Part shown: positions 1 to 64,000 of the stretch, one piece after another
Layout: each line of letters begins with the position of its first letter
Numbering within the stretch: position 1 is the first letter of the stretch
Assembly: GCA_964412775.1 (NCBI GenBank)
Contig: CAYPPX010000001.1
Location: forward strand, 1,122 to 65,121
DNA: 64,000 bases
Direction of reading: 5' to 3'
Source of the DNA: an uncultured Pseudomonadales bacterium
GTDB taxonomy: Bacteria; Patescibacteriota; Microgenomatia; UBA1400; PJMF01
Position numbers and translations under genes: made by a program
The notes under the pieces: model-generated
Told to the model about the DNA's origin: nothing
Database searches by the model: none
The model's input: only the letters and a program-made list of their open reading frames with translations

Positions 1-125
1 TCAACCGCACTAGGAGCGACTGTTTTAGGAGTAATTTTTGGAATAGCTTTAACAGCTTTTGGTTGAACTTCAACCTGAGCTTTTCCAACTAGCTCGTCTG
101 CAGAAATATCAGCTTTTGCTGGCAT
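1..125 (-). CDS. 5' partial CDS (N-terminal fragment MPAKADISADELVGKAQVEVQPKAVKAIPK...), hypothetical; gene continues beyond window start
   Basis: Reverse-strand ATG at 123-125 with an open frame running off the window edge; Lys/Ala-rich low-complexity N-terminus. Confidence 0.3.
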   Translation of the reverse strand, partial: MPAKADISADELVGKAQVEVQPKAVKAIPKITPKTVAPSAV

Positions 126-284
126 ATAACTTCTGGTTCCTTTCTTACTTACTGATGATGAATGATAAAAAAATCATGCTTAAAAAATCTACTTATTCGG
201 GAAATTCTTACCGAGTTACCTAAAAGATAAAACTTAATGAGAACTAAGATATTATGGCAAATAAAGCTAAATTTGTCAAAAAAT

Positions 285-1025
285 TTAAATTAAAGCCAAA
301 ATTTTCTCAAGGGCATTGGTTTCATCAACGATTGTCCAGTTGTTCTCTTCAGCGATCTTCACCAAATCGTTGGGGTCTCGGTTGGACTCTTTCATTACAA
401 CTGGTTTACCAATTGCCTTTAACATTTCGATATCTGAATAGGAATCGCCCATCCCCAAAGAAGCTTGCCAATTCACTTCCTGATTAGGAAATAAATTACT
501 AGCTAAATTATTAAGTTGTTCACGTTTGTGTTTGGCTAAAGACAAGTTTACTGCTGCTTGATCGGTGTACTTACCAAACTCATCTACTTGAACTTTAGTG
601 GCTCTAAATCTATCTGGAGTAAAACTATTTGCTTCACAGAAATAACGGACAATTTCGTCTGGACTAGCACTAATTACCAAAGTGGTATAACCACTTTCAG
701 TGAGTTTTGATAATAATGGTTGGACAAAAGCAAAAGTATTTTTTCTTGATTCAGCCCAAACTTCCCTACCAGTCTCAATATATTTTTCCGGATCATTGCC
801 TTTCATGGCTTGCAAGTAATTGGCCAGCCACAAACCGGACATTTCTTCACGACCCAATTTACCATTAGCGTAGTCCACTTCCAAATCATGAAGTTTCTGA
901 AACATCGCATGACTAAACAAACCTCTTTCTACTAGTTTTTCAAGTAAAGCCAAAGATAGCACGCCAGTACTTAGCGTTCCATCAATATCAAAAGCAGCTA
1001 GTTTTATATCATTTGTTTGTAACAT
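285..1025 (-). CDS. HAD-superfamily (Cof-like, subfamily IIB) hydrolase/phosphatase
   Basis: N-terminal FDIDGTL (DxDGT) nucleophile motif and C-terminal GMGDSYSDIEML motif typical of HAD-IIB Cof-type phosphatases. Confidence 0.7.
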   Translation of the reverse strand: MLQTNDIKLAAFDIDGTLSTGVLSLALLEKLVERGLFSHAMFQKLHDLEVDYANGKLGREEMSGLWLANYLQAMKGNDPEKYIETGREVWAESRKNTFAFVQPLLSKLTESGYTTLVISASPDEIVRYFCEANSFTPDRFRATKVQVDEFGKYTDQAAVNLSLAKHKREQLNNLASNLFPNQEVNWQASLGMGDSYSDIEMLKAIGKPVVMKESNRDPNDLVKIAEENNWTIVDETNALEKILALI

Positions 1026-1100
1026 TTTTTTAAAATTTAAACTAAAAAGATGGCATATTATAACTCATAATCTGAATTTGAAACTGTGTAAGACCTTACT

Positions 1101-1949
1101 TTAGTTACTAAGAATTCCTAAAGCACTATTTTCTTTGACTTCAACAATCTTGGCATAGCGAAAGATTCTGATTGGCGAGTCCAAATGTTTACAAGTGTAA
1201 AGAATTAAATCAGCTTGGTAATCAGTGATCTGTTCACCTTCTTCACCAGCATAAATTTCATAAATCCACTTACGTTGACCAGAGATTACTTCCACTCTAT
1301 CTCCCGGTTCTAAATCAGGTAATGAATAAAATGAGTGGTATTTCCAATAGTCATCTTTCCACCACCAATCAAAACCATAACGGTGACCAGCCACAATCAT
1401 TGGCTTAGAACGATCACCAGCTTTACCAAAATCTGGTACCCACCACAAACCAACTTGGAGAGCTTCTTCATAGTTCTCGTTTTGATTTAACTCTGATCTC
1501 ACTCCAATTCTAGGGATCACTAACCAATCACCTTCTGGCAAATCTGGATTGTAAGCTGGTTTGTAACTTCGTTGAGAAGGTAAAACCTTTCTTTTAGTGG
1601 CAGCTTCGTCTAGCAAGTTGAGTTCTAGTTCAAAATTGCCTTTAAGCTCTTCTGCTTGAGCAATTTGATTACCAGGTTGTTGAGGAAAAATAGCGTGTAA
1701 AAGCTTTGGCCCCTGCCAAAAAAGCAGGCCACCAAAACTTAAAATAATTAATAAGTTGAGAAAATTCTTTAACACTTCTCTCAAAAAACTAGGTTGTTTG
1801 ACTGGCTTGAGCTGCTGCTGTTTTTTTTGAGTTTTTTGTTGAAAAAGCTGATGAGCAGTTTTTGCCTCACTACGACGAAAACCCCCATTAAAAACTTGTT
1901 TTATTGAGTTGGAAAACTTAGCTGGTTTAGCCTGGTTCTTCATTTTCAT
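1101..1949 (-). CDS. Sortase-like transpeptidase, membrane-anchored
   Basis: N-terminal TM segment; conserved His (IVAGHR), catalytic Cys in LILYTC (TLxTC-like) and an Arg ~8 residues downstream (PIRIFR); spacing matches the sortase catalytic triad. Confidence 0.5.
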   Translation of the reverse strand: MKMKNQAKPAKFSNSIKQVFNGGFRRSEAKTAHQLFQQKTQKKQQQLKPVKQPSFLREVLKNFLNLLIILSFGGLLFWQGPKLLHAIFPQQPGNQIAQAEELKGNFELELNLLDEAATKRKVLPSQRSYKPAYNPDLPEGDWLVIPRIGVRSELNQNENYEEALQVGLWWVPDFGKAGDRSKPMIVAGHRYGFDWWWKDDYWKYHSFYSLPDLEPGDRVEVISGQRKWIYEIYAGEEGEQITDYQADLILYTCKHLDSPIRIFRYAKIVEVKENSALGILSN

Positions 1950-1960
1950 AAAGATCGTTA

Positions 1961-1989
1961 ATTATAACAAAAAATAGCTATTTTGTCAA
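1961..1989 (-). promoter_or_regulatory. Consensus sigma70-type promoter (TTGACA-17nt-TATAAT) directly upstream of the sortase-like gene; implies a near-leaderless transcript
   Basis: Reverse complement reads TTGACA (1984-1989), a 17-nt spacer and TATAAT (1961-1966); start codon at 1947-1949. Confidence 0.5.
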
Positions 1990-2029
1990 TGTTATAGGAT
2001 AATTTTGGGAAATATTTTGGTTTAAACAA

Positions 2030-2500
2030 AAAAAGCGCTAAGCTGAAGTTCGGTAGCCTGCCCAACCGACCGAACTTCAACCTAACGCTTTCACGAATCT
2101 AACCCGTAGTATACAACAAGTCTGAACATTAATATATAGTAATAAATATTAAAAGATATTAATATCCAGTTTACCGGACCCGATGAAAATGCTATGTTCA
2201 GTTCATCTCTCACAAACCACAGTGTTTTCGTGAGAAATACAGAGCAATATTATTCGTGGTCTTCCAGCGGTAATCTTGCGCCTTGATCCACCGTATTTGT
2301 AGTTCTGCCTGCCATGTTCTGGAATCTACAAATTGCGGTGGATTTTTTTATCTCAAGTTCCCATCTTTAGAGAACCGTTGATTTTTAATTCTTCCACTCT
2401 AAATGCTTCAAAACCAGCTTTTAATAAAGTCTTCCATGCTGATTGCCTCCCCTAAGATTAATTAGGCTTCCTGGAGGTAATCAGCCTTTATTTTTCAATT
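2030..2500. other. Noncoding structured region, candidate small RNA(s) of unknown family
   Basis: ~750-bp ORF-free interval. GC-rich inverted repeat gaagttcgg...ccgaacttc (2044-2075) with a T-run on the minus strand. Long imperfect hairpin ccaccgtatttgtag...ctacaaattgcggtgg plus TTTTTTT (2293-2352) on the plus strand. A second terminator-like hairpin lies at 2438-2496. Confidence 0.25.
2438..2496 (+). terminator. Rho-independent terminator-like hairpin (gctgattgcctcc ... ggaggtaatcagc followed by a T-run)
   Basis: 13-bp imperfect stem plus CTTTATTTTT seen directly in the sequence. Confidence 0.4.
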
Positions 2501-2705
2501 GATTTTAAAACAAATTCACTATAACTCATTTTTAGTTATTTTGTCAAATTTTTAGGTCTTATAATAATAAATACTCTATATTTTGACTATCTTATATAAT
2601 TATATTTAAAACAAAACCAGGTTTATTTAAAAAGTTATCAACAAGATTAGTAAAGATGAGGATAACTGGTGAAAAACCAAAAATAAGCTATAATTTAATA
2701 ACCAA

Positions 2706-2999
2706 ATGACAAAAGAAGTCGTTAAAACCCAAAAAATTGCTGACTCATTAGAGGTTGATTTAATTTTAGAGAACAGCATTTACTTTTTAATCCTGAGAAT
2801 AACTGGAGAAAATCCTGAAGAAAAACAACCGATTGAAATCAATAACGACAAGGTAGTAGCTGAAAAAATTTTTAACGAAATAATTAAACTTAGCTTAATT
2901 AGCATTGGCCCAAATACCCTTTGGCAACTAATCACTAACAAAGTTTTAAGCGAACTCTATGGTTTGCCTGGCATAATTCCAGATAAACTCTTTGAATAA
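2706..2999 (+). CDS. Hypothetical small protein (97 aa)
   Basis: ORF only; no recognisable motif. Confidence 0.3.
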   Translation: MTKEVVKTQKIADSLEVDLILENSIYFLILRITGENPEEKQPIEINNDKVVAEKIFNEIIKLSLISIGPNTLWQLITNKVLSELYGLPGIIPDKLFE

Positions 3000-3049
3000 A
3001 GACCTCTCTCCCCTAGAAACAGATATCTGTATATAATGGAAACATCCTT

Positions 3050-5227
3050 ATGACTTCACATACTATTTTAGAAATTAGAACTGGCCGTGATGCTGAACAT
3101 ACTCCAGAAACTGCCGTCCAGTTTTACTCTACTCTACCTAAACTTTACAACAATATTTTTTACCAACTAATTGGCCAACATGAATACTTTAGTTTGGAGA
3201 TTGTCGTCAGAGATCAAACCATTAAGTTCTTGATGTACGTCCCCAACCGTTTAGTGGAATATGTTCGAGGGGCAATCACTGCTAGCTATCCAGAGTCCTT
3301 AGTAACTGAAAGACTTGATGACCCTATTCTTGACTTTTTTGACCCAGAAGGAAAACTTATTGCACCAACTTTTGTTAAAACTGGTAATTTAGCTTTATCA
3401 AATGCAGAATATTTACCCTTAAAAACCTATTTAGATTTTAAAGAAGTTGATCCACTAGCCTCACTCCTTGCTTTTCTTTCTAAGAGCCAACCCACAGATA
3501 TCATTCATATCCAATATTTGGTTTCACAAGATAGAGACTGGTGGAAAAATAAAGGTTGGCATGAAATTAGTGGTAAATCAGTTGACGATGCTTCGGCTGG
3601 TTACCACCGTCAAAAAGCCATGATTGAGGAGAAACTCAAAAAGGAAGCTTTAAAAGTAGGGATTAAAATTGCAGTTAGAACAGACTCTGCCCAACGCAGT
3701 GACCTAATTATTGAAACTCTTGCAGCTACTTATAATTCTATCTCTAAGAGTGAAGGTAACTTGCTGGTTTTGCGTAGAAATTACCTTTTCAAAACTCATT
3801 TTATGAAGATGATGAAGAAACGAGATTTCTTTATGTCTCCTAAAATGCACTTGGCTCTAGATGAGTTGGCCACCGTTTATCACTTGCCCAATAAAGATTT
3901 GGAGGTTATTCCTAATATTGCTTGGGGTAAAAATCTACTTGGTGAACCACCAGAAAATTTACCAATCATCACTCGTGACACCAACCCAGAAGAAAAAGTT
4001 CATACCAACGTTTTTGCCGAGACTACTTATAAAAATAAAGCAGTGAAATATGGTTTAAAACGAGCCGATCGTCGTCGCCACATGTATGTCATTGGTAAAA
4101 CTGGTACTGGTAAGTCTACTCTCCTGGCTAACATGGCCATTAATGACTTAAAAAATAACGAGGGCATGTGTGTCATCGATCCTCATGGTGATCTAGTAGA
4201 AACTCTCCTTAACTATATTCCTTCTCGCAGAATTAATGATGTAATTTACTTTGACCCCAGTGACCCTGAAAGAACTGTCCAGATTAACTTATTTGAAGGT
4301 AAAAATGTCGTTCACCGAGAATTGATTGCTTCTGGTATTATCTCTATTTTCCAAAAACTTTATGGTTACTCCTGGGGTCCAAGACTTGAATATATTTTGA
4401 GAAATGCTTTGTTAACCCTTTTGACGAGTGATAATGCCAGGTTGTCTGATATCTTGGAGCTTTTGACTAATAAAAAATTTAGAGATAAATATGTCGAAAA
4501 TCTTGAAGACCCAATCTTGAAAAGCTATTGGGTGGAAGAATATAACAAGATGCAAGACCGATTAAGGACTGAGTCAATTGCTTCTATTTTAAATAAAGTG
4601 GGCCAATTTACCTCTTCACCACTAATTCGTAACGTGGTGAATGCTCATAAAAGTTCCTTTAACATCGAAGATATTATGAATGAAGGCAAGATTTTACTGG
4701 TTAATCTTTCTCAGGGAAAACTCGGTGAAGACAATGCCACCTTACTAGGTGCGATGATGATTACTAAAATTCAACTTGCTGCCATGACCAGAGTTCACAT
4801 TGAAGAAGAAAAAAGAAGAGATTTTTATCTTTATGTCGACGAGTTCCAAAACTTTGCCACTGAGGCCTTTATTAAAATTTTGTCTGAAGCTCGTAAATAT
4901 CGACTAAATTTAACTCTGGCTAACCAGTATATTGCTCAAATCCCAGAAGAAGTCCAAAAAGCGATCTTTGGTAACTGTGGTAGTGTGGCTAGTTTTGTCA
5001 TGGGTTCGGAGGATGCTGAAGTCTTCAGTAAAGAGTATGGTGAACATTACACTCCTGACGAGCTGGTTTCACTAGAAAAGCACCAAATTATTAATCGAAT
5101 CTCAATTGATAATGTCTTAAGTAAACCATTCCCAGCTCGAACCTTGGCCTTAGCCAAAAGCAGTAATATGAATAAAGATAAAGTGATTAAAGTGAGCAAA
5201 GAACGTTACGCTAAAAAACGTAGTTAG
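3050..5227 (+). CDS. VirD4/TraG/TraD-like type IV coupling protein-like P-loop ATPase (soluble; lacks N-terminal TM segments)
   Basis: Walker A YVIGKTGTGKST, downstream IDPHGDL, Walker B-like LYVDEFQNF (DEFxN motif of the TraG-D_C/VirD4 family); no hydrophobic N-terminus. Confidence 0.5.
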   Translation: MTSHTILEIRTGRDAEHTPETAVQFYSTLPKLYNNIFYQLIGQHEYFSLEIVVRDQTIKFLMYVPNRLVEYVRGAITASYPESLVTERLDDPILDFFDPEGKLIAPTFVKTGNLALSNAEYLPLKTYLDFKEVDPLASLLAFLSKSQPTDIIHIQYLVSQDRDWWKNKGWHEISGKSVDDASAGYHRQKAMIEEKLKKEALKVGIKIAVRTDSAQRSDLIIETLAATYNSISKSEGNLLVLRRNYLFKTHFMKMMKKRDFFMSPKMHLALDELATVYHLPNKDLEVIPNIAWGKNLLGEPPENLPIITRDTNPEEKVHTNVFAETTYKNKAVKYGLKRADRRRHMYVIGKTGTGKSTLLANMAINDLKNNEGMCVIDPHGDLVETLLNYIPSRRINDVIYFDPSDPERTVQINLFEGKNVVHRELIASGIISIFQKLYGYSWGPRLEYILRNALLTLLTSDNARLSDILELLTNKKFRDKYVENLEDPILKSYWVEEYNKMQDRLRTESIASILNKVGQFTSSPLIRNVVNAHKSSFNIEDIMNEGKILLVNLSQGKLGEDNATLLGAMMITKIQLAAMTRVHIEEEKRRDFYLYVDEFQNFATEAFIKILSEARKYRLNLTLANQYIAQIPEEVQKAIFGNCGSVASFVMGSEDAEVFSKEYGEHYTPDELVSLEKHQIINRISIDNVLSKPFPARTLALAKSSNMNKDKVIKVSKERYAKKRS

Positions 5228-5261
5228 TGGTTGGGACTAATTTAAAATTAACTCACAACTC

Positions 5262-5293
5262 ACTCCCCTCTCCCCCGTGGGTAAGTGTCTCAT
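5262..5293 (+). repeat. GC-rich ~30-nt intergenic element, copy 1 (CCCCTCTCCCCCGTGGGTAAGTGTCTCAT)
   Basis: Near-identical sequence recurs at 13248-13277 (same orientation) and 45732-45766 (inverted); stands out against AT-rich intergenic DNA. Confidence 0.5.
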
Positions 5294-5391
5294 GTTTTTC
5301 TGACAACAAATTTGAAACAAAAATATAACCAAACGATATGTTTGCTTGTCACTCAAAAAAATTTTAATACTGTTAAAACCTAACTCAAAAT

Positions 5392-6789
5392 CTAAAGCAA
5401 ACCTAATTCTGCTAAAACATCTTTAACAAAGCGATGAGATTCACGTGAGTAGATCTTACTAAAACCCAATCTTTTGGCTTCTTTCTTTCTTTTTTCCAAA
5501 AAAGGTACTTTTCTAATCTCTCCAAGTAAACCGATTTCACCAATAAAAATAGCTTTCTGTGGTATTTTTTTGTTCTTTAATGAGCTGGCAATCGCCACTG
5601 CCAAACCCAAATCAACAGCTGGTTCTTTAACCGTAAAACCACCCGCAACATTCAAAAAAACATCATTTGAGTCTAGAGGTAGTTTGGCGTGTTTTTGCAA
5701 AACTGCTGCTAAGACTTGAATTCTTGACAGCTCTACTCCACGCCCCACTCTTCGGGGCATAGCTAGTTGTGAAAAGTTAACCAAAGCTTGAACTTCAATT
5801 AGTAGAGGTCTAGTACCTTCCATCACACAACTAGTAGCATTTCCAGGTATACCAGCTTCTACTTCTTCTAAAAATAACTCACTAGGATTCTTGACCTCGG
5901 CTAAACCATACTCATCATGCTGAAAAACCCCAACCTCATCGGTTGCCCCGAACCGATTTTTTAAAGCACGAACCAGCCTCAATTGGCTTGATCTTTCACC
6001 ACTAATTTCAATAACTGCATCAACAATATGTTCTAAAACTTTTGGTCCAGCAATCGTGCCTTCCTTAGTCACATGGCCAATAAAAAAAACTGGAATATGA
6101 AATGCCTTAGCGATTTGGGTTATTTTCTCAGTTGATTCTCTAATCTGGCCAATACTGCCACTAGCTCCAGTTAACTCAACACTAGAGATAGTCTGGATAC
6201 TGTCAATTATTACCAACCTTGGTTTCCGTTTAGCAATCAAGTTAACAATTTCTTCTGCTTGAACACTGCTAACAAACACTAGTTTTTTGAGTTGATCTTT
6301 CGGGTCAAAGCTGCTTGATTTTTTTGAACTATTTTTATGTTCTTTTTCTAAAAAACGATTGATTCTAATAGAAATTTGAGCAGGACTTTCTTCACCAGAA
6401 ATATAAAGAATCTCTTTTTCAGCAAAGTGCTTATTTTCGGTATTCATTAATAAACCTACCACCACTTGTGTTAACAGAGTAGATTTACCAATCCCCGGCT
6501 CACCACCCAATAAAGTCACCATTCCTGGGACTAAACCACCGCCTAAAACCCGATCTAACTCGCTAATCGTTGTCGAAAACCGGTTTTTAGTCGTTTCTAC
6601 AAGCTCGACATCTGGGAAAAAAGTAATAATCTCTTCTGGATCTTTAAAAACCTGTTGGTTTTGAGCTTTTTCGTTGGCAACTTCCTCAACTAAAGTATTC
6701 CAAGCCCCACAACCACCACACTGACCTTGCCATTTCGGAAAAGAGGCCCCACACTGCTGACAGGTAAATTGAGAATGTCTTTTAGGCAC
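5392..6789 (-). CDS. radA: DNA repair protein RadA/Sms
   Basis: N-terminal C4 zinc finger (CQQCGA...CGGCGAWNT), RecA-like Walker A GEPGIGKSTLL, C-terminal Lon-protease-like domain. Confidence 0.9.
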   Translation of the reverse strand: MPKRHSQFTCQQCGASFPKWQGQCGGCGAWNTLVEEVANEKAQNQQVFKDPEEIITFFPDVELVETTKNRFSTTISELDRVLGGGLVPGMVTLLGGEPGIGKSTLLTQVVVGLLMNTENKHFAEKEILYISGEESPAQISIRINRFLEKEHKNSSKKSSSFDPKDQLKKLVFVSSVQAEEIVNLIAKRKPRLVIIDSIQTISSVELTGASGSIGQIRESTEKITQIAKAFHIPVFFIGHVTKEGTIAGPKVLEHIVDAVIEISGERSSQLRLVRALKNRFGATDEVGVFQHDEYGLAEVKNPSELFLEEVEAGIPGNATSCVMEGTRPLLIEVQALVNFSQLAMPRRVGRGVELSRIQVLAAVLQKHAKLPLDSNDVFLNVAGGFTVKEPAVDLGLAVAIASSLKNKKIPQKAIFIGEIGLLGEIRKVPFLEKRKKEAKRLGFSKIYSRESHRFVKDVLAELGLL

Positions 6790-6799
6790 TAATGATATC

Positions 6800-7096
6800 T
6801 TACTCTATGTTGCCAACAAACAAAGTATCACCACTATATTGCCCAGTCACCGTTACTTTTTGACCAACATAAGCAGAAAGGTCGATTGCATAACTATCAA
6901 TCTCTTTGGGAACTTGGCCGGCTTCAGTTAAAAAATATTTACCATCAACAGTGCTAATTGTCCCAGTTTTGGTAGTGTCCCCTACTTTTTCATTAGCGGC
7001 TCGTTGAACTTCTTGTTTGGTCAAGTTTTGTTTACCACAGCCAGCAAATAGAATAGCCGAACCCAATAAAACAACTGAGAGAAATACTTTTTTCAT
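6800..7096 (-). CDS. Small lipoprotein, hypothetical
   Basis: Signal peptide with lipobox LFAGC; 98 aa. Confidence 0.5.
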   Translation of the reverse strand: MKKVFLSVVLLGSAILFAGCGKQNLTKQEVQRAANEKVGDTTKTGTISTVDGKYFLTEAGQVPKEIDSYAIDLSAYVGQKVTVTGQYSGDTLFVGNIE

Positions 7097-7154
7097 AACT
7101 AACCTTTACCTAGCTAATAATTAGCTAAAAGTATAAAGATAAACGAACAAACTT

Positions 7155-8486
7155 TCAAAGCCTAGCTTTTTTACTAATTAGCTTAGTTGTGGAAAATCTA
7201 GGATTATGTTGGTAAACAACTTTGAGCTGGCCACCACACTCTTGCATAATCTTGGCTTTTTCTGACTGGTGGGCGGTGTGAGCTGAAACAGCCAAAACAT
7301 CAGGTTTTAACTGACGAATTAACTTGATGTGATCTGCTTTAGTTTGAAATTTTTCTGGCAAAATAAAAACTTCATCAGCTAGTTGTAATTTTTCTAAATT
7401 ATTTTTTCTGGTTTTTTGGTCAAAAATAGGTCGATCAGAGCCCTTGATTTGTTTGACTCGTTTATCTGATTCCAAGCCAACTATTAAGTAATCACCCACC
7501 GCTTTGGCTGCTTGAAGAAACTTAGTATGTTCTTGGTGTAAAACATCAAATACACCAGTTACCAAAACTTTTTTGGGCTTTACTAGTCTGAAATAATGGT
7601 TTTTCCAATTAGCAATAATATCCATTTTAGTCGTTTTGGCATGCAAAAAAGCACTGTGCAAAGTGGTGTTTTGTTTACCATGTCTGAACTGACGATAACG
7701 ATCCTGAATAAAAAACAATCCCTGTTCTAACAATAAACCTAGATCAAAAGTGGCTGGATTAGTTTTAGCCAACCTAACAGTAGTTGGAAACTTGCTAAAC
7801 ATAAAGTAATCATTAACCCAATTATTTTGCTGAAAAAACCTTTCTTTAATCTGGTTTTTATTAACTACCCAACGAGTCTGTAATATTTCATAAGCTTCAT
7901 AAATTCCTCGCTTGGCTGGGGGTAATGCTAAAGTAGTTTCATCAAGCCAAAAATTAAAATCCCAGCTATAACTCAAATCACCAGCTGGTAACTTGGGTCT
8001 TCGGCCATTTAGCCAAGAAATAATCAAAAAAATCAACCTGGTCGACCACAACCTGTTTTTCTTGGTGATAATTAAAAAATCTAAATCATGTTTTTTCTCA
8101 ACTACTCCAGCTGCATAAGAACCAGTCAACACTACTCCTAACACCCAGGGAATTTTTTTGGCAAAGATAACTAATTCACTAATGACCGCTTCTTTTGACT
8201 GCTGGAGTTTTTTACTGGTAGTTCTAGTTTTTACTGGTGAAGTTTTTAAATAAAAAAAGTTATTTTTCTGTAAAATAATATTGGTGGCTACTAGTTTTTT
8301 TAAAGCAGTAAGCACCTCTGATTTGGTTGGTCTTTTTTGGCTAACTTTGAAATTAGGTTCTAATAAAGTTAAAAACTTGGGTTGAAAAATTCTAGCAATT
8401 AATTCTGCTTCAGTTAAAGGATAATTAAACTGGGCACTATATGCCAAAACAGCCACAATAGTTCTTTCTGTAACAGAAAAATCCAT
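7155..8486 (-). CDS. Two-domain protein: N-terminal Pol-beta-like nucleotidyltransferase domain plus C-terminal cytidylyltransferase-like (HxGH) domain
   Basis: GSYAAG...DLDFLII NTase signature; C-terminal VTGVFDVLHQEH (HIGH-type nucleotidyltransferase motif as in TagD/RfaE domain II). Confidence 0.5.
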   Translation of the reverse strand: MDFSVTERTIVAVLAYSAQFNYPLTEAELIARIFQPKFLTLLEPNFKVSQKRPTKSEVLTALKKLVATNIILQKNNFFYLKTSPVKTRTTSKKLQQSKEAVISELVIFAKKIPWVLGVVLTGSYAAGVVEKKHDLDFLIITKKNRLWSTRLIFLIISWLNGRRPKLPAGDLSYSWDFNFWLDETTLALPPAKRGIYEAYEILQTRWVVNKNQIKERFFQQNNWVNDYFMFSKFPTTVRLAKTNPATFDLGLLLEQGLFFIQDRYRQFRHGKQNTTLHSAFLHAKTTKMDIIANWKNHYFRLVKPKKVLVTGVFDVLHQEHTKFLQAAKAVGDYLIVGLESDKRVKQIKGSDRPIFDQKTRKNNLEKLQLADEVFILPEKFQTKADHIKLIRQLKPDVLAVSAHTAHQSEKAKIMQECGGQLKVVYQHNPRFSTTKLISKKARL

Positions 8487-8521
8487 AGTGGTTATTATAG
8501 CCCTTAAGTTTAAAAGATAAC

Positions 8522-9529
8522 TTGCGAAATAAGTCCAATCAGGTTAACCTTAGTATCATGACTAAGGTTGTTGTAATCGGAGGTGGTACGGGCTCATCCG
8601 TAGTGCTCTCCAGTTTGAAAAACTTACCTGGAGTTGATTTAACTGCGTTACCAGTTGTCACTGATTCTGGTGGTTCTACCGGCAGACTAAGAGATGAGTT
8701 TGGGTTTTTACCAGTAGGCGATGTTAGACAATGTCTAGCTGCGATGGCTGACGACCAAACTCAACAAGATATCAAAGAACTTTTACTTTATCGTTTTGCC
8801 AAAGGCACCGGTCTCAAAGGTCATAATCTGGGCAATCTAATTTTGACGGCTTTAGAAGACTTAAAACTTGAACCAGGTAAAGCCATCGAAACTGCTAGTA
8901 AAATCTTTAGAATTAAAGGTAAAGTTTTACCAGTAACTCAAGATAATACTCACTTACTAATTACCTATGAAGATGGCCAGCAACTTGTGGGTGAACACTT
9001 CTTGGATGACCATGGTCGAGGTGGTAAGAAAATTACCAAAATTGAACTAACTAAACCAGCAAATCTTTATCAACCAGCCGGTCAAGCTATTCTAGAAGCT
9101 AATATTATTGTGGTTGGACCTGGAGACCTCTATGGTAGTTTACTTCCAAATACGCTCGTAACCGGATTTAAAGATGTATTTAAAAAATCCTCAGCTAAAT
9201 TTATTTACTTTACCAACCTGATGACCCATTTTTCTCAAACTCATAATTTAACAGCTAGTGATCATGTTAAGATCATTACTAACTATTTTGGTAAATCACC
9301 AGACTTGGTAATCGTTAATACCGAAAAAATTTCACCCAAAATTTTAGCTTCTTATAAACAAGAGAAAGAATATCCTGTAGTTGATGACTTGGCCGAAACT
9401 TCTCAAATCGTGAGAGCTGAATTAGTTTCTAAAGTGATAGAAAAACAAAGCTCAAACGACCAAATTGCTCGTAGTTTATTGCGTCATGATGCTAAAAAGG
9501 TCACTGAGATCTTTGCTAAATTAATTTAA
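8522..9529 (+). CDS. YvcK/UPF0052 (CofD-like) family protein, gluconeogenesis factor-like
   Basis: VVVIGGGTGSS glycine-rich N-terminus and VVTDSGGSTGRLR motif characteristic of the YvcK/CofD family. Confidence 0.75.
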   Translation: MRNKSNQVNLSIMTKVVVIGGGTGSSVVLSSLKNLPGVDLTALPVVTDSGGSTGRLRDEFGFLPVGDVRQCLAAMADDQTQQDIKELLLYRFAKGTGLKGHNLGNLILTALEDLKLEPGKAIETASKIFRIKGKVLPVTQDNTHLLITYEDGQQLVGEHFLDDHGRGGKKITKIELTKPANLYQPAGQAILEANIIVVGPGDLYGSLLPNTLVTGFKDVFKKSSAKFIYFTNLMTHFSQTHNLTASDHVKIITNYFGKSPDLVIVNTEKISPKILASYKQEKEYPVVDDLAETSQIVRAELVSKVIEKQSSNDQIARSLLRHDAKKVTEIFAKLI

Positions 9530-9536
9530 CTAACAA

Positions 9537-11267
9537 CTAATTATCTGCTCCATACTGACGAAGAACTTGTTTTACTCCAGTTTCTAAATTAAGCAATACT
9601 TCTTCTTCATCTTCTCCACCCACTAAATCATTAATTGCTGTTTCATAGTACTCAATAATTTGATCGTTAATTCCATTATCATGAGTCGCAGAACTCATAT
9701 ACCAACCAGTAGCAATTGGTGCATCTTTGAGAATACCAGCAACATAAGGGTCGCTAGCTAACTCTTGAGCTAAATCAACCCTAGAGTAGGGTTCGCCAAA
9801 AGTACGGATATTGCTTTGAGCTGAGTAAAGTTTTTTCATGACATCGGCACTAGTCAAATATTTTAAGAATTTCCAAGCTTCTTCCTTAGCCTTACTCTTT
9901 TCGTTAACCCCTTCTGCCCAATAGTTGGCCCAAGCAATATGTTCATCTGATAATTGAGGAACAGGAGCAATAGCAAAATCTAAACTTGGGTTAAGTTCCT
10001 TTACTTCGTGGGCTCTCCAAGTAGGCGCAAACATCATCGCTGCATCACCTTTGGCAAAAGCAACTGTTGAGGTTGGTAAAGAAGTATCCCAAACAGCATC
10101 TTCTGTCACAAAGTTGCTATAAAAAATTAAAGCATCTCTCACTTCGGTAAAGGCTGGTTCAGCTGGATCACCTCCATTTTGTAAAATTAATAAACCTAAA
10201 ATATCAGAAAAGTGATCAACATTATCCGTGTTACCAATTGCCAAACCACCTCTGGTAATATTCCCCCCTTTACGAGCATTTTTATCTGCAGGCACACTTA
10301 AATCTGAAGCCAACTTTTTCAATTCTGCCCAGGTGGCTGGTGGTTGAACACCCGCTGTTTGTAAAATGTCTTTATTATAGTAAAGGCCCAAACCTTCATA
10401 CATCATAGGTAAACCAACAATCTTGCCATCTATTTGCAACATTTGTGAAGCTGATGGATAAAAACTCTCTTTAAACTCAGTCGCACTCATCACACTGGCA
10501 GGTAAAACTGCTAACTCTGTACTTAACATTGGTACCCAAGAAGCATGGTAGCGAAAAATATCTGGACCATTACCAGAAGCAATGGCTGTTTGGAGTCTTT
10601 CTCGATAATCTTTATGTGATTGGACCCGATAATCAATCTTAACACCTGGATTTTTGTTTTGGTATTCTTGAATCACCTCATCCAAAACCCCATTTGGTTC
10701 CCATAACCCCCAATAAGTTAAAATAGTTTGTTCAGTTGGCTGTTTAACCTGTTGAGTATTATTAGAGTTGGCAGAATTATTACTAGCAGTATTGACTGAA
10801 GTAGTTTTACTCCCTCCAAAAACATTAGCCAATAAACTGCCCACTACACCTAGACCAATTAAAGTCAAAGCAATAATCAAAATCATTTTTTTAGGATCTT
10901 TGGCTTTGGCCATTTGAGGTGGTGCCTGACCAGCAGGTGGTTTAGAACTAGTTGAACTTCCTCCAGCAACCGGAGTTGGTGGATTAGCCACTGGATTCTT
11001 GACTTGAGGGATATTAATTGTTGGCGCAGCTTGACCCAAATTTGGTGGAGTATCAGTCTTTAAAGATGGTGGTGGCGGTGACTGATCTAGCTTTGGAGCT
11101 AGATTTGGATTCACCCCATCCATTTTAGGCACACCAGCTGGAGCAACGGATCGGCCAATTTTAGCTGGATCAGGCATTACCTGGTTAGCTGGCACAGGGC
11201 TAGAGCCAGGACCAACTGACTTATTAGCACTATTTGGATCGGTAGGCTTCGGTAGTGGTGTATTCAT
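9537..11267 (-). CDS. Membrane-anchored extracellular solute-binding protein (ABC transporter SBP family 1-like) with a Pro-rich N-terminal extension
   Basis: Low-complexity Pro-rich N-terminus, single TM segment, then a ~400-aa domain with the sugar-SBP-like pattern (TYWGLWEP..., aromatic-rich). Confidence 0.5.
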   Translation of the reverse strand: MNTPLPKPTDPNSANKSVGPGSSPVPANQVMPDPAKIGRSVAPAGVPKMDGVNPNLAPKLDQSPPPPSLKTDTPPNLGQAAPTINIPQVKNPVANPPTPVAGGSSTSSKPPAGQAPPQMAKAKDPKKMILIIALTLIGLGVVGSLLANVFGGSKTTSVNTASNNSANSNNTQQVKQPTEQTILTYWGLWEPNGVLDEVIQEYQNKNPGVKIDYRVQSHKDYRERLQTAIASGNGPDIFRYHASWVPMLSTELAVLPASVMSATEFKESFYPSASQMLQIDGKIVGLPMMYEGLGLYYNKDILQTAGVQPPATWAELKKLASDLSVPADKNARKGGNITRGGLAIGNTDNVDHFSDILGLLILQNGGDPAEPAFTEVRDALIFYSNFVTEDAVWDTSLPTSTVAFAKGDAAMMFAPTWRAHEVKELNPSLDFAIAPVPQLSDEHIAWANYWAEGVNEKSKAKEEAWKFLKYLTSADVMKKLYSAQSNIRTFGEPYSRVDLAQELASDPYVAGILKDAPIATGWYMSSATHDNGINDQIIEYYETAINDLVGGEDEEEVLLNLETGVKQVLRQYGADN

Positions 11268-11293
11268 AAATAAGTTACAATTAACTGTCTATT

Positions 11294-13222
11294 ATGGAGC
11301 GTTTTCTTCAGCCTATCAAGTTCGTTTTTTCTCAGAACTCTAAAAAAAAGAGTTCTCAAGCTGTATTTATTGAGGAAAAACTAAATCCATTCAACCAAAA
11401 ACCCCCAAAAACTAACTACTTAGCTGGAGTTTCACTTATCACTGTTCTTTCAACTGCTCTCCTATTTATAGTTTACTCATCTAGCAAGTTTTTACCTGAA
11501 ACCTATGTTGAAGAAGTTAGGATCGGTGGGCTAACCAAAGAAGAAGCTATTCAAAAAATAACCAATCATTACCCCACTCCACCTGAACACACCATCACTC
11601 TTGGGTTTGATAGCCAATCATTTTTAGAACAGCAACCAGAAACACTTAGTAATTTTACTAATGAGTCTCTAAGTGTTACTACCAATTCGGCAGAATTAGC
11701 GGCTAGTTATGACTACCAAACAACCGTCAATGACATATTAACTAATCAACAAAAAAACAAATTAAATTGGTTAAAACAGTTAATTTTTGAACCAAATAAA
11801 CAAAAATTATTTGTTTTACCCATCAAATATGACTCAGACAAATTAAAACTCTTTGTACAAAACTTTAAAAATAAATTTGACCAGCCTCTAGATTTACCTA
11901 GGGTTAGTTTGGAGATCACAAATTCACCTCAGAGCTTAGTTTTAAATCCAGGTAGTAATACTTTAGCGATTGAACTTGATAAAACTTTGGAAAAAATAAC
12001 CACAGAACTAAGAGAAACTAGCCATTTAACTAATATTAAAAAACGACCAATCCTATCGTTAGAACCAGAATTAGTTTGGGCTAGCAAAACTTTAACTCCT
12101 GAAGAAAAAGTAACAGCTTTAAAAACTGCACAACAGTTAGTTGGAACTGAACTAACCCTTAAATACGATGTCATTACCAAAAAAATCAATGACCAGCAAT
12201 TAGTCTCATTTTTAACTTTTCCAACTGGTTTTATTGATGAAAAACTTGATGAACTAATTGATTCATGGAAAAAAGAACTTGATCGGCCAGCCAAAAATGC
12301 AGAATTTGAGTTTGATAAACAAAGTTTTATCGTTACCAAGTTTTCTCCAGATAGAGAAGGTCTTGCCCTTGATAAGGATCAACTTAAAACTTTGCTGAAA
12401 GAGACTATTAATAACTTGATGATCAACAACCAAGAAAAAACCAAAGAACTAACTTTACCTTTTGTAACTACCACTCCAGATTTAACTTTGGAAAAAACCA
12501 ATAACTTGGGTATTAACCAAAGAATTGGTTTTGGGGAAAGTTATTATGCTCATTCAATTCCAAGCAGAATTCATAACGTTGCTTTAGCAGCCAAAAGAAT
12601 TAATTATTCAATCATCGCGCCTGGCAAAGAATTCTCCTTTAATAAAGCCATTGGCGATGTTTCAGCTCAAACAGGTTTTCAATCAGCTTATGTGATTAAA
12701 GATGGCCAGACTGTCTTGGGCGATGGTGGTGGTGTGTGTCAGGTTAGTACTACTTTATTTAGAGCCCTGCTTAATGGGGGCTTAGATATTACTCTTAGGT
12801 TACCTCATAGCTATCGGGTCAGTTACTATGAACTTGATAACCAACCAGGATTTGATGCAACCGTTTATGATGGTAATGTAGATCTCAGGTTTATCAATGA
12901 TACGCCCAACTATATTTTAATTTACACTGAAACTGATAGTAATAACCTTTATATGAAAGTTGAACTTTATGGCACTAGTGATGGACGAACAGCCGAGATA
13001 TCTAATTACAAATCTTGGGGTTATAGCCCACCCCTACCTCCTGTTTATGTACCAGACCCATCTCTCCCTACTGGTAAATTAAAACAAATTGACTGGTCAG
13101 CTAGTGGGATTAAAGCAGAGTTTACTTATACAGTTAAAGATAAAAACGGTAAAATTATTAGAGAAAAAACTTACTACTCTAATTATCGACCTTGGGCAGC
13201 AAAGTATCTGCAAGGAATTTAA
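11294..13222 (+). CDS. VanW-domain protein, membrane-anchored
   Basis: N-terminal TM; C-terminal region with GDGGGVCQVSTTLFRALLNGG, typical of the VanW family. Confidence 0.6.
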   Translation: MERFLQPIKFVFSQNSKKKSSQAVFIEEKLNPFNQKPPKTNYLAGVSLITVLSTALLFIVYSSSKFLPETYVEEVRIGGLTKEEAIQKITNHYPTPPEHTITLGFDSQSFLEQQPETLSNFTNESLSVTTNSAELAASYDYQTTVNDILTNQQKNKLNWLKQLIFEPNKQKLFVLPIKYDSDKLKLFVQNFKNKFDQPLDLPRVSLEITNSPQSLVLNPGSNTLAIELDKTLEKITTELRETSHLTNIKKRPILSLEPELVWASKTLTPEEKVTALKTAQQLVGTELTLKYDVITKKINDQQLVSFLTFPTGFIDEKLDELIDSWKKELDRPAKNAEFEFDKQSFIVTKFSPDREGLALDKDQLKTLLKETINNLMINNQEKTKELTLPFVTTTPDLTLEKTNNLGINQRIGFGESYYAHSIPSRIHNVALAAKRINYSIIAPGKEFSFNKAIGDVSAQTGFQSAYVIKDGQTVLGDGGGVCQVSTTLFRALLNGGLDITLRLPHSYRVSYYELDNQPGFDATVYDGNVDLRFINDTPNYILIYTETDSNNLYMKVELYGTSDGRTAEISNYKSWGYSPPLPPVYVPDPSLPTGKLKQIDWSASGIKAEFTYTVKDKNGKIIREKTYYSNYRPWAAKYLQGI

Positions 13223-13247
13223 AAATATTAACTGCAAAAAAACCACA

Positions 13248-13277
13248 CCCCTTCTACCCCGTGGGTAAGTGTCTCAT
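13248..13277 (+). repeat. GC-rich ~30-nt intergenic element, copy 2 (CACCCCTTCTACCCCGTGGGTAAGTGTCTCAT)
   Basis: 21/21 core identity (CCCCGTGGGTAAGTGTCTCAT) with copy 1; lies ~30 nt after the stop of the VanW-like gene. Confidence 0.5.
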
Positions 13278-13379
13278 ATTAATCTGTCTTTTAGCTTAAA
13301 AATACCCAAAAGTGATCAATTTGAACTTTTAAGATTGGTTTGACTAGTATCTGTTTATTTCAGTACACTGTTAGAGCTG

Positions 13380-13727
13380 ATGAAAATTATTTCAATGAAA
13401 CAGCTGAGACAAAAATTCACCTCCATGCGGAAAGCTCTGGATCGTGGTGAGAGTTTTTTATTGATGTACAGGTCAAAACCACTAGCTGTAATTAGACCAT
13501 ACGAAGCCAATAAAGATATTCATCTGCTAGTGCCAGAAGAAGAAAAGCCACAGCTACCAACAGCAAAACCACTCAATAAATTACCTGAACCAAAAAATAT
13601 TGCGATTGAACCTAGAAATATCCCCCAACTACCTGCTACTAACGAAAAACTTTTAACTGCTAAAACTGCAACCACTCACACTAGTAAACCTCTTGATAAA
13701 TTTAAACTCAAAAAAGTTTTTGCTTAG
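13380..13727 (+). CDS. Phd/YefM-like antitoxin-domain protein with a Pro-rich C-terminal extension
   Basis: N-terminal ISMKQLRQKFTSMRKALDRGESFLLMYRSKPLAVIRP fits the Phd/YefM pattern (sxxexRxnlxxvl..gexvxItrrgkPvAVl); no toxin partner visible. Confidence 0.4.
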   Translation: MKIISMKQLRQKFTSMRKALDRGESFLLMYRSKPLAVIRPYEANKDIHLLVPEEEKPQLPTAKPLNKLPEPKNIAIEPRNIPQLPATNEKLLTAKTATTHTSKPLDKFKLKKVFA

Positions 13728-13759
13728 TTTTTTAAGCCCAAATTAAATTCAGTTCCTGA

Positions 13760-15520
13760 TTAGTTTTTGTGTTCAATGTTGAAAAATGCAAAGCTACTTT
13801 GAGGAATTCGCAAATAACCAGGAGCTCTCAAATTAAAAGTTTCCTTAAACTCACTCCCAGAAATAGAGATTGTGCCTTTATTAGTATTCAAAGTAACAGT
13901 TGCCGTTTGACCATTGCTATTATGGCTAACTGAAACACTAGAAATACTGGTAACAGCTCCACCAGAGTTATTGGCTTTATCTCTTAGTTCTGAAATCGAG
14001 TAAGGACTACCACCTTGGCCACCAATATTACACTCATTAATCGTCGTTGGAGTAATTTTGTTTAGATCAGCACCATTGGGATTTTTTCTAACAATCCAAG
14101 CATTGATGATGTCAGCAAACTCTTCTTGTGACAACCAGGGATGAGCTCTACCACAGCTAGCCCCAGAAGAAGAGTAACCGGAGCGATACCATGATTTGTA
14201 AAACCAAGGACTGCCCGCTTTATTTTCCCAAGCCCTAGTTGACCAATCACCAGAATTTGATTTATCGGTCGTGTCCCAATTACTAGTATTGCTGTAACCA
14301 CCATGCGTTGAAGCATATTGCGTGGAAACTGGATTTCCACTGCCATCAACTAACACCCAGTTTTTGGTTTCATTGACAGCCGTTTGCCAATTACCACCTT
14401 TGGGTGAATCTTTATAAACTTGGCAACTTTCAGTTGTACAAATTGATCTAGCACCATTATCAGTATATTTGATGGCAAAAGTTCTGGCCGCAATAGCTTG
14501 AGCCTTGAGAGCATTAAGTGGCCATGAGCCTGGCATTTCATAGATTCCTTGTAAATATTGATCTTCAAAAGACCGGCTTCCATAACCCTCCACATTAATT
14601 GAACTCATTTCAGCGTAATCTTTTTTAATCGTCGTTCCTGGATAATAAGCTGCCAGGATTTCTTCGACTGACTGACCTGCCTCTGCTCTAGCTTTAGCTC
14701 CATACTGACTCATACCATTGCGGTGGGTGTAAGCTCCAAAACTAAACACAGCAAAAGAATTACTGGGAGCTTGAGCTTTATAAGCAATTGAAGCGTTAAA
14801 GTCATCTGCCAAAGGCACCTCACCCACTGAAGTCGTATAAGTTCCAGAACGAGCATTAATAATTGCTTCCTGCTGAGCTGATAACGAAGCAATTTGACCA
14901 GCTAGATTGGTTTGATAGTTTTTGGCTTTACCAATCTCGACTTTAAAAAAACTAGCCTGGCTATCCAGTTGTTTCTCTAAACTTGCTAGTTTTAATTGAT
15001 CTTGTTCTAGTTTTTGTTTATCTGACTCAAGGGCTGTGATTTCATCAGTCAAAGATCTAATTAACCGATTGTCTTGTGCTTGAACTGAAGAGCTATAAGC
15101 TAAATTTTTAGTTAGTTTACTGGCATTACTACTATTAAAGAAAAGTAATAGTGGTGAAAAAGTTCTAGATCTTTTGTACTGTTGGGCAATTCTGTTAGAA
15201 AAAATAATGTACTGAACAGCGATATCATCTTCTCTATTCTCAATAGTTTTTTCTAACTCCTTAGTTTGGTTCTGGGCATTGATAATTCCTTGTCGAGCAT
15301 TAGTAATTTTTTTCTCCAAAGAACTAAGCTCTTGCTCAAGTGGTTTGGTAGCATCTTCTGACAGTTTTTTGAGTTGTTCTAGTTCATCAATTTGTCGTTG
15401 TAAGGTTTCGACAGGATCTTCTGCAAAAACCGGTTGGGAAAACAACTTTGAAAAACTCAAACTAGCACCAATCAACAGCAACAAAAACACTAAAGATAAT
15501 GATCTTTTTTGTCTAAACAC
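13760..15520 (-). CDS. SpoIID/LytB-domain secreted protein with an N-terminal coiled-coil
   Basis: Signal peptide, extended coiled-coil (repeated E/Q/L heptads), then LKAQAIAARTFAIKYT (SpoIID signature) and Cys/Trp-rich C-terminus. Confidence 0.55.
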   Translation of the reverse strand: MFRQKRSLSLVFLLLLIGASLSFSKLFSQPVFAEDPVETLQRQIDELEQLKKLSEDATKPLEQELSSLEKKITNARQGIINAQNQTKELEKTIENREDDIAVQYIIFSNRIAQQYKRSRTFSPLLLFFNSSNASKLTKNLAYSSSVQAQDNRLIRSLTDEITALESDKQKLEQDQLKLASLEKQLDSQASFFKVEIGKAKNYQTNLAGQIASLSAQQEAIINARSGTYTTSVGEVPLADDFNASIAYKAQAPSNSFAVFSFGAYTHRNGMSQYGAKARAEAGQSVEEILAAYYPGTTIKKDYAEMSSINVEGYGSRSFEDQYLQGIYEMPGSWPLNALKAQAIAARTFAIKYTDNGARSICTTESCQVYKDSPKGGNWQTAVNETKNWVLVDGSGNPVSTQYASTHGGYSNTSNWDTTDKSNSGDWSTRAWENKAGSPWFYKSWYRSGYSSSGASCGRAHPWLSQEEFADIINAWIVRKNPNGADLNKITPTTINECNIGGQGGSPYSISELRDKANNSGGAVTSISSVSVSHNSNGQTATVTLNTNKGTISISGSEFKETFNLRAPGYLRIPQSSFAFFNIEHKN

Positions 15521-15622
15521 AACTTCATTATATCGGCGACTTTACTGATAAGCTACGACTAGCTCAAATAAAGCGAAACATGTTAGAATATAAATCACTT
15601 AAACCAGATATAAATCTTAGTC

Positions 15623-16876
15623 ATGATTAAAATTAAACAATCATTTTTTGTTTCAGTTGGGAAAACTTTATTGAGTTTAGTCTTATCAGGTTTAGTTTTT
15701 GTTACCACCCCAGCCCCAGTTATGGCTGCTAGTTGTCGAGGAGTTTTGGCCGGGCCAGGCACAACCTTGCCTGCTTATCAAGACGGAGATACTCACACTG
15801 TTAAAATCGACATGAACAGCTATGACAAAAATCAATCTTTTTACTTAAAAGTTAAAAATACCTCTGGCACAGATGATGAAGCTCAGACCCCAACTTTCAA
15901 AATTGATAGAAATGGCACTTACCAAAATGGAGATGGGACTGTTACCGTCAGAAATGGCGTTGTTACCTGGGTAATTACTGACAAAGAAGCTCTAGAAAGC
16001 GCTCCTCTATCTGGAGAAAATGACACTCATTTTATTAAACTTTATGACCACGGGGCTGGCAGTAATGTTTTATGTGATGTTGGTACCTACGAAACCACCA
16101 AAAATACCACTGGTGGAAAATGTGCCCTTTATGTGTCTCAGAGTAGAACTGTTGGTGGTCAAAGTGCAACTTGTTATTCTAGTGGTTGTTTAGATACTGC
16201 TACGACTGATACCAAGATAGAAGTAGAAAAATTAGAAGATAATGAAGGTAAACCTTTTAATGGTAAAGTCAGATTCGTGATTAAGGGTGGTAGTACTCCA
16301 GATAAAATTGTTAATGCTAGTAACGGTAAAGCCTCAACGGTTTTTGCTGCAGATAATGAAACTAACTATGAAATTAAGGTTGAAATTGAACGAACTGGTA
16401 ATAACTTTGACTTTGCTGGTTGTTCAACTTCTTTTACAGCTGTAGACAAGTGTTCAGATGATACTTGTGATGAAATTAGAACTGATGTTTCTGGTAACGC
16501 CCTAGTTAAAAACTTTGAACTATGTGAACAAGTAACCCCAGATGATATCGGTAAATGCCAAGCTTGTTTTGGTGGAGAAAGTTACAATGGCCAAGCTGGA
16601 GTTTGGACAGCGATCGGTTGTATTCCAGCTAAACCAGATAGTATTATCAAGACTTTTATTACCATTGGTCTAAGTATTGGCGGTGGAGCAACATTTTTAT
16701 TAATTCTAGCTGGTGCCTTTAGACTTTCGGTCTCACAAGGAGATCCTCAAGCCACCAAAGATGCTAAAGAACAAATTTCTTCGGCTATAATTGGCTTAGT
16801 TTTCATTATTTTTTCAATTACCATGTTGAGATTTATAGGGGTCAACTTATTCCAGATTCCTGGTTTTGGAGGCTAA
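15623..16876 (+). CDS. Secreted Cys-rich protein with C-terminal pilin-like (VirB2/TrbC-like) two-helix module; candidate minor pilin or tip adhesin
   Basis: Signal peptide, ~20 Cys in the ectodomain. The C-terminus ITIGLSIGGGATFLLILAGAFRLSVSQGDPQATKDAKEQISSAIIGLVFIIF matches the hydrophobic-loop-hydrophobic layout of the pilin-like paralogs at 50-53 kb. Confidence 0.45.
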   Translation: MIKIKQSFFVSVGKTLLSLVLSGLVFVTTPAPVMAASCRGVLAGPGTTLPAYQDGDTHTVKIDMNSYDKNQSFYLKVKNTSGTDDEAQTPTFKIDRNGTYQNGDGTVTVRNGVVTWVITDKEALESAPLSGENDTHFIKLYDHGAGSNVLCDVGTYETTKNTTGGKCALYVSQSRTVGGQSATCYSSGCLDTATTDTKIEVEKLEDNEGKPFNGKVRFVIKGGSTPDKIVNASNGKASTVFAADNETNYEIKVEIERTGNNFDFAGCSTSFTAVDKCSDDTCDEIRTDVSGNALVKNFELCEQVTPDDIGKCQACFGGESYNGQAGVWTAIGCIPAKPDSIIKTFITIGLSIGGGATFLLILAGAFRLSVSQGDPQATKDAKEQISSAIIGLVFIIFSITMLRFIGVNLFQIPGFGG

Positions 16877-17309
16877 AACAATGACTAAAAAAATAATCAA
16901 AAGACTAGCTATCACTTCAACCGGTTTATTGGTCATGCTATTAACTGCTTCAAATGTCTTGGCAGCGACCGGCTTATCAGGTGCCGAAAACTCTTATGAG
17001 GTTACGTCTGATGTTTTGGATTCTTTTGACCCACTCAAGGTTGCCGGCTCACCTCAAGCTTCAACTTTATCTACTCCAGGTGGAATCATTAGTCGCTTAT
17101 TAGAATTTATCTTTCCTTTAGCTGGATTTGGTCTCTTTATCATGATTTTAGCTGGAGGCTTACAGATTTTAGCTGGAGCTACTAATGCCAAAGGCTTAGA
17201 AGAAGGTAAAAAAAGAGTCACTATGGCTATAGTTGGGTTTTTGATTTTATTTGCTTCTTACTGGATAGCTCAAATTCTTGAGGTGATTTTTGGGGTTAAT
17301 ATTGTTTAA
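16866..17309 (+). CDS. Pilin-like small membrane protein (VirB2/TrbC-like architecture)
   Basis: Signal peptide, hydrophobic helix (FIFPLAGFGLFIMILAGGLQIL), basic loop (KGLEEGKKR) and second helix (VTMAIVGFLILFASYWIA); start overlaps the preceding gene. Confidence 0.5.
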   Translation: MEAKTMTKKIIKRLAITSTGLLVMLLTASNVLAATGLSGAENSYEVTSDVLDSFDPLKVAGSPQASTLSTPGGIISRLLEFIFPLAGFGLFIMILAGGLQILAGATNAKGLEEGKKRVTMAIVGFLILFASYWIAQILEVIFGVNIV

Positions 17310-17324
17310 AACAACTAAATTTTT

Positions 17325-19994
17325 GTGTTCAATCACCAACCACTGAACAAATTTTCAAGGTATAATAGATGTGTGAAATTAAGTTATAAACTACTGTTAG
17401 TGTTTTCTTTGTTTTTTTTGTTAATGAGTCGAGTTTTTGAGGTTAAAGCTGCTTCTAGTGATGATTACGTCAACTATACTCGTCGTGATCCAGAAATGTA
17501 TAACTATCTACCACTCGTGATCGATGATGGTTATTCATTGGGTAATACCGGTGAACTTCAAGATATTATTACCTACCAAATGGCCTACAACCAAGGTTAC
17601 GAAGTCCAGTGTGCCAAACCAAAGTGGTGGCTTTGGGGACAAGTGCATGGTGATATTAAAGAATATTTTGAGGAATATGAAAAACCAGTTAGACTAACTT
17701 CAACTTCAGTTTATGAGGGTCAGTTTGCTGAAGGAAAAATTCCTCTCTTTCAAGGAGATGAAGACTTCAAAGATACTACTAAAATCTCTTCTTATGAGGG
17801 TTACTTTGGAGCAAAAAACCTAACCAAACAACCAGCTGAGTTAAATTCGGCCGGTGTAGCTACCACCCTTTTAACCAGAGAAGAACAATGTGTAGTTAAG
17901 TATAACAATTTGTACGAAGTCTATAACAAACTTTTCTGTGATAAATTTAAGGAAGGTTCTCCTTGTAAACTTAACCAAATTGACATTCCAGGCAGAGATT
18001 ATGGTGGCTGGATTCTTTTCGAAGCACTAAGAGATATTTTTGCCATTAAAAGTAAAACAGATCCAGACAAAAATTTCAGTTGTTATGAATTAATGCATGA
18101 GTGGTCTCCAGACATCGAAGAAGAGTTCGGCATTAGCCAATCAAAGTTTGAAAATGACATTAAGCCATTTGCTGAAGATATCAGTCTAGCCCCTCTCAAT
18201 ATGGAAGCTTTATATCGCTTGGCGTTTTTGGTTGTCTCAATTAAACAGAATGTGATGGAAGGCAACGAAGAAGTTGACCCAGCTCTTTTCCCTAGTAATG
18301 AAGATATCTTTGACTTTTTGGAAATCTCAACACCAGAACCAGTCTGGGGTGGAACTTTCGAAAGAATGCCCATTAAAAAAGAAGCTCCCATTGTGATTGG
18401 TTTCAAAGTCCCAATGACTGCTACCAACATGATCTTTTCTTTGCCTGGTTTAACTGATTCAGCCAGACTAACTTCATATCTCTTTAGTGAACCAGAAAGT
18501 ATTGCCAAACATATTGATGAAATGAAAGACCAAAGAAAAGAATACTTGGGGAATATTCTAGCTGTAAAAAAAGGCTTACCTGGCACCGATCCAGTCATCA
18601 ACTGTGGTGCTCTACCTCAATGTGTGGGTGATGATCCTAATAAAATTTTGCTTAGATCTTTAATTGACCAAATTAATGGTAGTGGTCTAGATTGTGGTGG
18701 CTTCGAAGGTTCTTATGAATTGGTATCTGAGTTGGGTTCTAGTGCTAATACTCCAGATAATACTAGAGAGCTAAGAGACCCCTACTTTTCCAAAGTCTTT
18801 ACTTCTGACGCATCCTATACTTTTGACTGGAACATTATTGTCAAAGATGAAGTGGTAAATGGCGACTTAGATGGCGATCCAATTGTAGCCAGAGCACATT
18901 TAGTTACACCTTATGGTAGTGATATGGAATACATCAACAAGGTTTTACGTCAAATGTTTACTGAAGATGAATTCAAAAAAATTGTAGAAAAAAACTGTGT
19001 TGAAGACTTTGATGGTAAGTGTGGAATTATTCCTGAAAACTTAACTTTTGTTAACACTACCGCAGAACTAAAAACCAAGCCAGATGTTTTTTCCTTTATT
19101 TACCATCAGCCACCAGGCTGTGTTGAGAAATGTCCAGAGGATGATAAATACTGTATTGAGTGCGAAAGAAAGAAAATGGCTGGAGTTGTTGTAGAGAACC
19201 CAATAGAACCAATGAGAATTCTAGGTGGCGAGCTAGGGTTTATGATTAGAAAAATTCAAGAAAATTTAAGAGATTATGGCTCAAGAGCTTGGGAATATAT
19301 TCATAACTGTAAACGTACTGAAGATTTATTCTTGGGACGATGTGAAGGTTATGATAGCGGGACTGATCCTACTGATGGTGAAGAATTAGCCTGTGAAGAA
19401 ATCAAAACTAGAACCACTAAATTACCAACTATGAATGAACTGATGAAAATGACTTGTAGTGTAGCTGGTAATGATCCGAACAATGCTCAGATGTTATGGG
19501 GCTTTTTACAAATTGAAGCCAGTCCAATGCTCAGAAAAATTAGAGAAGGAGCAAAAGAAATGAGTTGTGGTGAAATCGTCACTAATGCTTGTGGCGCTTC
19601 AGGCATTGTGGGGGTTTTAATCCCTCAATGTATCGATAAGGAAGGTTGTCCTCAAGCTGCTTATATTGCTGATGATAAAGATGACCCATGGATTCAAGAA
19701 GCGAGAAACAACCCTGATATTGCTTGCGATATCAAAACATCACTGGAATATATTCTAAGGAAAAGACTTTCAGAAAGAGGTTGGTTAGTAGAACAATACA
19801 AAGCTAAAAATGGAACAACCCCATCCACTCAACAACTTTATTATATGATGGCTGGACGTAATTATGGTGTTCCCACTGAATATTTGACAACACCTGCTTG
19901 TGCTGGCTATGAAGAAGTTCAAGGCTGTGGTGGAGCCAACTACTGTGTTTGTACTATGGATACATTCAAGTTGGATTGTGGAAATATTAAATAA
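17325..19994 (+). CDS. Large secreted Cys-rich protein (889 aa), hypothetical; candidate adhesin or effector of the adjacent pilus/T4SS-like system
   Basis: N-terminal signal/TM; >35 Cys spread along the length; no enzymatic motif recognised. Confidence 0.4.
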   Translation: MFNHQPLNKFSRYNRCVKLSYKLLLVFSLFFLLMSRVFEVKAASSDDYVNYTRRDPEMYNYLPLVIDDGYSLGNTGELQDIITYQMAYNQGYEVQCAKPKWWLWGQVHGDIKEYFEEYEKPVRLTSTSVYEGQFAEGKIPLFQGDEDFKDTTKISSYEGYFGAKNLTKQPAELNSAGVATTLLTREEQCVVKYNNLYEVYNKLFCDKFKEGSPCKLNQIDIPGRDYGGWILFEALRDIFAIKSKTDPDKNFSCYELMHEWSPDIEEEFGISQSKFENDIKPFAEDISLAPLNMEALYRLAFLVVSIKQNVMEGNEEVDPALFPSNEDIFDFLEISTPEPVWGGTFERMPIKKEAPIVIGFKVPMTATNMIFSLPGLTDSARLTSYLFSEPESIAKHIDEMKDQRKEYLGNILAVKKGLPGTDPVINCGALPQCVGDDPNKILLRSLIDQINGSGLDCGGFEGSYELVSELGSSANTPDNTRELRDPYFSKVFTSDASYTFDWNIIVKDEVVNGDLDGDPIVARAHLVTPYGSDMEYINKVLRQMFTEDEFKKIVEKNCVEDFDGKCGIIPENLTFVNTTAELKTKPDVFSFIYHQPPGCVEKCPEDDKYCIECERKKMAGVVVENPIEPMRILGGELGFMIRKIQENLRDYGSRAWEYIHNCKRTEDLFLGRCEGYDSGTDPTDGEELACEEIKTRTTKLPTMNELMKMTCSVAGNDPNNAQMLWGFLQIEASPMLRKIREGAKEMSCGEIVTNACGASGIVGVLIPQCIDKEGCPQAAYIADDKDDPWIQEARNNPDIACDIKTSLEYILRKRLSERGWLVEQYKAKNGTTPSTQQLYYMMAGRNYGVPTEYLTTPACAGYEEVQGCGGANYCVCTMDTFKLDCGNIK

Positions 19995-20010
19995 GTATTT
20001 TCAAAAAAAC

Positions 20011-20832
20011 TTACTTTTCAGTAACAATTTCAGGCTCAATAGTAATTTTCTTTTTTCTACCTCGTTTTTTCTTGACTACTAAAGAAATTTCTGTAGCATC
20101 AACTCGCTTGGTTCTTCTCGCCCCCATTCTCAAAAGTCGAGCAACTTTTTCAAAAGTCTCAGCAGTGGTAGTAAAAGATTGCAGATAATTAGTAGTGTGT
20201 TCAATTCCCATTAACAAAGCTGTTGCCATTGGCTCATTTATTACTAACTCCAAATTGTCAAACAAATCAATAATATTTTCACTCATGCTACTAGAGCCAG
20301 ACAGATCAAACTGAGTGGTACCAATTTCTGGCTTAAAGTTATGTAAAGTCACCACATAACTATTTTGGTAAAGACTTTCATAACCAAAATATAATTGTTC
20401 CAAACTTTCTAAATCATGAACGCCCACTAAAAAAACTAAATCAATATCTGTGCCCGCATAACCAAACTCAACTGATTTTGGATCAAGTGGTTTGATACCT
20501 TTTTTGGGTTTAATTGTTAAATAGAATTTTTTACTTTCCTCAGCAATGTGGTAACTAACTTTGTCGACTGCTTGTTCATCGTAATCAAAAGAAATAACCA
20601 AGTTTTGTTTACCTAGGTTGGTTTGCAACTCTTTTAAAGCCGAGAAATAATCATCACTAATTTTTTGGGGGGCATAAAAACCAACTTCTTTACCAACCGA
20701 CACACAACCATGAAACAAACTACTTGCTACAGCTAATTGGTCAACTGTTGGTTTTGGGCCTAAAATAATCGCAATTGACTCTGCTGATTGAAAGTACTCT
20801 TTGAGTGAATTGACTTGTTCTAGTGCTATCAT
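20011..20832 (-). CDS. Hypothetical protein; start refined to the internal Met (MIALEQVN...) to avoid overlap with the divergent gene
   Basis: The ORF-track version (to 20997) overlaps the plus-strand gene by ~100 bp and adds an unlikely hydrophobic leader. The Met at 20830-20832 follows a TATACT -10-like box. A GVHDLE segment only weakly recalls DHH phosphoesterases. Confidence 0.35.
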   Translation of the reverse strand: MIALEQVNSLKEYFQSAESIAIILGPKPTVDQLAVASSLFHGCVSVGKEVGFYAPQKISDDYFSALKELQTNLGKQNLVISFDYDEQAVDKVSYHIAEESKKFYLTIKPKKGIKPLDPKSVEFGYAGTDIDLVFLVGVHDLESLEQLYFGYESLYQNSYVVTLHNFKPEIGTTQFDLSGSSSMSENIIDLFDNLELVINEPMATALLMGIEHTTNYLQSFTTTAETFEKVARLLRMGARRTKRVDATEISLVVKKKRGRKKKITIEPEIVTEK

Positions 20833-20893
20833 TATGAGTAGTATAGTACATTTTTGATTACTTTTGTAGTATTTAAAGTTTGTTTTTGGGGTT

Positions 20894-22579
20894 TTGCTTT
20901 TTAATTTCTTGACGTACAATATTAAACAAATGAGGCAAATCACTAAGCTTGCTATTTTTGCCGTTTTCCTACTACTAGGTTCTGTTGTTGTTGCCAAACC
21001 AGTTCAAGCTTTTGATTTGGTTGAATGGTTTCAAGAAACTTTTAATATTCAGAAAAACCTCGATGATTCGATTAATGCTCAAGTTAGAGCTTCAGAAGAA
21101 GGTGATGTTACTTTAACTTCTCTGGTACCCAATGTTGGTGGTGAAACTAGAAATGACCTACTTTTGGTTGCTGCTGGTGTACCTAAGGTTGAAAACAGTC
21201 CAGCACTACAAAGTATGACTGAAGAACAAAGAAAAATTGTTTATGAAAGATACGGTCGAGGCTTAATTGGTGACTCAGTTAATGCTGTAGCAATGCTTTA
21301 TACTCCTCCAGCTTCTGGTACAGTCTATGTTGCAGAACTGCTTAGATCTGCTCACATTATTCCTCAAGCCCATGCCCAAGGGTTAGGTTTTTCTGCCTTA
21401 GACCCAGTTTTAGAAACTTGGAAAGTCTTTAGAAACATTGCCTACCTATTTTTTGTAGTCGTATTTTTGGCAATAGGCTTAATGATTATGTTCCGTCAAA
21501 AAATTGGTGGCCAAACTGTGGTTACTGCTCAACAAGCTATACCAGGCATTATTGTCTCTTTAATTACCGTTACCTTCTCTTATGCTATTGCTGGATTTTT
21601 GATCGATTTAATGTACTTAATTATGTACTTAATGATTGGTTTATTTAGTCCTCAATCTGGTACAGAAATCATCAGTAAAAACTTTTTACAAATTGGTTTT
21701 GATGTAGTTACTGGGGTTAACACTAATGGGGCCTTTTCTAGTATGAACGAAGCTGTTAAAACCTTTGCTTCTTCAATCGATACTAGTGCCATTGGTGAAG
21801 TCTTGGGGTGGATTGGTGGTGTGACCATGGGCTTAATTGTTTCGATTGCTATTTTGATTGGTGTTTTCAAACTCTTTTTTGAACTACTCAAGATTTACAT
21901 TACTATTATTATTGCTATTGTGGTCAGTCCAGTTTTATTAATGATGGGAGCTATCCCAGGTAAAAGTAACTTTGGATATTGGGTTAAACTAGTCTTTGGT
22001 AACCTACTAGCTTTTCCAATGGTTCTATTTTCTTTAATTCTTTATGAGATGTTTACTAGTGGTGACCTTTCTGCCGGTGGCTTTATGCCTCCTTACTTGA
22101 TTGGTCGTGGATCTGGTAGTGTGATGATGACCTTGGTGGGAATCGGTATTATCATGATCATTCCAGAATTAATTAAAGAAATGAAAAAAGCCCTCAAAAT
22201 CGATGGTGGTATTTGGGAAACCTTGGCCTTCAAAGCTGTTGATCAAACCAAAGAAGGTCTTAGATACGGTGTACCAGGTGCCTACGTGGCTGGTGGCGCT
22301 ATTGGTGATACAGCCAAAGGTATCTGGGCTGGTAGAAAGAATCTTAAGACTATTCCTGGCAATGTTTATAGAAACGTTACTCAAAATGTTGGAGACAACC
22401 TTAGAAGAGGTAACCAGGCCGCCGCTAGTATTGAAAATGTGTTAGAAGGTAAGTTTAAAGATCCAAACAGTTGGGAGAACTTAATGCTCAGAAACCAACT
22501 AGAAGAACAAGAAAAACGTAGAAAAGAAGAAAAAGAACGACGCAGACAAAAAGTTAGAAGACCAAGACCAAACGGCTAG
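20894..22579 (+). CDS. Polytopic membrane protein, VirB6/TrbL-like candidate
   Basis: Signal peptide plus >=6 hydrophobic helices in the central region and a charged C-terminal tail (KRRKEEKERRRQKVRR); architecture and position in a VirB4-containing cluster. Confidence 0.35.
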   Translation: MLFNFLTYNIKQMRQITKLAIFAVFLLLGSVVVAKPVQAFDLVEWFQETFNIQKNLDDSINAQVRASEEGDVTLTSLVPNVGGETRNDLLLVAAGVPKVENSPALQSMTEEQRKIVYERYGRGLIGDSVNAVAMLYTPPASGTVYVAELLRSAHIIPQAHAQGLGFSALDPVLETWKVFRNIAYLFFVVVFLAIGLMIMFRQKIGGQTVVTAQQAIPGIIVSLITVTFSYAIAGFLIDLMYLIMYLMIGLFSPQSGTEIISKNFLQIGFDVVTGVNTNGAFSSMNEAVKTFASSIDTSAIGEVLGWIGGVTMGLIVSIAILIGVFKLFFELLKIYITIIIAIVVSPVLLMMGAIPGKSNFGYWVKLVFGNLLAFPMVLFSLILYEMFTSGDLSAGGFMPPYLIGRGSGSVMMTLVGIGIIMIIPELIKEMKKALKIDGGIWETLAFKAVDQTKEGLRYGVPGAYVAGGAIGDTAKGIWAGRKNLKTIPGNVYRNVTQNVGDNLRRGNQAAASIENVLEGKFKDPNSWENLMLRNQLEEQEKRRKEEKERRRQKVRRPRPNG

Positions 22580-22712
22580 TCATCAATAAGTTTAATTATA
22601 AATATTAAACACGCGACAACAATTTTGTTTGTCCACTATTCACTAAAAGTAAGATTTTTTTATAGACAAATAAATCAAATCAACATTGTGGTTAATTGAT
22701 ATTTACAAAGAA

Positions 22713-25700
22713 TTAAGCTCTAGTATCTTCGCTGACAGCCTCACTCTCCCAAGGGGCTTCAAATAAAAGTGGCTCACCATTAGGTAACTCTTTAGACCAA
22801 TTAAATGGTAAAAGCTTGCCCAAGAAGTTCTTTAAACCAAATTTAAACTCAACTTTATATTGCCATAAAGCTCTTAAGTAATTTAAAACCTTAAGATCAT
22901 ATTGGTATTCAACCATCTCTTTAACGTGGTAACCATCCATATATTTATGGACAAAGTCTTTGGTGGCTTGAGGCACACCACCCGCAGCATCCAGTTGTTT
23001 AAGCATAATATGTCTGAGCATATCAACCTCATCAACATTGGTTGCATTTGAATACATATGACTTAAGCGATGCATCATTCTGACGGTAAATGGTCCAAAT
23101 AATAAATGATGTCTTCCTGGTACAAGTTTTGCTTTACCAATAATTTTGTCTAACCATTCAATAAATTTGTGTTCAACCTCATCAAAACTTATCTCCTTTT
23201 GTTCTTGCATAAAGGCTTTGTTAAATTTCTCTAAAGCTTTAAAACTCACGGTCATATATTGATCAACAGTTAACCTAGTAAGCTGTGGAATACCAATATC
23301 ATTCAAACTTTTACCATAACCAAGTAAGTTGGCTTCTTCAGTGAAAGCAGCAATAGCTCTATCTTTGGCTGGCCCATCATCCATGGCCATCAAGTCTCGT
23401 TTTCTTTGTTCCATTTTCAAAATATTAATTGTGACTTCTCCTGGCAAAGGGAAAAAGTTGGAATTCAAATCCAACCTAGTTTCTGGCAAAGGATCTCTAG
23501 CAGTCGAGAAACCCATTAAGTCTCTAGTGTCCTTAACCCATTTTGGAATATTGTCCCAAACGGCTTGTCTATATTTATCAATAATATGCCATAGCTCTTT
23601 GATACTATGCATTTTATTATGTTTAGGATGACCACTACCATCATACTCGACCATTCCTACCAGATCTTTTTCATGAATATACAAAAGTTCTTCTGAGTTG
23701 GCTTTAGGTAAGTTATCTCCATATCTATTTCTGGAGTATTGGCCAGCTGCAAACGGAGCTGCCACAAATAATTCATCAGAAAATTCTTGTTTTCTAAGCC
23801 CAGTTAAAGCCAGTCCGTGAGCTCTGGTAGTAGCATGCATTAACCAAGGCACATAACCAGCAGATTTTGCAGCCATAGCTTGAGAATACTTAATCAGTTC
23901 TCCAAGTAATTTAGGATCAATATCGGCAAATTTTTGTTTTAAATGCTTGATAAAGTCACTCAGACGATCATTAAGTAAGTTGTTATAAGAGTAATCTTTT
24001 CGACCGAGTGGATCACTAGGATTTTCTGGGTCATAATTTAAGCCACCCCACTCTGGTTTACCCTTAATTCTTTGAACAATGTACTCATAAACCTCAATTG
24101 CCCGCATATTAATTTCTGCTTTATCCATATCTTCAGCAGTTAATGGGCCTTTTTTCTCTGGTCTTTTTAAGAAAAGGGCTCTAGCAATATTATTAAAGTC
24201 AACACCTTTATCTGCTAGCTCCACCATAATTGAGTCAAAACCAATATCAAAACCTTTGACACCAGTATCTCCAGCTGTCATCACAGCCTGTAAACCTCTT
24301 CTAACCCGATACCAAGATTCAAGTTGTTTATCTTCAACACTGCCAATTAATTCAAAATAACGTGCATTTAAGTCTCTTAAACGATCAGTTGGAACAATAG
24401 CTTCAGCAATTTCATCAATTACTTCTTCAATATCCATTTCATAAGGGTCTTTTTGCTTTTCAACCAAGCCCAATGATTTCAAATATCTCTCAGAAGTAAA
24501 TTTCCCAAGGCTGTCAATTTGTTTTCTAATCTCTAAATGAAGCAAAGATAATAACTCATTGGCTTTTTCATAGTCTACTGAGTCTGGATCTTTGACCAAT
24601 GACATTTCTTTTAAGTAGGCAGCATATTCACCATCATCAAGGTCTGCTGGTTTATTTCTGTAACCAATAGGAATACCCTTAACTTCTTTTTCCATCACAT
24701 CAGAGCTAATCGATTGAACTCTCTTGGCAGACTTAGATAAATAAAACAAAAGCTTTTCTAGTTTTTCTCTTTCTTTATCAGTAAGCTTAGCACCACCTTT
24801 GGCTGTTAGTTCTCTAGCAAATTTTTCTGCTAATCTCAAAGCATCAACTACCAGAATGTTGGTTGTATCTGCCTCTCCTCTTTCTGTTGATAAACTAAGT
24901 CCATCACCAATACTAACTCTGTTTAGGTTAAAGAAACTTTCAATTTCTCTAAGATTTTCTTTAGTACCTTTATCCTTAAAATCTTTGGCTCTTGGCTTTT
25001 CATCTAACATCAGTTCTATTTGATGAATAACTTTTTCTGCTTGATCAAAGAGCTCAGCATCAATCCTGGCTAACAAAGCACTGTTTTTTCTGGAACCTAC
25101 AAATTTTCTAGACTTAACTAATAAGTCACTCAACTCACTTCTTCTAGTTTCTAGGTTGTTCCAAGAATTTTTTCTAGGCAAAGTCTGAGACAATAGATCT
25201 TTCAAATTAGTCAAGTCTTCACTGTCAGCAAAAGCTTGTTGGTAAGCCTCTTCTGTAGAAAGGTTGTCAACATAAGCCTGCATTTTTTCTAAAAGTGCTT
25301 TAGCTGGAATAATAAAACGCTTAATTAGTTCAATTCTTTCTTTTCTTAAAGTAGTTGTTTGAATACTCTTGTAGTCATAAACTTCTTCCAACTCTTCAAT
25401 ATTAGTTTGGAGAAACTGAAGATAACTAGTTGGTGGAATAAATCCTGGTACCAGAGCTCTTGGATCAAGCCCAGTTGCATCACCAGTAAAAGCGTCGTTA
25501 ATCTCACGATATTTTTCTTCAAAAACTAATAGATCTTCAGGAATTTCAGTCTCTGCCTCTTCTTTAGATTCTTCTGAAGAAGTTAGACCTAAAATCTTTT
25601 TTTGTTCTTTAGATAAAAGTGGTTCAATCTCTGCAATATAGTTACCAATCAGGTTCATTATTGTTTGTACAGAGTTAAGAATATCTTCTGGTGAGTTTAG

Positions 25701-26069
25701 TTTTTTGGCAAAATCTTTTTCTTTTATTTTTAAAACATCTGGATATACACCACCAAGTCTAGAAACAGCTTTTAGTTTTTTGGCAAGTTTTGCTAGTTCT
25801 TCTAGAGATTTTTCTAATGAGGAAATAATTATGTCTTGTAGGTCTGGATCTTTTTTAAATTCATCTTGAAAATCACCTCCATAGATAACATCTTCCACTC
25901 TACTTAAAACCCGGTTTAGTGAGCCACTAACTCCAAGTTCCTCTAACTCAATCATTATTTTTTCTAAATCCAAAACAGTCCCAACTGTAACTTTTTTTTC
26001 ACGATCAGAGACAACAAACTTCATTGCCTCTTTTAGATTAGCTGGTCCTGATTCTCGTGATCCCGACAT
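22713..26069 (-). CDS. Giant hypothetical protein (1118 aa), predicted cytoplasmic
   Basis: Long ORF with no TM and no recognisable catalytic motif; divergent from the plus-strand T4SS-like operon; extended -10 (TGGTATAAT) 12 nt upstream of the ATG. Confidence 0.4.
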   Translation of the reverse strand: MSGSRESGPANLKEAMKFVVSDREKKVTVGTVLDLEKIMIELEELGVSGSLNRVLSRVEDVIYGGDFQDEFKKDPDLQDIIISSLEKSLEELAKLAKKLKAVSRLGGVYPDVLKIKEKDFAKKLNSPEDILNSVQTIMNLIGNYIAEIEPLLSKEQKKILGLTSSEESKEEAETEIPEDLLVFEEKYREINDAFTGDATGLDPRALVPGFIPPTSYLQFLQTNIEELEEVYDYKSIQTTTLRKERIELIKRFIIPAKALLEKMQAYVDNLSTEEAYQQAFADSEDLTNLKDLLSQTLPRKNSWNNLETRRSELSDLLVKSRKFVGSRKNSALLARIDAELFDQAEKVIHQIELMLDEKPRAKDFKDKGTKENLREIESFFNLNRVSIGDGLSLSTERGEADTTNILVVDALRLAEKFARELTAKGGAKLTDKEREKLEKLLFYLSKSAKRVQSISSDVMEKEVKGIPIGYRNKPADLDDGEYAAYLKEMSLVKDPDSVDYEKANELLSLLHLEIRKQIDSLGKFTSERYLKSLGLVEKQKDPYEMDIEEVIDEIAEAIVPTDRLRDLNARYFELIGSVEDKQLESWYRVRRGLQAVMTAGDTGVKGFDIGFDSIMVELADKGVDFNNIARALFLKRPEKKGPLTAEDMDKAEINMRAIEVYEYIVQRIKGKPEWGGLNYDPENPSDPLGRKDYSYNNLLNDRLSDFIKHLKQKFADIDPKLLGELIKYSQAMAAKSAGYVPWLMHATTRAHGLALTGLRKQEFSDELFVAAPFAAGQYSRNRYGDNLPKANSEELLYIHEKDLVGMVEYDGSGHPKHNKMHSIKELWHIIDKYRQAVWDNIPKWVKDTRDLMGFSTARDPLPETRLDLNSNFFPLPGEVTINILKMEQRKRDLMAMDDGPAKDRAIAAFTEEANLLGYGKSLNDIGIPQLTRLTVDQYMTVSFKALEKFNKAFMQEQKEISFDEVEHKFIEWLDKIIGKAKLVPGRHHLLFGPFTVRMMHRLSHMYSNATNVDEVDMLRHIMLKQLDAAGGVPQATKDFVHKYMDGYHVKEMVEYQYDLKVLNYLRALWQYKVEFKFGLKNFLGKLLPFNWSKELPNGEPLLFEAPWESEAVSEDTRA

Positions 26070-26353
26070 CTTATGGGAAAATTATACCATTTTTTCTCAA
26101 AAAAAGCTTTAAAAAAATATCTTATAACTTTTAGTTGAGAACCTAAAAATTAAATCAACAAAAACCAACATAAACATGCTATAACATAACTATTACTCGG
26201 AAGTTCCGTGAGATTCGGAGACTGTGCCGCAACGGTGATGTTTTTTATAAACTAGTCCGGTCGGAGTAAGCCACTTCATATCTGGAGTGAAGAAAGAATT
26301 TGTTAAAAATTCTTTACGACGAGCATCGGGCTAAATTTTAACTGCCTCCCGGT

Positions 26354-26373
26354 GCTCCTCTCAACAGAGGAGC
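26354..26373 (+). promoter_or_regulatory. SD-sequestering hairpin (GCTCCTCT-CAAC-AGAGGAGC) immediately upstream of the GTG start at 26378
   Basis: Perfect 8-bp stem whose 3' arm contains the AGAGGAG Shine-Dalgarno, 5 nt before the start codon; preceded by an unusually GC-rich ~150-nt leader. Confidence 0.3.
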
Positions 26374-26377
26374 TTTT

Positions 26378-28036
26378 GTGTTAACCAACCAATTTGAAAT
26401 ACCAACCTTACCATTTACTTTAACCGATTTGATTCCTAGTTTTTTAGGACAAAAACCAACTGATAGACTTGACAGCAACTTAGAGCTAGAACAAATTAAA
26501 CCAATTAATAATCCTGAACAAGATAAAACCATTATTATTCTTAACTTTATTCTTAAAGAAGTTTTGCCCATTAAAGACCGAACCAAACAAAAAGAACTTT
26601 TAGTTTATTTTTTTAAATCTATTTTGTCAGAAACTCAAAAACTTCCAATTACTCACTTGGCTTATGAAATAGTCCATAAAAATTCTGGAAAATTAGCACT
26701 TCACGATGATGTTTACTTACTTAGACCAGATTTACTCCAAATTTGTCAGGAAGCCATTGAGTCTTTGGCCATTAGTCATGTAGAAAAGGATAGATACAAC
26801 CTAGAAAAAGATCAAATTGAAAACTTATTGGCTGTTTTGGAAAGTCTTTTTAAACTAACACCACATGCCATTTTAAGTTTGTTGAGCCAACAAGAAACAA
26901 CTACTCCCAACTTAGTTGATACTAACAAAACCAAAGAAAGTTTGGAATTAACTGGCTGGCAAACCTTGCCGCCACCTAAAGCTTTTTCCTTTATCCAACC
27001 AGAAGTAAAAGAAAAAATGAAACTAGAAAAACTTACTGGAGAAATTACTATTGGGCCAAAATACTTGTATATAATGCCTCAATCAGCTGTTCATGAGGGA
27101 AACTTAAGTATTATTGTACTTGCTCAACCAGTCTTTATACCAAGTTTAAACCGATTTATTCTTCTACATGACCAACATATGTCTCCCAAAAACTGGTCAG
27201 ACCATGAGCAACTTTTCAAAAAACTAAAAGTTGAATTGCCAATAGACTTTTCCAACTTGGAGTTTGCTGAAAAAGAAAAACTGATTATGGAAAAATTAGT
27301 CAAACTACCCAAAGAATTTCAAGCCGCCACTGCTAGTGAAGCTTTTTTTAAGCTTTTTCCAGAAAAAAAATTTTTAAACCGATTAAGACAAAAAATTACC
27401 AGGCAAAAAATTAAGGGAATGGAAAAATCATTGGCAGAGTATGCTGAGTTGGTAATTGATGTTGTTGGTACTGAAGTAACCAATGACCAAAATCTTTTTT
27501 CTTCAACGGTAAATAAATTAACTAATTTCATGAACAGAGTGGTATTTGCCGGAATTTTAGACGTTAAAAAAATCTCGAGTGCTAAAAGAAATACTCTCTT
27601 TAGACATTTTAAAAAGTTCGGTGACTTAGCAGAAAGAGATTTTGCTCTTTCTCTAAAAAATATTGGTTTTTCTTCTGCAGTCAAAGCCTTTGATACTTCT
27701 CTGTTGGAATGTGTTGCTTTAAGTCCTTTATCCAGTGTTCAACAACTTGCAAAACTGAATGGTTTTTCACCCAACTCACTCACTAGAGTCGATTTAGGTA
27801 AATTTATTGGTGAAAAAAGATCTAAAGACTGGAAAATGGGTGCTTGTGTTAGATGTGGTGCTTTTAATACTTGGGTCGGAGAATGTAATTGGTGTCTAAC
27901 CTGTGAGCTAAACTATAACTCACCAAAAACCAATAGCTCAACTCAAAAAAATAATTTACCAAAAACTAGCTTACCTTCCAAAAAAACTAGCATTTTTACT
28001 GAAAACCTTGGCTCTTTTATTGCCAATTTAGTCTAA
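26378..28036 (+). CDS. Hypothetical protein (552 aa) with a C-terminal Cys4 zinc-ribbon
   Basis: GTG start with a strong SD; C-terminal CVRCGAFNTWVGECNWCLTCE motif. Confidence 0.4.
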   Translation: MLTNQFEIPTLPFTLTDLIPSFLGQKPTDRLDSNLELEQIKPINNPEQDKTIIILNFILKEVLPIKDRTKQKELLVYFFKSILSETQKLPITHLAYEIVHKNSGKLALHDDVYLLRPDLLQICQEAIESLAISHVEKDRYNLEKDQIENLLAVLESLFKLTPHAILSLLSQQETTTPNLVDTNKTKESLELTGWQTLPPPKAFSFIQPEVKEKMKLEKLTGEITIGPKYLYIMPQSAVHEGNLSIIVLAQPVFIPSLNRFILLHDQHMSPKNWSDHEQLFKKLKVELPIDFSNLEFAEKEKLIMEKLVKLPKEFQAATASEAFFKLFPEKKFLNRLRQKITRQKIKGMEKSLAEYAELVIDVVGTEVTNDQNLFSSTVNKLTNFMNRVVFAGILDVKKISSAKRNTLFRHFKKFGDLAERDFALSLKNIGFSSAVKAFDTSLLECVALSPLSSVQQLAKLNGFSPNSLTRVDLGKFIGEKRSKDWKMGACVRCGAFNTWVGECNWCLTCELNYNSPKTNSSTQKNNLPKTSLPSKKTSIFTENLGSFIANLV

Positions 28037-28084
28037 AGAAAAGCTAATGCGTTTCCATCTGGTAAAGGATATAATAGCTGATAG

Positions 28085-31000
28085 ATGACTGATCATAGCC
28101 AAGTAGCCGGTGCTGGTGTTTATACTCTAAAAAGGTTAAGGGATGGTGTTTCTTTGGATCAAGTGCTTGATTTCTTAAAAAGAATCAGCCAAACAACCTT
28201 TAGAGATGGTGAAAGAATTGATTATTCATTTGCTAGTATTTTCCAAAATGTCCAACAAAGTACTTTATTGATTAATACTAAAAATCGGCAACAAAGTATT
28301 GCTGATGGAGAAAACCCAAGTTTTTTTCTATACAAAAGTGATCTAGCTTACTTGTATTCTGATTTAATCAGAAGATTTGATAACAACTTGGAGGATTTCA
28401 AAGGTACTGAAGATTATAGCCGTCTAAAAGCTTTAAATATTTACTGTGAAAATCATGATGGTGACCTTGAAATTAGTGGAGAAAACGATGTTTATCTCAA
28501 TGGTCTACTTACCGATCTAGTCGGTCGGACAACTAGATTCATTTTGCCACTACTAGAAGACTCCAAACCAAAAGAAGCTGAAGCAGTTCCCAAAGAAACT
28601 GAAGCTAATAATGAAGATCAGCTTGACCCACAACTAGTAGCAGCCGCCCTAAATGACCGCAATAATGCTCAACCAGTTGCCCCAGACTTAGTTAATACTG
28701 GCAATGAAAATGGTTCAGTTGTTCCACCTACAGACCAACCAACCAATGATCCAATTGCCACTAAAAACTTGTTATTCAGTAAAGATTTAAGAGAACAAGC
28801 TGCTAAATTTACTGGAATCGCCATAGCTCAGCTAGAACAACAAAACGGTTTACCTCCAGGATCATTAGCTAATTCTCCAGATCTTCAAAAAGTTTTAAGT
28901 GATAAAACCATGGGTTTTTTCTTGACAACTTTGGGTGATGGCCGAGCTAAAGACTTAATTGATCCTGAAACTAGATTAACTCTAATTAGAGAATATATTT
29001 GGTTGGTTCAAAATGATTTTAGAACTACAGCCATCATCTCTAACCGATTAGAAAATCTTCAAGACTTACAACCATCTCAAACAAACCAACTAGAAGTAAC
29101 TTTGCCAGATGGAACTACTAAAACTATTTCATCAGAAAAAGCACTCAAAGAACAAGTAACCCAAGCTATTAGTAACGCTTCTGGTGCTTCAGCTTCAATC
29201 GCCGAAAAAATTATTGCTGGTATTAATGGTAATACAGAACTAAACACCATCTTTGAAAAACTAGGTGATAACCAACTTATCGAAGATCGAAATGGCTACT
29301 TAATTCAAGAAACAACCAAACTATTACAACAAGAACTTCAAAGAATTGGTGTTCAAACGGACAAAATTTCTCTGGCCGAAAAAAATGTTGTCAATGTAGT
29401 TGATGCCTGGATCCTTCAGGGTTTACCTTTAGATATTTTAAAATATGTTGATGATGGGAAATTTAAACTTATTTTTGGTGAAGAAATCCCTTATAACCCA
29501 ACTTTCCTTGAATCATTAGAAGAAGTTTGGATTGCGAGAAGATCAATTCTTGGCAAAAGGACTGGTCAGCTACTACTCCACAATGAAGCCAGGTTCGCCA
29601 CTCAAGAAGCTTTGGCTCTGTTTGATGAAAGCAAAAAACTTTTAACTAAAAAAGAAGCTAACCAAGTTTTTGAAAGAGGGATTGCTGCCCCAACAAGACA
29701 AATTTTGGTTGGTAGTAAAGGGACTGCTGTTAAAGATCCTGCAGAAATAATTGAACTAACTAATGGCAAAAAATCAGCTACTAACTCAGAAAAAAGAGAA
29801 GTTTTTCTCAAACAAGTTTGGTCAACCAAAGATACTAATGTTAAACAAGAAATTCTGATCGTTTTGGGCTATGGTGATCCCGGCAGTAAAGCCATCCAAA
29901 ACTTGGCAGAGAATGCAGATTTTTATCCAAAAGAAATTGGTCTACATGATATGGCTCCATTGCTAGGTGGAGCTGCTTTCTATGATCAAAGTCAAATAAA
30001 TAACTACCAATCAAACTACATTCCTAATCAAGGAATAATTCAAAACCCCCTAGCTAATGTTGGTCAATTTGCTCAAAAAACAAAAAATTTAACTAACAAA
30101 CTTAGAGGTGGAATTAAGGGAATTGGTTCCAGATTTAGTAAAAAAGCTGCTCAAAAAGCTGCTGATAAAGCGGCTGAAGCTGGTTTAAGCACTGTGGCCT
30201 CTACAGCTACTGGAGCTATTAACCCAGCTTTGGGCTTTTTGACTAAATTAGCCAGCACCAAAAAAGGTCGTCGGGCCTTACTAATTGGAGGAGCTGTTGG
30301 AGTTGGTTCACTTGTTGTACCATTAACCACGCTTGGAGGTCAAATTGGGGCAGCTCTTGGTAGTCTTGTTGGAGGAATTTTTGGTGGCCCTGGTGGAGCA
30401 GTCTTGGGTGGAATTAGTGGAAGCTGGACAGGTTATGGCATCCAAAAGTGGTTCGGAGGATTATTTTCAAAAAGCCCTAGCAGTAACTTAATTAACCCTT
30501 TAACCAGTCAGGCAACCGCTTCCCCACTGGCCCAATCAGCTCTAAATTCAGCAACAACCACCACAGCCACTCAAGCAGCAGCCCTTAATACTGCTTCAAC
30601 CACTTTTGTTGGTCAAACCATCACCCATGTTGCTGGCCAAGCAGTTCTAGGGACGGTGGGCCTTATCACTGCTTCAGAATTAATGTTTCAATCAACAGTG
30701 CTTGGTGCTTTGACAGCGAACTTTCCAGTTGTTGAACCACTCGGTGCCTTTTCTATTGATGGAGTTGACGGCAAGGTTTCTGAGTTTGTTTCAATCGAAA
30801 AAAGAGCTTTTATTGCTGGCTGTCCAGAAAACAAATGTGAAAGTCCTTCTTTCCCAATTAAAGTTGAATATACTGTCACCATTGCTCCCAAGGGTAACTA
30901 TACAATTCAAATTCTAGACGCTACTGATACTTTGAAAGTTAATCATAGTAAAAAAGCTTGGGAAGAAAAAGGTAAAACTCCTCCTACAATTCCAGAAAGA

Positions 31001-31663
31001 ATTAAAAAATTAGCTGACTTTCCAGAGTTATATGAAGAAATTATAATTGAACCTGGAGATTCAGTTACGCTTGTTTATTCTGAGTCACTTGACGAAAAAT
31101 ACAATGATGCTTCTATTACTAATAGATTTGAGCTCAAAGTTTTTGCCAAAGATCCAGCAACTGGTAAAGAAGGAACAGATACGGCCATTACTGGAGAGAT
31201 TGTCTATATTGGTGATTATTCTCAAGGAGAAGGTTGCTGGCCAACTAGTGGCACCATGCTCCAGCTACCATTTAATCAGGGCCCAGATTCAACCCACAGT
31301 CGCTGGGATGCTTTTGATATCGTTAATGTTGAAGGTACCCCAATTTATACTCCATTTGCTGGAAAAGCTTGTCCAGGAACCAGAGATGCCTCAATCTATG
31401 GTATTCATGTAACGCTACAATCAGACAAAGGCACTTTCCAGTTTTCCCATATGCACGCGACCAACGGCCTTGATAATGGGTGTAAAGATCTTCAACCAGG
31501 AGATGTAGTAGGCTACATGGGCACGACTGGTATGGGTGGAGTACACTTGGATTGGGCTAAAATTGGTCGTGGTTCTGCTCCATCAGATTTGGCCCCCATG
31601 ATGCCTGATGGTTTAAGCATTAAACCAGGAGACCCAGTAAGGAGTTGCTATGATGGTGGCTAA
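28085..31663 (+). CDS. Giant protein (1192 aa) with a central glycine-zipper membrane segment and a C-terminal M23 (LytM-type) metallopeptidase domain; candidate T4SS-associated cell-wall hydrolase
   Basis: Gly-rich hydrophobic stretch (GGAVGVGSLVVPLTTLGGQIGAALGSLVGGIFGGPGG), Ser/Thr/Ala-rich linker, then C-terminal GTPIYTPFAGK ... FSHMHAT (HxH) ... DW pattern of M23 peptidases. Confidence 0.55.
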   Translation: MTDHSQVAGAGVYTLKRLRDGVSLDQVLDFLKRISQTTFRDGERIDYSFASIFQNVQQSTLLINTKNRQQSIADGENPSFFLYKSDLAYLYSDLIRRFDNNLEDFKGTEDYSRLKALNIYCENHDGDLEISGENDVYLNGLLTDLVGRTTRFILPLLEDSKPKEAEAVPKETEANNEDQLDPQLVAAALNDRNNAQPVAPDLVNTGNENGSVVPPTDQPTNDPIATKNLLFSKDLREQAAKFTGIAIAQLEQQNGLPPGSLANSPDLQKVLSDKTMGFFLTTLGDGRAKDLIDPETRLTLIREYIWLVQNDFRTTAIISNRLENLQDLQPSQTNQLEVTLPDGTTKTISSEKALKEQVTQAISNASGASASIAEKIIAGINGNTELNTIFEKLGDNQLIEDRNGYLIQETTKLLQQELQRIGVQTDKISLAEKNVVNVVDAWILQGLPLDILKYVDDGKFKLIFGEEIPYNPTFLESLEEVWIARRSILGKRTGQLLLHNEARFATQEALALFDESKKLLTKKEANQVFERGIAAPTRQILVGSKGTAVKDPAEIIELTNGKKSATNSEKREVFLKQVWSTKDTNVKQEILIVLGYGDPGSKAIQNLAENADFYPKEIGLHDMAPLLGGAAFYDQSQINNYQSNYIPNQGIIQNPLANVGQFAQKTKNLTNKLRGGIKGIGSRFSKKAAQKAADKAAEAGLSTVASTATGAINPALGFLTKLASTKKGRRALLIGGAVGVGSLVVPLTTLGGQIGAALGSLVGGIFGGPGGAVLGGISGSWTGYGIQKWFGGLFSKSPSSNLINPLTSQATASPLAQSALNSATTTTATQAAALNTASTTFVGQTITHVAGQAVLGTVGLITASELMFQSTVLGALTANFPVVEPLGAFSIDGVDGKVSEFVSIEKRAFIAGCPENKCESPSFPIKVEYTVTIAPKGNYTIQILDATDTLKVNHSKKAWEEKGKTPPTIPERIKKLADFPELYEEIIIEPGDSVTLVYSESLDEKYNDASITNRFELKVFAKDPATGKEGTDTAITGEIVYIGDYSQGEGCWPTSGTMLQLPFNQGPDSTHSRWDAFDIVNVEGTPIYTPFAGKACPGTRDASIYGIHVTLQSDKGTFQFSHMHATNGLDNGCKDLQPGDVVGYMGTTGMGGVHLDWAKIGRGSAPSDLAPMMPDGLSIKPGDPVRSCYDGG

Positions 31664-32639
31664 TAAGAAAAAAGAATTTGCTTGGCTTTTATATTTAGGA
31701 ATTTTTGTATTCGTTTCATTAGTAATAGCCATCTTATTCTGGATCATCACTCCCAGAGAAACAGTTATTCAAAAAACTGACTTTATTACTACCAATAAAG
31801 ACCAACAAAAAACTAACTTTTCTGGTATTGCCTTTGTTGGCACTCCCATTGAGACTCCCCAAAAACTGCCTATTCTAGCTATTAAAACAGAACATGATGC
31901 TGCTGACACTATAAAAAATAGTTTAATCGATCAATATAAACTTATAAAACACCCCAATTTAAGTGGTCTTTGGCTAAGCGACTTATACTCACTTTCATAT
32001 AATTCTCTAGATAAAGCTTATATCTTCTTTGATAAAACATATCGTCCAGAAGATGCTAACTTATACTTAAATAGTGTTAATAAAGCCATTAGTGTTTCTA
32101 CAGATTTTGTTAAGAGGCTATTCCCAGAGTTAACAATCGAAGTTGATAAAAATAATTTAGTTTATTTAGAAGGTCTGGTAGAGATGCATCCAGGTGAAAA
32201 AAACCATGCTAACTCAGTCATGATTCCATTTAACTATATGTATCAAGGTGTTCCTTTATTCGTTGATAAAAACCGAGGCAACCTTTTAGAGTTAATTGTT
32301 AATGCTAGAGATGAAATTAAAAAAATAACTTTTAAAGAAGATATTATTAGTTTTATCCCTACCGAAAAAACCATTTCAATTATTAGCCTAACTGAAGCGA
32401 TCGAAAATATTAATCAAAGCGAGGCTTTATTACTTAACTCTTATAGTGAAGATGGTTTACCCTACTCAATTAGTGACATTGCTTATGGAGATCTAGAAAC
32501 CGTTAAACTTGAATACCGAGCTGATCTAGATACTAACATTGCTTATCCCTTCTACCACTTCTACGGTAACTTAGTAAATAATAACAACAAACAATTTAAG
32601 GCAGAGATCATTACTCCGGCCGTAAAAGTTGTTGAGTAG
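31650..32639 (+). CDS. Bitopic membrane protein (N-terminal TM plus extracytoplasmic domain); VirB8/TcpC-like position (speculative)
   Basis: Start overlaps the upstream stop by 14 nt (coupling); single N-terminal TM FAWLLYLGIFVFVSLVIAILFWII; no recognised motif. Confidence 0.3.
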   Translation: MMVANKKKEFAWLLYLGIFVFVSLVIAILFWIITPRETVIQKTDFITTNKDQQKTNFSGIAFVGTPIETPQKLPILAIKTEHDAADTIKNSLIDQYKLIKHPNLSGLWLSDLYSLSYNSLDKAYIFFDKTYRPEDANLYLNSVNKAISVSTDFVKRLFPELTIEVDKNNLVYLEGLVEMHPGEKNHANSVMIPFNYMYQGVPLFVDKNRGNLLELIVNARDEIKKITFKEDIISFIPTEKTISIISLTEAIENINQSEALLLNSYSEDGLPYSISDIAYGDLETVKLEYRADLDTNIAYPFYHFYGNLVNNNNKQFKAEIITPAVKVVE

Positions 32640-32679
32640 GTCTAGCAACACGTTTCTATACACGCTAAGATAGTAATGA

Positions 32680-33732
32680 ATGCGTGAACATCCAATCCCA
32701 CAAGACGTTGTGGGTTACAAATTCCATATTGTTGGTAACATGACCTTAAAGCAGTTTGCCGAGGTCGCAATTGGTGTGGTTATTGGTGTAATTCTTTACA
32801 ATACAAACTTAGTTGATCTGGTTAAATGGCCATTAATTATTTTGTCTGCTGGTATTGGTGTTTTAGTCGCATTTGTACCAATTGAAGAAAGACCACTGGA
32901 TCACTGGATTACTACTTTTTTCAAAAGAATTTATAACCCAACTAAGTTTTACTGGAAAAAAGAAACTGAGATTCCATTTGCTTTTATGCACGTCAAACGA
33001 GAAAAAACTAAAGAAGAGGAAGACTTTGAGATTGATCTTACTCCTGCCAGAAGACAAAGAATCAAAGAATATCTAAGTTCTGTAGGTGAAAAAAAGGCAA
33101 TCGATCCATTGGATACAGAAGAACAACAAAGAATGACTAGTATTCTTGAGGAGTATAGTAAAGTTGAAGTCAAAAATATTACTGCCACACCTCAACAAAT
33201 TAAGCCTAACCTTACCACTAAAGTCAGAAACCTAGCTAAAAAATCAACAATTTCTACCGAAAATTCAGAAAAAATTATTTTTCAACAACAACAAAAAACA
33301 AACCAACAACTTAAGCAAGAAGATCAACAAAATCAACAAGGTTTAACCACAGCTCCTCAGCTCACCACGCCTGCAGTAGCTAATGAAGAGCTTAAAATAG
33401 ACAAACAAGCCTTTACTTTGCCAGATGAAGCTGTTGCAACCAACAAAGAACTTCCTTTTCCACAACAACCTACCACACCCAACACCTTGGTGGGGATGGT
33501 GCTAACTCCAGAGAATAAGTTGGTTGATCAAGCAACAGTACAAATAAAAAATAACAATGGTCAAGTGATTTACGCACTAAAAACGAACTTGTTGGGACAA
33601 TTTTCTCTTAGTTCTGCTCTGCCCAATGGTACTTATGTTTTAACTACTCAAAAAACTGGTTTTAACTTTAATGATCAAACAATTACACTAAGTGGCAAAA
33701 TTGTTTCACCACTAGAAATTAGATCTGCCTAG
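32680..33732 (+). CDS. Membrane protein with an N-terminal two-helix hairpin (VirB3/PrgI-like candidate) and a C-terminal carboxypeptidase-regulatory-like beta-sandwich
   Basis: Two adjacent TM helices in the first 70 aa (pattern of VirB3/PrgI preceding VirB4 in Gram-positive-type T4SS); C-terminal GMVLTPENKLVDQATVQIKNNNGQ...NGTYVLTTQKTGF resembles the CarbopepD_reg fold. Confidence 0.3.
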   Translation: MREHPIPQDVVGYKFHIVGNMTLKQFAEVAIGVVIGVILYNTNLVDLVKWPLIILSAGIGVLVAFVPIEERPLDHWITTFFKRIYNPTKFYWKKETEIPFAFMHVKREKTKEEEDFEIDLTPARRQRIKEYLSSVGEKKAIDPLDTEEQQRMTSILEEYSKVEVKNITATPQQIKPNLTTKVRNLAKKSTISTENSEKIIFQQQQKTNQQLKQEDQQNQQGLTTAPQLTTPAVANEELKIDKQAFTLPDEAVATNKELPFPQQPTTPNTLVGMVLTPENKLVDQATVQIKNNNGQVIYALKTNLLGQFSLSSALPNGTYVLTTQKTGFNFNDQTITLSGKIVSPLEIRSA

Positions 33733-33782
33733 GATTTTCTCATTGCGATTAGGGCTTAACTTCTAGTACCATAGAGGAAGGT

Positions 33783-34931
33783 ATGCCTGACGTTAATGAA
33801 ATTTCTTCTACCACTCAAAAATTTTTGGATATTTTTGATATTACTAATGATGTGGTTGTCTTAAAAGATGGCACTATCTCTTTAATTATGGTCATCAGTG
33901 CCATGAACTTTGGATTGCTAGCTGAACAAGAACAAGATGCAGTCATTTATGCTTATGCTGCTTTACTCAACTCTCTAAACTTCCCAATCCAAATTATTAT
34001 TAGTTCAAAAACCAAAGATGCTACAGCCTACTTGAGATTATTAGATGAACAAGCAGAAAAAGCATCAACTCAAGAGAAAGAAGACTTAATCAAGAGATAT
34101 CAAACTTTTGTCGGTCAACTAATCAGAGAAAGAAATGTTCTTGATAAAAAGTTTTATGTTTCAATTCCAGCTTCACCAGCAGAAGTTGGCATGATTACTC
34201 CTCAATCAGTTTTACCGGGCAATAGTGAAACCAAACTAACTAGAGACCAAAAAACTGCAGTCATTGAAAAAGGACTGGGGGTTTTAGAACCAAGAAGAGA
34301 TCATTTAATTGCTCAATTTAACAGAATTGGTCTTTACGCTAGACAACTCCATACCCAAGAGATTATTGAGATTTTCTATAATAACTATAATCCAGAGGCT
34401 TATGAAGGCCAACAAATTACTGATAGCAGTAACTATACCACTATGGTGGTTCAAGCCAAAACAGCTCCAGATTTAAGTTCTTTAAAAAGCTTAACTGAAG
34501 CAAATACAGCTAGCCAAGACAATCCAACTACCTTGGCTGAATTGCCACCTGCAGGAGTAGCTGAAATTAGTGAATCAGCAGTGGTACCTAGAGAACTACC
34601 AGAAAATAATTCTGGAATAGTGATAAACCAACCGGCTAGTCAACAAGCTCAAACACCTGTTAATGAACCCAAAATTGAACCAACAGTTACTCAGCCTCAA
34701 CCGACTCAACTTCCAAGTAAGCCTTTACCAAAACCAGCCCAACAAACTGTTTTTCAAGCAAATAAACCAGTTTTAGACACCACTGATCAACAACCACCAA
34801 TGAACCAACCTCTAGCTCAACCAAGTATCCAGAGTCAACCACAACTAACTTTAGAAAAAACAATTAGTGAAGTACCAATAAATAATCCTCAACCTACTGA
34901 CAAACCATTACCACCAGTAGCTGAGCTTTAA
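33783..34931 (+). CDS. Hypothetical protein with a Pro/Gln-rich C-terminal tail, just upstream of the VirB4-like ATPase
   Basis: ORF; low-complexity PQ-rich C-terminus; no motif. Confidence 0.3.
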   Translation: MPDVNEISSTTQKFLDIFDITNDVVVLKDGTISLIMVISAMNFGLLAEQEQDAVIYAYAALLNSLNFPIQIIISSKTKDATAYLRLLDEQAEKASTQEKEDLIKRYQTFVGQLIRERNVLDKKFYVSIPASPAEVGMITPQSVLPGNSETKLTRDQKTAVIEKGLGVLEPRRDHLIAQFNRIGLYARQLHTQEIIEIFYNNYNPEAYEGQQITDSSNYTTMVVQAKTAPDLSSLKSLTEANTASQDNPTTLAELPPAGVAEISESAVVPRELPENNSGIVINQPASQQAQTPVNEPKIEPTVTQPQPTQLPSKPLPKPAQQTVFQANKPVLDTTDQQPPMNQPLAQPSIQSQPQLTLEKTISEVPINNPQPTDKPLPPVAEL

Positions 34932-34960
34932 ATAAATTTGATGGAGTAAAATAAAAAACA

Positions 34961-37081
34961 ATGCCTTTACAACTGCCTTTTTTTAAACAAAAGCAAAACG
35001 ATCAGCCAGCAAAATTAACTCCTGAGCAAAAACAAATGGAAAAAGTGAGAGAATTTTCTCAGGGTTTAGTCACTATTCAAGACATTATTGCTCCAGAAGC
35101 GATCGAGGTTGATTTTACTTATCAACAAATTAACTCAACTTATACGCGTACATTATTTGTGGCTGGTTATCCAAGAACTGTCCCAGCTAACTGGCTATCT
35201 CCTTTAATCAACTTTCCTAATCAAGCCAATATCGCCATGTTTATTTATCCAGTAGATTCTGCTGAAGTTTTGGATAATTTGAAAAGGAAAATTACAGAAA
35301 TGGAGGCTGAAATTCAATCAGATATTAGATCTGGTAAGATCAGTAACATTAACACCGAAATTAAGCTCAGTGACGCTCGAACAATCCGTGAACAGTTGGC
35401 AGCTGGTTCAGAAAGATTTTTCCAATTTGGTTTATATGTCACGCTTACTGCTCCAAGCATGGAGTATTTAGATAAAGTCACTAAAAACATTCAATCAATG
35501 CTTGGGTCTTTGTTAATTGTTTCTAAAAAAGCCACTTTACAAATGGACGAGGGTTTTAAAACTACCTTACCAATGGGTAAAGATAAATTAATGATTACTA
35601 GAAACATGGATACTACTTCTCTGGCAACAACTTTTCCTTTTACTTCTTCAGAACTTACCATGGAAACAGGTATCCTCTATGGTATTAATGAACACAATGA
35701 TTCATTGGTTATTTTTGATCGTTTTAAGATGGAAAACGCCAACATGGTTATTTTTGCCAAATCTGGTGCTGGTAAATCTTACACGGTGAAACTTGAGATT
35801 ATTCGTCAGCTAATGTTTGATGCTGAAGTAATTGTACTTGATCCTGAACACGAGTATGAAGAATTGGCAAAAAAAGTTGGTGGTGAATACATTAACTTTA
35901 CTTTTGGTTCCAAAACTAAAATCAACCCATTTGACCTTTCTGCGATGTACGAAGAAGGTGAAAATGAATTAGGCCAAAAAATCTTAACTTTGCATGGTTT
36001 ATTAAAAGTAATGCTAGGAGACATGACCTCTCAGCAAGAAGCTCTGCTTGACCGAGCTTTGATTGCTGCTTATAAAGCTAAGGGTATTACACCAGACCCG
36101 GTCACCCAAACCAATGAACCACCTCTGATGGAAGATTTATACAAGGCTTTAATTGGTATGGAAAATGAAGAAGCTAATGATGTGGCAGCTAGACTAGAAA
36201 AATTCATTACGGGTTCTTTTAGAGGTATTTTTGATAAACCATCCAACTTAGATATCACCAATCCTTTCACAGTTTTTTCGGTTAAAGAAATGGAAGAAGA
36301 ACTTCGACCAATTGCGATGTTTATTATTCTTGATTTTATCTGGACAAGAGTAAAAAAAGACCTTAAACGTAGAATTTTGGTCATTGATGAGGCTTGGTAC
36401 TTTATGAAACATAAAGACAGTGCTTCATTTATTCATTCAATGGTAAAACGTGCTAGAAAATACTATTTAGGCATTACTACCATTACTCAAGATGTTGAAG
36501 ATTTTATCCATAATGATTACGGTAAAGCGATTGTTAGTAATGCTTCAATTCAATTTTTAATGAAGCAATCAACTGCTTCCATTCCAGTCTTAGCAGAAAC
36601 TTTTTACCTTTCAGAGGGAGAAAGACAATTATTGGTTTCATCTGATGTCGGTGAGGGTATCTTTTTTGCTGGCCAAAACCACGTCGCTCTAAGAGTGGTG
36701 GCTAGTGACGAAGAACATGAAGTTATTACCACCAACCCAGAAGAAATTCTTAAAAAGAAAGAAGAAGAACAAAGACTTAAGTTAGAAAAGATGGCTGAAT
36801 TAGAAAAAGCTAAAGAAAAAAAACCTAAATTTTCTTTTGGCGTACCAACTAGCCAAAAAAACAAACCAGCTACTGCAACTCTTTCACAGCCAGGCATAGT
36901 CCCGGAACAAACGCAGAAAACTGATAGTCTTGAAAAAGAACCAACTGAAGCTCCTAATGCTAAAGCGACTCAATCTTCAGTAGATCAAGTAAAACCAGTT
37001 ACTAAACCAGTACAACAAAATGACCGTCCAGACTATGCTGGTTACTACACGATTGATGACTATTCCCCACCAGAAAGCTAG
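34961..37081 (+). CDS. VirB4/TrbE/CagE-family type IV secretion ATPase
   Basis: Walker A FAKSGAGKSYTV, Walker B ILVIDEAWYFM, overall length and the VirB4-typical C-terminal NTPase region. Confidence 0.8.
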   Translation: MPLQLPFFKQKQNDQPAKLTPEQKQMEKVREFSQGLVTIQDIIAPEAIEVDFTYQQINSTYTRTLFVAGYPRTVPANWLSPLINFPNQANIAMFIYPVDSAEVLDNLKRKITEMEAEIQSDIRSGKISNINTEIKLSDARTIREQLAAGSERFFQFGLYVTLTAPSMEYLDKVTKNIQSMLGSLLIVSKKATLQMDEGFKTTLPMGKDKLMITRNMDTTSLATTFPFTSSELTMETGILYGINEHNDSLVIFDRFKMENANMVIFAKSGAGKSYTVKLEIIRQLMFDAEVIVLDPEHEYEELAKKVGGEYINFTFGSKTKINPFDLSAMYEEGENELGQKILTLHGLLKVMLGDMTSQQEALLDRALIAAYKAKGITPDPVTQTNEPPLMEDLYKALIGMENEEANDVAARLEKFITGSFRGIFDKPSNLDITNPFTVFSVKEMEEELRPIAMFIILDFIWTRVKKDLKRRILVIDEAWYFMKHKDSASFIHSMVKRARKYYLGITTITQDVEDFIHNDYGKAIVSNASIQFLMKQSTASIPVLAETFYLSEGERQLLVSSDVGEGIFFAGQNHVALRVVASDEEHEVITTNPEEILKKKEEEQRLKLEKMAELEKAKEKKPKFSFGVPTSQKNKPATATLSQPGIVPEQTQKTDSLEKEPTEAPNAKATQSSVDQVKPVTKPVQQNDRPDYAGYYTIDDYSPPES

Positions 37082-37098
37082 TTTCTCTAAAATTCCTC

Positions 37099-37129
37099 TT
37101 GACACATTGTGGAAAACTAGGTGTATAAC
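37099..37129 (+). promoter_or_regulatory. Candidate dnaA promoter (TTGACA ... TATAAC) with an overlapping DnaA-box-like TGTGGAAAA
   Basis: TTGACA at 37099-37104, TATAAC at 37124-37129; TTGTGGAAAA in the spacer suggests autoregulation. Confidence 0.35.
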
Positions 37130-37195
37130 TAAACAATTAAATCTGACCTGTCCTCTAAGATTTTAACTGTCAATAAAACTGTCCAAAAAGGAAAA

Positions 37196-38683
37196 ATGTT
37201 TACTCAAGCACTTGATTCAAGTGAGGTGGTAAAGGTCTGGCAAGCTAGTCAAGAAAGCCTTAAAACCCAGCTCACTCCAGCTGTTTTTAATACTTGGATT
37301 GTTTCTAATCCGCTAACCAAGGTTGAGGTTGATCAACAAAACATGGCTCTAGCAACTATTACTTGTCCGACCGCTTTCCATGCAACAAACTTGAAAAAGA
37401 ATTTATACACTCAACTCAAGGAAACTTTGGAAAAAGAACTAAATCGGCCGGTTGAGATTGAGTTCGTAATTGGTAATCCAATTGATCTAGCCAAGCAAGA
37501 GCCAGCTAAAGAAACTAAAAAAACTTCTCCTCAAAAAAATTTACTCGGATATAACAATGGCAATATCAACTCACCAACAGTTGATGAATTATTTTCAGCA
37601 CATACATTGCAAGCAAGTTTTCAAGACCGAGCTAAAACAGCGGCCAGAAGAGTTGGTCTTAGAGAAGATTACACTTTTAAAACCTTTGCTGTTTCAACTA
37701 CCAATGAGATGGCCCACGCTGCGGCCACCGCCGTTTCTAACAACCCTGGGGTGGCTTATAACCCACTATTTTTATATGGTGGCGTGGGCGTAGGTAAAAC
37801 TCATTTAATGCAAGCTATTGGTAATAACATTCTTAAACAAAATCCTGAGACAAACATTATCTACTGTACTGGTGAAGAATTTACTAATGAAATTGTTAAT
37901 GCTATTCAAAAGAAAAAAGCTTTTGACTTTAAACAAAAGTACCGCAATACTCAAGTTTTACTAATCGATGATGTCCAGTTTATTGCTGGTAAAAATGCTG
38001 TTCAGGAAGAGTTTTTTCATACTTTTAATGCTTTAACCAAACAAGCTTCCCAAATTATCTTAACCTCAGATAGGCCACCTCATGAGATCAATTTACTTGA
38101 ATCAAGACTAAGATCACGGTTTGAAGCTGGTTTAATGATTGATATTCAGCAACCTTCTTTTGAGCTTAGAACAGCTATTCTATTAATAAAATCACAAGCA
38201 AATAATCTTGATTTACCAATGGAATTAGCTCAATTAATCGCTTCAAAAGTAGATGGAGCTAGAAGAATTGAAGGTATTGTTAAATTACTTCGTTCTGAAG
38301 TAGAGCTAAAACAAAAAACTATTAATGAAGAGTTAATTCAAAGTTTGCTTAAGACAGAAGCCCCAACTAATATCTCGATTATTAGAGCCAAACCTCAAGA
38401 TGTCATCAAAACTGTCGCCAATCACTATCGGATTAAACAAAGCGCTCTTAAAGGTAAAAGAAGAACCAAGGAGATTGTTAATGCTAGACATGCGGCTATG
38501 TTCTTATTAAGAAAAGAGCTTAATATGCCACTAGAAGAAATTGGTAAGTGGTTCTCTGGTAGAGACCACACTAGTGTGTTGCATGCGATTAATAAAATAG
38601 AAAAGGAAATTTCCGAAGAAGGCTTGATGAAACAAGATATTTCAGCTATAAGAATGTCATTAACTGTAGTCGCGAAAGGATAG
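37196..38683 (+). CDS. dnaA: Chromosomal replication initiator DnaA
   Basis: AAA+ Walker A LFLYGGVGVGKTHL, sensor motifs, C-terminal DNA-binding domain (HTSVLHA). Confidence 0.95.
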   Translation: MFTQALDSSEVVKVWQASQESLKTQLTPAVFNTWIVSNPLTKVEVDQQNMALATITCPTAFHATNLKKNLYTQLKETLEKELNRPVEIEFVIGNPIDLAKQEPAKETKKTSPQKNLLGYNNGNINSPTVDELFSAHTLQASFQDRAKTAARRVGLREDYTFKTFAVSTTNEMAHAAATAVSNNPGVAYNPLFLYGGVGVGKTHLMQAIGNNILKQNPETNIIYCTGEEFTNEIVNAIQKKKAFDFKQKYRNTQVLLIDDVQFIAGKNAVQEEFFHTFNALTKQASQIILTSDRPPHEINLLESRLRSRFEAGLMIDIQQPSFELRTAILLIKSQANNLDLPMELAQLIASKVDGARRIEGIVKLLRSEVELKQKTINEELIQSLLKTEAPTNISIIRAKPQDVIKTVANHYRIKQSALKGKRRTKEIVNARHAAMFLLRKELNMPLEEIGKWFSGRDHTSVLHAINKIEKEISEEGLMKQDISAIRMSLTVVAKG

Positions 38684-38952
38684 TTATCAACAATTGTGGA
38701 AAACTTTGGGGAAAAATCAGTGGAAAGTTGTTGGAAAACTTTTAATAACTTTTTAAGTTTGTGAATAAGCAGTCGATTTTTACAAAGTTTTCCATCACAA
38801 TACACAAAGTTTTACAGATGACTAAAACGAAACAATCAACAGTGTTTTTAAGTAATAAACCAGACCTAAAAGTAAAGTTTATTCACTTATCCACACACTC
38901 TATTATTACTACAACAAATATATTTATATAAATAGTTAGATAAGTAAGATTT
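38684..38952. promoter_or_regulatory. Putative oriC: DnaA boxes plus an AT-rich unwinding element between dnaA and dnaN
   Basis: Perfect TTATCCACA at 38887-38895; TTATCAACA at 38685-38693; TGTGGAAAA at 38696-38704; further TGGAAA-type half sites; AT-rich AAATATATTTATATAAATAG tract at ~38917-38936. Confidence 0.55.
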
Positions 38953-40053
38953 ATGAAAATTACAGTTTTACAAGAAAATTTAAAAGTTGCTTTAACTAAT
39001 TTACAAAAAGCAATTCCAGCTAAACCTCAATTACCAATTCTGTCATCAATTTATTTAAAGGTTGAAAATAATCAGCTAACTTTGGCGGCAACAGATTTGT
39101 TTATTGGTATCAAAAACGTAATTCCAGCCAAAGTTGAAGTAGCTGGAAGTTGTGTTGTACCTGGTGATATCTTTAAAAACTTAGTTTTTTCTTTTTCTGC
39201 AGGAGAGATAGACTTGGAGTTAAAAGATAAATCAATGATTGTGAAATACCAAAATAGTAAAAGCACTCTCCCCTATCAATTAGCCGAAGAATATCCTCAA
39301 TTTCCAGAAGTAACAGGTGATGAATTTTTTTTGGAAAAATCTTTATTAGAAAGAATCGATAAATATGTCACTTTTGCTACTACCCAGGATCAAACTAGAC
39401 CAGTTTTGACTTCAATTCTTTTTTCTTTTCAAGCGGATAAACTTGAGATTGCTGCCACAGATGGTTACAGATTAGTTAGTTTAGTTGATAACAAAATTAC
39501 TGGTTTAGTTAAGGAACTGTTAATCCCCGTAAAAGCTTTAAATGAAGTTTTTAGAATGATGACCCAAACAGAGTCTAGTAACGTCGTTTTTAAGGTCTCT
39601 GAAGAGCTTAAACAAGTCCTATTTATTGTTGACGGCATTGAGATTTATGTCAGATTAATTGAAGGTGACTATCCACCATATAAAAAAATTATTCCTGATG
39701 AATTTAAATATCAAGTAAAAATTGATGTATCAGAGTTGACTACTCAAGTAAAAAGAGCGTTTCTATTTTCAAAAGATAGTTCTAATATTGTCAGATTTAT
39801 TTTAGCTGACAAAAAACTAGTAATTAAAGCGATTTCACCATCTGCTGGAGAATATCTTGGAGAAATCGAGACCAGTTTTAGTGATGAAAGTCTAGAAATT
39901 GCATTTAATGCTAGTTATATTTTGGATTTTTTAAACACGCAAAAAGAAGGTGAAATTTTATTTAGTTTGAACGAAAGTTTGAAACCAGTTGCATTTAGTT
40001 ATCCTGCAGAAAAAGATTTAATTTACATTGTGATGCCTTTCAGGACTAACTAA
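38953..40053 (+). CDS. dnaN: DNA polymerase III beta sliding clamp
   Basis: N-terminal MKITVLQENL...LTLAATDLF pattern and three-domain length typical of DnaN; immediately follows dnaA. Confidence 0.9.
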   Translation: MKITVLQENLKVALTNLQKAIPAKPQLPILSSIYLKVENNQLTLAATDLFIGIKNVIPAKVEVAGSCVVPGDIFKNLVFSFSAGEIDLELKDKSMIVKYQNSKSTLPYQLAEEYPQFPEVTGDEFFLEKSLLERIDKYVTFATTQDQTRPVLTSILFSFQADKLEIAATDGYRLVSLVDNKITGLVKELLIPVKALNEVFRMMTQTESSNVVFKVSEELKQVLFIVDGIEIYVRLIEGDYPPYKKIIPDEFKYQVKIDVSELTTQVKRAFLFSKDSSNIVRFILADKKLVIKAISPSAGEYLGEIETSFSDESLEIAFNASYILDFLNTQKEGEILFSLNESLKPVAFSYPAEKDLIYIVMPFRTN

Positions 40054-40081
40054 TCTATTTTTTGTGATATAATCCTCGCCT

Positions 40082-40237
40082 ATGGCAAAGACTAAAAGAA
40101 CTTGGAATCCAAAAAAGAAAAAAAGATTAAGAACTCACGGCTTTTTAAAGCGAATGGCTTCTCATGATGGTAGATTAGTCCTCAAACGAAGACGTCAAAA
40201 GGGTCGTAAAAAATTAACGGTGATTAAAAAAGTTTAA
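40082..40237 (+). CDS. rpmH: 50S ribosomal protein L34
   Basis: Translation [47 protein letters not shown] matches bL34; missing from the ORF track because it is short. Confidence 0.8.
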
Positions 40238-40314
40238 AACTTAAACTTGGTTTTTAAGATTGTTTTCTCGTACAATGTAATTGTAGTTAACAGAATTACT
40301 GTTAACTTGGTTTT

Positions 40315-40668
40315 ATGCTAGCAAAATCACTAAAACTCAACTTGAGTGATCCCCAAACTAGAAAAATTTTTAGGTCTGGTCTGATTATCAAAACCACCAA
40401 TTTAACAGCTAGCTATGATCCTAAAGTTCAATCATCTAAAATTTCAGTTGTTATAGCTAAAAAAACTTTGACTTTAGCTACCCAAAGAAATAAATGGAAA
40501 AGATTTATTTATGATCAAGTAAAACTAAATTTGGCAATAATAAAAGCCCTGTCGATAGCAGTTATTATTAGATTTACCCCAAAAACTTCTCTGATTTCTA
40601 AAGCTCAATTAGCAACAGAGGTAAAAGAGATCTTTTTAAAAATAAGTAAAAATGAGACTTCCAACTAG
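40315..40668 (+). CDS. rnpA: Ribonuclease P protein component
   Basis: Basic protein with the RNR-like motif (ATQRNKWKRFIY) and a conserved position after rpmH. Confidence 0.7.
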   Translation: MLAKSLKLNLSDPQTRKIFRSGLIIKTTNLTASYDPKVQSSKISVVIAKKTLTLATQRNKWKRFIYDQVKLNLAIIKALSIAVIIRFTPKTSLISKAQLATEVKEIFLKISKNETSN

Positions 40669-40855
40669 ACCTATTTTTGCGTTTTATCAATTTTTAGGCA
40701 ATTTTAAGCACCAACTTTTTTATTCTGTGTTTGGTTTTTCAAGTAAATGTAAACATAATCCGACTTGTAGCAGATATACTCAAGCACAGATAGAAAAACA
40801 TGGTACAATCGTTGGATCAATCAAAGGATTTATCCGAATTCTTACTTGTTGGTAA
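40652..40855 (+). CDS. yidD: Membrane protein insertion efficiency factor YidD
   Basis: CKHNPTCSRYTQAQIEKHG matches the YidD C-x-x-PTCS-Y signature; overlaps the rnpA stop. Confidence 0.8.
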   Translation: MRLPTRPIFAFYQFLGNFKHQLFYSVFGFSSKCKHNPTCSRYTQAQIEKHGTIVGSIKGFIRILTCW

Positions 40856-40867
40856 AAGGAAAAAATA

Positions 40868-41620
40868 ATGGCATATCTTATTGAACAAAGTGTTAGATTC
40901 TTAATTTTTTTAAGTGAAACTTTAGGCAGTTTGGGGTGGGCAATTATTGCTTTTACTCTGTTGACTAAATTTGCTATTTTTCCATTAGCTACATCATCAA
41001 TTAAAGCTCAAAAACAACTGCAAAAACTTCAACCAGAGCTCAAGAAACTTAATGAAAAATATAAAAATGACAAGCAAAAACTTCAGCAAGCTCAAATGGA
41101 ACTTTACCAAAAATACAATGCAAATCCGATTGCTGGATGTGTACCACAGCTACTCCAACTTGGAGTAATTATTGTTCTTTATCAAGCAATGTTAGCTTTT
41201 TTGGGGGAAGATATTCCTCAAGGAATGAACCTAAACTTTTTTTGGTTTAATTTAACTCAAGCAGATAAAACTTATGTTTTACCGATTCTTTCAGGTTTAA
41301 CACAGTTGATTTTATCTCTGATGATTGCTCCAGGTGGAGAGGTTAGAGACTTAGTGCCAAATAAAAGTAAAAACCAAAAAGTTAAAGTAGCTAACGAAAA
41401 AGAAGAAAACATGGCTGAAATGGCTGCTACGATGCAACAGCAAATGATTTTTGTGATGCCAGTTATTATGGTGGTAATTACAGCCCAGTTTCCTTCTGGC
41501 TTAGCTCTTTATTGGGTAGTTAGTAATATTTTCACAATCGGACAGCAATACTTTATTTCTGGTTGGGGAGGTTTAATAGTTTATTATCAAAGATTGGTCA
41601 ATAAATATGGAAAAAATTAA
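40868..41620 (+). CDS. yidC: Membrane protein insertase YidC/Oxa1 (short form)
   Basis: Five-TM 60-kDa_IMP core (FPLATSS...PQL..LYWVVSN) and conserved synteny with yidD/jag. Confidence 0.8.
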   Translation: MAYLIEQSVRFLIFLSETLGSLGWAIIAFTLLTKFAIFPLATSSIKAQKQLQKLQPELKKLNEKYKNDKQKLQQAQMELYQKYNANPIAGCVPQLLQLGVIIVLYQAMLAFLGEDIPQGMNLNFFWFNLTQADKTYVLPILSGLTQLILSLMIAPGGEVRDLVPNKSKNQKVKVANEKEENMAEMAATMQQQMIFVMPVIMVVITAQFPSGLALYWVVSNIFTIGQQYFISGWGGLIVYYQRLVNKYGKN

Positions 41621-42077
41621 AAGCAGAATTATTAGAATTTTTGATTTTTATGGAATTGACGAAGCTGAAATTAGCTTTGAAGAACATAAAGATGAAGATA
41701 AAAATTACTTAAATATTGTTTTACCAGAAGAGAGAGCTAAGCATTTTATTGGTGCCAAAGGTGAGACATTAGAGGCTATTGAAATTTTAGTGAGACTTTC
41801 ACATCAAGATGAGATCGCTGAAAACGAACGCTTGTTAATTGATATTAATGGTTACAGAAAAGAAAGAGAAAATAAACTTCAAGAAAGAGCGATTGCTGTA
41901 GCTGAAAAAGTTCGTGAATCTGGCCGAGAATATGTTTTTAATGATCTTAATTCTTATGAAAGATTCTTAATTCACTCAGCCATTGGTAATAATCCAGATT
42001 TTACTGATATTGAAACATTCTCTGAAGATGATACCTTTGGGAGAGTCTTGGTAGTCAGAAAAAAAGAGTTAGAATAG
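41607..42077 (+). CDS. Jag/KhpB-like RNA-binding protein (KH + R3H)
   Basis: C-terminal R3H-like segment (NDLNSYERFLIHSAI) and position downstream of yidC. Confidence 0.6.
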   Translation: MEKIKSRIIRIFDFYGIDEAEISFEEHKDEDKNYLNIVLPEERAKHFIGAKGETLEAIEILVRLSHQDEIAENERLLIDINGYRKERENKLQERAIAVAEKVRESGREYVFNDLNSYERFLIHSAIGNNPDFTDIETFSEDDTFGRVLVVRKKELE

Positions 42078-42081
42078 TTTC

Positions 42082-42504
42082 ATGGAATTAAAAATTTTCA
42101 CAGACGGAGGTTCTAGAGGTAACCCAGGAATTGCTGGTGGTGGTGTGGTGGTTTATCACCAAGACCAAGTAATTTTTGAACAAGCAACTTTTTGGGGACA
42201 AAAAACTAATAACGAATCTGAATATTTGGCTTTTTTGGCTGCATTAGATTGGTTGAGTAATTTTTCAGCTAATAATAAACTTGAGAAAGTTGCGTTTTTT
42301 CTAGATTCAAAATTGGTTGTCGAACAAATTAATAAAAAATGGCAAATTAAAGAACCAAGACTTAGAGAGTTTGCTCAACAAGCTTGGGAAAAAATTTCAG
42401 CTATCCCCTGTTCTATTACCGTCACTCACATATTGAGAAAAGATAACGCACAAGCTGACGCTCTAGCCAATCAAGCAATGGATACTGCTGACGAAAATAA
42501 ATAA
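42082..42504 (+). CDS. rnhA: Ribonuclease HI
   Basis: IFTDGGSRGNPG N-terminal motif with catalytic Asp, conserved E and D (ESEYLA, DSKLVV), C-terminal ALAN. Confidence 0.8.
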   Translation: MELKIFTDGGSRGNPGIAGGGVVVYHQDQVIFEQATFWGQKTNNESEYLAFLAALDWLSNFSANNKLEKVAFFLDSKLVVEQINKKWQIKEPRLREFAQQAWEKISAIPCSITVTHILRKDNAQADALANQAMDTADENK

Positions 42505-42553
42505 TTGACCTTTCCAAGATCACTTTAAGTTCTTACAATAGACTAGCCTGTCT

Positions 42554-45466
42554 ATGTCTAGTTTTGAAACACAAATAATTAGCGAAAATCCTCGAGTAAT
42601 ACTCTTGGGTGATTATCAACCTTTTATCGATAAGATGGCTGGTTTGTTGAGTGAGTTCCAGTTGGATATTTGGCCATTAACAGCTAATGAGTTAATGCAT
42701 TTAGATTTTAGAAATTTAGATAATCAAACAGTTTATAAACTAATTTGGTGGCTAGATCTTGATAAACCTGAAGAGATTGACCAAATTAGGCAAATTTTAG
42801 CCCAGAACACTACGATTCCCAAAATTTTGCTTGGTGTTTTACCTGAATCTTATTCATTATTAGAACCAAATCAAAATATCTTATCTAAACAAAAACTTTT
42901 ACAACAGCTTATTTTTGAGTTCACAGATAGTCAATATTTCTTGATTAGAGATTTAGTGGCGGTTGATTACTTCTCGCCTATTTTCAAATTTTCTTTACAA
43001 AATTTAGTTAAAGGGAAATTGTTATTAACTCCAGGAAACAGTAATCTAATAGATCTGGATGTAGTTACTGAAAACTTGAGGACATATCTTTTTAAACCAG
43101 CCACAACTAGTAAAATAATTTTACAAGGCAAAACTGTTAGTAACCAAAAAATTTTAGAGTATTTTGCCCAAATCTACTCTAGAGTTTATGGCCATGATTT
43201 GGAGCTAGTTAGTGTTGATGCTAACTACCAAAAATTTAATTTACCAGATGAGTTAGTGGTTAAGCTTAATACTGATGAAAAAAAAATACTTGACCAAATT
43301 ATTGAGAATCAAACTGAACTAAAAAAACAGTTAGCCACTTTGCCCCACTTAGAAAATCAACAGTTAGTTGAACTAAATAAAATACCGGTTATTAGTCACT
43401 TAGATAGTGAAAAAACGGATTTGAATCTCAAAATCAATAAAGACATCATTGCTGTTAAACATCAGAATGAAAATCAAGAGATAAAAGAATTGATAGATCA
43501 ATCTAATTCTCTTAAAACTAGCTCTAGTGAACCATTTTTAGCCAAAGAAGAAAAAATCGAAGGTGAATTATCCAGATTATTCAAAGAAAAAAGAGAACTT
43601 AAAAAAGAAAAAAGAATTGATGAGAAAGTAAAAATAGTTAAAAAAATCTCTAGCAAATCAAAGAAAAATAGAGTTTTATTTGTTGGTGGAGTAGGGGTGA
43701 TGATTCTAGGAGGCGTAACTTTGGCTCTTTGGTTGATTTTAAGCTTGAGTGTTTTTTTGGCTAAAAAAGAGTTTGTTAATTATCTTTACAACAATACTCC
43801 TCAAAGTAACCAAGTTTACCAACCAGGATTTTGGCCTGGTATTTTAGACAAACAAACTAGTTTTTATCAAAAAATTCTAGGAGAGATAGTTGCTGATCAA
43901 GTCATGGTGGCAAGTTTATTTTCTGATTTTCAAGATTTACAAGACTTACAATTACAACTAGAAAAAGAAATTCAGAACTATACTTTGGGAGTTTTGGGCT
44001 CTGCCGAAACTAGAGCTGTTTTTCCTCCAGAAATAAACCAATTAGCTACGGAAATTGATAGCAAAATTAGCAACGTGGAAAATGCAATTTTTTATTTATC
44101 TCCAGAAGAAACTCCAGAACAAACTAAATGGATAAAATATCTAGAAGAAGTTAAAGAACAACTAGCAAAAACTAAACAATATCCAGAATTTTTCACTGAG
44201 TTTTTTGGTGGTAATGGTAAAAAAACCTACGCAGTTTTGTTGCAAAATAATCTAGAAATTAGAGCAACAGGTGGTTTTATTCAAGGATTTATATTATTAA
44301 CTTTTGATAAGGGTTTATTGATTGATAGTCAAATTTTTAATACTAATGAAGTTGATACTAGACTACCCGGTAATGTCGCTTCACCAGAGGAAGTACAACG
44401 CTATCTGGGGGAGAAAAATTGGTTTATTCGAGATAGTAACTGGGAGCCTGATTTTCCAACCACGGCTAATCGCGTTGGTTGGTTTATTAAAGAAGCTTTG
44501 AAAAAACAAGTTGATGGAGTAATTGCCCTTAATTATTATGTTACTCAAGATATTTTGGGTTCACTAGGTTCTTTAGAAGTTCCAGATTATCAAGAGACTT
44601 TGACTAAAGATAATTTATTAGAAAGAGTAGAGTTTCATTCTGATGAAGAGTTCATTAATCAACCTAATAGTGGGCAAAAAGACTACTCGGCTACAGTCTA
44701 TAAACAACTTTTAAGTGATTTAAAACAAATTAGTCCAGATCAGGCTAATAAGTTAGTTGAAGCTCTAGGCAATAGTTTAACCAATAAAAACTTACTAATT
44801 AGTTTATTTGATGAAAAAACTGCTGAGTTTTTACAAGCTATTGGTTGGAGTGGAGAAGTGATTGTCCCGATTTGTCCACAACGCTTTCCCCAAACCAACT
44901 GTTTAGTCAACCAAATTTACCAAGTTGAATCAAATATTGGTCTGAATCGAGTTAATGAATATATTAAACGGACAATCGAAGAAAGAGTAGAGTTCCAAGA
45001 TAAAAAAATTAAACATCTTAGAACAGTTACTTATACAAATACAGCCAAATCAGATGGTTGGCCACTGGGTAGTTACAAACTCTACTTAAGATTTATTACT
45101 GGCAAAGAAACTCAACCACGAGAAGTTCTGATTAATGGTAAAAAACTTGATGGAGCTTTAGCTAATGTTTATCTTGAAAATGATAAAAAAATAGTTGGTT
45201 TTCCACTAGAAATCCACAAAGATTCAACAGTGACAGTTCAATATACTTACGAGACGGATAAGTTGTTAGATGAGCCATTTTCTTACTTATTATTTGATCA
45301 AAAACAGCCTGGTATTAAACGAGAAGATCTAAAAACAACCTTTTACTTTCCTAACAGAAAACCAACCTTGATTGCCCCACAAGGGACATTATCTGGTGAT
45401 ACTTTAGAGTTTAATTCTCTAACAGATGACCACTCTTTTGTTGGTGTCAGTTTACAGAATAAATAA
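42554..45466 (+). CDS. Large membrane-anchored hypothetical protein (970 aa)
   Basis: Cytoplasmic N-domain, single TM (~res 370-395), long extracytoplasmic domain; no confident family assignment. Confidence 0.35.
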   Translation: MSSFETQIISENPRVILLGDYQPFIDKMAGLLSEFQLDIWPLTANELMHLDFRNLDNQTVYKLIWWLDLDKPEEIDQIRQILAQNTTIPKILLGVLPESYSLLEPNQNILSKQKLLQQLIFEFTDSQYFLIRDLVAVDYFSPIFKFSLQNLVKGKLLLTPGNSNLIDLDVVTENLRTYLFKPATTSKIILQGKTVSNQKILEYFAQIYSRVYGHDLELVSVDANYQKFNLPDELVVKLNTDEKKILDQIIENQTELKKQLATLPHLENQQLVELNKIPVISHLDSEKTDLNLKINKDIIAVKHQNENQEIKELIDQSNSLKTSSSEPFLAKEEKIEGELSRLFKEKRELKKEKRIDEKVKIVKKISSKSKKNRVLFVGGVGVMILGGVTLALWLILSLSVFLAKKEFVNYLYNNTPQSNQVYQPGFWPGILDKQTSFYQKILGEIVADQVMVASLFSDFQDLQDLQLQLEKEIQNYTLGVLGSAETRAVFPPEINQLATEIDSKISNVENAIFYLSPEETPEQTKWIKYLEEVKEQLAKTKQYPEFFTEFFGGNGKKTYAVLLQNNLEIRATGGFIQGFILLTFDKGLLIDSQIFNTNEVDTRLPGNVASPEEVQRYLGEKNWFIRDSNWEPDFPTTANRVGWFIKEALKKQVDGVIALNYYVTQDILGSLGSLEVPDYQETLTKDNLLERVEFHSDEEFINQPNSGQKDYSATVYKQLLSDLKQISPDQANKLVEALGNSLTNKNLLISLFDEKTAEFLQAIGWSGEVIVPICPQRFPQTNCLVNQIYQVESNIGLNRVNEYIKRTIEERVEFQDKKIKHLRTVTYTNTAKSDGWPLGSYKLYLRFITGKETQPREVLINGKKLDGALANVYLENDKKIVGFPLEIHKDSTVTVQYTYETDKLLDEPFSYLLFDQKQPGIKREDLKTTFYFPNRKPTLIAPQGTLSGDTLEFNSLTDDHSFVGVSLQNK

Positions 45467-45580
45467 AACTTCTTTTGATTTAATGGCTAAAATGCAAGCA
45501 TTTGTTTGATTTTTTGGTTTTAAAAATGTTTTTTAAATTAGATCTCTTGGGGATAATTGCCAAATAATATTTTTTTTAAT

Positions 45581-45640
45581 TTTTCTTATTTTTCTTATTT
45601 TTCTTATTTTTCTTATTTTTCTTATTTTTCTTATTTTCTT
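45581..45640. repeat. 9-bp direct tandem repeat (TTTTCTTAT), about 6 copies
   Basis: Perfect 9-nt periodicity of CTTAT (C at 45585, 45594, 45603, 45612, 45621, 45630), read directly from the sequence. Confidence 0.7.
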
Positions 45641-45731
45641 CAATGATTTAATAGGCGAACAAGCAAAAGTTTAATTGTTTATTGGCTGGCAAAGTTTTCA
45701 AGGTTGATTATAAATTGGGTGTCAGTAGGAT

Positions 45732-45766
45732 ATGAGACGCTTGCCCACGGGGCAGAGGGGACGGGC
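45732..45766 (-). repeat. GC-rich ~30-nt intergenic element, copy 3 (inverted: GCCCGTCCCCTCTGCCCCGTGGGCAAGCGTCTCAT on the minus strand)
   Basis: Reverse complement aligns with copies 1 and 2 with 3 substitutions in the 21-nt core. Confidence 0.5.
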
Positions 45767-46046
45767 TAATTTTATATTTAATATTTTTAAAGGTTGGCAT
45801 TATATACCCAAATTCTGACATTAATCTGACGCTAACCTGACAAAAATTTTCACGTGTTTTATTTATTAAACTTAATAAAAGAACCTATTTATCAATCTAA
45901 AAACCAATAAATTAATTAGATATATTTTGATATTAATTGATTGGTTTTTGTTAAAATAATTTAGTGACATCCATTTTTATTCTTAAAAGGTGTGATACAA
46001 TAGTACGCCTGGTTTAAAACAAACGAAAAATATTTTGAAAGGTTAA

Positions 46047-46691
46047 ATGACACAAACCAAATTTGCTGTTAAAGAAAGAGAAACAGCCAGACCAAACCAA
46101 CTTAGACGTAAAGGCTTGATTCCAGCCAATGTTTATGGTGATGGAAAATCAAAAGCTGTGCAAGTGGGTTATCAAGAATTTATTAAGCTTTATGACGAAG
46201 CAGGTGAAAACAGCTTAATTTACTTATCTATTGAAGGTGAAAATAAACCAAGACCAGTTCTAATTGCTGAAACTCAATTAGATCCTTTGACCGGTAAAAT
46301 TATTCATGTCGCTTTTCAACAAGTAAGTTTGAAAGAAAAAATCTCTGCTGAAATTCCAGTTGAGGTTACTGGTGAGTTTAAAGTTGCTGGTGGTGTGTTA
46401 GTGGTGGTAAAAAATACTGTTGAAGTTGAAGCTTTGCCTACGGACTTTCCAGAAAGTTTTGTTTTTTCAGCTGAGCAATTAACTGAAATTGGTCAAACCA
46501 TTACTTACAAAGATTTAGTTATTGATAAAACTAAAGTAACTTTAGTTCTTGGAGAAGAAGGGGAAGATGAACCTTTGATTATTGTCCAAGAGCAAAAAGA
46601 AGAAGTTGAGGAAACCCCAGCTGATGAAACTGAAGGCGAATCGACTGAAGCTGCAACTGGTTCAGCTGACACAACCGAAACTGCTGAATAG
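46047..46691 (+). CDS. rplY: 50S ribosomal protein L25 / general stress protein Ctc
   Basis: N-terminal AVKERETARPNQLRRKGLIPANVYG matches bL25; acidic C-terminal tail; extended -10 TGATACAAT at ~45993-46001. Confidence 0.85.
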   Translation: MTQTKFAVKERETARPNQLRRKGLIPANVYGDGKSKAVQVGYQEFIKLYDEAGENSLIYLSIEGENKPRPVLIAETQLDPLTGKIIHVAFQQVSLKEKISAEIPVEVTGEFKVAGGVLVVVKNTVEVEALPTDFPESFVFSAEQLTEIGQTITYKDLVIDKTKVTLVLGEEGEDEPLIIVQEQKEEVEETPADETEGESTEAATGSADTTETAE

Positions 46692-46692
46692 T

Positions 46693-47118
46693 TTATTTGA
46701 TTAGATCTGTATTTGGATTAATATAGCGGGCTATCTTTAAAAAGTAGTCCGCTTTTTGTTGGTCTTTAGCTAGGAGATTTAGGTTGGCCAAATTAAGGTA
46801 GTAATTTTGTGAAAAGTATTGATTTTGAGTTGTTTCAGCAAAACTATTTTCGGCCAAAAAAACTTTGGCTTCTTGAGTAGTTAAATTAAGAGTAGTAACA
46901 GCTTGACTTTCTTGGTTAATGGTCAAAAGATTGGGTGGGGTTTCAGGAACAAAACTGGGGGTTTGTTTAATAATTAATAGAAAAACAATTGCTAATAGAG
47001 TAATAGCCGAGTTGGTAATCAAAAAAAACTTATTAACAAAGATTTTTTCCAGTAGAAATACCCCAGAATAGATCAACAATGACAAACTAAGTTTGGTTGT
47101 TAATAAAATTAATGACAT
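46693..47118 (-). CDS. Small membrane protein, hypothetical (co-transcribed downstream of valS)
   Basis: Two N-terminal hydrophobic helices; starts 8 nt after the valS stop. Confidence 0.4.
   Translation of the reverse strand: MSLILLTTKLSLSLLIYSGVFLLEKIFVNKFFLITNSAITLLAIVFLLIIKQTPSFVPETPPNLLTINQESQAVTTLNLTTQEAKVFLAENSFAETTQNQYFSQNYYLNLANLNLLAKDQQKADYFLKIARYINPNTDLIK
46727..46758 (+). terminator. Rho-independent terminator after rplY (overlaps the 3' end of the convergent gene)
   Basis: GCGGGCTA-loop-TAGTCCGC stem followed by TTTTT. Confidence 0.45.
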
Positions 47119-47126
47119 CTTAGGGT

Positions 47127-49367
47127 CTATTTTGCCAATTTTTTAGTTGGCCAGGAAGAGGTAATTAGCAGTTCTTCTTTAACTAGTTTTTTAGTTTTTA
47201 GCTCTTGCCAGACAGCTTCGGTGACAAATGGTACAAAAGGGTGGAGTAGGGCTAAAAATGTTTTAAGACCAATAATCAGGTTTTCTCCTTTGAGCTTACC
47301 TTCTTTAGCAATCTCAATTTGTTCGTCGCAAAACCAATGCCAAAACTCGTTATAGACTGTTTCTGCAGCCAAACCCAATTGAAATTTTTGTAAATTTTTA
47401 GTAATTGCTTGAGTTGTTAATGTTAATTTTTTAGTAAATTCTTGGTTAATTTTTTCATCGCCGGCTTGAGATAAATCTAGATATTCAAGAATAAATCTAG
47501 AAGCATTCCAGATTTTATTGGAAAAGTTTCTCATGGCTTTGAAATCTTGATCACCAACTGATTTATCCAAACCAGCTGAAGACCTAATGACTAAAGCCAT
47601 TCTGAGCGCGTCAGATCCATATTTTTCGGCAATATCCAGAGGATTGACTACATTACCCTTACTTTTACTCATTTTTTGACCTTGTTGGTCTCTAACCAGG
47701 CCGTGTAAGTAAATATCAGTAAATGGTAAATTACCGGTAATGTATTTACCCATCATCAACATTCTCATTACCCAAAAAGGCAAAATATCGTAACCAGTTT
47801 CCATTACTTGAGTAGGGTAGAAGTTTTTGAAGTCTTCTGGGTTTTTGTTTAAAGTGGTTACTGGCCATTGAGCAGAGCTAAACCAAGTATCAAAAGTATC
47901 GGTTTCTTGAAGGTAATTTGCACCTGGTGAAGAAGCACTAACAACAAACTTTGAGTTAATTGGGGCCCTTAATTCTTGTAATCCTTGATTAATAGCTGAT
48001 AAATCAAATTTTTTAAGTAAATCACCAAGTTTTCCAGTGATTTTTTCTTTAGCCGTGTTTAAAAAGCTGACATTAATCTCTGGATTTTCTGTGGCTTCAT
48101 ACCAGACCGGAATTCTGATTCCCCAAACAATTTGTCTAGAAATATTCCAGTCTTTGAGGTTCTCTAACCAGTGTTTGAGAATTTTATCGTGGCCAGCACC
48201 ATGAACAGTAAATTTTTTACTCTTTAGGTCTTCAAGAATTGGTTGAGTGAGTTGTTTAACTCTAATAAAGAACTGAGGTAAAAGTAGTGGTTCAATTGGT
48301 CTTTTACATCTGTAACAGGTACCGATACGGTTAGTGTATTTATCGTTTATTTTTTCGACTAATCCTTTTTCCTGGAGGTCTTTAACGACCTCATCTCTAG
48401 CAGTTTTAACTTTCATGCCAGCATATTTACCACCATTAGCAGTGATTTTACCTTCGAGGTTAATGGCGTGATACATTGGTAGACTGTGAGTTTTAGCAAC
48501 TTGAAAATCATTAGCATCATGAGCTGGAGTGAGTTTAACAATTCCAGTACCAAATTCTGGGTCAACAAATTCGTCACCGATTATTTCCATTTCTTCGTTG
48601 GTGAGTGGATTTAAAACTTTTTCACCAATTAAATAGTTATGATGTTTATCAGTTGGATTAACTGCTAAGTGAGTGTCGGCAAAAATTGGTTCTGGTCTAA
48701 CTGTCGCGACAGTAATGAATTTGGTTGGATCTTTAACTAGGGGATATTTGATGTAGTAAAGTGGAGAAATTTGATCTTGATAAACCACTTCTAGCTCGGA
48801 AAAACTAGTGCCACAGTGAGTGCAGTAGTTGACTAGTTGTTCATCACGATAAAGGAGCTCATCTTGGTGTAACTTGATAAAAGTAGCCAAAACTTGTTCT
48901 ACGACTTTTTCATCAAGCATGAAAGTAAATCTAGACCAATCAGCACTAGCTCCAATTTTTTTCATTTGATCAACTGCAACCTCAGAGTTATTTTGGACAT
49001 AGTCCCAGATCATTTGATAGAGAGTTTCTCGATCAAATTGAAATCTACTTTGGTTGTTTTTTTTGAGTTTTTTTTCAAAAACAAATTGAGTTTCAATACC
49101 AGCGTGGTCTGTACCTGGTAGCCACAAGGTTTGATCACCCAACATCCTGTGAAAACGAATTAAAATATCCTCAAGAGCAATAAACATGGCATGACCAATG
49201 TGTAATGGGTCATTAGCATTTGGGGGAGGCATCATGATCGTAAATGACTTAGCTCCTGTTTTTAAAACTGGTTTAAAAGCTCCAGCTTGTTCCCAAAGTT
49301 GGTAAAGTTGTTGCTCTAGTTGTTGATGGTCGTAGCGATTGTCCATAGATAGGCTGAATTGTACCAC
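47127..49367 (-). CDS. valS: Valine--tRNA ligase (compact form)
   Basis: HIGH motif PPPNANDPLHIGHA, KMSKS motif, editing-domain segments; 746 aa is shorter than canonical ValS. Confidence 0.9.
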   Translation of the reverse strand: MVQFSLSMDNRYDHQQLEQQLYQLWEQAGAFKPVLKTGAKSFTIMMPPPNANDPLHIGHAMFIALEDILIRFHRMLGDQTLWLPGTDHAGIETQFVFEKKLKKNNQSRFQFDRETLYQMIWDYVQNNSEVAVDQMKKIGASADWSRFTFMLDEKVVEQVLATFIKLHQDELLYRDEQLVNYCTHCGTSFSELEVVYQDQISPLYYIKYPLVKDPTKFITVATVRPEPIFADTHLAVNPTDKHHNYLIGEKVLNPLTNEEMEIIGDEFVDPEFGTGIVKLTPAHDANDFQVAKTHSLPMYHAINLEGKITANGGKYAGMKVKTARDEVVKDLQEKGLVEKINDKYTNRIGTCYRCKRPIEPLLLPQFFIRVKQLTQPILEDLKSKKFTVHGAGHDKILKHWLENLKDWNISRQIVWGIRIPVWYEATENPEINVSFLNTAKEKITGKLGDLLKKFDLSAINQGLQELRAPINSKFVVSASSPGANYLQETDTFDTWFSSAQWPVTTLNKNPEDFKNFYPTQVMETGYDILPFWVMRMLMMGKYITGNLPFTDIYLHGLVRDQQGQKMSKSKGNVVNPLDIAEKYGSDALRMALVIRSSAGLDKSVGDQDFKAMRNFSNKIWNASRFILEYLDLSQAGDEKINQEFTKKLTLTTQAITKNLQKFQLGLAAETVYNEFWHWFCDEQIEIAKEGKLKGENLIIGLKTFLALLHPFVPFVTEAVWQELKTKKLVKEELLITSSWPTKKLAK

Positions 49368-49470
49368 GATTCACATCTGGTAATAAGATCTTTATTTAGT
49401 AAAAGGCTATCTATAAAATGTTTTTTATAGTTTTTACGACTAAAAAGTATTACTTGTTTAAAGGATTATT

Positions 49471-50169
49471 ATGCAGGTTCCACAACATATCGCAATTATT
49501 ATGGATGGAAATAGACGTTGGGCCAAACAAAAAGGTTTGGAGGTCTTTTTGGGTCACCAAAAAATGGCTAAAGAGGGTATAGAGCAAGTAGTGAGAGCAA
49601 GTATTGACTTGGGTGTAAAGTATTTAACTTTGTGGGCATTTAGTACAGAAAATTGGGATCGTGATCCTAAAGAGATTGCTTTTTTAATGCAACTGTTTAG
49701 AGACTTGTTTAAGGAACAAGCTGGAGAATTAGCAAAACTAGGCGTTAGAATTAATGCTTTGGGTGACCTAACCCGTTTTGACCAAGATATTCAGGACAAT
49801 ATTGCTCTTTGGAAAGAAAAAACTAAGGGTAATTCTAAATTAGTTTTAAGTATTGCCATTAATTATGGGGGAAGAGATGAAATTTTAAGAGCAATCGAAA
49901 AAGTTACTCAAAAAGTAAAAGCGGGGGAGCTTTCAGCAAACAAATTAACTGTTGAACAATTTTCAAGTTATTTAGATACGGCAGGCATGCCTGATCCAGA
50001 ATTAATTATTCGTACTAGTGGAGAACAACGAATGTCTGGATTTTTACTTTGGCAAAGCAACTATTCAGAGTTTTATTTTACAAATACCTTGATGCCTGAT
50101 TTTGACAAAGCAGAGTTGGAAAAAGCGATTAAAGACTTTAATTCTAGAGGTAGAAGGTTTGGTAAATAG
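49471..50169 (+). CDS. uppS: Undecaprenyl diphosphate synthase
   Basis: HIAIIMDGNRRWA and downstream cis-prenyltransferase motifs (ENW.R, RTSGE.R.S.FLLWQ). Confidence 0.9.
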   Translation: MQVPQHIAIIMDGNRRWAKQKGLEVFLGHQKMAKEGIEQVVRASIDLGVKYLTLWAFSTENWDRDPKEIAFLMQLFRDLFKEQAGELAKLGVRINALGDLTRFDQDIQDNIALWKEKTKGNSKLVLSIAINYGGRDEILRAIEKVTQKVKAGELSANKLTVEQFSSYLDTAGMPDPELIIRTSGEQRMSGFLLWQSNYSEFYFTNTLMPDFDKAELEKAIKDFNSRGRRFGK

Positions 50170-50174
50170 CGGTT

Positions 50175-50585
50175 TTACCAGTTAGTATCTGCTGTTGGGA
50201 TTGAAAATTGCAGAATGCTTTTAACACCAGTAAATTCGGCAATTAAATTTAAGATAATAAATGAACTGAGGGCTACCACTAAGCCAACTACAGCAAAGGT
50301 AATAGAGCTTTTGGATTTTTCAACGGCTTGAGAATTACCACCGGAAAGCATAATTCTAATTCCAGAAACAACTAGCATTATAAAACCAGCAATACCAATG
50401 ATGGTTAAAAAGTTACTTAAAAGTCTGGCTAATAAACACTGAAAACCTTGAATAGTTGCAACATCAGTATGAGTGTCATCAACACAGACACCAGTCCATT
50501 GAGCACTGGCTGGTAAAGCAGCCAGTAAGAAGATTAAGTTGGTAGTGATGAAACCAATAATTCTAGTGGAGTATTTTTTTAACAT
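50175..50585 (-). CDS. Pilin-like small membrane protein, divergent member of the array (VirB2/TrbC-like architecture)
   Basis: Signal peptide, helix 1, loop SGGNSQAVEKSKSS, helix 2; same layout as the downstream paralogs. Confidence 0.45.
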   Translation of the reverse strand: MLKKYSTRIIGFITTNLIFLLAALPASAQWTGVCVDDTHTDVATIQGFQCLLARLLSNFLTIIGIAGFIMLVVSGIRIMLSGGNSQAVEKSKSSITFAVVGLVVALSSFIILNLIAEFTGVKSILQFSIPTADTNW

Positions 50586-50629
50586 AATTTAAGTCAAAAA
50601 TTCGTTGTTAATGGCATTATACATCAGAA

Positions 50630-50662
50630 ACTAAAAACCCCACACCTTAAAGCGTGGGGTTT
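50630..50662 (-). terminator. Rho-independent terminator after the pilin array (hairpin CCCCAC/GTGGGG plus T-run on the minus strand)
   Basis: Minus-strand reading: AAACCCCACGCTTTAAGGTGTGGGGTTTTTAG. Confidence 0.5.
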
Positions 50663-50684
50663 CTTGATTACTTTTTTGAAGTCT

Positions 50685-51089
50685 TTATTTACCAGTAATA
50701 CTTTTGGTGTTAAAGACATCATTGAGGTCTGAGAAGCCAAGGAAGTTCAAGGCAAGGGTCAAGACTGCATATGAAGCAGCCACCACGATCAAACCAATGA
50801 TAGCTGAAGTGATTTTGTTTCTAGCAGCTTCAGTTTTACCTTTGTCACCACCACTAGTAATCCATTCGATACCACCCCAAATGAGATAGAGGAAAACTAA
50901 CAAAGCAGCAATTACCATCACAAAACTTAAGACACCATTAATCAAACCACCAAAATCAGTGGCAAAACCTTTACCTGGGTCTACGTTAGTATCAGTAATC
51001 TTGGTGGCAGCAGCTACTGGTAAAACACTAGTAGCCAAACCACTAAGGGCAACTCCGGTGGAGAGAGCAAATTTTTGAATTTTGTTCAT
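50685..51089 (-). CDS. Pilin-like protein paralog (VirB2/TrbC-like), conserved EWITSGGDKGKTEAARNKIT loop
   Basis: Signal peptide plus two hydrophobic helices around the GIEWITSGGDKGKTEAARNKITSAIIGLIVVAAS core; nearly identical to the core of the next gene. Confidence 0.55.
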   Translation of the reverse strand: MNKIQKFALSTGVALSGLATSVLPVAAATKITDTNVDPGKGFATDFGGLINGVLSFVMVIAALLVFLYLIWGGIEWITSGGDKGKTEAARNKITSAIIGLIVVAASYAVLTLALNFLGFSDLNDVFNTKSITGK

Positions 51090-51174
51090 ACTTTTCCTTT
51101 TAAATTTTTATTCCTTAATAATCTACTTGTTAATTGTATCAAGAATTTACCTGATTCGTCAAAAAAAGATTTTT

Positions 51175-51516
51175 CTAGCAACTTCCATCAAAGCTTAGTA
51201 CACAAATTCCCAAGAAACTTTGCAATAACATAAAGATAGCAGTAGTGGCAGCTAAAACAATTAAACCAATAATTGCTTGAGTGATTTTATTTCTAGCAGC
51301 TTCAGTTTTACCTTTGTCACCACCACTAGTAATCCATTCAATTGCTCCCCAAAGCAAAAAAATTAAGACCATTACGGCTGCGATAACCATGATGCCTCCC
51401 ATTAAGCCACCAAGTAGAGTGCCAAAGTTTTTTTGAGGATCAGCACTAACAGCTCCTGGCAAGTTGCCTTGGGCAGCTCCTGATAAGTCTAGTGTAGCAG
51501 CAATGGTTTTATTCAT
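51175..51516 (-). CDS. Pilin-like protein paralog (VirB2/TrbC-like)
   Basis: Core AIEWITSGGDKGKTEAARNKITQAIIGLIVLAAT. Confidence 0.55.
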   Translation of the reverse strand: MNKTIAATLDLSGAAQGNLPGAVSADPQKNFGTLLGGLMGGIMVIAAVMVLIFLLWGAIEWITSGGDKGKTEAARNKITQAIIGLIVLAATTAIFMLLQSFLGICVLSFDGSC

Positions 51517-51519
51517 AAT

Positions 51520-51933
51520 TTAATTTGGATCCGGAACGTTAATTTGTAAGACACTAAAGGTATCACCAAAGAAAATTTCACCAATAAAGCCAATAATTGC
51601 ATATGAACCAACCAAAACAACTAGACCAATTACGGCTTGAGTAATTCTGTTTCTAGCATTTTCGACCTTGCCTTTATCGCCACCACTACCAATCCATTCA
51701 ATTGCTCCCCAAACAAAGAAGATCAAAACTGTAATAGCACCAATACTAATTAAGGCATTCCAAAAGAAAATAAAGTATTCAGCAAAAGTACTGCCAGAAG
51801 CAGCTTCTTTTGAACCACTACCATATTTACCACTAACAACGGGGTTAGTTATTTCAGCTTTGACTGGGCTAGCCAAAAAAAGTCCTAATAGAAAAGTGTT
51901 GATGGCTGTTGATATTTTGGTTAGTTTTTTCAT
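51520..51933 (-). CDS. Pilin-like protein paralog (start refined to the internal Met MKKLTKIS)
   Basis: Core AIEWIGSGGDKGKVENARNRITQAVIGLVVLVGS; the longer ORF-track start would overlap the upstream paralog. Confidence 0.5.
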   Translation of the reverse strand: MKKLTKISTAINTFLLGLFLASPVKAEITNPVVSGKYGSGSKEAASGSTFAEYFIFFWNALISIGAITVLIFFVWGAIEWIGSGGDKGKVENARNRITQAVIGLVVLVGSYAIIGFIGEIFFGDTFSVLQINVPDPN

Positions 51934-51937
51934 ATTT

Positions 51938-52309
51938 TTAAATAGAGTCAACAATTGTTTGAATTTGTTCTGCTGGATTAAGTAAGTCAATACCAATGAA
52001 GCTACCCAGTAAACCAAGAATAGCGTAAGAAGCCACAATAATAACCAAACCAATGGCTCCGTTCATCATTCTAGTTCTGGCTTTTTCGGTTTTACCTTTA
52101 TCACCACCACTAGTAATCCATTCAAAGGCACCAAGCACAAAATAGATAACAAAAAAAACAGTTCCAATAGTGGTCATGAAACCAATGATATTTGAAATGA
52201 AAAGTTCTAGGTTTGACAAAGCCCCACCAGCAGTATTAGAGCCTTTACTGTAAGCTTCGGTAGGTGGTTTGAATCCACCAATGTCGATTGTTTTTTGTGC
52301 TAATTGCAT
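51938..52309 (-). CDS. Pilin-like protein paralog
   Basis: Core AFEWITSGGDKGKTEKARTRMMNGAIGLVIIVAS. Confidence 0.55.
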   Translation of the reverse strand: MQLAQKTIDIGGFKPPTEAYSKGSNTAGGALSNLELFISNIIGFMTTIGTVFFVIYFVLGAFEWITSGGDKGKTEKARTRMMNGAIGLVIIVASYAILGLLGSFIGIDLLNPAEQIQTIVDSI

Positions 52310-52312
52310 GTT

Positions 52313-52744
52313 TTATACTCCTTGGATCTTTGGATTTAAGATATATGAGGCATCTCCAAAGAAAACTAAACCGATGATGGCTGCTAAAGTATATGAGCCA
52401 ACGATAATCGCTAAACCAATCACGCTGTTGGTCATCATATGAGAAGCATCAGTATGAGCTTTGCTATCACCAGAAGAAGTAATATATTTCCAGCCAGCCA
52501 AAATAAAGTTGAGCATGACCCAAACACCAGCCACTGTGGTAGCCAATCTAATGCCATTTGAGGCAAAAAGTAGTAAACCACCACTTTGGAGATCACCATA
52601 TTTGTCAACTCCAGCAGGTGGTTTAATGGAACCAAAAACACCTCCAGCAGCAGCTCCAGAAGGAGCTGGAGTAGCAGCAAAAACTTGTTTAACATTTAGG
52701 AGTAAAAGACTTAAGCTAAGGAATATTTGGTTTATTCTTTTCAT
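52313..52744 (-). CDS. Pilin-like protein paralog (divergent loop SSGDSKAHTDASHMMT)
   Basis: Signal peptide, two hydrophobic helices, weaker match in the loop. Confidence 0.5.
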   Translation of the reverse strand: MKRINQIFLSLSLLLLNVKQVFAATPAPSGAAAGGVFGSIKPPAGVDKYGDLQSGGLLLFASNGIRLATTVAGVWVMLNFILAGWKYITSSGDSKAHTDASHMMTNSVIGLAIIVGSYTLAAIIGLVFFGDASYILNPKIQGV

Positions 52745-52787
52745 TTTCTCTGGATATTCTATTACTTTCTTTATTTTTTAGCTAGTT

Positions 52788-53126
52788 TTAGATTCTAATG
52801 TCTGCTCCGGTGACAAGCTTAATTGCTTGAACAGCCCAGTAGGCAGCAAACATCACTGAAAAACCAATCACTGCATTTTTGAAGATAGTTAAAGCTTGGT
52901 CTTTACCTTTGGCAGTATCAGAAATGTAGTAGTAACCAGCCATAATAATCATCACAAAAATAATAATTCCACTAACCATAAACATGTTTGGTACGATTAA
53001 ATTAACCAAGTCAGCTGGGGTTTTATAAACATCTTTAACAGCTCGACCATCACCCAAAGTTAGGGTAGAGCCCAAATCAACTCCTCCAGCACCAATATTT
53101 TGAGCAGCAAGTAAAGTATTTAGCAT
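52788..53126 (-). CDS. Pilin-like protein paralog (most divergent; loop SDTAKGKDQALTIFKNAVIG)
   Basis: Same two-helix layout with a KGK-containing loop; first gene of the array. Confidence 0.45.
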   Translation of the reverse strand: MLNTLLAAQNIGAGGVDLGSTLTLGDGRAVKDVYKTPADLVNLIVPNMFMVSGIIIFVMIIMAGYYYISDTAKGKDQALTIFKNAVIGFSVMFAAYWAVQAIKLVTGADIRI

Positions 53127-53150
53127 CTGATGCTATTATATCAGTAAATT

Positions 53151-53714
53151 ATGTTGAGAAGAGGAGTTTTTTCTTTAGCTAAAGAAGATCTACTAATTAA
53201 TGAGTTAAAAACCGGTAATAAACAAGCGGTTAGATATTGGTATAAACTGTTTTTTCCAGTTTTGTTAAGGCTTGCTTTACAAAAAGTTGCTAATAAAAAA
53301 GATGCTGAAGAGTTGGTTCAAGAAACATTTATTAATTCTCTAAAACAGATTCAGTTGTTTCAACAAAAATCAAAGTTGAAAACTTGGATGGTGAGTATTT
53401 TGTACCATGAAATTGCTGACTATTACCGCAAGAGATACGCCAAAAAAGCCCTAAAGATAGTGCCACTTTTAGATGAAATTTTGCAAAAACCACTTCTTAG
53501 CTCTGATGAACTCAACCAAAAAGTAGAGACCGTTTTGGCTGAAATGAAAAAAGATTCAAGAGATTTATTATTGTTGAAGTATTTTGATAAGAAAAAAGTG
53601 AAAGAAATTGCTAAAAAACTAAAAAAAACTGTTAAGGCAGTTGAGGCAGATTTATTCAAAGCTAGAAGAGAATTTAAAGATATTTATTTAGCTAAGGGCT
53701 ACTTAAACAGATGA
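53151..53714 (+). CDS. ECF-type RNA polymerase sigma-70 family factor
   Basis: Region 2 (LVQETFINSLKQIQLFQQKSKLKTWMVSILYHEIADYYRKR) and region 4 HTH (IAKKLKKTVKAVEADLFKARREFK); divergent from the pilin array. Confidence 0.65.
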   Translation: MLRRGVFSLAKEDLLINELKTGNKQAVRYWYKLFFPVLLRLALQKVANKKDAEELVQETFINSLKQIQLFQQKSKLKTWMVSILYHEIADYYRKRYAKKALKIVPLLDEILQKPLLSSDELNQKVETVLAEMKKDSRDLLLLKYFDKKKVKEIAKKLKKTVKAVEADLFKARREFKDIYLAKGYLNR

Positions 53715-53896
53715 AAACAAGCAGATTTCTTCAATTATTAGAGCAAGAAGCGGTTAAACAGGCAGAGCTGGAAAAGACGAGTTTATTACCCAAGAACTTA
53801 AATTTTTTGGCTAGTTTTTTTATTAGGCATATGTGGCAGTCATTAGCTTTAATATCATTTATTTTGGCAGTGATTAAAGTGGTTTATGAAAAGTAA
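53711..53896 (+). CDS. Small single-TM protein coupled to the sigma factor by ATGA overlap; anti-sigma factor candidate
   Basis: Start/stop overlap (ATGA at 53711-53714); C-terminal TM WQSLALISFILAVIKVVY. Confidence 0.25.
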   Translation: MKTSRFLQLLEQEAVKQAELEKTSLLPKNLNFLASFFIRHMWQSLALISFILAVIKVVYEK

Positions 53897-54227
53897 TTTA
53901 TTAAAAACAACCCATCTATTTTCGTCATTTGGTTATTCTTTAATAGAAATGACTCAAGGACTTTTTTTTCATCCTTATCAAACCATGCAGTTTCTTTTTA
54001 CTAAAAAAACTTTTAGTTTTTTAGTTTTTATGCCAATGATACTTTTAACTTTAGCTAAACTAGCTTTTGTAGTTTTGGGTAGTTTGCAGTTGTTTCCTGA
54101 ATTAGTAATGGTTAAAAACCTTCTATGGTATTGGGTTAAGTATTTTTGTTTACTTTGGCAGCTGGTTTTGGGCTATTTGTTTATTCGTTTTTGGTATGCT
54201 TGGAGACCAAGATATTCAAAAAACTAA
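53886..54227 (+). CDS. Small polytopic membrane protein, hypothetical
   Basis: ORF with two or three hydrophobic helices; overlaps neighbours by a few nt. Confidence 0.3.
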   Translation: MKSNLLKTTHLFSSFGYSLIEMTQGLFFHPYQTMQFLFTKKTFSFLVFMPMILLTLAKLAFVVLGSLQLFPELVMVKNLLWYWVKYFCLLWQLVLGYLFIRFWYAWRPRYSKN

Positions 54228-54230
54228 ATC

Positions 54231-55280
54231 ATGAAAGTCGTTCACTCAATTCTTCTACAAAACTTTCGAACTTTTAAACAACAACAAGTTGATTTTGCCT
54301 TGCGCACTTTACTAGCTGGAAAAAATGGTGCTGGTAAAACATCAATTATTGAAGGTTTATATTTGCTTTCTCACGGCGAGAGTTTCCGAGCTTCAGTAGT
54401 TGAGGAAATGATTAGTTTTGATCAAGAACTAGCTAGAGTTGGTGGTAAAGTAGACGAGGATATTTTAGAAGTCGCTTTAACAAGAGGTGTTTTGCAAGGA
54501 AAAAAAACTTTAAAAAAACACTATTCACTAAATGGAGCTAAAAAGAGAAAAAAAGATTTTGTTGGTCAGTTTTTTGCTGTCGTTTTTAGGCCAGAAGATA
54601 TGCGTTTGATTGAGGGTTCTCCTGTTAGAAGACGAAGTTTTATTGATAGTGTTTTAAGTATTACTGATCTTGATTATGCTCATTCTTTACATACTTATGA
54701 ACAAGCTTTAAAGAGAATTAATAAACTTTTTGAGGTAGTTCGTGATGGTTCTCAGCCACGATCTGTGTTGAAGTATTGGGAAATGATGTTGATTAAGCAT
54801 GGTGAATATTTACAAGAAAAAAGACAAGCTTTTTTTAGTTTTTTACGAACAGTTGAGTTCCCTTATGATTTTAATGTTAAATATTTAGTTTCCAAAATTA
54901 GTGAAGAAAGTGTTTCTAGTCACAGAGATCGAGCAATTTTGGCTGGTTATCTTTTAACTGGTCCACACAAAGATGACTTTCAAGTGTTATTTGCGAGTGA
55001 AAAACTAAACAATCGAGATGTAGCAGCTTTTGGTTCAAGAGGCCAACAACGACTAGGAGTATTGTGGTTAAAATTGGGTGAGTTGCAATATGTGGAACAG
55101 TTACGGGAACAAAAACCGTTGTTTTTATTAGATGATATTTTTTCCGAACTAGATGAAGAAGCACAGCTAATGATTTTGGAGTTAATTAATAAATACCAGA
55201 CAATAGTTACGACTGCTCATGAAGAAACAGTCGCATTTCTCAAAGCAAAAGTCTTAGATTTAAAAACCGTTGAGTTTTAG
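54231..55280 (+). CDS. recF: DNA replication and repair protein RecF
   Basis: Walker A LLAGKNGAGKTSIIEG, SMC-like signature region, Walker B LFLLDDIFSELD. Confidence 0.85.
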   Translation: MKVVHSILLQNFRTFKQQQVDFALRTLLAGKNGAGKTSIIEGLYLLSHGESFRASVVEEMISFDQELARVGGKVDEDILEVALTRGVLQGKKTLKKHYSLNGAKKRKKDFVGQFFAVVFRPEDMRLIEGSPVRRRSFIDSVLSITDLDYAHSLHTYEQALKRINKLFEVVRDGSQPRSVLKYWEMMLIKHGEYLQEKRQAFFSFLRTVEFPYDFNVKYLVSKISEESVSSHRDRAILAGYLLTGPHKDDFQVLFASEKLNNRDVAAFGSRGQQRLGVLWLKLGELQYVEQLREQKPLFLLDDIFSELDEEAQLMILELINKYQTIVTTAHEETVAFLKAKVLDLKTVEF

Positions 55281-55319
55281 AATTTTTTTAAAGTTTTTTA
55301 AATGGCTTACGACTTAAGG

Positions 55320-56111
55320 CTAAAGCTGTTGTTCACTAAGCTGTTTTTGCCATAAAACTTTGGGAATTTCTTCTACTAAGTCTGAAGCATTAAAGTAGGG
55401 GCCAACTTGAGAATAAAGCTGATCACCAGCAGTTTTGCAAGTATAACTGCCAGTAATAGTTGCAGTGAGCACATCATTTTTACAGTAGAGAGCAGCGATT
55501 AGTCCAGCTAATACATCGCCTGTTCCGCCTTTAGTCATACCAGCATTTCCACCGGTAATTTTAATGATTTTATTTTGGTTAATTATTTGATCAGTTTGAC
55601 CTTTAATTAAAGTTACTCCAGGAAATTCTTGTGGATTAAAGTTTTTTGTTTTTAAAACTTCAAGTTCTCGGCTGTGTGGAGTAATAATATGGTGGTGATT
55701 TAGTAGTTTGGGATTAACCATTTGTAAAGCTCCAGCATCAACCACAAATTTTTTTTCTGGATAGTTTTTTAGTAAATTATTAGTTATTTTTTCAGTATTT
55801 TCAGAACGATCCATTCCTGGACCAATTAAAATACAATCGGCTTCAACAATGTACTTAGCAATTTCTTGTCTTTGAATGACAATGCCATTCCAAAAGTTTT
55901 GTTTGGCTTGTTTGATGAGTTCATTGTTTTCTGGTACAGAGGTATAAAAAACCATATCAACGATTTTTGAGGCAATATCTAAACTCCATTTACTGGCGGC
56001 ATGAAATAACTCAGAGCCACCGACTAAGAGTAATTTACCATTTTGCCCTTTATGTGAATTCGGATCAGGCAAAGTTAAGTTTTTAAAAGCTTGTTGAATG
56101 ATTTGGTCCAT
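55320..56111 (-). CDS. ADP-dependent NAD(P)H-hydrate dehydratase (YjeF C-terminal / Nnr-like)
   Basis: GKLLLVGGS, DAGAL and GGNAGMTKGGTGDVLAGLIAAL motifs of the carbohydrate-kinase-like Nnr family. Confidence 0.7.
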   Translation of the reverse strand: MDQIIQQAFKNLTLPDPNSHKGQNGKLLLVGGSELFHAASKWSLDIASKIVDMVFYTSVPENNELIKQAKQNFWNGIVIQRQEIAKYIVEADCILIGPGMDRSENTEKITNNLLKNYPEKKFVVDAGALQMVNPKLLNHHHIITPHSRELEVLKTKNFNPQEFPGVTLIKGQTDQIINQNKIIKITGGNAGMTKGGTGDVLAGLIAALYCKNDVLTATITGSYTCKTAGDQLYSQVGPYFNASDLVEEIPKVLWQKQLSEQQL

Positions 56112-56114
56112 AAA

Positions 56115-56420
56115 TTATTTTTTTTTGGCTTTTTTTAGCAAAGAATCATTAACATCTTCAAGTGTTTTCTGCATTTGAGCGAGTTGCATGGTGACAAAAA
56201 CAGCTAAAACAGTGACAACTAAAGCATAAATAAACAGTGAAATTACACCACTACTGTTACCTAAAAATGGTGAAATATAGGTTTCAACGACAGCTTTAAT
56301 CGCCTCATTCCAGGCTAAAGCTACCACCACTCCGAAACCACTTGTAGCAAGAGTAACTACATTTTTTATTAAAACTAGTGGTACTTCTTTAATATTTTGA
56401 GGTGAATCGATATTAGCCAT
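56115..56420 (-). CDS. Small membrane protein, hypothetical
   Basis: Two hydrophobic helices, Lys-rich C-terminus. Confidence 0.35.
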   Translation of the reverse strand: MANIDSPQNIKEVPLVLIKNVVTLATSGFGVVVALAWNEAIKAVVETYISPFLGNSSGVISLFIYALVVTVLAVFVTMQLAQMQKTLEDVNDSLLKKAKKK

Positions 56421-56572
56421 AATCGCTTATTATACTTGAATTAGCCACAATCATACTCAAACAACTTTTGCCAGTCTTTTTACTAATAAAAACTTACTAA
56501 ACGAAGTTAAAAAAATGAGTTTTTAAATTTTCCTTGCAAATTTTGCAAAAATTCTTTTAAAATAAGATCAAA

Positions 56573-57658
56573 ATGTATCAGCCAAATTTTAATATTACTC
56601 ATAACTTGTTAACTTATATTGCTAGTATTGAGGCTAGCAAAGCTCTGATAGATAGTGCTCCACTGGTACCATCTTGGGAAGCTAAATTTAGAGATGAGGC
56701 TTTAACTAGAACGGTCCACTTTGGAACTAAAATTGAAGGCAATGACCTCAGTGAAGAACAAGCCAAACAAGTGATTCATTTTAATGGTGACTTGAAAAGT
56801 GAAGACTTTGCAGAAAAAACTGGCGTAGTAGCTCGTGAGCGAGATATTCAAGAGGTCATTAATTACAGGAATGTGTTGTTATGGATTGACCAACAAAAAG
56901 CTTTGGATAGAAAACCAGACTTTTCACTTGAGATTCTGCATACTTTACATTCATTAACGATGAGAGGATTAATTGAAGAAGAGGAAATAGGGCAGTTTAG
57001 GAAAAAACAGGTTATTGTCAGAGGTGTGGGTGATGGCAAAGTAGTTTTTAGACCACCAGTTTCTGTGGAAGTGCCATTTTTGGTTGAGGAACTTTTTGCT
57101 TGGTTGGGAAATCCCAATAACCAAATTCACCCGATTTTTAAGGCAGCAATTGTCCATTATCAATTGGTTTATATTCATCCTTATGTTGAGGGAAATGGTC
57201 GAACAGCTCGAGCTTTTGCCACTTTAGTTCTTTACTTGCTTGGTTATGACTTTAAACGATTTTTTTCACTTGAACAGTATTTTGATAGTGATGTTGACCA
57301 ATACTATAAAGCTCTATTATCGGTTCAACAGAGTGCCAGTACCGAAATGACTTTTTGGATGGAGTATTTTTGTTATGGTTTAGCCGTAGAAATTGATAAA
57401 GTTAAACACCAGGTTCAAAAACTTTCCAAAGACCTTAAACTCAAAAAAGAATTGGGGGCTCAAGTAGCTTTATCAGAACGACAGATTATTTTGTTAGAAT
57501 TACTCCAGAACAAGGGTAAAATTACTTCTGATGATGCTCAAGAAGTTTTGCCTAATATTTCGGTTGATACAATTTTACGTGATATTAGAGATTTGATTAA
57601 AAAAGGTGTCGTCAAAAAAGAAGGTGTTACTAAGGGGGTAAACTACTCGTTAGTTTAA
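56573..57658 (+). CDS. Fic/DOC family protein (AMPylase-type fold)
   Basis: Canonical Fic motif HPYVEGNGRTARA (HPFx[D/E]GNGR). Confidence 0.8.
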   Translation: MYQPNFNITHNLLTYIASIEASKALIDSAPLVPSWEAKFRDEALTRTVHFGTKIEGNDLSEEQAKQVIHFNGDLKSEDFAEKTGVVARERDIQEVINYRNVLLWIDQQKALDRKPDFSLEILHTLHSLTMRGLIEEEEIGQFRKKQVIVRGVGDGKVVFRPPVSVEVPFLVEELFAWLGNPNNQIHPIFKAAIVHYQLVYIHPYVEGNGRTARAFATLVLYLLGYDFKRFFSLEQYFDSDVDQYYKALLSVQQSASTEMTFWMEYFCYGLAVEIDKVKHQVQKLSKDLKLKKELGAQVALSERQIILLELLQNKGKITSDDAQEVLPNISVDTILRDIRDLIKKGVVKKEGVTKGVNYSLV

Positions 57659-57716
57659 TTATGGTTTTTCTACCTGACTAGTAACTTTAAATCTAGTAGA
57701 ATCCAGAATTACTGAC

Positions 57717-59549
57717 ATGCTTTTTGCTCAATTTGCTCAACATTTACAAAAAATAGAAACAACCTCATCTCGCTTGGAAATGACTGCTTACTTGGCACAG
57801 TTATTTAAAGAATTGGCAGCTGAAGAAATTCCCATTGCGGTTTATTTATCACTTGGGCAACTAACTCCGGCTTATAAAAACTTGGAGTTTCAGCTTTCTA
57901 CTAAAATGGTTTTGAGGGTATTAGTTCAACAAATGGCCCAAAATACTGATTTATATGGTGACGGTTTACCTGCGGCCAATTTATTTGACGAGGCTGATAT
58001 TTCCATGTATGAAACCAAGGCCAACCAACTTTATAAAAAAAATGGTGATATTGGTAAAACTGCTCAAGAGGTTTTTGCTTTAAGTAAAAATAAAGACTTT
58101 TCTAAAACAATTTTAGCTGTTTACCAGGATTTAATTGAGGTAGCTGAAGACGCTGGGGCTGGTTCTCAAGAAAGAAAAATTAATTTATTGTTGAAGCTTT
58201 TTCAGGGTTTAGACGAAGTTTCAGTCAGATTTGTTAGTCGAATTGTGGTGGGCAAACTACGTTTGGGGTTTTCTACCATGACAATTTTTGATGCTTTGTC
58301 ATGGACTAAACACCAAAACAAAGCCGATGCAGAATTTTTAGAAGAACTCTTTCAAAGAAAAGCCGACTTAGGTTTATTAGCTCAAATGTATCTCCAAGAA
58401 AACGATAAAAAAGTTTTATTAGCAAAATATCATGCTGAGTTTGGGGTGCCGATTGTGCCAGCCTTGTGTCAACGCCTCAATACTGCTCAGGAAATCATTG
58501 AAAAAATGGACAAAGTGATTGTTGAACCAAAGTATGATGGTTTGAGAATTCAGATTCACCTGGATAAAAAAACTGGTGTAGTTAAATCTTTTACTAGAAA
58601 CTTAGAAGAGACTTCTCATATGTTTCTAGAGTTAAAAAAAGCTTTAACTGAAATAAATTGTGACAGTTGTATTTTGGATGGTGAAGTAGTGGGCCTGGAT
58701 AAAAAAACTGGAGCAATTTTACCTTTTCAGGAGACTGCTACTAGAAGAAGGAAACATGGTGTTGCTGCCAAAGCTGCTGAAATTCCAGTTCACTTTTACA
58801 TTTTTGACATTTTATTTCAAAATAACCAGTCGCTATTAGATACTGCTTTGACTACCAGAAAAGCAATCCTTCAGGATATTCTAAATCAAGCTACCACTTT
58901 TACGCCCACTCCATTTGTTGTAACCAACGATGCTCAGGAATTGAGAGAGTTTCATGAAGAACAACTGGCCAATGGTCTTGAAGGGGCAGTGATGAAGAAA
59001 GATGACTCTTTATACAAAAGTGGTCGAAAAGGTTGGCGTTGGGTCAAGATTAAAGAAGCAGAAGGCAGTAAAGGCAAACTCAATGACACTTTGGATTGTG
59101 TAGTGATGGGTTATTATGCTGGTCGTGGTAAAAGAGCCGGTTTTGGGTTGGGGGCGTTTCTAGTTGGGGTGGTGGCAGATAATGGCATGATTGAAACAGT
59201 GGCAAAAATTGGTACCGGCTTATCTGATGATCAATTTAGAGAATTCAAACAAAGAACTGCAAAGTTGGTGGTAGAAAATGATTTCAAAGCAATTGCTGAT
59301 ATAAAGCCGGTTGAGTACCGAGTTCATAAGAATCTCTATCCTGATGTCTGGGTAAGGCCTGGTTTAGTGGTGGAAATTGCGGCTGACGAAATTACCAATT
59401 CTCAGATTCACTCAGCTGGTCAAGATACTGCTAAGAATATACCTGGCAAAGCATTACGTTTTCCTCGTTTAGTTAAATTTAGAGATGACAAGGGAGTTAC
59501 AGAAGCAACTACTGTCAGAGAGCTAGCTTCTATTTCCCATTTAGTTTAA
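57717..59549 (+). CDS. ATP-dependent DNA ligase (archaeal/eukaryotic Lig-type)
   Basis: Adenylation motif I KYDGLR, subsequent nucleotidyltransferase and OB-fold motifs, 610 aa. Confidence 0.8.
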   Translation: MLFAQFAQHLQKIETTSSRLEMTAYLAQLFKELAAEEIPIAVYLSLGQLTPAYKNLEFQLSTKMVLRVLVQQMAQNTDLYGDGLPAANLFDEADISMYETKANQLYKKNGDIGKTAQEVFALSKNKDFSKTILAVYQDLIEVAEDAGAGSQERKINLLLKLFQGLDEVSVRFVSRIVVGKLRLGFSTMTIFDALSWTKHQNKADAEFLEELFQRKADLGLLAQMYLQENDKKVLLAKYHAEFGVPIVPALCQRLNTAQEIIEKMDKVIVEPKYDGLRIQIHLDKKTGVVKSFTRNLEETSHMFLELKKALTEINCDSCILDGEVVGLDKKTGAILPFQETATRRRKHGVAAKAAEIPVHFYIFDILFQNNQSLLDTALTTRKAILQDILNQATTFTPTPFVVTNDAQELREFHEEQLANGLEGAVMKKDDSLYKSGRKGWRWVKIKEAEGSKGKLNDTLDCVVMGYYAGRGKRAGFGLGAFLVGVVADNGMIETVAKIGTGLSDDQFREFKQRTAKLVVENDFKAIADIKPVEYRVHKNLYPDVWVRPGLVVEIAADEITNSQIHSAGQDTAKNIPGKALRFPRLVKFRDDKGVTEATTVRELASISHLV

Positions 59550-60409
59550 AACTCCAATTGCTCTTGAATATTTTTGAGGAGTTTTTTGGCTTTGGTCAGT
59601 TGGTCTTTTGAAGCTTTCTCAATAAAACTTTGGAGGTTTTTTAATGGTGACGGAGAAACTTCATCATAATAACTGCCACCCTTCATAACATAACCATGGT
59701 TGTCTTTTTCAAAGTTTTTACCAAATAATATGTAGTTTACTTGAGCTTTAGCCACGATATTAAACATTTTTAGATTGCCTTCCTTTTTTACTCGACGAAG
59801 AGAAAAAAAGTATTGAGGTTCTCTAAAAATTTTGAATTTATAACCAAGTTTTTCCGCATCTTGAACAAAGAAAGAGTCTTCAAAAATTTGAGCTTTTTCT
59901 CTAAATTTTATTTTTTTAACCACTTCTTTTTTGGCACCAATTAAGGCTCCCAAAGCTCCATCTTTGCCGATTAGAGCATAGACTTCATAACCAAGATTAA
60001 TGGCACTTTCCATGGTTTTATCAAGTGGAGATTCTTTTTCAACTTTGATCCAAGTAGTAAAAACACTGGTACCTGGGTTTTTATCTATTTGGTATTTCAA
60101 GCCTTGTAAAAAGTAAGTTGGCAACCGATTATCAGCATCCATAAAAATTATCCACTCACCTCTAGTTTTAGAGGCTCCTAAGTTTCTTTGAAAAGCAACG
60201 TTTCTAATTTTGGTTTTTTCTGTTTTTAAATAGATTTTTTTACGCCATTCATTGGCTTTTTTAATGGTTTGGTCCTCTGAATTACCATCAACGTGGATTA
60301 CTTCAAAATCTTTGAAAGTTTGGTTGGCTAAGTCTGAGAGTAGATTGGGAAAATATTTCTCTTCATTAAGTGTGGGAGTGACGATCGAAAAAAATGGTTT
60401 TTTGAGCAT
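59546..60409 (-). CDS. Family 2 glycosyltransferase
   Basis: N-terminal FSIVTPTLNEEKYF...HVDGNSEDQT and DAD-like (FMDADN) motif. Confidence 0.75.
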   Translation of the reverse strand: MLKKPFFSIVTPTLNEEKYFPNLLSDLANQTFKDFEVIHVDGNSEDQTIKKANEWRKKIYLKTEKTKIRNVAFQRNLGASKTRGEWIIFMDADNRLPTYFLQGLKYQIDKNPGTSVFTTWIKVEKESPLDKTMESAINLGYEVYALIGKDGALGALIGAKKEVVKKIKFREKAQIFEDSFFVQDAEKLGYKFKIFREPQYFFSLRRVKKEGNLKMFNIVAKAQVNYILFGKNFEKDNHGYVMKGGSYYDEVSPSPLKNLQSFIEKASKDQLTKAKKLLKNIQEQLEF

Positions 60410-60469
60410 AATTTAAACTTTTGTTTTTTAAGTACTCACATTATAAAGGCTGTTGATACAATTAAGTTT

Positions 60470-60985
60470 ATGAAATTAATTGTTGGTTTAGGTAATATCG
60501 GTGCTAACTATGCTAAAACAAGACATAACGTTGGGTTTATGGTAGTTGATGCATTTGCTCACAAATTAGATTTGAGTTTTAATAAAGTGCCCAAGCTTTT
60601 TGCTGAGATGGCCAAAAACCAAGCATACATTTTATTTAAACCCCAAACTTTTATGAATGATTCTGGTAAAGCAGTGAGAGCGGTGTGTGATTATTTTCAA
60701 CTAGATCCAGCTACAGATTTAACAGTAATTCATGATGATTTAGACATTGTTTTGGGTGAAAGCAAATTTCAGCAAGGGACTGGTCCTAAAATTCATAATG
60801 GTTTGGGTTCGATTTATCAGCATCTTGGCACTAAAGATTTTTTGCATGTCAGAGTGGGAATTGATGGCCGAGCTGGTGATCGGAGTATGCCTGGTTCCAG
60901 CTATGTTCTAGCTGCTTTTAATCAAGAAGAGTTATTAAAGTTAAAAACTGTTACTGAGCAAATTGTTGAAAAATTGTTACGATAA
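60470..60985 (+). CDS. pth: Peptidyl-tRNA hydrolase
   Basis: MKLIVGLGNIG..Y..TRHNVGF N-terminal signature. Confidence 0.9.
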   Translation: MKLIVGLGNIGANYAKTRHNVGFMVVDAFAHKLDLSFNKVPKLFAEMAKNQAYILFKPQTFMNDSGKAVRAVCDYFQLDPATDLTVIHDDLDIVLGESKFQQGTGPKIHNGLGSIYQHLGTKDFLHVRVGIDGRAGDRSMPGSSYVLAAFNQEELLKLKTVTEQIVEKLLR

Positions 60986-60998
60986 CTAGGTTAATTTT

Positions 60999-62234
60999 AT
61001 GCCCGGAATTAATCTTAATCATTCTCATCATTTTCAGTTCCCTAGAATCTCGATTGACGACTCTAAAAACATGAAGGTTTTGTTTGCTATTAGAGTTGTT
61101 AGAGAATTAGCGAATAAATTTGCTCTATTCTTTTTGCCAGTTTTTTTGTTTCAACTGGGTCAACAAAACAACTTTTTAGGCGAGACTGGTTTATCCAGTT
61201 TTCAGAGTGGGGTGTTATTGATGTCGCTTTATTTTGCAGCGACGAGAACTGTTGTGGCATTAGTTTTGATTGCTGTGGGTAACTTTATCAAAAAATATGG
61301 TTTTTCGGCTGGTTTTATGTTGTCATTTTTGGCTTATGCAGTTGAATTGATTGCTTTGAGGTTTTCGACCACTGATATTAGTTGGTTATGGTTGGCTATC
61401 CCGGCTGATGGAATGACCACAGCGCTAATGTGGGGTGGGTTTAATACCTTGTTAGCCAAAGGTGCCAGAAGATCTAGAATGGGCAAGGATCTGGGTTTTT
61501 TACAAGTATTACTAAACATCACTTGGTTGGTGGCCCCAACCCTGAGTGGTTTTGTAATTTACATTTTTGGTTACGAAGTTTTATTTAATATTGGGATTGT
61601 AATGGTCGCAGTTGGTTCTTTTTTGTCTTATTTTGTCAATTTTCCTAATGAAAAAGACAATATCTCTCTGAAGGAGTTTTCATTTTGGTTAACTGACTGG
61701 CGTTTTTGGAAACTGAGTATCTCAATTTTTGGTAAAACTATTTATGACATCTCTATTTATGTCTGGCCATTATATGTTTTTTTGATTTTGGGTAATACCG
61801 AAAAAGTAGGAATTGTCTATAGCTTATCTTTTTTGGTTTCAATGATTTTGAGCCTTTTTATTGGTATTAAACTTGATACAGAAATTAAGAAAAAACCATT
61901 TTTTGTCTCTGGTGGGATTCTTTCACTTTTGTGGTATGTGCGTTCACAAATTTTTGGTTTTTGGTCAATTGCTATTACTGATGCGATTGATAAAATTACT
62001 GGAAATTTTCATTGGTTATTTTTTGATCGGGTCATGATGAATCGAGGTAAAGGCCGAGAAGCATTTTCTTATTTTACTTATCGAGAAATTATTATTAGTT
62101 TTGCCTCAGTTGCTTTTTGGTCAATTTTCTTATTAATCTTTTTGCTCTCAAAAATGGAGTGGAATGGTTTATTTTTAGTGGGAGCGATTGGTACTTTGCT
62201 AAGTTTACTGATTAGCAATAAACATGAAGACTAA
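60999..62234 (+). CDS. Polytopic membrane protein, transporter-like (about 10-12 TM), hypothetical
   Basis: Multiple hydrophobic helices throughout; no specific family signature recognised. Confidence 0.4.
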   Translation: MPGINLNHSHHFQFPRISIDDSKNMKVLFAIRVVRELANKFALFFLPVFLFQLGQQNNFLGETGLSSFQSGVLLMSLYFAATRTVVALVLIAVGNFIKKYGFSAGFMLSFLAYAVELIALRFSTTDISWLWLAIPADGMTTALMWGGFNTLLAKGARRSRMGKDLGFLQVLLNITWLVAPTLSGFVIYIFGYEVLFNIGIVMVAVGSFLSYFVNFPNEKDNISLKEFSFWLTDWRFWKLSISIFGKTIYDISIYVWPLYVFLILGNTEKVGIVYSLSFLVSMILSLFIGIKLDTEIKKKPFFVSGGILSLLWYVRSQIFGFWSIAITDAIDKITGNFHWLFFDRVMMNRGKGREAFSYFTYREIIISFASVAFWSIFLLIFLLSKMEWNGLFLVGAIGTLLSLLISNKHED

Positions 62235-62254
62235 GCTGGTAAAATATAGTTTGC

Positions 62255-62611
62255 ATGCAAGACAGTCTTTTTCAAGGGCAAGCACTAGTTAATAAAAAAG
62301 CTGACAAAAAAACTAAAAATAAAGATTTTGAATCAGTTCAAGCTTTGTTTGAAAAATATCAGGTAGAAAGTAAACCTGGTTATATTTCTCAAGAATTTCA
62401 AGATTTTGGTTATAGATTGGCTTTAGAGTTAGATGACCTTGATCGAGTAAGTTTGTATATGAGACTAGCTAAAGTTGAGAATAGGGGTATTTTGGAGCAA
62501 GCTCTTTCATTTGTAAGTGATGCTAACGCCAGAAACAAAGCTAGATTGTTTATGTGGAAAATGAAACAATTGAAAGATAGCAAGGAAGCTAAAACTAATG
62601 ATAAAAAATAA
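62255..62611 (+). CDS. Hypothetical small protein (118 aa)
   Basis: ORF only. Confidence 0.3.
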   Translation: MQDSLFQGQALVNKKADKKTKNKDFESVQALFEKYQVESKPGYISQEFQDFGYRLALELDDLDRVSLYMRLAKVENRGILEQALSFVSDANARNKARLFMWKMKQLKDSKEAKTNDKK

Positions 62612-63776
62612 TGCTACTAAAATTTTAATTTTTATTCTTTTTATTTTGGCTTTATTGAGCGGTTATAACTTTTTTCAAAAGCCATTTATTAAAATGATCG
62701 AGAAAAAGCAAGCTGAACTAAAGCTGGCTCAAAGTATGCCGGTGGTTACGCCGGTTATTACTACTAATGAGGACGCAGTTTTTTCGAACTTAACTACTGA
62801 ACAAAAAATTTGGCAATTAATTAGTGTGCCTGTTTCTTTATCAGAATACACCACTGCTACCACCTCAGCTGAACTGGAGTTTATTTATCAACATAACCCT
62901 GGGTTTGTCACTATTTTTGGTTCCAAATTAGATCTAGAAACAGTTAAAAATTTTACTAATAATTTACCAGCTTCAGAAGCAGGCTTTAAAACTTTGGTAG
63001 CAGTTGATCATGAGGGTGGAACAGTTCAACGTTTAACTGGTGATGGTTTTACCACTTTACCTAGTTGGGCTAATTTATGTATGGAGACTGCAGCCGAAAA
63101 AATCTCTTTTTTTGAAACTTCTGCCAGGGAACTTCGTTCTGCCGGTATTAATATTGTTTTTGCTCCGGTAATTGATGTGCCAAGAGTGGGATCGTTTTTG
63201 AAATCAAGAGCTTGTCAAAGTCAAGTCGCTTCTTTAGACACAGCTGAAAGTTATATTAAGGCTTTTGGTGAGCAGGGTATTTTCCCAGTGGTAAAACACT
63301 ATCCAGGTATTGGGAGTTTAACCAAAGACTTACATGATTATCAGGCCGAAGTTTACCCTGGGTCTCAAGATACTTTGCCTTTTCAAAAGGTTTTTGAGGC
63401 TTTTCCAAATATTGGGGTAATGACAGCCCATGTGATTGTTCCTGATAGAACCGATGGTTTGCCTTGTAGTTTAAGTTCAGTTTGCTTGGATCCTTTTCCA
63501 ATTCATTTTCCTGATGTAATGATTTTTGTTGATGCTTTGGAGATGAAATCGGCTGTGACTCAAGATGAAAACGGTGAGGATGTTTCTTTGGCAACTACGG
63601 CCAAAATGGCGTTGATGGCGGGAAATAATGTTTTGGTTTTTGGTGACAAATTAAATTACCAAGAATTAGAATTAATTGTGGGTGAGTTGGTTAAAGTTTA
63701 TGACGAAGATAGTGAGTTTAGATCAAAAGTAGATGCTAGTGTTTATAAGATATTAGATAAAAAAATTTTTGACTAA
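62598..63776 (+). CDS. Glycoside hydrolase family 3 beta-N-acetylhexosaminidase-like (NagZ-like), membrane-anchored
   Basis: N-terminal TM; KHYPGIGS (KHFPGHG-like GH3 motif) and Asp-rich catalytic region (FAPVIDV). Confidence 0.6.
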   Translation: MIKNNATKILIFILFILALLSGYNFFQKPFIKMIEKKQAELKLAQSMPVVTPVITTNEDAVFSNLTTEQKIWQLISVPVSLSEYTTATTSAELEFIYQHNPGFVTIFGSKLDLETVKNFTNNLPASEAGFKTLVAVDHEGGTVQRLTGDGFTTLPSWANLCMETAAEKISFFETSARELRSAGINIVFAPVIDVPRVGSFLKSRACQSQVASLDTAESYIKAFGEQGIFPVVKHYPGIGSLTKDLHDYQAEVYPGSQDTLPFQKVFEAFPNIGVMTAHVIVPDRTDGLPCSLSSVCLDPFPIHFPDVMIFVDALEMKSAVTQDENGEDVSLATTAKMALMAGNNVLVFGDKLNYQELELIVGELVKVYDEDSEFRSKVDASVYKILDKKIFD

Positions 63777-63784
63777 AAGTAATT

Positions 63785-64000
63785 ATGAATAAAGAAATTT
63801 TTAAAGAAGTAGTCAACCAATTTGGCAAGCATTTTTTAACAGTTGTCGCTTATGTATTGGTCTTATTACCGTTTATCCAGGGTTGGTTTAGTTGGTTGCT
63901 ATTTTTAATTGGTGCTATTTTGGGAGTGAGTTTGGCGATTGCTGATGCTAAGTATTTGTATACTCTTTATCAAGAAGAGCAGCCTGTTGATCAAGCTGAT
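63785..64000 (+). CDS. 3' partial CDS, hypothetical membrane protein (continues beyond the window)
   Basis: ATG at 63785 with an open frame to the window edge; hydrophobic segment. Confidence 0.3.
   Translation, partial: MNKEIFKEVVNQFGKHFLTVVAYVLVLLPFIQGWFSWLLFLIGAILGVSLAIADAKYLYTLYQEEQPVDQAD

Follow-up and report, generated by a model that had tools for sequence, protein, structure and literature searches.

A conserved intergenic element found past stop codons in Patescibacteria: a candidate cis-acting gene-end signal

Relation to described gene-end repeats and signals

The REP and BIME elements of Enterobacteria and Pseudomonas, which are associated with a RAYT (Y1 HUH transposase) gene that they often flank, are short, multi-copy, extragenic sequences that are GC-rich relative to their surroundings. 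They are concentrated directly downstream of stop codons, in the spacers of converging genes or within operons, and mostly share a transcript with the preceding gene. REPs have been reported to affect the stability of mRNA 3′ ends, Rho-dependent attenuation and the translation of the upstream gene, and true REPs are strong palindromes, imperfect over about 20–40 nt yet folding into a strong hairpin. At Rho-dependent terminators, the rut site is a C-rich, G-poor and unstructured tract located right after the stop codon with the polarity of the upstream gene. In the λ tR1 terminator, rutA and rutB flank the boxB hairpin. To our knowledge, almost nothing is known about transcript ends or intergenic organisation in the reduced, uncultivated Patescibacteria.

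The element described here was found in a 64,000-nt stretch of DNA (the window), which is a segment of a Pacebacteria (Patescibacteria) chromosome containing oriC. It accompanies the ends of unrelated genes in a single clade of ultra-small CPR bacteria. It is classed with the known kind 'interspersed gene-end intergenic repeat' and, by analogy, appears most like the REP/BIME elements and the rut-type terminators, as a co-transcribed-type repeat at gene 3′ ends. A REP-like repeat had been suggested in the preliminary description, which holds for the multi-copy and extragenic character, the GC-richness and the position after stop codons, but not for the defining palindrome. In contrast to REP/BIME, the element has no strong palindrome, GT[AG]G foot or inverted pairs, carries its information mainly in unpaired sequence, occurs only about once per 20 kb and is accompanied by no RAYT gene among the 40 of the window's ~52 main ORFs that were searched against Pfam. 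With rut terminators it has in common the C-rich, G-poor, unstructured tract after the stop codon, the polarity and, in most copies, a second C-rich stretch past a tiny hairpin, as in λ tR1. However, a rut site shows no sequence conservation and typically measures 60–80 nt, whereas the element has a near-invariant box of ~21 nt. The likeness to intrinsic terminators is one of position, 0–33 nt after stop codons and at transcription-unit boundaries (six of seven sites), but the stable stem and its adjoining U-tract are missing.

Other families are less close. The DNA uptake sequences (DUS of Neisseria, USS of Pasteurellaceae) also have a GC-rich core followed by AT-rich DNA, are often found at gene ends and belong to hosts with type IV secretion or competence-type machinery; they are, however, 10–30 nt long, have a density of ~1 per kb and are frequent within genes, while the element is conserved over at least 45 nt, has ~1 copy per 20 kb and is intergenic only. 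Presence/absence polymorphism at orthologous intergenic sites and decayed remnants are shared with MITEs and ERIC/Correia-type repeats, but the ends of the element (GTCAG... and a G-rich tail) form no terminal inverted repeat and its copies are stably inherited with their signatures. No target-site duplication was seen when filled and empty sites were compared. Relative to polar sequences of the KOPS or Chi type, the element is far too long and rare.

Copies, sites and inheritance of the element

The window has a GC content of 31–41%. The presence of oriC was concluded from dnaA (37196–38683), dnaN (38953–40053), canonical DnaA boxes and a cumulative GC-skew minimum. A VanW-family protein encoded beside one of the copies is 97% identical to one named Candidatus Pacebacteria. 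Genes related to type IV secretion systems (T4SS) are abundant and include those for a TrwB-like ATPase, a VirB4-like ATPase, PrgI and many T4SS pilins. Neither a transposase, an HUH nuclease nor Rho was found by Pfam among the same 40 ORFs, and ARAGORN found no tRNA or tmRNA in the window. Upstream of the L25 gene is an 11-bp-phased CTGACA array that resembles a response-regulator site.

Exact matches to the 21-mer CCCCGTGGGTAAGTGTCTCAT occur at 5273–5293(+) and 13257–13277(+), and an inverted occurrence with two mismatches lies on the minus strand at 45732–45752, which confirms the three occurrences reported initially. The three substitutions then given for 45732–45766 are roughly right for that longer stretch, the 21-mer itself having two. 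None of 100 dinucleotide-preserving shuffles contained any match to it and the chance expectation is 0, so that sharing by chance is excluded. Alignment, nhmmer and a covariance model (CM) extended the true unit to ~48–60 nt, with the consensus tGTCAG-N6-8-TGAGACACTTACCCACGGGG-N4-5-GGGG-(G/purine-rich tail) on the G-rich strand, or TGARAYRCTYRCCCAYGGGG-N3-6-GGGG in pattern form. Here, 'forward' denotes the G-rich strand (ATGAGAC...GGGG) and 'sense' its C-rich complement. The 48-nt core has a purine fraction of 0.56–0.69 and a GC fraction of 0.48–0.65, compared to 0.21–0.40 in the window's 28 intergenic spacers of at least 30 nt, in agreement with the GC-richness first noted. The density is ~1 copy per 20 kb (three copies in 64 kb), with none in coding DNA.

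The first copy, c1, occupies 5253–5312(−) by nhmmer and the covariance model (CM 63.9 bits for 5259–5306). Read along the minus strand, it comprises GTCAG (5304–5300), the invariant box TGAGACACTTACCCACGGGG (5292–5273), the second G-run (5268–5265) and a purine tail to 5259. It lies beyond the 3′ end of a gene for a TrwB/VirD4-like type IV coupling ATPase at 3050–5227(+), its C-rich complement on the plus strand beginning 31 nt past the stop codon, and the stop codon of the convergent radA (5392) is 85 nt away. The second copy, c2, at 13234–13294(−), also has its G-rich strand on the minus strand (CM 62.4 bits for 13243–13290) and reads GACAG instead of GTCAG. Its C-rich complement begins 20 nt past the stop codon (13220–13222) of the VanW-family gene at 11294–13222(+), and ~50 nt beyond it is the promoter-like site of the next plus-strand gene (TTGACT-N18-TACACT, 13340–13369). 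The 21-mers, placed ~30 nt past plus-strand stop codons in the preliminary description, start 45 and 34 nt past the stop codons ending at 5227 and 13222, and the full units 31 and 20 nt past them. The third copy, c3, at 45713–45776(+), has its G-rich strand on the plus strand and is inverted relative to c1, c2 and the flanking plus-strand genes.

An AT-rich module, TTAAT(ATT)TTTAAA, is located beside all three copies. The palindromic version TTAATTTTAAATTA at 5238–5251(−) lies between c1 and the upstream stop codon, while TTAATATTTTTAAA overlaps the VanW stop codon at 13218–13231(−) and recurs on the c3 side at 45778–45791(+). The offset of this common 14-nt flank from the core is equal in c2 and c3, and positions 13218–13279 and 45730–45791 are 79% identical. 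The presence of 14 nt of the c2 flank beside c3 argues for segmental duplication rather than precise transposition. Between the window and a 96%-identical relative (L022), c3 differs by ~5 substitutions in 50 nt, including a change of the second G-run from GGGG to GGAG. Judging from these sequences, c3 probably arose by recent segmental duplication of c2 and is undergoing decay.

When ATGAGACNCTTNCCCACGGGG was used as a pattern against 185,579 species genomes, six loci were returned. Two were chance matches inside coding DNA of genomes with 61–63% GC, and these were the only matches in coding regions. The other four were true copies in contigs of 35–39% GC, one from a Patescibacteria MAG (L005) and three from a MAG titled 'uncultured Pseudomonadales' (L001, L004 and L006). 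The L004 contig is syntenic with the window at 75–87% amino-acid identity, and nhmmer revealed a second, diverged copy in it. A further 19 syntenic loci were gathered via homologues of VanW and of the DUF4012 protein. In total, nhmmer and covariance model R1 identified 17 distinct copies at seven independent sites in the window and its relatives, all of them intergenic. The two refuting conditions named in the preliminary description, random matches inside coding regions and absence from related genomes, were checked with an outcome that favours a real element, which is present at orthologous intergenic sites in relatives. Weaker or diverged members were not detected in 320–440 kb (nhmmer at E≤10 and the covariance model); the family is all-or-none, its copies being either well conserved or absent. 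A hairpin in L011 is a doubtful family member.

Site a, between the convergent TrwB-like gene and radA, is occupied in the window (c1), L007 and L009. Site b, after the VanW gene, is occupied in the window (c2), L004, L007, L009, L019 and L020, and site c, after the second T4SS-pilin gene, in L004, L007 and L009. At site c, the window has only the degenerate sequence GTGTTCAATCACCAACCACTGAAC at 17325–17348(+), past the pilin stop codon ending at 17309. This sequence is similar to the GTGTCTCATCTCAACCTGACC end of the intact site-c copies, the C-tract and hairpin half having been deleted in the window genome. The c3 site, in the spacer between the DUF4012 and L25 genes, is filled only in the window and L022, and is empty in L021 and L023. 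The remaining three sites fall outside the syntenic oriC region. They are located after a gene for a surface protein with a sortase signal and ahead of a tRNA gene (L001), after an M16-type peptidase-like gene (identified by eye from the translation) and 385 nt ahead of ndk (L005), and after smpB (L006).

The 21-nt box is identical in c2 and the site-b copies of L007 and L009, though the VanW proteins are only 62% identical. More generally, the core is near-invariant at orthologous sites in genomes whose flanking proteins are 62–69% identical, while the spacers, tail and flanks have diverged beyond alignment; this core identity excludes neutrality. There are 17 invariant and seven nearly invariant columns, most of them outside the small hairpin described below. 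Orthologous copies also keep signatures of their own, GAAGAGGGGAG at site b and TGAAGGGGC at site a, which indicates vertical inheritance under selection and not homogenisation within genomes.

The element is absent at all these sites in L011–L018, L023 and L025, where the genes abut or have short spacers. At the same boundaries in L011–L018, nothing obvious replaces it, showing that it is dispensable. In a neighbour-joining tree of VanW, the carriers form two clades, one of the window, L019 and L020 and the other of L007 and L009, parted from non-carriers by very short internal branches. The distribution means either that the element was present anciently and was lost in some lineages, or that the tree is unresolved. 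That losses do happen is evident from the site-c remnant.

At six of the seven sites, the C-rich strand is co-directional with the gene whose stop codon just precedes the C-tract, and each of these six sites is a transcription-unit boundary. The gap from stop codon to element is 31 nt for c1, 20 nt for c2, 13–14 nt at the pilin site, 24 nt in L001, 5 nt in L005 and 33 nt in L006, with gaps of 0–13 nt in orthologous copies. The polarity to the stop codon persists even where the spacer is 160–440 nt long; the exception is c3, which has the opposite polarity. The far end of the element (CTGAC) faces a tRNA gene, a convergent gene's stop codon or a promoter-like site belonging to the following gene, and at four sites a promoter-like sequence is found 30–50 nt past it. 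In L007 and L009, the site-a copy takes up the entire 64–65-nt spacer between the convergent stop codons.

Orientation relative to replication was also considered. Copies c1 and c2 are to the left of dnaA and c3 to the right, and in all three the G-rich strand is the leading-strand sequence (lagging-strand template) on its side of oriC. A KOPS-like, replication-oriented reading, which these three copies would fit, is at odds with L005, which breaks the rule as judged from local GC skew.

Folding, coding potential and database searches

RNA folding with flanks, one of the checks put forward at the outset, gave no result better than shuffled sequences (z −0.9 to +1.4 for 106-nt windows around the three window copies, in either orientation). 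The RNAalifold consensus of a 16-sequence alignment reached only −3.3 kcal/mol. A small hairpin, CUUACCC-ACG-GGGNAR, has some support from two compensatory pairs, A:U to G:C in c3 and L022 (the A to G and U to C changes that keep pair 4:14) and U:A to C:G in L007a, and the observed values were reached by 0–9 of 500 shuffles. However, the stem is only 6–7 bp long and one of its pairs is an A·G mismatch in 9/17 copies. On the sense strand these mismatches become C·U, and the U:G found at another pair in 7/17 copies becomes C·A. An alternative register has 99% of cells paired but is uninformative, because U and C find partners indiscriminately in its purine-rich 3′ side. An outer helix, CAC/GUG, was rejected, as its one apparent compensation (CGC/GCG in L007a) is offset by its absence from ~45% of copies and such pairing is expected by chance in the G/U-rich tail. 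Folded as single-stranded DNA, the 30-nt core gave −2 to −7 kcal/mol, the G-rich strand being slightly more stable in 5/5 comparisons. The invariant columns (GTCAG, TGAGAC and CCCA) are mostly unpaired, suggesting that recognition is mainly of sequence.

The first 21 nt of the C-rich strand contain 10–13 C and 1–5 G. The G-poor C-tract measures only ~25 nt, or ~60 nt if the second C-rich part is included. There is no U-tract adjoining the stem, which on the sense strand is followed by UAAGUGUCUCA. Only c1 was flagged in a terminator scan, by virtue of a copy-specific G-U stem plus TTTTT. Ordinary intrinsic terminators do exist in the window, at ~2040–2100(−) and 50625–50655(−), while across positions 1–20000 the 14 hairpin-plus-U terminators found compare with 13.8 expected by chance.

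A peptide beginning MR(H/R)LPTG had been noted earlier as a less favoured reading than an RNA or DNA element, and that preference stands. The first codon is ATG in 12/17 copies, GTG in 3/17 and CTG in 2/17, and MRHLPTGERG(V/G) is readable in four copies. Codon 8 is a stop in seven, namely c2, L005, L009c, L019b and L020b, which have T there, and L007a and L009a, which have TGA (one base on in L009a). Indels in the N4-5 spacer shift the reading frame, and no Shine-Dalgarno sequence is present. With no conserved start codon, premature stops and frame-shifting indels, the peptide reading was rejected and is effectively refuted.

The element is undescribed in the libraries and literature searched. 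Rfam 15 gave no match at the gathering score across the whole window, and only noise at E≤10 around c1 and c3. Degenerate patterns matched nothing in metagenome and viral contig collections; the metagenome set evidently does not contain even the copy-bearing JGI contig L020 and is therefore silent on rarity. BLAST against phages and plasmids returned chance matches only (E≥4), and nothing relevant was found in the literature on CPR intergenic repeats, REPs or Rho.

A number of known motifs were tried and discarded. Sigma-70 promoters in either orientation (TTGTCA-N17-TACCCA, or CTGACA-N17/18-x) were inconsistently supported across copies, and sigma-54 and ECF patterns did not fit. For a DnaA box, TTACCCACG matches TTATNCACA at only 7/9 positions, and the genome's own boxes are canonical and lie beside dnaA. 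Neither integron attC core sites (GTTRRRY) nor the hammerhead core (CUGANGA) fitted the conserved positions. Likenesses to the U1 snRNA 5′ end and 5′ splice site (ACUUACC/GGUAAGU), to 16S rRNA around position 110, to the anti-Shine-Dalgarno tail and to boxC were judged coincidental, since they involve variable positions or only 7–9 nt.

Candidate roles at gene ends

The reading that fits best is a lineage-specific cis-acting 3′-end or termination element set by its primary sequence and not by a stable fold. It is put forward tentatively, at less than even confidence. Its basis is the position, the polarity, the G-poor unstructured C-tract at the point where ribosomes leave and the all-or-none distribution. 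A C-rich, G-poor composition with no significant fold is also what a rut-like site requires. Since hairpin-plus-U terminators are at chance level across 1–20000 yet occur elsewhere in the window, the element would be a separate class of gene-end signal. Of the several options listed in the preliminary description, which made no choice among them, a 3′-UTR or terminator-associated role is the best fit, six of seven sites lying 0–33 nt after a same-strand stop codon, but with neither a stable hairpin nor a U-tract the element is not a classical terminator.

The sense transcript would be the active form. Read in the direction of the upstream gene, it would present the stop codon, an A-rich spacer of 0–33 nt and then a C-rich, almost G-free C-tract of ~22–25 nt (CNCNCCCC-UYUN-CCCC). 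The invariant box GUGGGUAAGUGUCUCA would follow, able to close a very small CCC/GGG hairpin, and in most copies a second C-rich stretch ending CCUGAC would come after it. The element may thereby mark the end of the transcription unit, with the newly untranslated C-tract serving as the loading or recognition site of a termination or 3′-end factor, much as a rut site does for Rho. Alternatively, the trans-acting factor could be an RNA-binding protein peculiar to the clade and specific for the invariant box. The λ tR1 terminator is proposed as the nearest architectural parallel. Several observations count against this reading. A rut site would leave the invariance of GUGGGUAAGUGUCUCA and GTCAG unexplained, the small hairpin is more favourable on the G-rich strand than on the sense strand, c3 is of reversed polarity, L011–L018 do without the element, and seven independent sites are a small sample.

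The hairpin is central to a different proposal, that of a REP-like interspersed element acting as single-stranded DNA. In this view the G-strand hairpin, with the conserved bases around it, would be the target of an enzyme peculiar to the clade, such as an HUH/RAYT-like nuclease or a recombinase, whose activity would have dispersed or preserved the copies; those at 3′ ends would persist because insertions are tolerated there. This would account for the strictly intergenic, multi-copy distribution with presence/absence polymorphism at orthologous sites, for the internally deleted remnant at site c and the recent extra copy c3, and for two compensatory changes together with wobble pairs that fit the G-rich strand only. 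IS200/IS605-type HUH elements are known to be oriented as the lagging-strand template, and the G-rich strand has this orientation in all three window copies, to either side of oriC; the same rule is broken by L005. The proposal nevertheless seems unlikely, given a stem of 6–7 bp that is mismatched in half the copies and folds weakly both as RNA (−3.3 kcal/mol) and as single-stranded DNA (−2 to −7 kcal/mol). No GT[AG]G-type foot, BIME-like pairing, terminal inverted repeats or clear target duplication were seen, nor was a transposase or HUH gene among the ORFs of the window compared with Pfam. The origin of c3 by segmental duplication and not precise transposition, and the site-specific signatures kept in orthologues, which imply no recent spread, also weigh against it. 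If sequence and not pairing is what is recognised, the element could instead be a double-stranded DNA binding site for a clade-specific nucleoid-organising, roadblock or regulatory protein contacting GTCAG, TGAGACACTTACCCACGGGG and GGGG directly. The location of the most conserved columns outside the hairpin, the all-or-none family expected from dependence on a trans-acting factor, the identity of the terminal motif AACCTGAC(A) with the unit of the phased array near L25 and the promoter-like sequences past the CTGAC end are all consistent with such a site. It is, however, doubtful, because a purine/pyrimidine-asymmetric footprint of at least 45 nt with no dyad or direct-repeat symmetry would be atypical, strict polarity to an upstream stop codon is not expected of an upstream activator site, and the convergent stop codons that enclose the site-a copies of L007 and L009 leave them no promoter to control. 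The resemblance to a DnaA box, at 7/9 positions, does not help.

The strand preference of the hairpin and its wobble pairs would also suit a small RNA or cis-antisense RNA transcribed from the G-rich strand, starting near GTCAG and reaching into the convergent gene's 3′ end. Many copies have U-runs within 10–30 nt (U7 in c2; U5–U7 in L001, L009a and L009c), and there is a likeness between the purine tract GAAAGGGGUG and an extended Shine-Dalgarno sequence. Reading of the sequence also places a plausible CTGGCA-N17-TATAAA 6 nt ahead of GTCAG in c3, but by eye no −10/−35 is found at a fixed distance across copies, and the small-RNA module named in the preliminary description lacks a conserved promoter. 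The U-runs are the complement of A-rich or Lys-codon DNA at neighbouring gene ends and do not directly follow the stem, Rfam is silent even at E≤10, and neither the fold z-scores nor the consensus fold support a structured RNA, so that this explanation is improbable. Scarcely credible, finally, is a micro-ORF encoding MR(H/R)LPTG..., or a functionless sequence held in common by chance or recent duplication. An ATG does head 12 of the 17 copies, four can be read as MRHLPTGERG(V/G), and c3 seems to be a neutral duplicate. The five GTG or CTG starts, the stops at codon 8, the shifted frames and the missing Shine-Dalgarno sequence dispose of the former; for the latter, chance is excluded by the shuffles and neutrality by the core identity across 62%-identical genomes.

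To return to the 3′-end signal, a more far-reaching version can be stated. A CPR clade would possess a sequence-defined terminator or 3′-end signal, made up of a C-tract and a ~21-nt invariant box after stop codons, that is read by a lineage-specific factor and not by RNA hairpin thermodynamics, and that is gained and lost together with this factor. On the present sequences such a scenario is speculative and on balance rather unlikely. Being conserved, polar and non-palindromic, and either whole or missing in each of the sister lineages, this gene-end family nevertheless offers a sequence handle for phylogenetic profiling of its trans-acting partner. It offers a further handle for annotating transcription-unit ends and for testing sequence-specified termination in public metatranscriptomes. 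Should it be only a REP-like passenger, it would still be the first such family described for the clade, within the libraries and literature searched, and its significance would be modest. Should a sequence-read 3′-end signal prove true, it would be a bacterial counterpart of sequence-specified 3′-end formation.

Direct repeats in the spacer upstream of the L25 gene

The intergenic region upstream of the L25 gene was found to contain an array of CTGACA, CTGACG and CTGACA followed by TTTTCACGTGTTTT (window 45815-45856), with a period of exactly 11 bp. The last unit, AACCTGACAAA, is also the terminal motif of the gene-end element. The array was retained in three related loci (L022, ~6820-6880; L023, 12962-13041; L021, 13021-13100), each with four units, and in L021 it was inverted, reading TGTCAG four times. 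A scan of the window revealed no other intergenic array of this kind; the one further match (14658-14737) was intragenic and lacked periodicity. The array resembles a Pho-box or OmpR-family direct-repeat operator.

The DUF4012-L25 spacer of the window also carries a tandem repeat, (TTTTTCTTA)n, of approximately seven units (45571-45637). This repeat was missing from L022, the 96%-identical relative, which marks it as a recent expansion.

Gene starts, transcription signals and the replication origin

A conserved GGTATAAT was present at 17359-17375, with equivalents in five related loci (L004, L007, L009, L011 and L015). The GTG downstream of it is likely the true start of the 889-aa ORF that was listed from 17325. 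The distance from GGTATAAT to this GTG is just 6-7 nt, which suggests that the mRNA is leaderless and that the ORF call from 17325 is over-extended.

On the minus strand at 2040-2547, a stretch of approximately 430 nt, in which the longest ORF is no more than ~20 codons, is enclosed by a promoter close to the consensus (TTGACA-N18-TATAGT, 2547..2518) and by a terminator consisting of a strong hairpin and U7 (~2100-2040). This stretch matched neither Rfam nor tmRNA, and may represent an undescribed ncRNA or tiny-ORF unit.

Seven small paralogous genes are arranged in tandem on the minus strand at 50175-53126, and contain a 158-nt repeat family with 63-77% identity. By Pfam, at least one of the seven was T4SS-pilin-like, as were most of the syntenic counterparts in L021 and L023. 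A canonical intrinsic terminator, AAACCCCACGCTTTAAGGTGTGGGGTTTTT, was located at ~50625-50655.

The chromosomal origin was assigned to 37082-37195 and 38684-38952, where DnaA boxes flank dnaA and dnaN: TGTGGAAAA at ~37108 and 38696, TTATCCACA at 38887-38895 and, on the minus strand, TTATTCACA at 38760-38768. The cumulative GC skew reaches its minimum at 36-38 kb.

Features and labelling of related loci

L011 contains a perfect 8-bp hairpin, CTCTTCCC-ATTC-GGGGAAGAG, followed by GGGGAGG (30-57, minus strand), and the same was seen in L012-L014. The hairpin lies 25 nt upstream of a Shine-Dalgarno sequence and the ATG of a 56-aa ORF. GGGGAAGAGGGGAG is common to this feature and the element copies at site b, after the VanW gene; homology to the element is doubtful (nhmmer E=3.9).

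The MAG titled ‘uncultured Pseudomonadales’ (L001, L004 and L006; CAYSQA010000005/11/07) includes contigs of 35-39% GC. L004 shares synteny with the Pacebacteria window (75-87% amino-acid identity), and the other two contigs also carry the element. The presence of such contigs under this title probably reflects either taxonomic mislabelling or faulty binning. In L001, a tRNA gene (925-1005, minus strand; anticodon apparently UAU, read by eye) lies ~70 nt past the CTGAC end of the element copy, and between the two is a TATAAT sequence.

Follow-up and report, generated by a model that had tools for sequence, protein, structure and literature searches.

A T4SS Pilin-Family Protein with a Predicted Ig-Like Ectodomain at the Head of a Pilin Locus in Microgenomatia-Type Patescibacteria

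Gene Content of the Locus

We analyzed a 64,000-nucleotide stretch of DNA (the window) in which three genes had been described as a second pilin locus: a Cys-rich ectodomain fused to a pilin-like module, a standalone pilin, and a large Cys-rich secreted protein. The three open reading frames (ORFs) were found on one strand at the coordinates originally given, and the first is transcribed divergently from a SpoIID-domain gene. The relevant features are as follows.

3050-5227: VirD4-like gene
13760-15520, minus strand: SpoIID-domain protein, 586 aa, with an N-terminal hydrophobic segment (Pfam PF08486 SpoIID, E 9.9e-16)
15623-16876, plus strand: ectodomain-pilin (fusion pilin) gene, 417 aa, exported; signal peptide, two predicted beta-sandwiches, Cys-rich linker, two-helix hairpin
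15623-15727, plus strand: signal peptide (aa 1-35), predicted cleavage between VMA and AS
15728-16108, plus strand: ectodomain D1 (aa 36-162), first beta-sandwich, with Cys38 and Cys151; AlphaFold2 (AF2) strands at pLDDT 85-95
16109-16447, plus strand: ectodomain D2 (aa 163-275), second beta-sandwich, with Cys167, 184, 189, and 267; AF2 pLDDT 80-92
16448-16633, plus strand: Cys-rich linker/stalk (aa 276-337), with Cys277, 282, 301, 312, 315, and 333
16634-16834, plus strand: VirB2-like pilin module (aa 338-404): helix, short polar loop SQGDPQATKDAKEQ, helix
16835-16876, plus strand: C-terminal tail (aa 405-417 and stop codon), near-universal ending (I/L)PGFG(G/E/S/Q)
16881-17309, plus strand: second pilin, 142 aa from ATG 16881 (147 aa in the longest ORF, from TTG 16866)
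17373-19373, plus strand: large secreted protein, signal peptide and core (aa 1-667 of the 873-aa form)
19374-19994, plus strand: C-terminal domain of the large protein (aa 668-873), helical, 12 Cys
20011-20997, minus strand: gene between the large protein and the VirB6-like gene, no signal peptide
20894-22579, plus strand: polytopic membrane protein, 561 aa, Cys-free, at least six hydrophobic segments
32680-37081, plus strand: core T4SS genes (Pfam PrgI, CagE_TrbE_VirB, P-loop_TraG; NCBIfam TrsD)
32680-33732, plus strand: PrgI/VirB3-like gene
33783-34931, plus strand: TrsD-like gene, 382 aa (NCBIfam TrsD)
34961-37081, plus strand: VirB4 gene
37196: start of dnaA
50175-53126, minus strand: array of seven small PF18895 pilin paralogs (Pfam match in 7/7, above cut-off in 5/7)

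The window holds a full monoderm-type T4SS, comprising VirD4, PrgI/VirB3-like, TrsD-like, and VirB4 genes; the Pfam models behind the T4SS and dnaA context calls also include TrwB_AAD_bind and Bac_DnaA. The 561-aa membrane protein is a candidate VirB6/TrbL-like channel subunit: it has weak NCBIfam matches to the Mycoplasma integrative and conjugative element (ICE) membrane proteins Mbov_0396 and MMCAP2_0566 (E ~1e-4, below cut-off) and no PDB sequence match, and 1 of 21 orthologues matches Pfam TrbL/VirB6 (E 5e-6). The opposite-strand gene at 20011-20997 probably starts internally, giving a product of ~271 aa. It has no Pfam match and only subthreshold PDB matches, to a pilus-anchoring protein (E 0.037) and a RecJ-like protein (E 0.09), and a homologue occupies the same position in 25 of 25 type-A loci.

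Two start sites needed revision. The overlap reported between the second pilin's start and the preceding stop is an artefact of the longest-ORF call: the gene most likely starts at ATG 16881, clear of that stop, as a GGAGG (16868-16872) lying 8 nt before this ATG falls inside the ORF opened by TTG 16866, and a public independent gene call also gives 142 aa. Likewise, gene calls for the large protein give 873 aa from GTG 17373, the most likely start, and the longest ORF gives 889 aa from GTG 17325. Cysteine counts are also lower than first reported: 12 instead of ~20 in the 417-aa protein, and 29 (889-aa ORF) or 28 (873-aa form) instead of more than 35 in the large protein. Even after the recount both are strongly enriched, at 2.9% and 3.2% Cys vs. 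0.35% in the other 50 ORFs of the window (~8-9 times richer), and the counts of 12 and 28 are even. As a whole, the original observation is real once corrected in this way and so partly confirmed, and its interpretation is partly supported.

The C-Terminal Hairpin Belongs to the T4SS_pilin Family

The C-terminal hydrophobic-loop-hydrophobic module of the 417-aa protein, of which the stretch first quoted is residues 356-398, is modeled by AF2 as two helices (338-370 and 375-404) and matches PF18895 (T4SS_pilin) over aa 351-404 with E 4.9e-7 and 30.2 bits. The standalone protein encoded next to it, with a signal peptide, a short Cys-free N-terminal region, a hairpin, and the ending FGVNIV, matches the same family with 26.9 bits. 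These scores lie only a few bits over the curated cut-off (26.6 bits), and the hairpin is short and hydrophobic, so that its pilin likeness could in principle be chance hydrophobicity and the three genes merely unrelated neighbors. When scored with a profile built from the seven paralogs of the array, however, the 417-aa C terminus reaches 40.4 bits and the second pilin (as the 147-aa ORF) 54.6 bits, vs. a best score of 12.0 bits among 1,000 composition-matched shuffles; an alignment of the hairpins with the array paralogs reveals a common loop motif, (S/T)xGD...A(K/R)xxI(T/S)xAxIGL; and the gene order is kept in dozens of species. The shuffle control and the conserved gene order lead us to reject chance likeness as very improbable, and on these sequence comparisons the module is a genuine member of the T4SS_pilin family. 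The fusion pilin has no PF04956 (TrbC/VirB2) match, its interhelix loop is net acidic, not basic, and its hairpin weakly matches the Mycoplasma ICE pilin-like protein Mbov_0395 in NCBIfam.

A Variable Ectodomain on a Conserved Module

The 417-aa protein begins with a signal-peptide-like segment (hydrophobic aa 7-37; AF2 helix 4-26) ending in TTPAPVMA, with the predicted cleavage before ASC; the small-residue site before the first Cys is conserved among 33 homologues. The large protein has a single N-terminal signal-like hydrophobic segment and no further transmembrane segment, in keeping with the secretion first proposed for it, and the Cys-rich parts of both proteins are predicted to be exported rather than cytoplasmic.

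The AF2 model of the fusion (pLDDT 79) consists of two beta-sandwiches, a linker, and the helical hairpin, the ectodomain being modeled as tandem Ig-like domains, a shape frequent among adhesins. Foldseek returns only generic tandem Ig-like matches for it (filamin, intimin D0-D1, and invasin InvE; E ~1e-5, TM-score at most 0.29 by query and 0.40 by target), and these identify no ligand. Confidence in the stalk is only 52-70. The stalk contains a CxxC (Cys312 and Cys315) and carries the motif GVWTAIGCIP directly before the first membrane helix.

Across the 33 homologues all 12 cysteines are invariant or nearly so, and C277, C301, C312, C315, W328, T329, A330, G332, and C333 of the stalk, as well as P413, G414, F415, and G416 of the tail, are invariant; a PGFG-type ending is found in almost all of the 83 fusion pilins from the loci. 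Short-form homologues (~285-315 aa) lack D1, typically with 10 Cys vs. 12, and this loss mostly goes with exactly two fewer Cys. Mean pairwise identity of the fusion pilins climbs from 27% in D1 to 61% in the hairpin and is highest, at 71%, in the tail, a gradient to be expected if a variable binding head sits on a conserved module for assembly.

Conserved Gene Order among Relatives

Relatives are encoded in at least 290 species genomes (Pacebacteria and Woesebacteria), and the pattern G[VI]WTA[IV]GC[IV] is one of two that retrieve more than 599 stretches in species-representative genomes. The recurring order in 84 loci is SpoIID (opposite strand), ectodomain-pilin, and second pilin, followed either by the large protein and VirB6-like gene or by a pilin array. 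Among 68 loci with enough upstream DNA, 60 have a SpoIID gene on the opposite strand no more than 600 bp upstream of the fusion pilin, and at least 7 of the remaining 8 also list one upstream. In at least 72 of 78 loci the fusion pilin is followed by a pilin gene, whose product has the conserved end FG(I/V)x(I/V)(L/F). In Woesebacteria-type genomes the array comes directly after the fusion pilin and second pilin, and a protein of the large-protein family follows the array. Judged from gene order, these genes are the conserved head of the pilin locus, for which "second pilin locus" is too modest a name.

The Large Protein Is Probably Wall-Directed

The core of the large protein has no Pfam, NCBIfam, or PDB sequence match, and its AF2 model is of moderate confidence only. 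We found 18 close and 3 distant homologues, and the core is shared with a 1,241-aa protein 3' of the Woesebacteria pilin array (hhalign probability 99.9%, E 3e-36). The C-terminal domain probably has a lysozyme or lytic-transglycosylase-like fold: the predicted structure of the protein matches such folds, with E715 (19515-19517; motif LQIEAS) as the candidate catalytic Glu. In sequence, the domain does not significantly match SLT, SLT_3, or any PDB chain. Together with the SLT_3 or GH5 domains (Pfam) borne by distant family members, this fold match argues against the adhesin half of the original "large adhesin or effector", leaving a wall-degrading effector as one option; a VirB1-like wall hydrolase or such an effector is the more likely role in the light of the modeled structure.

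Precedents for T4SS wall hydrolases are VirB1, TraG of pIP501, PrgK, and TcpG (Pfam SLT, SLT_3), unlike which the domain here has 12 Cys, follows a ~650-aa core, and comes without a CHAP or amidase domain. That the protein is instead a secreted effector or toxin digesting host wall or polysaccharide, and no helper for the producer's own wall, seems to us rather unlikely: its fixed place in the pilin/VirB6 block over wide divergence is what one typically sees for parts of a machine, the usual precedent is a T4SS-dedicated transglycosylase such as VirB1 or TraG of pIP501 (PMC12102498), and no adjoining immunity gene, which would favor a toxin, is evident. The two roles are not mutually exclusive.

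Discussion

From the family membership of the hairpin, the export signals, the Cys conservation, the predicted folds, and the conserved gene order, we infer a model involving disulfides, display on a filament or its tip, adhesion, and hydrolase activity. We consider it moderately probable that the genes form the conserved head module of a chromosomal monoderm-type T4SS in an ultra-small bacterium, a Microgenomatia-type Patescibacterium (Pacebacteria/Woesebacteria group), with the Ig-like domains as host contact. The 417-aa protein would be a VirB2-like (PF18895) pilin whose mature N terminus is extended by ~300 exported residues. After Sec export and removal of the signal peptide, the hairpin would remain in the membrane with both termini outside, as in VirB2/TraA pilins; work on F- and T-pili places both membrane ends of such pilins outward and their termini exposed outside the assembled pilus. 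As many as six disulfides would link the 12 cysteines. The window yielded no disulfide-forming enzyme; an MdbA-like oxidoreductase and VKOR, which serve exported disulfides, are enriched in CPR genomes (bioRxiv 10.1101/335083). The same T4SS platform (VirB6-like protein and VirB4) would handle the hairpin and the small pilins, with the 142-aa pilin as fixed partner of the fusion pilin, and the Ig-like domains would be shown outside or at the end of a pilin-built polymer or stalk as a host-contact (adhesin) element. Because a 30-kDa ectodomain on each subunit of a VirB2-type filament would probably not pack, the fusion pilin would have to be rare or terminal. The disulfide-stabilized lysozyme or lytic-transglycosylase-like domain of the 873-aa protein and the divergently encoded SpoIID-like enzyme would open peptidoglycan for the apparatus, whether the cell's own (a VirB1-like role), the host's, or both.

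Alternatively, the hairpin could be a pilin-derived membrane anchor only, and the 417-aa protein a cell-surface receptor or adhesin seated in the cytoplasmic membrane, possibly docked on the T4SS yet neither polymerized nor carried outward. We regard this as possible but doubtful. Monoderm T4SSs normally lack a pilus, and no pilus of this kind has been observed in Patescibacteria (PMC12102498, PMC12857230), PMC12857230 calling it a possibility; the ectodomain is large relative to any known VirB2-type pilin; and the hairpin and PGFG tail are conserved far above the ~25% average identity within pilin arrays (PMC12102498), which would suit a fixed contact for docking better than a subunit of a filament. 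Yet the gene always heads a run of pilin genes and belongs to their family, a plain anchor would need neither a conserved two-helix pilin module nor a dedicated partner pilin, and two Ig domains with a stalk (~300 aa) might not span the cell wall unless lifted.

T4SSs and pilin arrays of Patescibacteria have already been published, with VirB2-like pilins in arrays near dnaA, no PrgB-type adhesin found, and VirB1 homologues often missing (PMC12102498); the array is essential in S. epibionticum (PMC10633639). In published surveys of these systems we found no description of an ectodomain-fused pilin. The fusion pilin resembles VirB2/TrbC/TraA-type pilins, especially those of the PF18895 arrays of Southlakia epibionticum and TM7x (PMC10633639, PMC12102498), in its signal peptide, two helices, and polar loop, and, like the Patescibacteria pilins, has several paralogs per genome and genes near dnaA clustered with VirB4/VirB6-like genes. 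It differs from these pilins in its N-terminal extension of ~300 residues (two Ig-like domains plus a six-Cys stalk) and its fixed PGFG tail, and its conservation is much higher than that of the array pilins.

The system also resembles Mycoplasma ICEs, the hairpin recalling Mbov_0395, the 561-aa protein Mbov_0396, and the 382-aa TrsD-like protein the N-terminal part of the Mbov_0397 VirB4 model, with scores all below the curated cut-offs (23 vs. 40, 21 vs. 70, and 28 vs. 590 bits, respectively). A monoderm T4SS lineage is common to both; the mycoplasma pilin-like protein, unlike the fusion pilin, is small and lacks an ectodomain.

In its proposed role in host or recipient contact, encoded with the machine, the fusion pilin is comparable to VirB5, the T-pilus tip protein, and to PrgB-type adhesins of Gram-positive conjugation, neither of which was otherwise detected in the T4SS of the window. 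We found no sequence or fold relationship to either: VirB5 is a helical bundle and PrgB is LPXTG-anchored to the wall, whereas here a pilin-family protein itself carries the adhesin-like domains covalently. The conserved set may be the component through which the machine makes contact with the host cell.

Pilin-family membership of the ectodomain-pilin

The three ORFs named in the original prediction, an ectodomain fused to a pilin-like module, a standalone pilin, and a large Cys-rich secreted protein, are all present in the window, and together with their neighbors and a distant pilin array they form the following set.

11294-13222, + strand: VanW/PG_binding_4 protein
13760-15520, - strand: SpoIID gene
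15623-16876, + strand: ectodomain-pilin (fusion pilin), 417 aa
16866 or 16881-17309, + strand: second pilin, 147-aa longest ORF or 142 aa
17325 or 17373-19994, + strand: large protein (p889 family), 889-aa ORF or 873 aa
20011-20997, - strand: opposite-strand gene
20894-22579, + strand: 561-aa membrane protein
50175-53126, - strand: array of seven small pilin ORFs

We assigned proteins to the T4SS_pilin family (Pfam: PF18895) when their HMM score reached the curated gathering score of 26.6 bits. The 417-aa protein scores 30.2 bits over aa 351-404, and the 147-aa ORF form of the second pilin scores 26.9 bits, in agreement with precomputed database annotation. All seven array ORFs match the family, five of them above the cut-off. 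A profile built from the seven array paralogs gives 40.4 bits for the 417-aa C terminus and 54.6 bits for the second pilin, against a top score of 12.0 bits among 1,000 composition-preserving shuffles; the predicted resemblance to the array pilins is therefore real, and chance hydrophobic similarity is ruled out. None of these proteins (417-aa protein, second pilin, or array paralogs) matches TrbC/VirB2 (PF04956) at E <= 0.01, and the second pilin's weak VKOR match (17.6 bits, cut-off 27.5) was taken as hydrophobic noise. Within the array, the ORFs 51520-52053 and 51938-52309 (both - strand) overlap, an effect of the too-early start that the longest ORF assigns to the 177-aa paralog; an internal Met ahead of the signal-like segment MKKLTKISTAINTFLLGLFLASPVKA is its likelier start.

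The 417-aa protein shares with the VirB2/TrbC class a signal peptide (cleavage predicted) and two hydrophobic helices joined by a short polar loop, as seen in hydropathy, the predicted structure (AF2), and the array alignment. It departs from that class in size: VirB2/TrbC pilins are small, with mature proteins of roughly 60-120 aa that are essentially the hairpin alone, whereas the mature ectodomain-pilin has ~380 aa, ~300 of which are ectodomain. The 142-aa neighbor falls within the small-pilin size range.

Architecture and conservation of the ectodomain-pilin

The predicted structure (mean pLDDT 79) comprises a signal helix, two beta-sandwich domains (D1, ~aa 38-160, and D2, 165-275), a Cys-rich linker at lower confidence (276-337), and a hairpin with helices at 338-370 and 375-404. 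All 12 Cys lie beyond the predicted cleavage site, and all 12 are invariant or nearly so among 33 full-length homologues (28-88% identical), as are a GVWTAIGC motif ahead of the first membrane helix and the terminal PGFG. Conservation climbs steadily toward the C terminus.

Mean pairwise identity of the ectodomain-pilin by region
D1: 27%
D2: 29%
Cys-rich linker: 40%
Hairpin: 61%
C-terminal tail: 71%

The most conserved part, the tail (I/L)PGFG(G/E/S/Q) at 16835-16873, ends almost every fusion pilin in the 84 compared loci; neither the array pilins nor the second pilin has it. We considered it as a PGF-CTERM/archaeosortase or sortase signal and set this aside by reasoning, since it follows a membrane helix at the extreme C terminus and is not LPXTG.

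A Foldseek search against the PDB retrieves only generic tandem Ig-like matches (E ~1e-5), including filamin, intimin D0-D1, invasin InvE, the FimC chaperone, and complement MG domains; for this predicted model, they inform on fold class and single out no specific relative or ligand. A PDB profile search with the fusion-pilin family found nothing. Homologues of the short form (~285-315 aa) have no D1 and, for the most part, 10 Cys, which suggests from sequence that C38 pairs with C151. An ectodomain-only search for unfused copies, by a word-index method of limited sensitivity, returned five proteins, all of them fused to a pilin. The ectodomain-pilin is an old, fixed architecture rather than a recent accident.

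Gene starts and cysteine content

A GGAGG lies 8 nt 5' of ATG 16881, and the second pilin most likely starts there with 142 aa; the overlap of its start with the preceding stop, proposed originally, was accordingly dropped. For the large protein, GTG 17373 (873 aa) is the most likely start, and independent public gene calls give the same 142 and 873 aa. This later start removes Cys16 of the 889-aa ORF. Both Cys-rich proteins are indeed rich in Cys, with shares of 2.9% (417-aa protein) and 3.2% (large protein) vs. 0.35% in the other 50 ORFs of the window, although the counts had been overestimated: 12 rather than ~20, and 29 or 28 rather than >35. A TATAAT occurs at 17361-17366, immediately 5' of GTG 17373; a promoter and terminator scan over 15300-21100 gave signals no better than shuffles.

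Gene order in related genomes

At least 290 species-representative genomes encode a relative. We fetched 84 loci, 80 of them from species-representative genomes, and annotated them with profiles made from the window. The opposite-strand SpoIID gene lies directly upstream of the fusion pilin in 60 of the 68 loci with enough upstream DNA, and at least seven of the remaining eight have a SpoIID gene listed upstream; a second pilin gene follows 3' in at least 72 of 78 loci. Beyond it, two arrangements are found with similar frequency. Type A (25 loci, the arrangement of the window) continues with the p889 family, a conserved opposite-strand gene, and the 561-aa membrane protein, and type B (26 loci) with 6-11 small pilin paralogs in a row; one fully read Woesebacteria type-B locus has a p889-family protein after the pilin run. 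What had been called a second pilin locus does contain pilin genes and is, from this gene order, the conserved head of the pilin locus, from which the array has moved ~30 kb away in the window genome. In type-A loci, a VanW/PG_binding_4 protein is encoded further upstream of SpoIID, and with the SpoIID pairing this places the pilin head among wall-remodeling genes. A small + strand gene at 13380-13727, between the VanW and SpoIID genes, encodes a product weakly similar to Phd/YefM antitoxins (E 4e-4, below cut-off), and one compared locus (L001) has a 114-aa gene in that slot.

Fusion-pilin length is inversely related to second-pilin length in type-A loci (Spearman -0.82, n = 25): ~410-aa, 12-Cys fusion pilins pair with a ~150-aa, mostly Cys-free partner, and ~290-aa, ~10-Cys fusion pilins with a 190-360-aa partner carrying 6-24 Cys. 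Two clades, not a series of independent events, probably account for the relation. Some type-B loci have a D1-like domain on the second pilin.

The nearest database proteins come from Patescibacteria MAGs labeled Pacebacteria, Paceibacterota, or Woesebacteria. Many locus-bearing species-representative MAGs (L005, L009, L011, and others) go by the record title "uncultured Pseudomonadales bacterium," while "Limisphaerales" and "candidate division TM6" each appear once; because their gene content is Patescibacteria-type, these titles look like mislabels rather than true occurrences outside Patescibacteria.

The large protein and its C-terminal domain

Apart from its signal peptide, the large protein has no membrane segment. 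It shares a ~600-aa core with longer proteins of 1,110-1,241 aa, some of which end in the Pfam domain SLT_3 where the large protein has its own 200-aa, 12-Cys domain (aa 668-873). Neither the protein, its family, nor this domain matches anything in Pfam, NCBIfam, or PDB profiles; the domain has no significant match to SLT, SLT_3, or a solved member. The predicted structure resembles lysozyme and lytic-transglycosylase folds, but Foldseek against the PDB with the 873-aa model had no significant hit and so did not confirm the resemblance. Among 1.8 billion representatives searched with a profile, the domain turned up in only 40 clusters, almost always at the C terminus of similar large proteins.

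In a wider alignment, the domain carries the motifs LLWGxxQIE(G/A)S, CGA(S/V)G(P)xQI, and YxMAGRxYG, a set that by eye, and nonsignificantly, resembles the family-1 lytic transglycosylase motifs ES, GLMQ, and AYNAG. E715, in the first motif, is acidic (E or D) in almost every one of 31 family members. Among remote members of the p889 family (P0139-P0141 and P0153-P0179), which have 1,100-1,350 aa, the second motif is clearer than in the window protein, as GA(V/T)GP(M/L)QI; some of them carry a C-terminal SLT_3, and a further three match GH5 cellulase. An hhalign comparison with the SLT_3 regions of distant homologues gave a probability of 0.1%, and one with Escherichia coli Slt70 and EmtA was likewise nonsignificant (E 0.05, probability 1%), setting E715 opposite the AIESGG catalytic-Glu motif of EmtA. 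As that alignment is weak, we rate the large protein as only a probable, putative lysozyme-like wall hydrolase, which may have a VirB1-like or a host-directed role.

Type IV secretion setting and a VirB6 candidate

The window (G+C ~35%) unites the pilin genes with T4SS genes, the co-encoding that marks the VirB2/TrbC class, and with housekeeping genes (dnaN, rnpA, yidC, and others besides dnaA).

3050-5227: VirD4-like, monoderm-type T4SS gene
32680-33732: PrgI/VirB3-like, monoderm-type T4SS gene
33783-34931: TrsD-like, monoderm-type T4SS gene
34961-37081: VirB4, monoderm-type T4SS gene
37196: dnaA, housekeeping gene

A 1192-aa protein listed with the T4SS set has a weak M23 peptidase match at its C terminus. 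It belongs to a block of large proteins lacking a family match at 22713-26069 (- strand) and 26378-32639 (+ strand), between the 561-aa protein gene and the VirB3/VirB4 genes, which also includes proteins of 552 aa, 329 aa, and 1118 aa (Cys-free, no TM segment noted); a few other loci also encode a homologue of the last, 3' of their VirB6-like gene. A sortase-domain protein (1101-1949, - strand) is encoded near the VirD4-like gene. T4SS genes beside dnaA, VirB2-like pilins, and pilin arrays have been described in Patescibacteria (Quinonero-Coronel et al. 2025, PMC12102498).

The polytopic 561-aa protein, encoded ~4 kb downstream of the ectodomain-pilin and ~900 bp beyond the end of the large-protein gene, is by sequence a candidate VirB6, of interest because VirB6 is reported to be scarce in Microgenomatia (PMC12102498). 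The window protein has no Pfam match (PF04610 included), and its match to the Mycoplasma ICE family Mbov_0396 (NCBIfam) is below cut-off (E 1e-4); one of 21 orthologues matches Pfam TrbL/VirB6 (E 5e-6; precomputed label "weak"), and a PDB profile search with the family found nothing. Between this gene and the large protein, all type-A loci carry the opposite-strand gene (20011-20997 in the window), whose product has no signal peptide or Pfam match and only subthreshold PDB matches to a pilus-anchoring protein (E 0.037) and a RecJ-like protein (E 0.09). As the longest ORF for this gene extends past the start of the 561-aa gene, its translation probably begins internally.

A possible host-contact end of the T4SS

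VirB2/TraA pilins sit in the cytoplasmic membrane with the N and C termini on its outer side; in F- and T-pili they expose the termini on the outside and turn the loop to the lumen. With this topology, the N-terminal ectodomain would be exported by Sec, directed away from any polymer built of hairpins, and possibly oxidized outside the cell; MdbA-like and VKOR genes are enriched in CPR genomes (bioRxiv 10.1101/335083). The size of the ectodomain-pilin makes a role as bulk subunit unlikely, and the most economical reading, by analogy, is a terminal or sparse position like that of VirB5 on the T-pilus. The main rival holds that the hairpin is merely the membrane anchor of a surface protein, and it is credible given that a T4SS pilus is yet to be observed in Patescibacteria (PMC12857230).

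Tentatively, and with somewhat more doubt than confidence, we propose that the ectodomain-pilin, its two Ig-like domains locked by disulfides, and its partner pilin would nucleate or cap the polymer of the essential T4SS of Microgenomatia-type Patescibacteria as its host-contact end, substituting for VirB5/PrgB, with the large exoprotein and the SpoIID-like enzyme cutting the intervening walls. The ectodomain-pilin would then supply the adhesin that a published survey did not find, the same survey reporting VirB1 and VirB6 homologues as often missing or scarce in the class (PMC12102498). The T4SS, PF18895 pilins, arrays, and dnaA proximity are already known (PMC12102498, PMC10633639, PMC12857230), and NCBI already names some 417-aa homologues "pilin." The searchable literature yielded no pilin with a tandem Ig-like, disulfide-rich ectodomain, no fixed pairing of an ectodomain-pilin with a second pilin and SpoIID gene, and no p889 family with a lysozyme-like domain.

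Patescibacteria account for a large part of the diversity of bacteria. The only species among them that is genetically tractable needs its T4SS and pilins to grow on the host (PMC10633639). Three gaps gain candidates from the locus, namely an Ig-like adhesin anchored by a pilin, an exoprotein of lysozyme-like type, and a VirB6-like membrane protein, in a gene order conserved over hundreds of species. The ectodomain-pilin, whose distal domain varies while its assembly module is conserved, also provides a testable host-range marker. If the proposed host-contact role is true, no earlier T4SS pilin would have had a binding domain built in, and the protein would give direct access to host recognition in CPR bacteria that are uncultivated.

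What the first reader, a model, noticed from the sequence alone, without database searches (positions are those of the whole stretch)
20894..37081. Chromosomal T4SS-like cluster ending at dnaA: VirB6-like, giant proteins, M23 hydrolase, VirB3/VirB8-like membrane proteins and a VirB4 ATPase, with no relaxase or integrase
A plus-strand run from 26378 to 37081 has tiny intergenic gaps or overlaps (31650/31663) and ends in a clear VirB4/TrbE ATPase (Walker A GAGKSYT, Walker B VIDEAWY). Upstream are a polytopic VirB6-like protein, a divergent 1118-aa cytoplasmic protein, a 552-aa protein with a C-terminal zinc ribbon and a 1192-aa protein with an M23 peptidase domain. A bitopic protein sits in the VirB8/TcpC position and a two-helix N-terminal membrane protein directly precedes VirB4, where VirB3/PrgI would sit. 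No relaxase, integrase, transposase or flanking tRNA is visible, and the cluster ends ~100 bp from the dnaA promoter. This looks like a core chromosomal Gram-positive-style minimal T4SS used for something other than plasmid conjugation, such as surface filament or effector delivery, DNA uptake or host-cell attachment in a reduced-genome symbiont. Several members are large unannotatable proteins, so the system is likely undescribed.
Basis: partly seen in the sequence, partly recalled or inferred. Interest (0 to 1): 0.8.

Follow-up and report, generated by a model that had tools for sequence, protein, structure and literature searches.

The report
Known Patescibacteria type IV secretion locus
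This is the chromosomal, relaxase-free type IV secretion system that ultrasmall Patescibacteria (CPR bacteria) keep next to their replication origin; it is real and well conserved, but it was already described in 2023-2025, so the locus is one more example, not a new system.

Summary
The gene run is real. 34961-37081 is a VirB4 ATPase of the Gram-positive (MPF-FATA, CD1110) type, preceded by a TrsD-like VirB4 N-domain protein, a PrgI/VirB3-like protein and a VirB6-like protein. It ends 114 bp before dnaA. The 64-kb window has no relaxase, integrase, transposase or tRNA.

The closest relatives are Patescibacteria MAGs, many labelled Candidatus Pacebacteria. The order giant peptidase, bitopic partner, PrgI, TrsD, VirB4, DnaA recurs across the 80 related genomes fetched. 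This matches the published Patescibacteria T4SS (Wang 2023; Quinonero-Coronel 2025), including the dnaA position and missing relaxase, so "undescribed" is wrong.

Corrections:
- The cluster starts near 13760/15623 and includes VirB2-like pilins.
- A seven-gene pilin array lies at 50175-53126, and a VirD4-like ATPase at 3050-5227.
- The protein directly before VirB4 has no membrane helix.
- The "VirB8-position" protein has a YycH/YycI/PepSY-like fold, not VirB8.

Possibly new details:
- The giant protein's C-terminal peptidase (M23, CHAP, C39-like, HExxH) swaps together with the downstream partner gene.
- A degenerate DHH-like gene and a hypervariable large ORF flank the VirB6-like gene.

Function is unknown, as in the field. 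Host interaction is more likely than conjugation.

The parts
3050..5227 (+). VirD4-like coupling-protein-type ATPase (725 aa), about 30 kb from virB4. Its link to the system is uncertain.
   Evidence: Pfam TrwB_AAD_bind scores 40.0 bits (threshold 20.5) and TraG-D_C 33.5 bits (threshold 22). The best NCBIfam match is the VirD4-like CD1115 family at E 6e-16, far below its cutoff. Walker A GKTGTGKST and Walker B YLYVDEFQ are present, and I saw no hydrophobic N-terminal helix when reading the sequence. A 47%-identical copy lies inside the T4SS block in L124.
13760..15520 (-). SpoIID/LytB-domain protein (cell-wall lytic transglycosylase family), at the upstream edge of the conserved block.
   Evidence: TIGR02669 scores 115 bits against a cutoff of 83.3. 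Pfam SpoIID also hits. It sits next to the pilin genes in 14 loci, including distant ones.
15623..16876 (+). 417-aa protein with a signal peptide, an extracellular domain of about 330 aa and a C-terminal VirB2-like pilin module.
   Evidence: PF18895 T4SS_pilin scores 30.2 bits against a threshold of 26.6, at residues 351-404. Sequence read. The position is conserved in relatives.
16866..17309 (+). Small VirB2-like pilin (147 aa as the longest ORF; called as 142 aa in near-identical contigs).
   Evidence: PF18895 scores 26.9 bits against 26.6. Gene call in L081/L082.
17325..19994 (+). 889-aa secreted, cysteine-rich protein of unknown function, always between the pilins and the VirB6-like gene.
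   Evidence: It has an N-terminal hydrophobic segment, and the conserved alignment columns are mostly Cys. The family has 33 members in related loci. A few members carry glycoside-hydrolase or SLT domains. The window copy has no Pfam or PDB hit.
20011..20832 (-). Degenerate DHH-family (NrnA/RecJ-like) domain protein, about 271 aa, divergent from the VirB6-like gene. The longest ORF runs to 20997.
   Evidence: The family profile matches DHH/DHHA1 phosphodiesterase TM1595 (E 5e-9), a RecJ-like protein (1e-8) and NrnA in the PDB. The DHH motif is absent from the family consensus. It lies next to the VirB6-like gene in 35 of 63 loci. It is called as 271 aa in L081.
20894..22579 (+). VirB6-like polytopic membrane protein. 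The start is probably near 20930, where a signal-peptide-like sequence begins.
   Evidence: About 7 hydrophobic segments. Weak NCBIfam hits to the Mycoplasma ICE proteins Mbov_0396 and MMCAP2_0566 (E 1e-4). The 49%-identical orthologue in L088 passes Pfam TrbL/VirB6 (28.3 bits against 25.9). Only 1 of 40 family members passes TrbL.
22713..26069 (-). 1118-aa protein with no membrane segment, on the opposite strand. It belongs to a large ORF that is conserved in position but hypervariable in sequence.
   Evidence: No Pfam, NCBIfam or PDB hit. Only one homologue (97% identical) came from the word-indexed search. A large minus-strand ORF sits after the VirB6-like gene in about 60 loci. Residues 691-798 link it to a 22-member cluster (hhalign probability 96.8%, E 2e-10).
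26378..28036 (+). 552-aa protein with a C-terminal zinc ribbon. It is lineage-restricted.
   Evidence: The motif C..C...GEC.WCL.CE and the tail LGSF(V/I)A(N/G)L are conserved in 12 members. No family hits.
28085..31663 (+). 1192-aa giant protein. N-terminal region of about 650 aa with no signal peptide or hydrophobic segment, then a glycine-rich membrane/linker region, a beta-sandwich and a C-terminal M23/LytM peptidase domain.
31650..32639 (+). 329-aa bitopic protein with a YycH/YycI/PepSY-like extracytoplasmic fold. It is the partner of the M23 domain, not VirB8.
32680..33732 (+). PrgI/VirB3-like protein with two N-terminal membrane helices and a C-terminal CarboxypepD_reg (beta-sandwich) domain.
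   Evidence: PF12666 scores 30.4 bits against 27, and PF13620 35.7 against 32.3. Hydrophobic segments at 21-68. Present in 69 of 80 loci.
33783..34931 (+). TrsD/TraC-like protein, a free-standing homologue of the VirB4 N-terminal region, with a Pro/Gln-rich tail and no membrane helix.
   Evidence: NCBIfam TrsD at E 5e-7, and VirB4_plasma model positions 103-232 at E 5e-7. PF26593 TraC-like on the identical protein in L081. Present in 72 of 80 loci.
34961..37081 (+). VirB4 ATPase of the MPF-FATA (CD1110) type.
   Evidence: It is 70-86% identical in 80 Patescibacteria loci. Its median identity of 82% exceeds DnaA at 57% in the same 54 genomes, but the loci were selected by VirB4 similarity.
37082..38952 (.). 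dnaA (37196-38683) with its two spacers; the probable oriC region.
   Evidence: DnaA TIGR00362 scores 450 bits. Four DnaA-box-like sites lie in 38684-38895, including the only perfect TTATCCACA in the window, and one lies at 37108-37116. The cumulative GC-skew minimum is at 36-38 kb.
50175..53126 (-). Array of seven tandem VirB2-like pilin genes on the other side of the origin.
   Evidence: Five ORFs hit PF18895, four of them above the gathering threshold. All seven share the TM-GGD.GK-TM module. Over all nine pilin-like modules in the window, mean pairwise identity is 24.6% and the maximum 62%. In relatives the array lies directly upstream of the 889-aa gene.

Best explanation
The locus is the Patescibacteria (CPR) chromosomal type IV secretion system, in a lineage whose closest database relatives are mostly labelled Candidatus Pacebacteria.

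Shown here:
- The conserved parts are a split VirB4 motor (a TrsD-like N-domain protein plus VirB4), a PrgI/VirB3-like and a VirB6-like membrane protein, and nine VirB2-like pilin genes.
- It also carries cell-wall enzymes: a SpoIID-domain protein and a giant membrane protein ending in an M23/LytM domain, followed by a YycH/PepSY-like partner.
- The block is fixed beside dnaA/oriC in related genomes.

Inferred:
- VirB4/TrsD, anchored by PrgI and the VirB6-like protein, powers assembly of a pilin-based surface structure or channel through a wall opened locally by the hydrolases.
- The machine moves proteins or other macromolecules between the epibiont and its bacterial host, rather than conjugating DNA.
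- The direction of transport and the cargo are unknown.
For: - Family assignments.
- Taxon: the best VirB4 relatives are Patescibacteria/Pacebacteria MAGs at 70-86% identity, and one 329-aa homologue is named Candidatus Pacebacteria.
- Synteny: giant, partner, PrgI, TrsD, VirB4, DnaA, DnaN, YidC across 80 genome loci. The upstream half (SpoIID, pilins, 889-aa protein, DHH-like, VirB6-like, large minus-strand ORF) recurs across 63 metagenome loci.
- No relaxase, integrase, transposase or tRNA in 64 kb. G+C equals the flanks.
- Literature match on every main point: PMC12102498. In S. epibionticum the cluster SEML1_0004-0019 lies next to dnaA/dnaN/recF, is nearly all essential, and includes a 1113-aa protein ending in a LAS-type peptidase (PMC10633639).
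- The giant's C-terminal domain matches LytM domains, including that of the T4SS hydrolase PrgK.
Against: - No VirB4 phylogeny was built, so placement in the published Patescibacteria clade rests on best hits and synteny.
- The VirB6-like call is weak for this copy.
- The M23 domain of this copy is below the Pfam threshold and has Asp in place of the last zinc-binding His, so it may be inactive.
- A VirD4-like ATPase is present in the window, so DNA or nucleoprotein transfer cannot be excluded.
- No experiment exists for this lineage. Essentiality is known only from one Saccharimonadia species.
- The field states that the role of this T4SS is completely unknown (PMC11665869).
Confidence: 0.85

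Rival explanations
1. It is a nucleic-acid import or export machine, like the H. pylori ComB or archaeal Ced systems. The T4SS would take up host DNA or RNA to supply nucleotides to an organism that cannot make them.
For: - VirB4 and the VirD4-like ATPase give weak hits to the archaeal DNA-import proteins CedB (E 1e-14) and CedD (5e-9).
- RadA lies at 5392-6789.
- A DHH/RecJ/NrnA-like gene is conserved beside the VirB6-like gene.
- The hypothesis is raised in PMC12102498 and PMC11665869.
Against: - The Ced hits are generic P-loop similarity, far below the model cutoffs.
- The DHH-like protein has lost the DHH motif.
- No ssDNA-binding or ComEC-type component lies in the block.
- No experimental support exists anywhere.
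Confidence: 0.15
2. It is an interbacterial effector system. The giant protein's swappable C-terminal peptidase would be a cell-wall-cutting 'warhead' aimed at the host bacterium, the co-varying downstream bitopic protein its immunity or inhibitor protein, and the hypervariable 1118-aa protein a translocated effector.
For: - The C-terminal domain is M23, CHAP, C39-like or HExxH on a homologous scaffold.
- The downstream partner changes with it: M23 with the 329-aa family in 46 of 46 loci, HExxH with a family of about 200 aa in 9 of 9, and C39-like with a 135-aa family in 4 of 4.
- The median gap between the giant gene and the next gene is 1.5 nt over 74 loci.
- PepSY, YpeB and YycH-type folds occur in proteins that control peptidases or wall hydrolysis (the functional link is my own knowledge).
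- A large ORF hypervariable in sequence but fixed in position sits in the locus.
Against: - Gram-positive T4SSs normally carry a membrane-anchored wall hydrolase for their own wall (PrgK, TraG, CwlT), also with mixed domains. The same data therefore fit a VirB1-like housekeeping role with a cognate regulator.
- The giant looks membrane-anchored rather than secreted.
- The counts are loci, not independent swap events.
- No toxicity or immunity data exist.
Confidence: 0.2
3. It is an integrated conjugative element, or the decayed remnant of one, that happens to lie beside dnaA.
For: The VirB4 and VirD4-like proteins are closest to ICE families of Firmicutes (CD1110, CD1115) and Mycoplasma (Mbov_0395-0397).
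Against: - There is no relaxase, integrase, transposase or tRNA.
- G+C matches the flanks.
- The same locus lies next to DnaA in 76 of 80 related genomes.
- VirB4 is more conserved than DnaA in those genomes.
Confidence: 0.03

Closest known systems
Patescibacteria-clade T4SS (Quinonero-Coronel et al. 2025, PMC12102498; S. epibionticum SEML1_0004-0019, Wang et al. 2023, PMC10633639)
   Same: - VirB4 with an adjacent TrsD, PrgI/VirB3, VirB6-like protein, PF18895 VirB2-like pilins and a pilin array.
- No relaxase, and the coupling-protein homologue lies far from virB4.
- Chromosomal position by dnaA/dnaN/rnpA.
- A giant protein ending in a LAS-type peptidase next to the core genes.
   Different: - Gene order differs from S. 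epibionticum. Here the giant peptidase precedes PrgI, and the pilin array is split across the origin.
- No NTF2-like (VirB8-type) protein was found here. S. epibionticum has one (SEML1_0012), which is non-essential.
- The papers I read do not mention the YycH/PepSY-like partner, the DHH-like gene, the zinc-ribbon protein or the hypervariable minus-strand ORF.
[quoted passage not shown]
   Same: - VirB4 is above the CD1110 family cutoff.
- TrsD and PrgI homologues are present.
- There are no outer-membrane core components.
   Different: - There is no relaxase, no adjacent coupling protein and no surface adhesin.
- It has VirB2-like pilins, which these systems lack.
- It is fixed in the chromosome at the origin rather than carried on a mobile element.
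Mycoplasma ICE transfer module (Mbov_0395 pilin-like, Mbov_0396 membrane protein, Mbov_0397 VirB4)
   Same: The three families give the best or near-best NCBIfam hits for the pilins, the VirB6-like protein and TrsD/VirB4. They stand in the same relative order.
   Different: All hits except VirB4 are far below the cutoffs. Mycoplasma ICEs are mobile and encode a DDE transposase and a coupling protein.
YycH/YycI and YpeB (bitopic extracytoplasmic regulators built from PepSY-like domains)
   Different: There is no sequence similarity and no WalK-type kinase or SleB nearby. Here it is paired with an M23 domain inside a T4SS operon.

Membership tests
Patescibacteria chromosomal T4SS | VirB4 of MPF-FATA type that clusters with Patescibacteria VirB4 | tested here: met
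   NF045971 scores 392 bits against a cutoff of 325. The 80 best genome hits include many MAGs titled Patescibacteria, Pacebacteria or Paceibacterota, at 70-86% identity; about half carry titles from other taxa, such as 'uncultured Pseudomonadales'. No tree was built.
Patescibacteria chromosomal T4SS | TrsD homologue next to virB4 | tested here: met
   33783-34931 hits TrsD at E 5e-7 and TraC-like PF26593. It ends 29 nt before virB4.
Patescibacteria chromosomal T4SS | PrgI/VirB3 homologue | tested here: met
   PF12666 scores 30.4 bits against a threshold of 27.
Patescibacteria chromosomal T4SS | VirB6-like polytopic protein | tested here: inconclusive
   The window copy gives only E 1e-4 hits. 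One 49%-identical orthologue passes TrbL, but only 1 of 40 family members does.
Patescibacteria chromosomal T4SS | VirB2-like pilins (PF18895), often in arrays | tested here: met
   Two pilin genes lie at 15623-17309 and seven at 50175-53126.
Patescibacteria chromosomal T4SS | No relaxase near virB4; chromosomal position by dnaA/dnaN | tested here: met
   No MOB family hit in the 64-kb window. dnaA starts 114 bp downstream. The rest of the genome was not available.
Patescibacteria chromosomal T4SS | Required for epibiotic growth | not testable with these tools
   Known only for S. epibionticum (PMC10633639).
Integrative conjugative element | Relaxase, integrase or recombinase, and attachment sites or a tRNA target | tested here: not met
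   None found. The locus is fixed in relatives. oriT and repeats were not searched.
VirB8 / TcpC / PrgL (for the 329-aa protein) | NTF2-like fold after an N-terminal membrane helix | tested here: not met
Peptidase M23 (for the 1192-aa protein) | M23 fold with HxxxD and HxH zinc and catalytic motifs | tested here: inconclusive
VirD4-type coupling protein (3050-5227) | N-terminal membrane anchor plus TrwB/TraG nucleotide-binding and all-alpha domains | tested here: inconclusive
   The P-loop domains pass Pfam. No membrane helix was seen. The NCBIfam CD1115 hit of 58 bits is far below its 250-bit cutoff.

The most novel reading that the evidence does not exclude
The giant protein and the gene after it form a swappable cassette inside the T4SS operon: a cell-wall peptidase domain (M23, CHAP, C39-like or HExxH) plus a matching membrane-anchored partner. 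The cassette would work like a toxin-immunity or enzyme-inhibitor pair that lets the epibiont cut its host's wall at the contact site. The hypervariable large ORF next to the VirB6-like gene would be a fast-evolving translocated effector. I did not find this in the papers I read.
Probability: 0.2. Interest if true: 0.6.

Novelty: already known. Interest (0 to 1): 0.3.

Why it matters
The Patescibacteria T4SS is one of the few machines known to be essential for the epibiotic life of these abundant, mostly uncultured bacteria, and its cargo and direction of transport are still unknown. This locus adds no new kind of system. It does give a clean, fully syntenic example from the Pacebacteria-like lineage. 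It also offers three testable leads for people working on the mechanism:
- a peptidase domain that is exchanged together with its downstream partner;
- a catalytically degenerate DHH-like protein tied to the VirB6-like gene;
- a large ORF that is fixed in position but hypervariable in sequence.

Tried and rejected
- **ICE or mobile-element reading:** rejected.
- **Exact-sequence look-ups:** VirB4 and the 100%-identical 329-aa protein were not on record, so the source record was not identified beyond 'NCBI, contig 362,951 bp'.
- **Word-indexed homologue searches:** they gave only 6, 1 and 7 hits. The alignment query added almost nothing.
- **PDB sequence searches:** nothing useful for the 889-aa protein, the 1118-aa protein or the VirB6-like family. 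The giant gave only a weak M23 hit.
- **SLT-like C-terminus of the 889-aa protein:** the motif G[LF][LM]Q[IV] occurs in six relatives, but the window copy has no Pfam SLT hit. Only L118 hits SLT_3, weakly. Inconclusive.
- **Uniting the large minus-strand ORFs into one family:** iterative HMM search did not converge. hhalign linked only two clusters through a core of about 100 aa.
- **u552 against the ORF family in the same position elsewhere:** not significant.
- **afdb50 fold library:** not available.
- **Promoter and terminator scans:** no more sites than in shuffled sequence.

Full report
**Observation**

ORF 34961-37081 is a VirB4 ATPase:
- It scores 392 bits on NCBIfam NF045971 (VirB4-like, CD1110 family; cutoff 325).
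- It passes Pfam P-loop_TraG, AAA_10, DUF87 and CagE_TrbE_VirB.
- The quoted Walker strings are present.
- dnaA (TIGR00362, 450 bits) starts 114 bp after the VirB4 stop and is followed by dnaN, rnpA, yidC, an R3H protein and RNase H.

ARAGORN finds no tRNA and Rfam nothing in the 64 kb. Pfam scans of the ORFs of at least 100 aa that look like genes gave no relaxase, integrase or transposase hit.

**Corrections to the anatomy**

- The gene directly before VirB4 (33783-34931) has no hydrophobic helix. It matches TrsD and positions 103-232 of a VirB4 model, and the identical protein in a near-identical contig carries PF26593 TraC-like. VirB4 is in effect split.
- The two-helix PrgI/VirB3 protein is 32680-33732 (PF12666 above threshold), with a C-terminal CarboxypepD_reg domain.
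- The VirB6-like call for 20894-22579 is weak: E about 1e-4 to two Mycoplasma ICE membrane-protein families. A 49%-identical orthologue passes Pfam TrbL/VirB6, but only 1 of 40 family members does.
- The cluster begins further upstream. 15623-16876 and 16866-17309 carry the PF18895 T4SS pilin module. 13760-15520 is a SpoIID/LytB-domain protein.
- Elsewhere in the window, 3050-5227 is a VirD4-like P-loop ATPase (TrwB_AAD_bind and TraG-D_C above threshold). 50175-53126 holds seven tandem VirB2-like pilin genes. Over all nine pilin-like modules in the window, mean pairwise identity is 24.6%.

**Origin and conservation**

A scan of one genome per species with VirB4 returned 80 loci at 70-86% identity. 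Many are titled Patescibacteria, Candidatus Pacebacteria or Paceibacterota. About half carry 'uncultured Pseudomonadales' titles, which I take to be mislabels of the same kind of MAG.

tblastn and ORF clustering show one order throughout:
- large minus-strand ORF, sometimes a 550-700-aa protein, giant protein, small bitopic protein, PrgI, TrsD, VirB4, DnaA, DnaN, YidC, R3H, RNase H, DUF4012;
- PrgI is present in 69 of 80 loci, TrsD in 72 and DnaA in 76.

A metagenome scan with the VirB6-like protein gave 63 more loci. These show the upstream half: SpoIID(-), pilins (often 6-9 in tandem), the 889-aa secreted protein, the DHH-like gene(-), the VirB6-like gene, then a large minus-strand ORF.

Further points:
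- In this window the pilin array has been separated from the block and lies on the other side of the origin.
- G+C of the block equals its flanks.
- In 54 genomes VirB4 is more conserved (median 82%) than DnaA (57%), YidC (54%) or DnaN (43%). The loci were chosen by VirB4 similarity, which inflates this.
- The locus is therefore a fixed chromosomal feature, not a mobile element.

**Comparison with the literature**

PMC12102498 surveyed 3,035 Patescibacteria genomes. It reports:
- a monophyletic VirB4 clade nested in MPF-FATA;
- frequent neighbouring TrsD, PrgI/VirB3 and VirB6 genes, PF18895 VirB2-like pilins, and pilin arrays averaging 25% identity;
- coupling-protein homologues mostly far from virB4, and almost no relaxases;
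- proximity to dnaA, dnaN and rnpA, especially in Paceibacteria and Microgenomatia.

PMC10633639 showed by Tn-seq that the S. epibionticum cluster is essential for epibiotic growth. Its supplementary tables place that cluster (SEML1_0004-0019) right after dnaA/dnaN/recF. They list a VirB6-like protein, an NTF2-like protein, PrgI, VirB4, pilins, a lysozyme/cysteine-peptidase protein and a 1113-aa protein ending in a Hedgehog/DD-peptidase (LAS) domain.

[quoted passage not shown] A 2024 perspective states that their role is completely unknown (PMC11665869).

**The 'VirB8-position' protein**

An AlphaFold model of the 329-aa protein (7-sequence alignment; pLDDT 82.2, pTM 0.71) was compared with solved structures.
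- Foldseek's only significant hit is YycH (E 2e-5).
- It is therefore a membrane-anchored, extracytoplasmic YycH/PepSY-like protein, not a VirB8.

**The giant protein**

A direct HMMER search of 1.84 billion representatives found only 233 relatives, conserved mainly over residues 650-1190. The AlphaFold model (67 sequences, pLDDT 72.6) gives:
- confident domains at 10-160 and 223-625;
- a poorly modelled glycine-rich helical stretch at 683-896;
- a confident beta-sandwich plus M23 domain at 900-1190.

Orthologues pass the Pfam M23 threshold. The window copy does not (23.8 against 28.7 bits). It has Asp where at least 90% of the family has the second His of HxH, a change shared with L004. It may be weakened or non-catalytic.

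**A co-varying pair**

On homologous N-terminal scaffolds the C-terminal domain differs:
- M23 in most loci;
- CHAP in L072 (26.5 bits against a threshold of 26);
- a C39-like Cys/His domain in four loci (weak Pfam hit);
- an HETGH zincin-like domain in nine loci.

Examples of the shared scaffold: L014 (HExxH) against L024 (M23) at 40% identity over 1365 aa, and L072 (CHAP) against L066 (M23) at 29% over about 800 aa.

The gene immediately downstream changes with the domain:
- the 329-aa family with M23 in 46 of 46 loci;
- a family of about 200 aa with HExxH in 9 of 9;
- a 135-aa family with the C39-like domain in 4 of 4;
- a PEGA protein in one variant.

The median gap between the two genes is 1.5 nt (ORF starts taken maximally). 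HExxH forms sit on at least three different scaffolds, which suggests more than one swap. However, these are counts of loci, not of events.

This ties the bitopic protein to the peptidase domain rather than to the T4SS channel. It may be a regulator or inhibitor of a VirB1-like wall hydrolase, or an immunity-like partner of a host-directed peptidase. The present data do not separate these two readings.

**Other conserved neighbours**

- The minus-strand gene at 20011-20832 belongs to a family whose profile matches DHH phosphoesterases (TM1595 at E 5e-9, a RecJ-like protein, NrnA). It has lost the DHH motif and has no DHHA1 domain. It accompanies the VirB6-like gene in 35 of 63 loci.
- The 1118-aa minus-strand protein has no detectable domains and almost no sequence relatives. 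Yet a large minus-strand ORF occupies this position in about 60 loci. A core of about 100 residues links two of the clusters (hhalign probability 96.8%).
- The 552-aa protein keeps its zinc ribbon and a C-terminal LGSF(V/I)A motif in 12 relatives.
- The 889-aa protein is secreted and cysteine-rich. A few relatives carry glycoside-hydrolase or SLT modules. An SLT-like motif in the window copy was not confirmed.

**Origin of replication**

The cumulative GC skew is lowest at 36-38 kb. Four DnaA-box-like sites, including the only perfect TTATCCACA in the window, cluster in the dnaA-dnaN spacer, and one lies in the VirB4-dnaA spacer. The plus-strand T4SS operon left of this point therefore reads towards the origin, head-on to replication. 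By its gene coordinates the S. epibionticum cluster does the same.

**Mechanism**

Shown: the parts list and its conservation.

Inferred from knowledge of MPF-FATA systems and from the S. epibionticum genetics:
- A VirB4/TrsD motor held at the membrane by PrgI and a VirB6-like protein builds a pilin-based structure.
- It does so through a wall opened by SpoIID-type and M23-type enzymes.
- The structure serves exchange with the host bacterium rather than plasmid conjugation.
- Cargo and direction are open.

**Verdict**

This is a correct detection of a real and biologically important system, but that system is already in the literature. The residual novelty is limited to accessory-gene details.

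Noticed in passing
window 28085-32639; L014, L027, L029, L072, L090 and others: The giant protein's C-terminal enzyme domain (M23, CHAP, C39-like, HExxH) is exchanged on a homologous scaffold. The gene immediately downstream changes with it: 46 of 46, 9 of 9 and 4 of 4 loci for the three main types.
   Followed up: partly
window 31537-31550 (giant protein residues about 1151-1156): This copy, like L004, reads GVHLDW where at least 90% of the family has HLH. The last zinc-binding His of the M23 motif is replaced by Asp, so the domain may be non-catalytic, like the LytM domains of EnvC and SpoIIQ.
   Followed up: partly
window 20011-20832 (-): A degenerate DHH-family (NrnA/RecJ-like) domain protein, without the DHH motif or a DHHA1 domain, is conserved divergently next to the VirB6-like gene in 35 of 63 related loci.
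   Followed up: partly
window 22713-26069 (-) and the equivalent position in about 60 loci: A large minus-strand ORF (500-1400 aa) always follows the VirB6-like gene but is hypervariable in sequence. Only a core of about 100 residues (residues 691-798 here) links two of the clusters.
   Followed up: partly
window 26378-37081 relative to 37082-38952: The core T4SS operon reads towards the probable oriC (GC-skew minimum and DnaA-box cluster), which is head-on to replication. The S. epibionticum cluster has the same orientation relative to dnaA.
   Followed up: no
window 50175-53126 (-) compared with L089-L131: In most relatives the 6-9-gene pilin array lies directly upstream of the 889-aa gene. 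Here only two pilin genes remain there, and a seven-gene array lies about 13 kb beyond dnaA next to an ECF sigma factor gene (53151-53714).
   Followed up: partly
window 15623-17309, 20894-22579, 33783-37081: The pilins, the VirB6-like protein and TrsD/VirB4 give their best or near-best NCBIfam hits to the consecutive Mycoplasma ICE families Mbov_0395, Mbov_0396 and Mbov_0397. Pilin-like proteins may therefore not be unique to Patescibacteria within MPF-FATA.
   Followed up: no
window 26378-28036; family c21 in L014, L024, L042, L050 and others: The zinc-ribbon protein ends in LGSF(V/I)A(N/G)L. Unrelated-looking proteins of 610-710 aa in the same position elsewhere carry a similar (L/I)GL(S/Q)(D/E)F(V/I)xG motif near their C-terminus.
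   Followed up: no
window 1950-3049: A 1.1-kb stretch upstream of the VirD4-like gene has no ORF of 100 aa or more and no Rfam match.
   Followed up: no
window 1101-1949 (-), 5392-6789 (-), 54231-55280 (+): A sortase, RadA and RecF lie in the same window. The published survey notes radA and recombination genes near T4SS loci in another class (ABY1).
   Followed up: no
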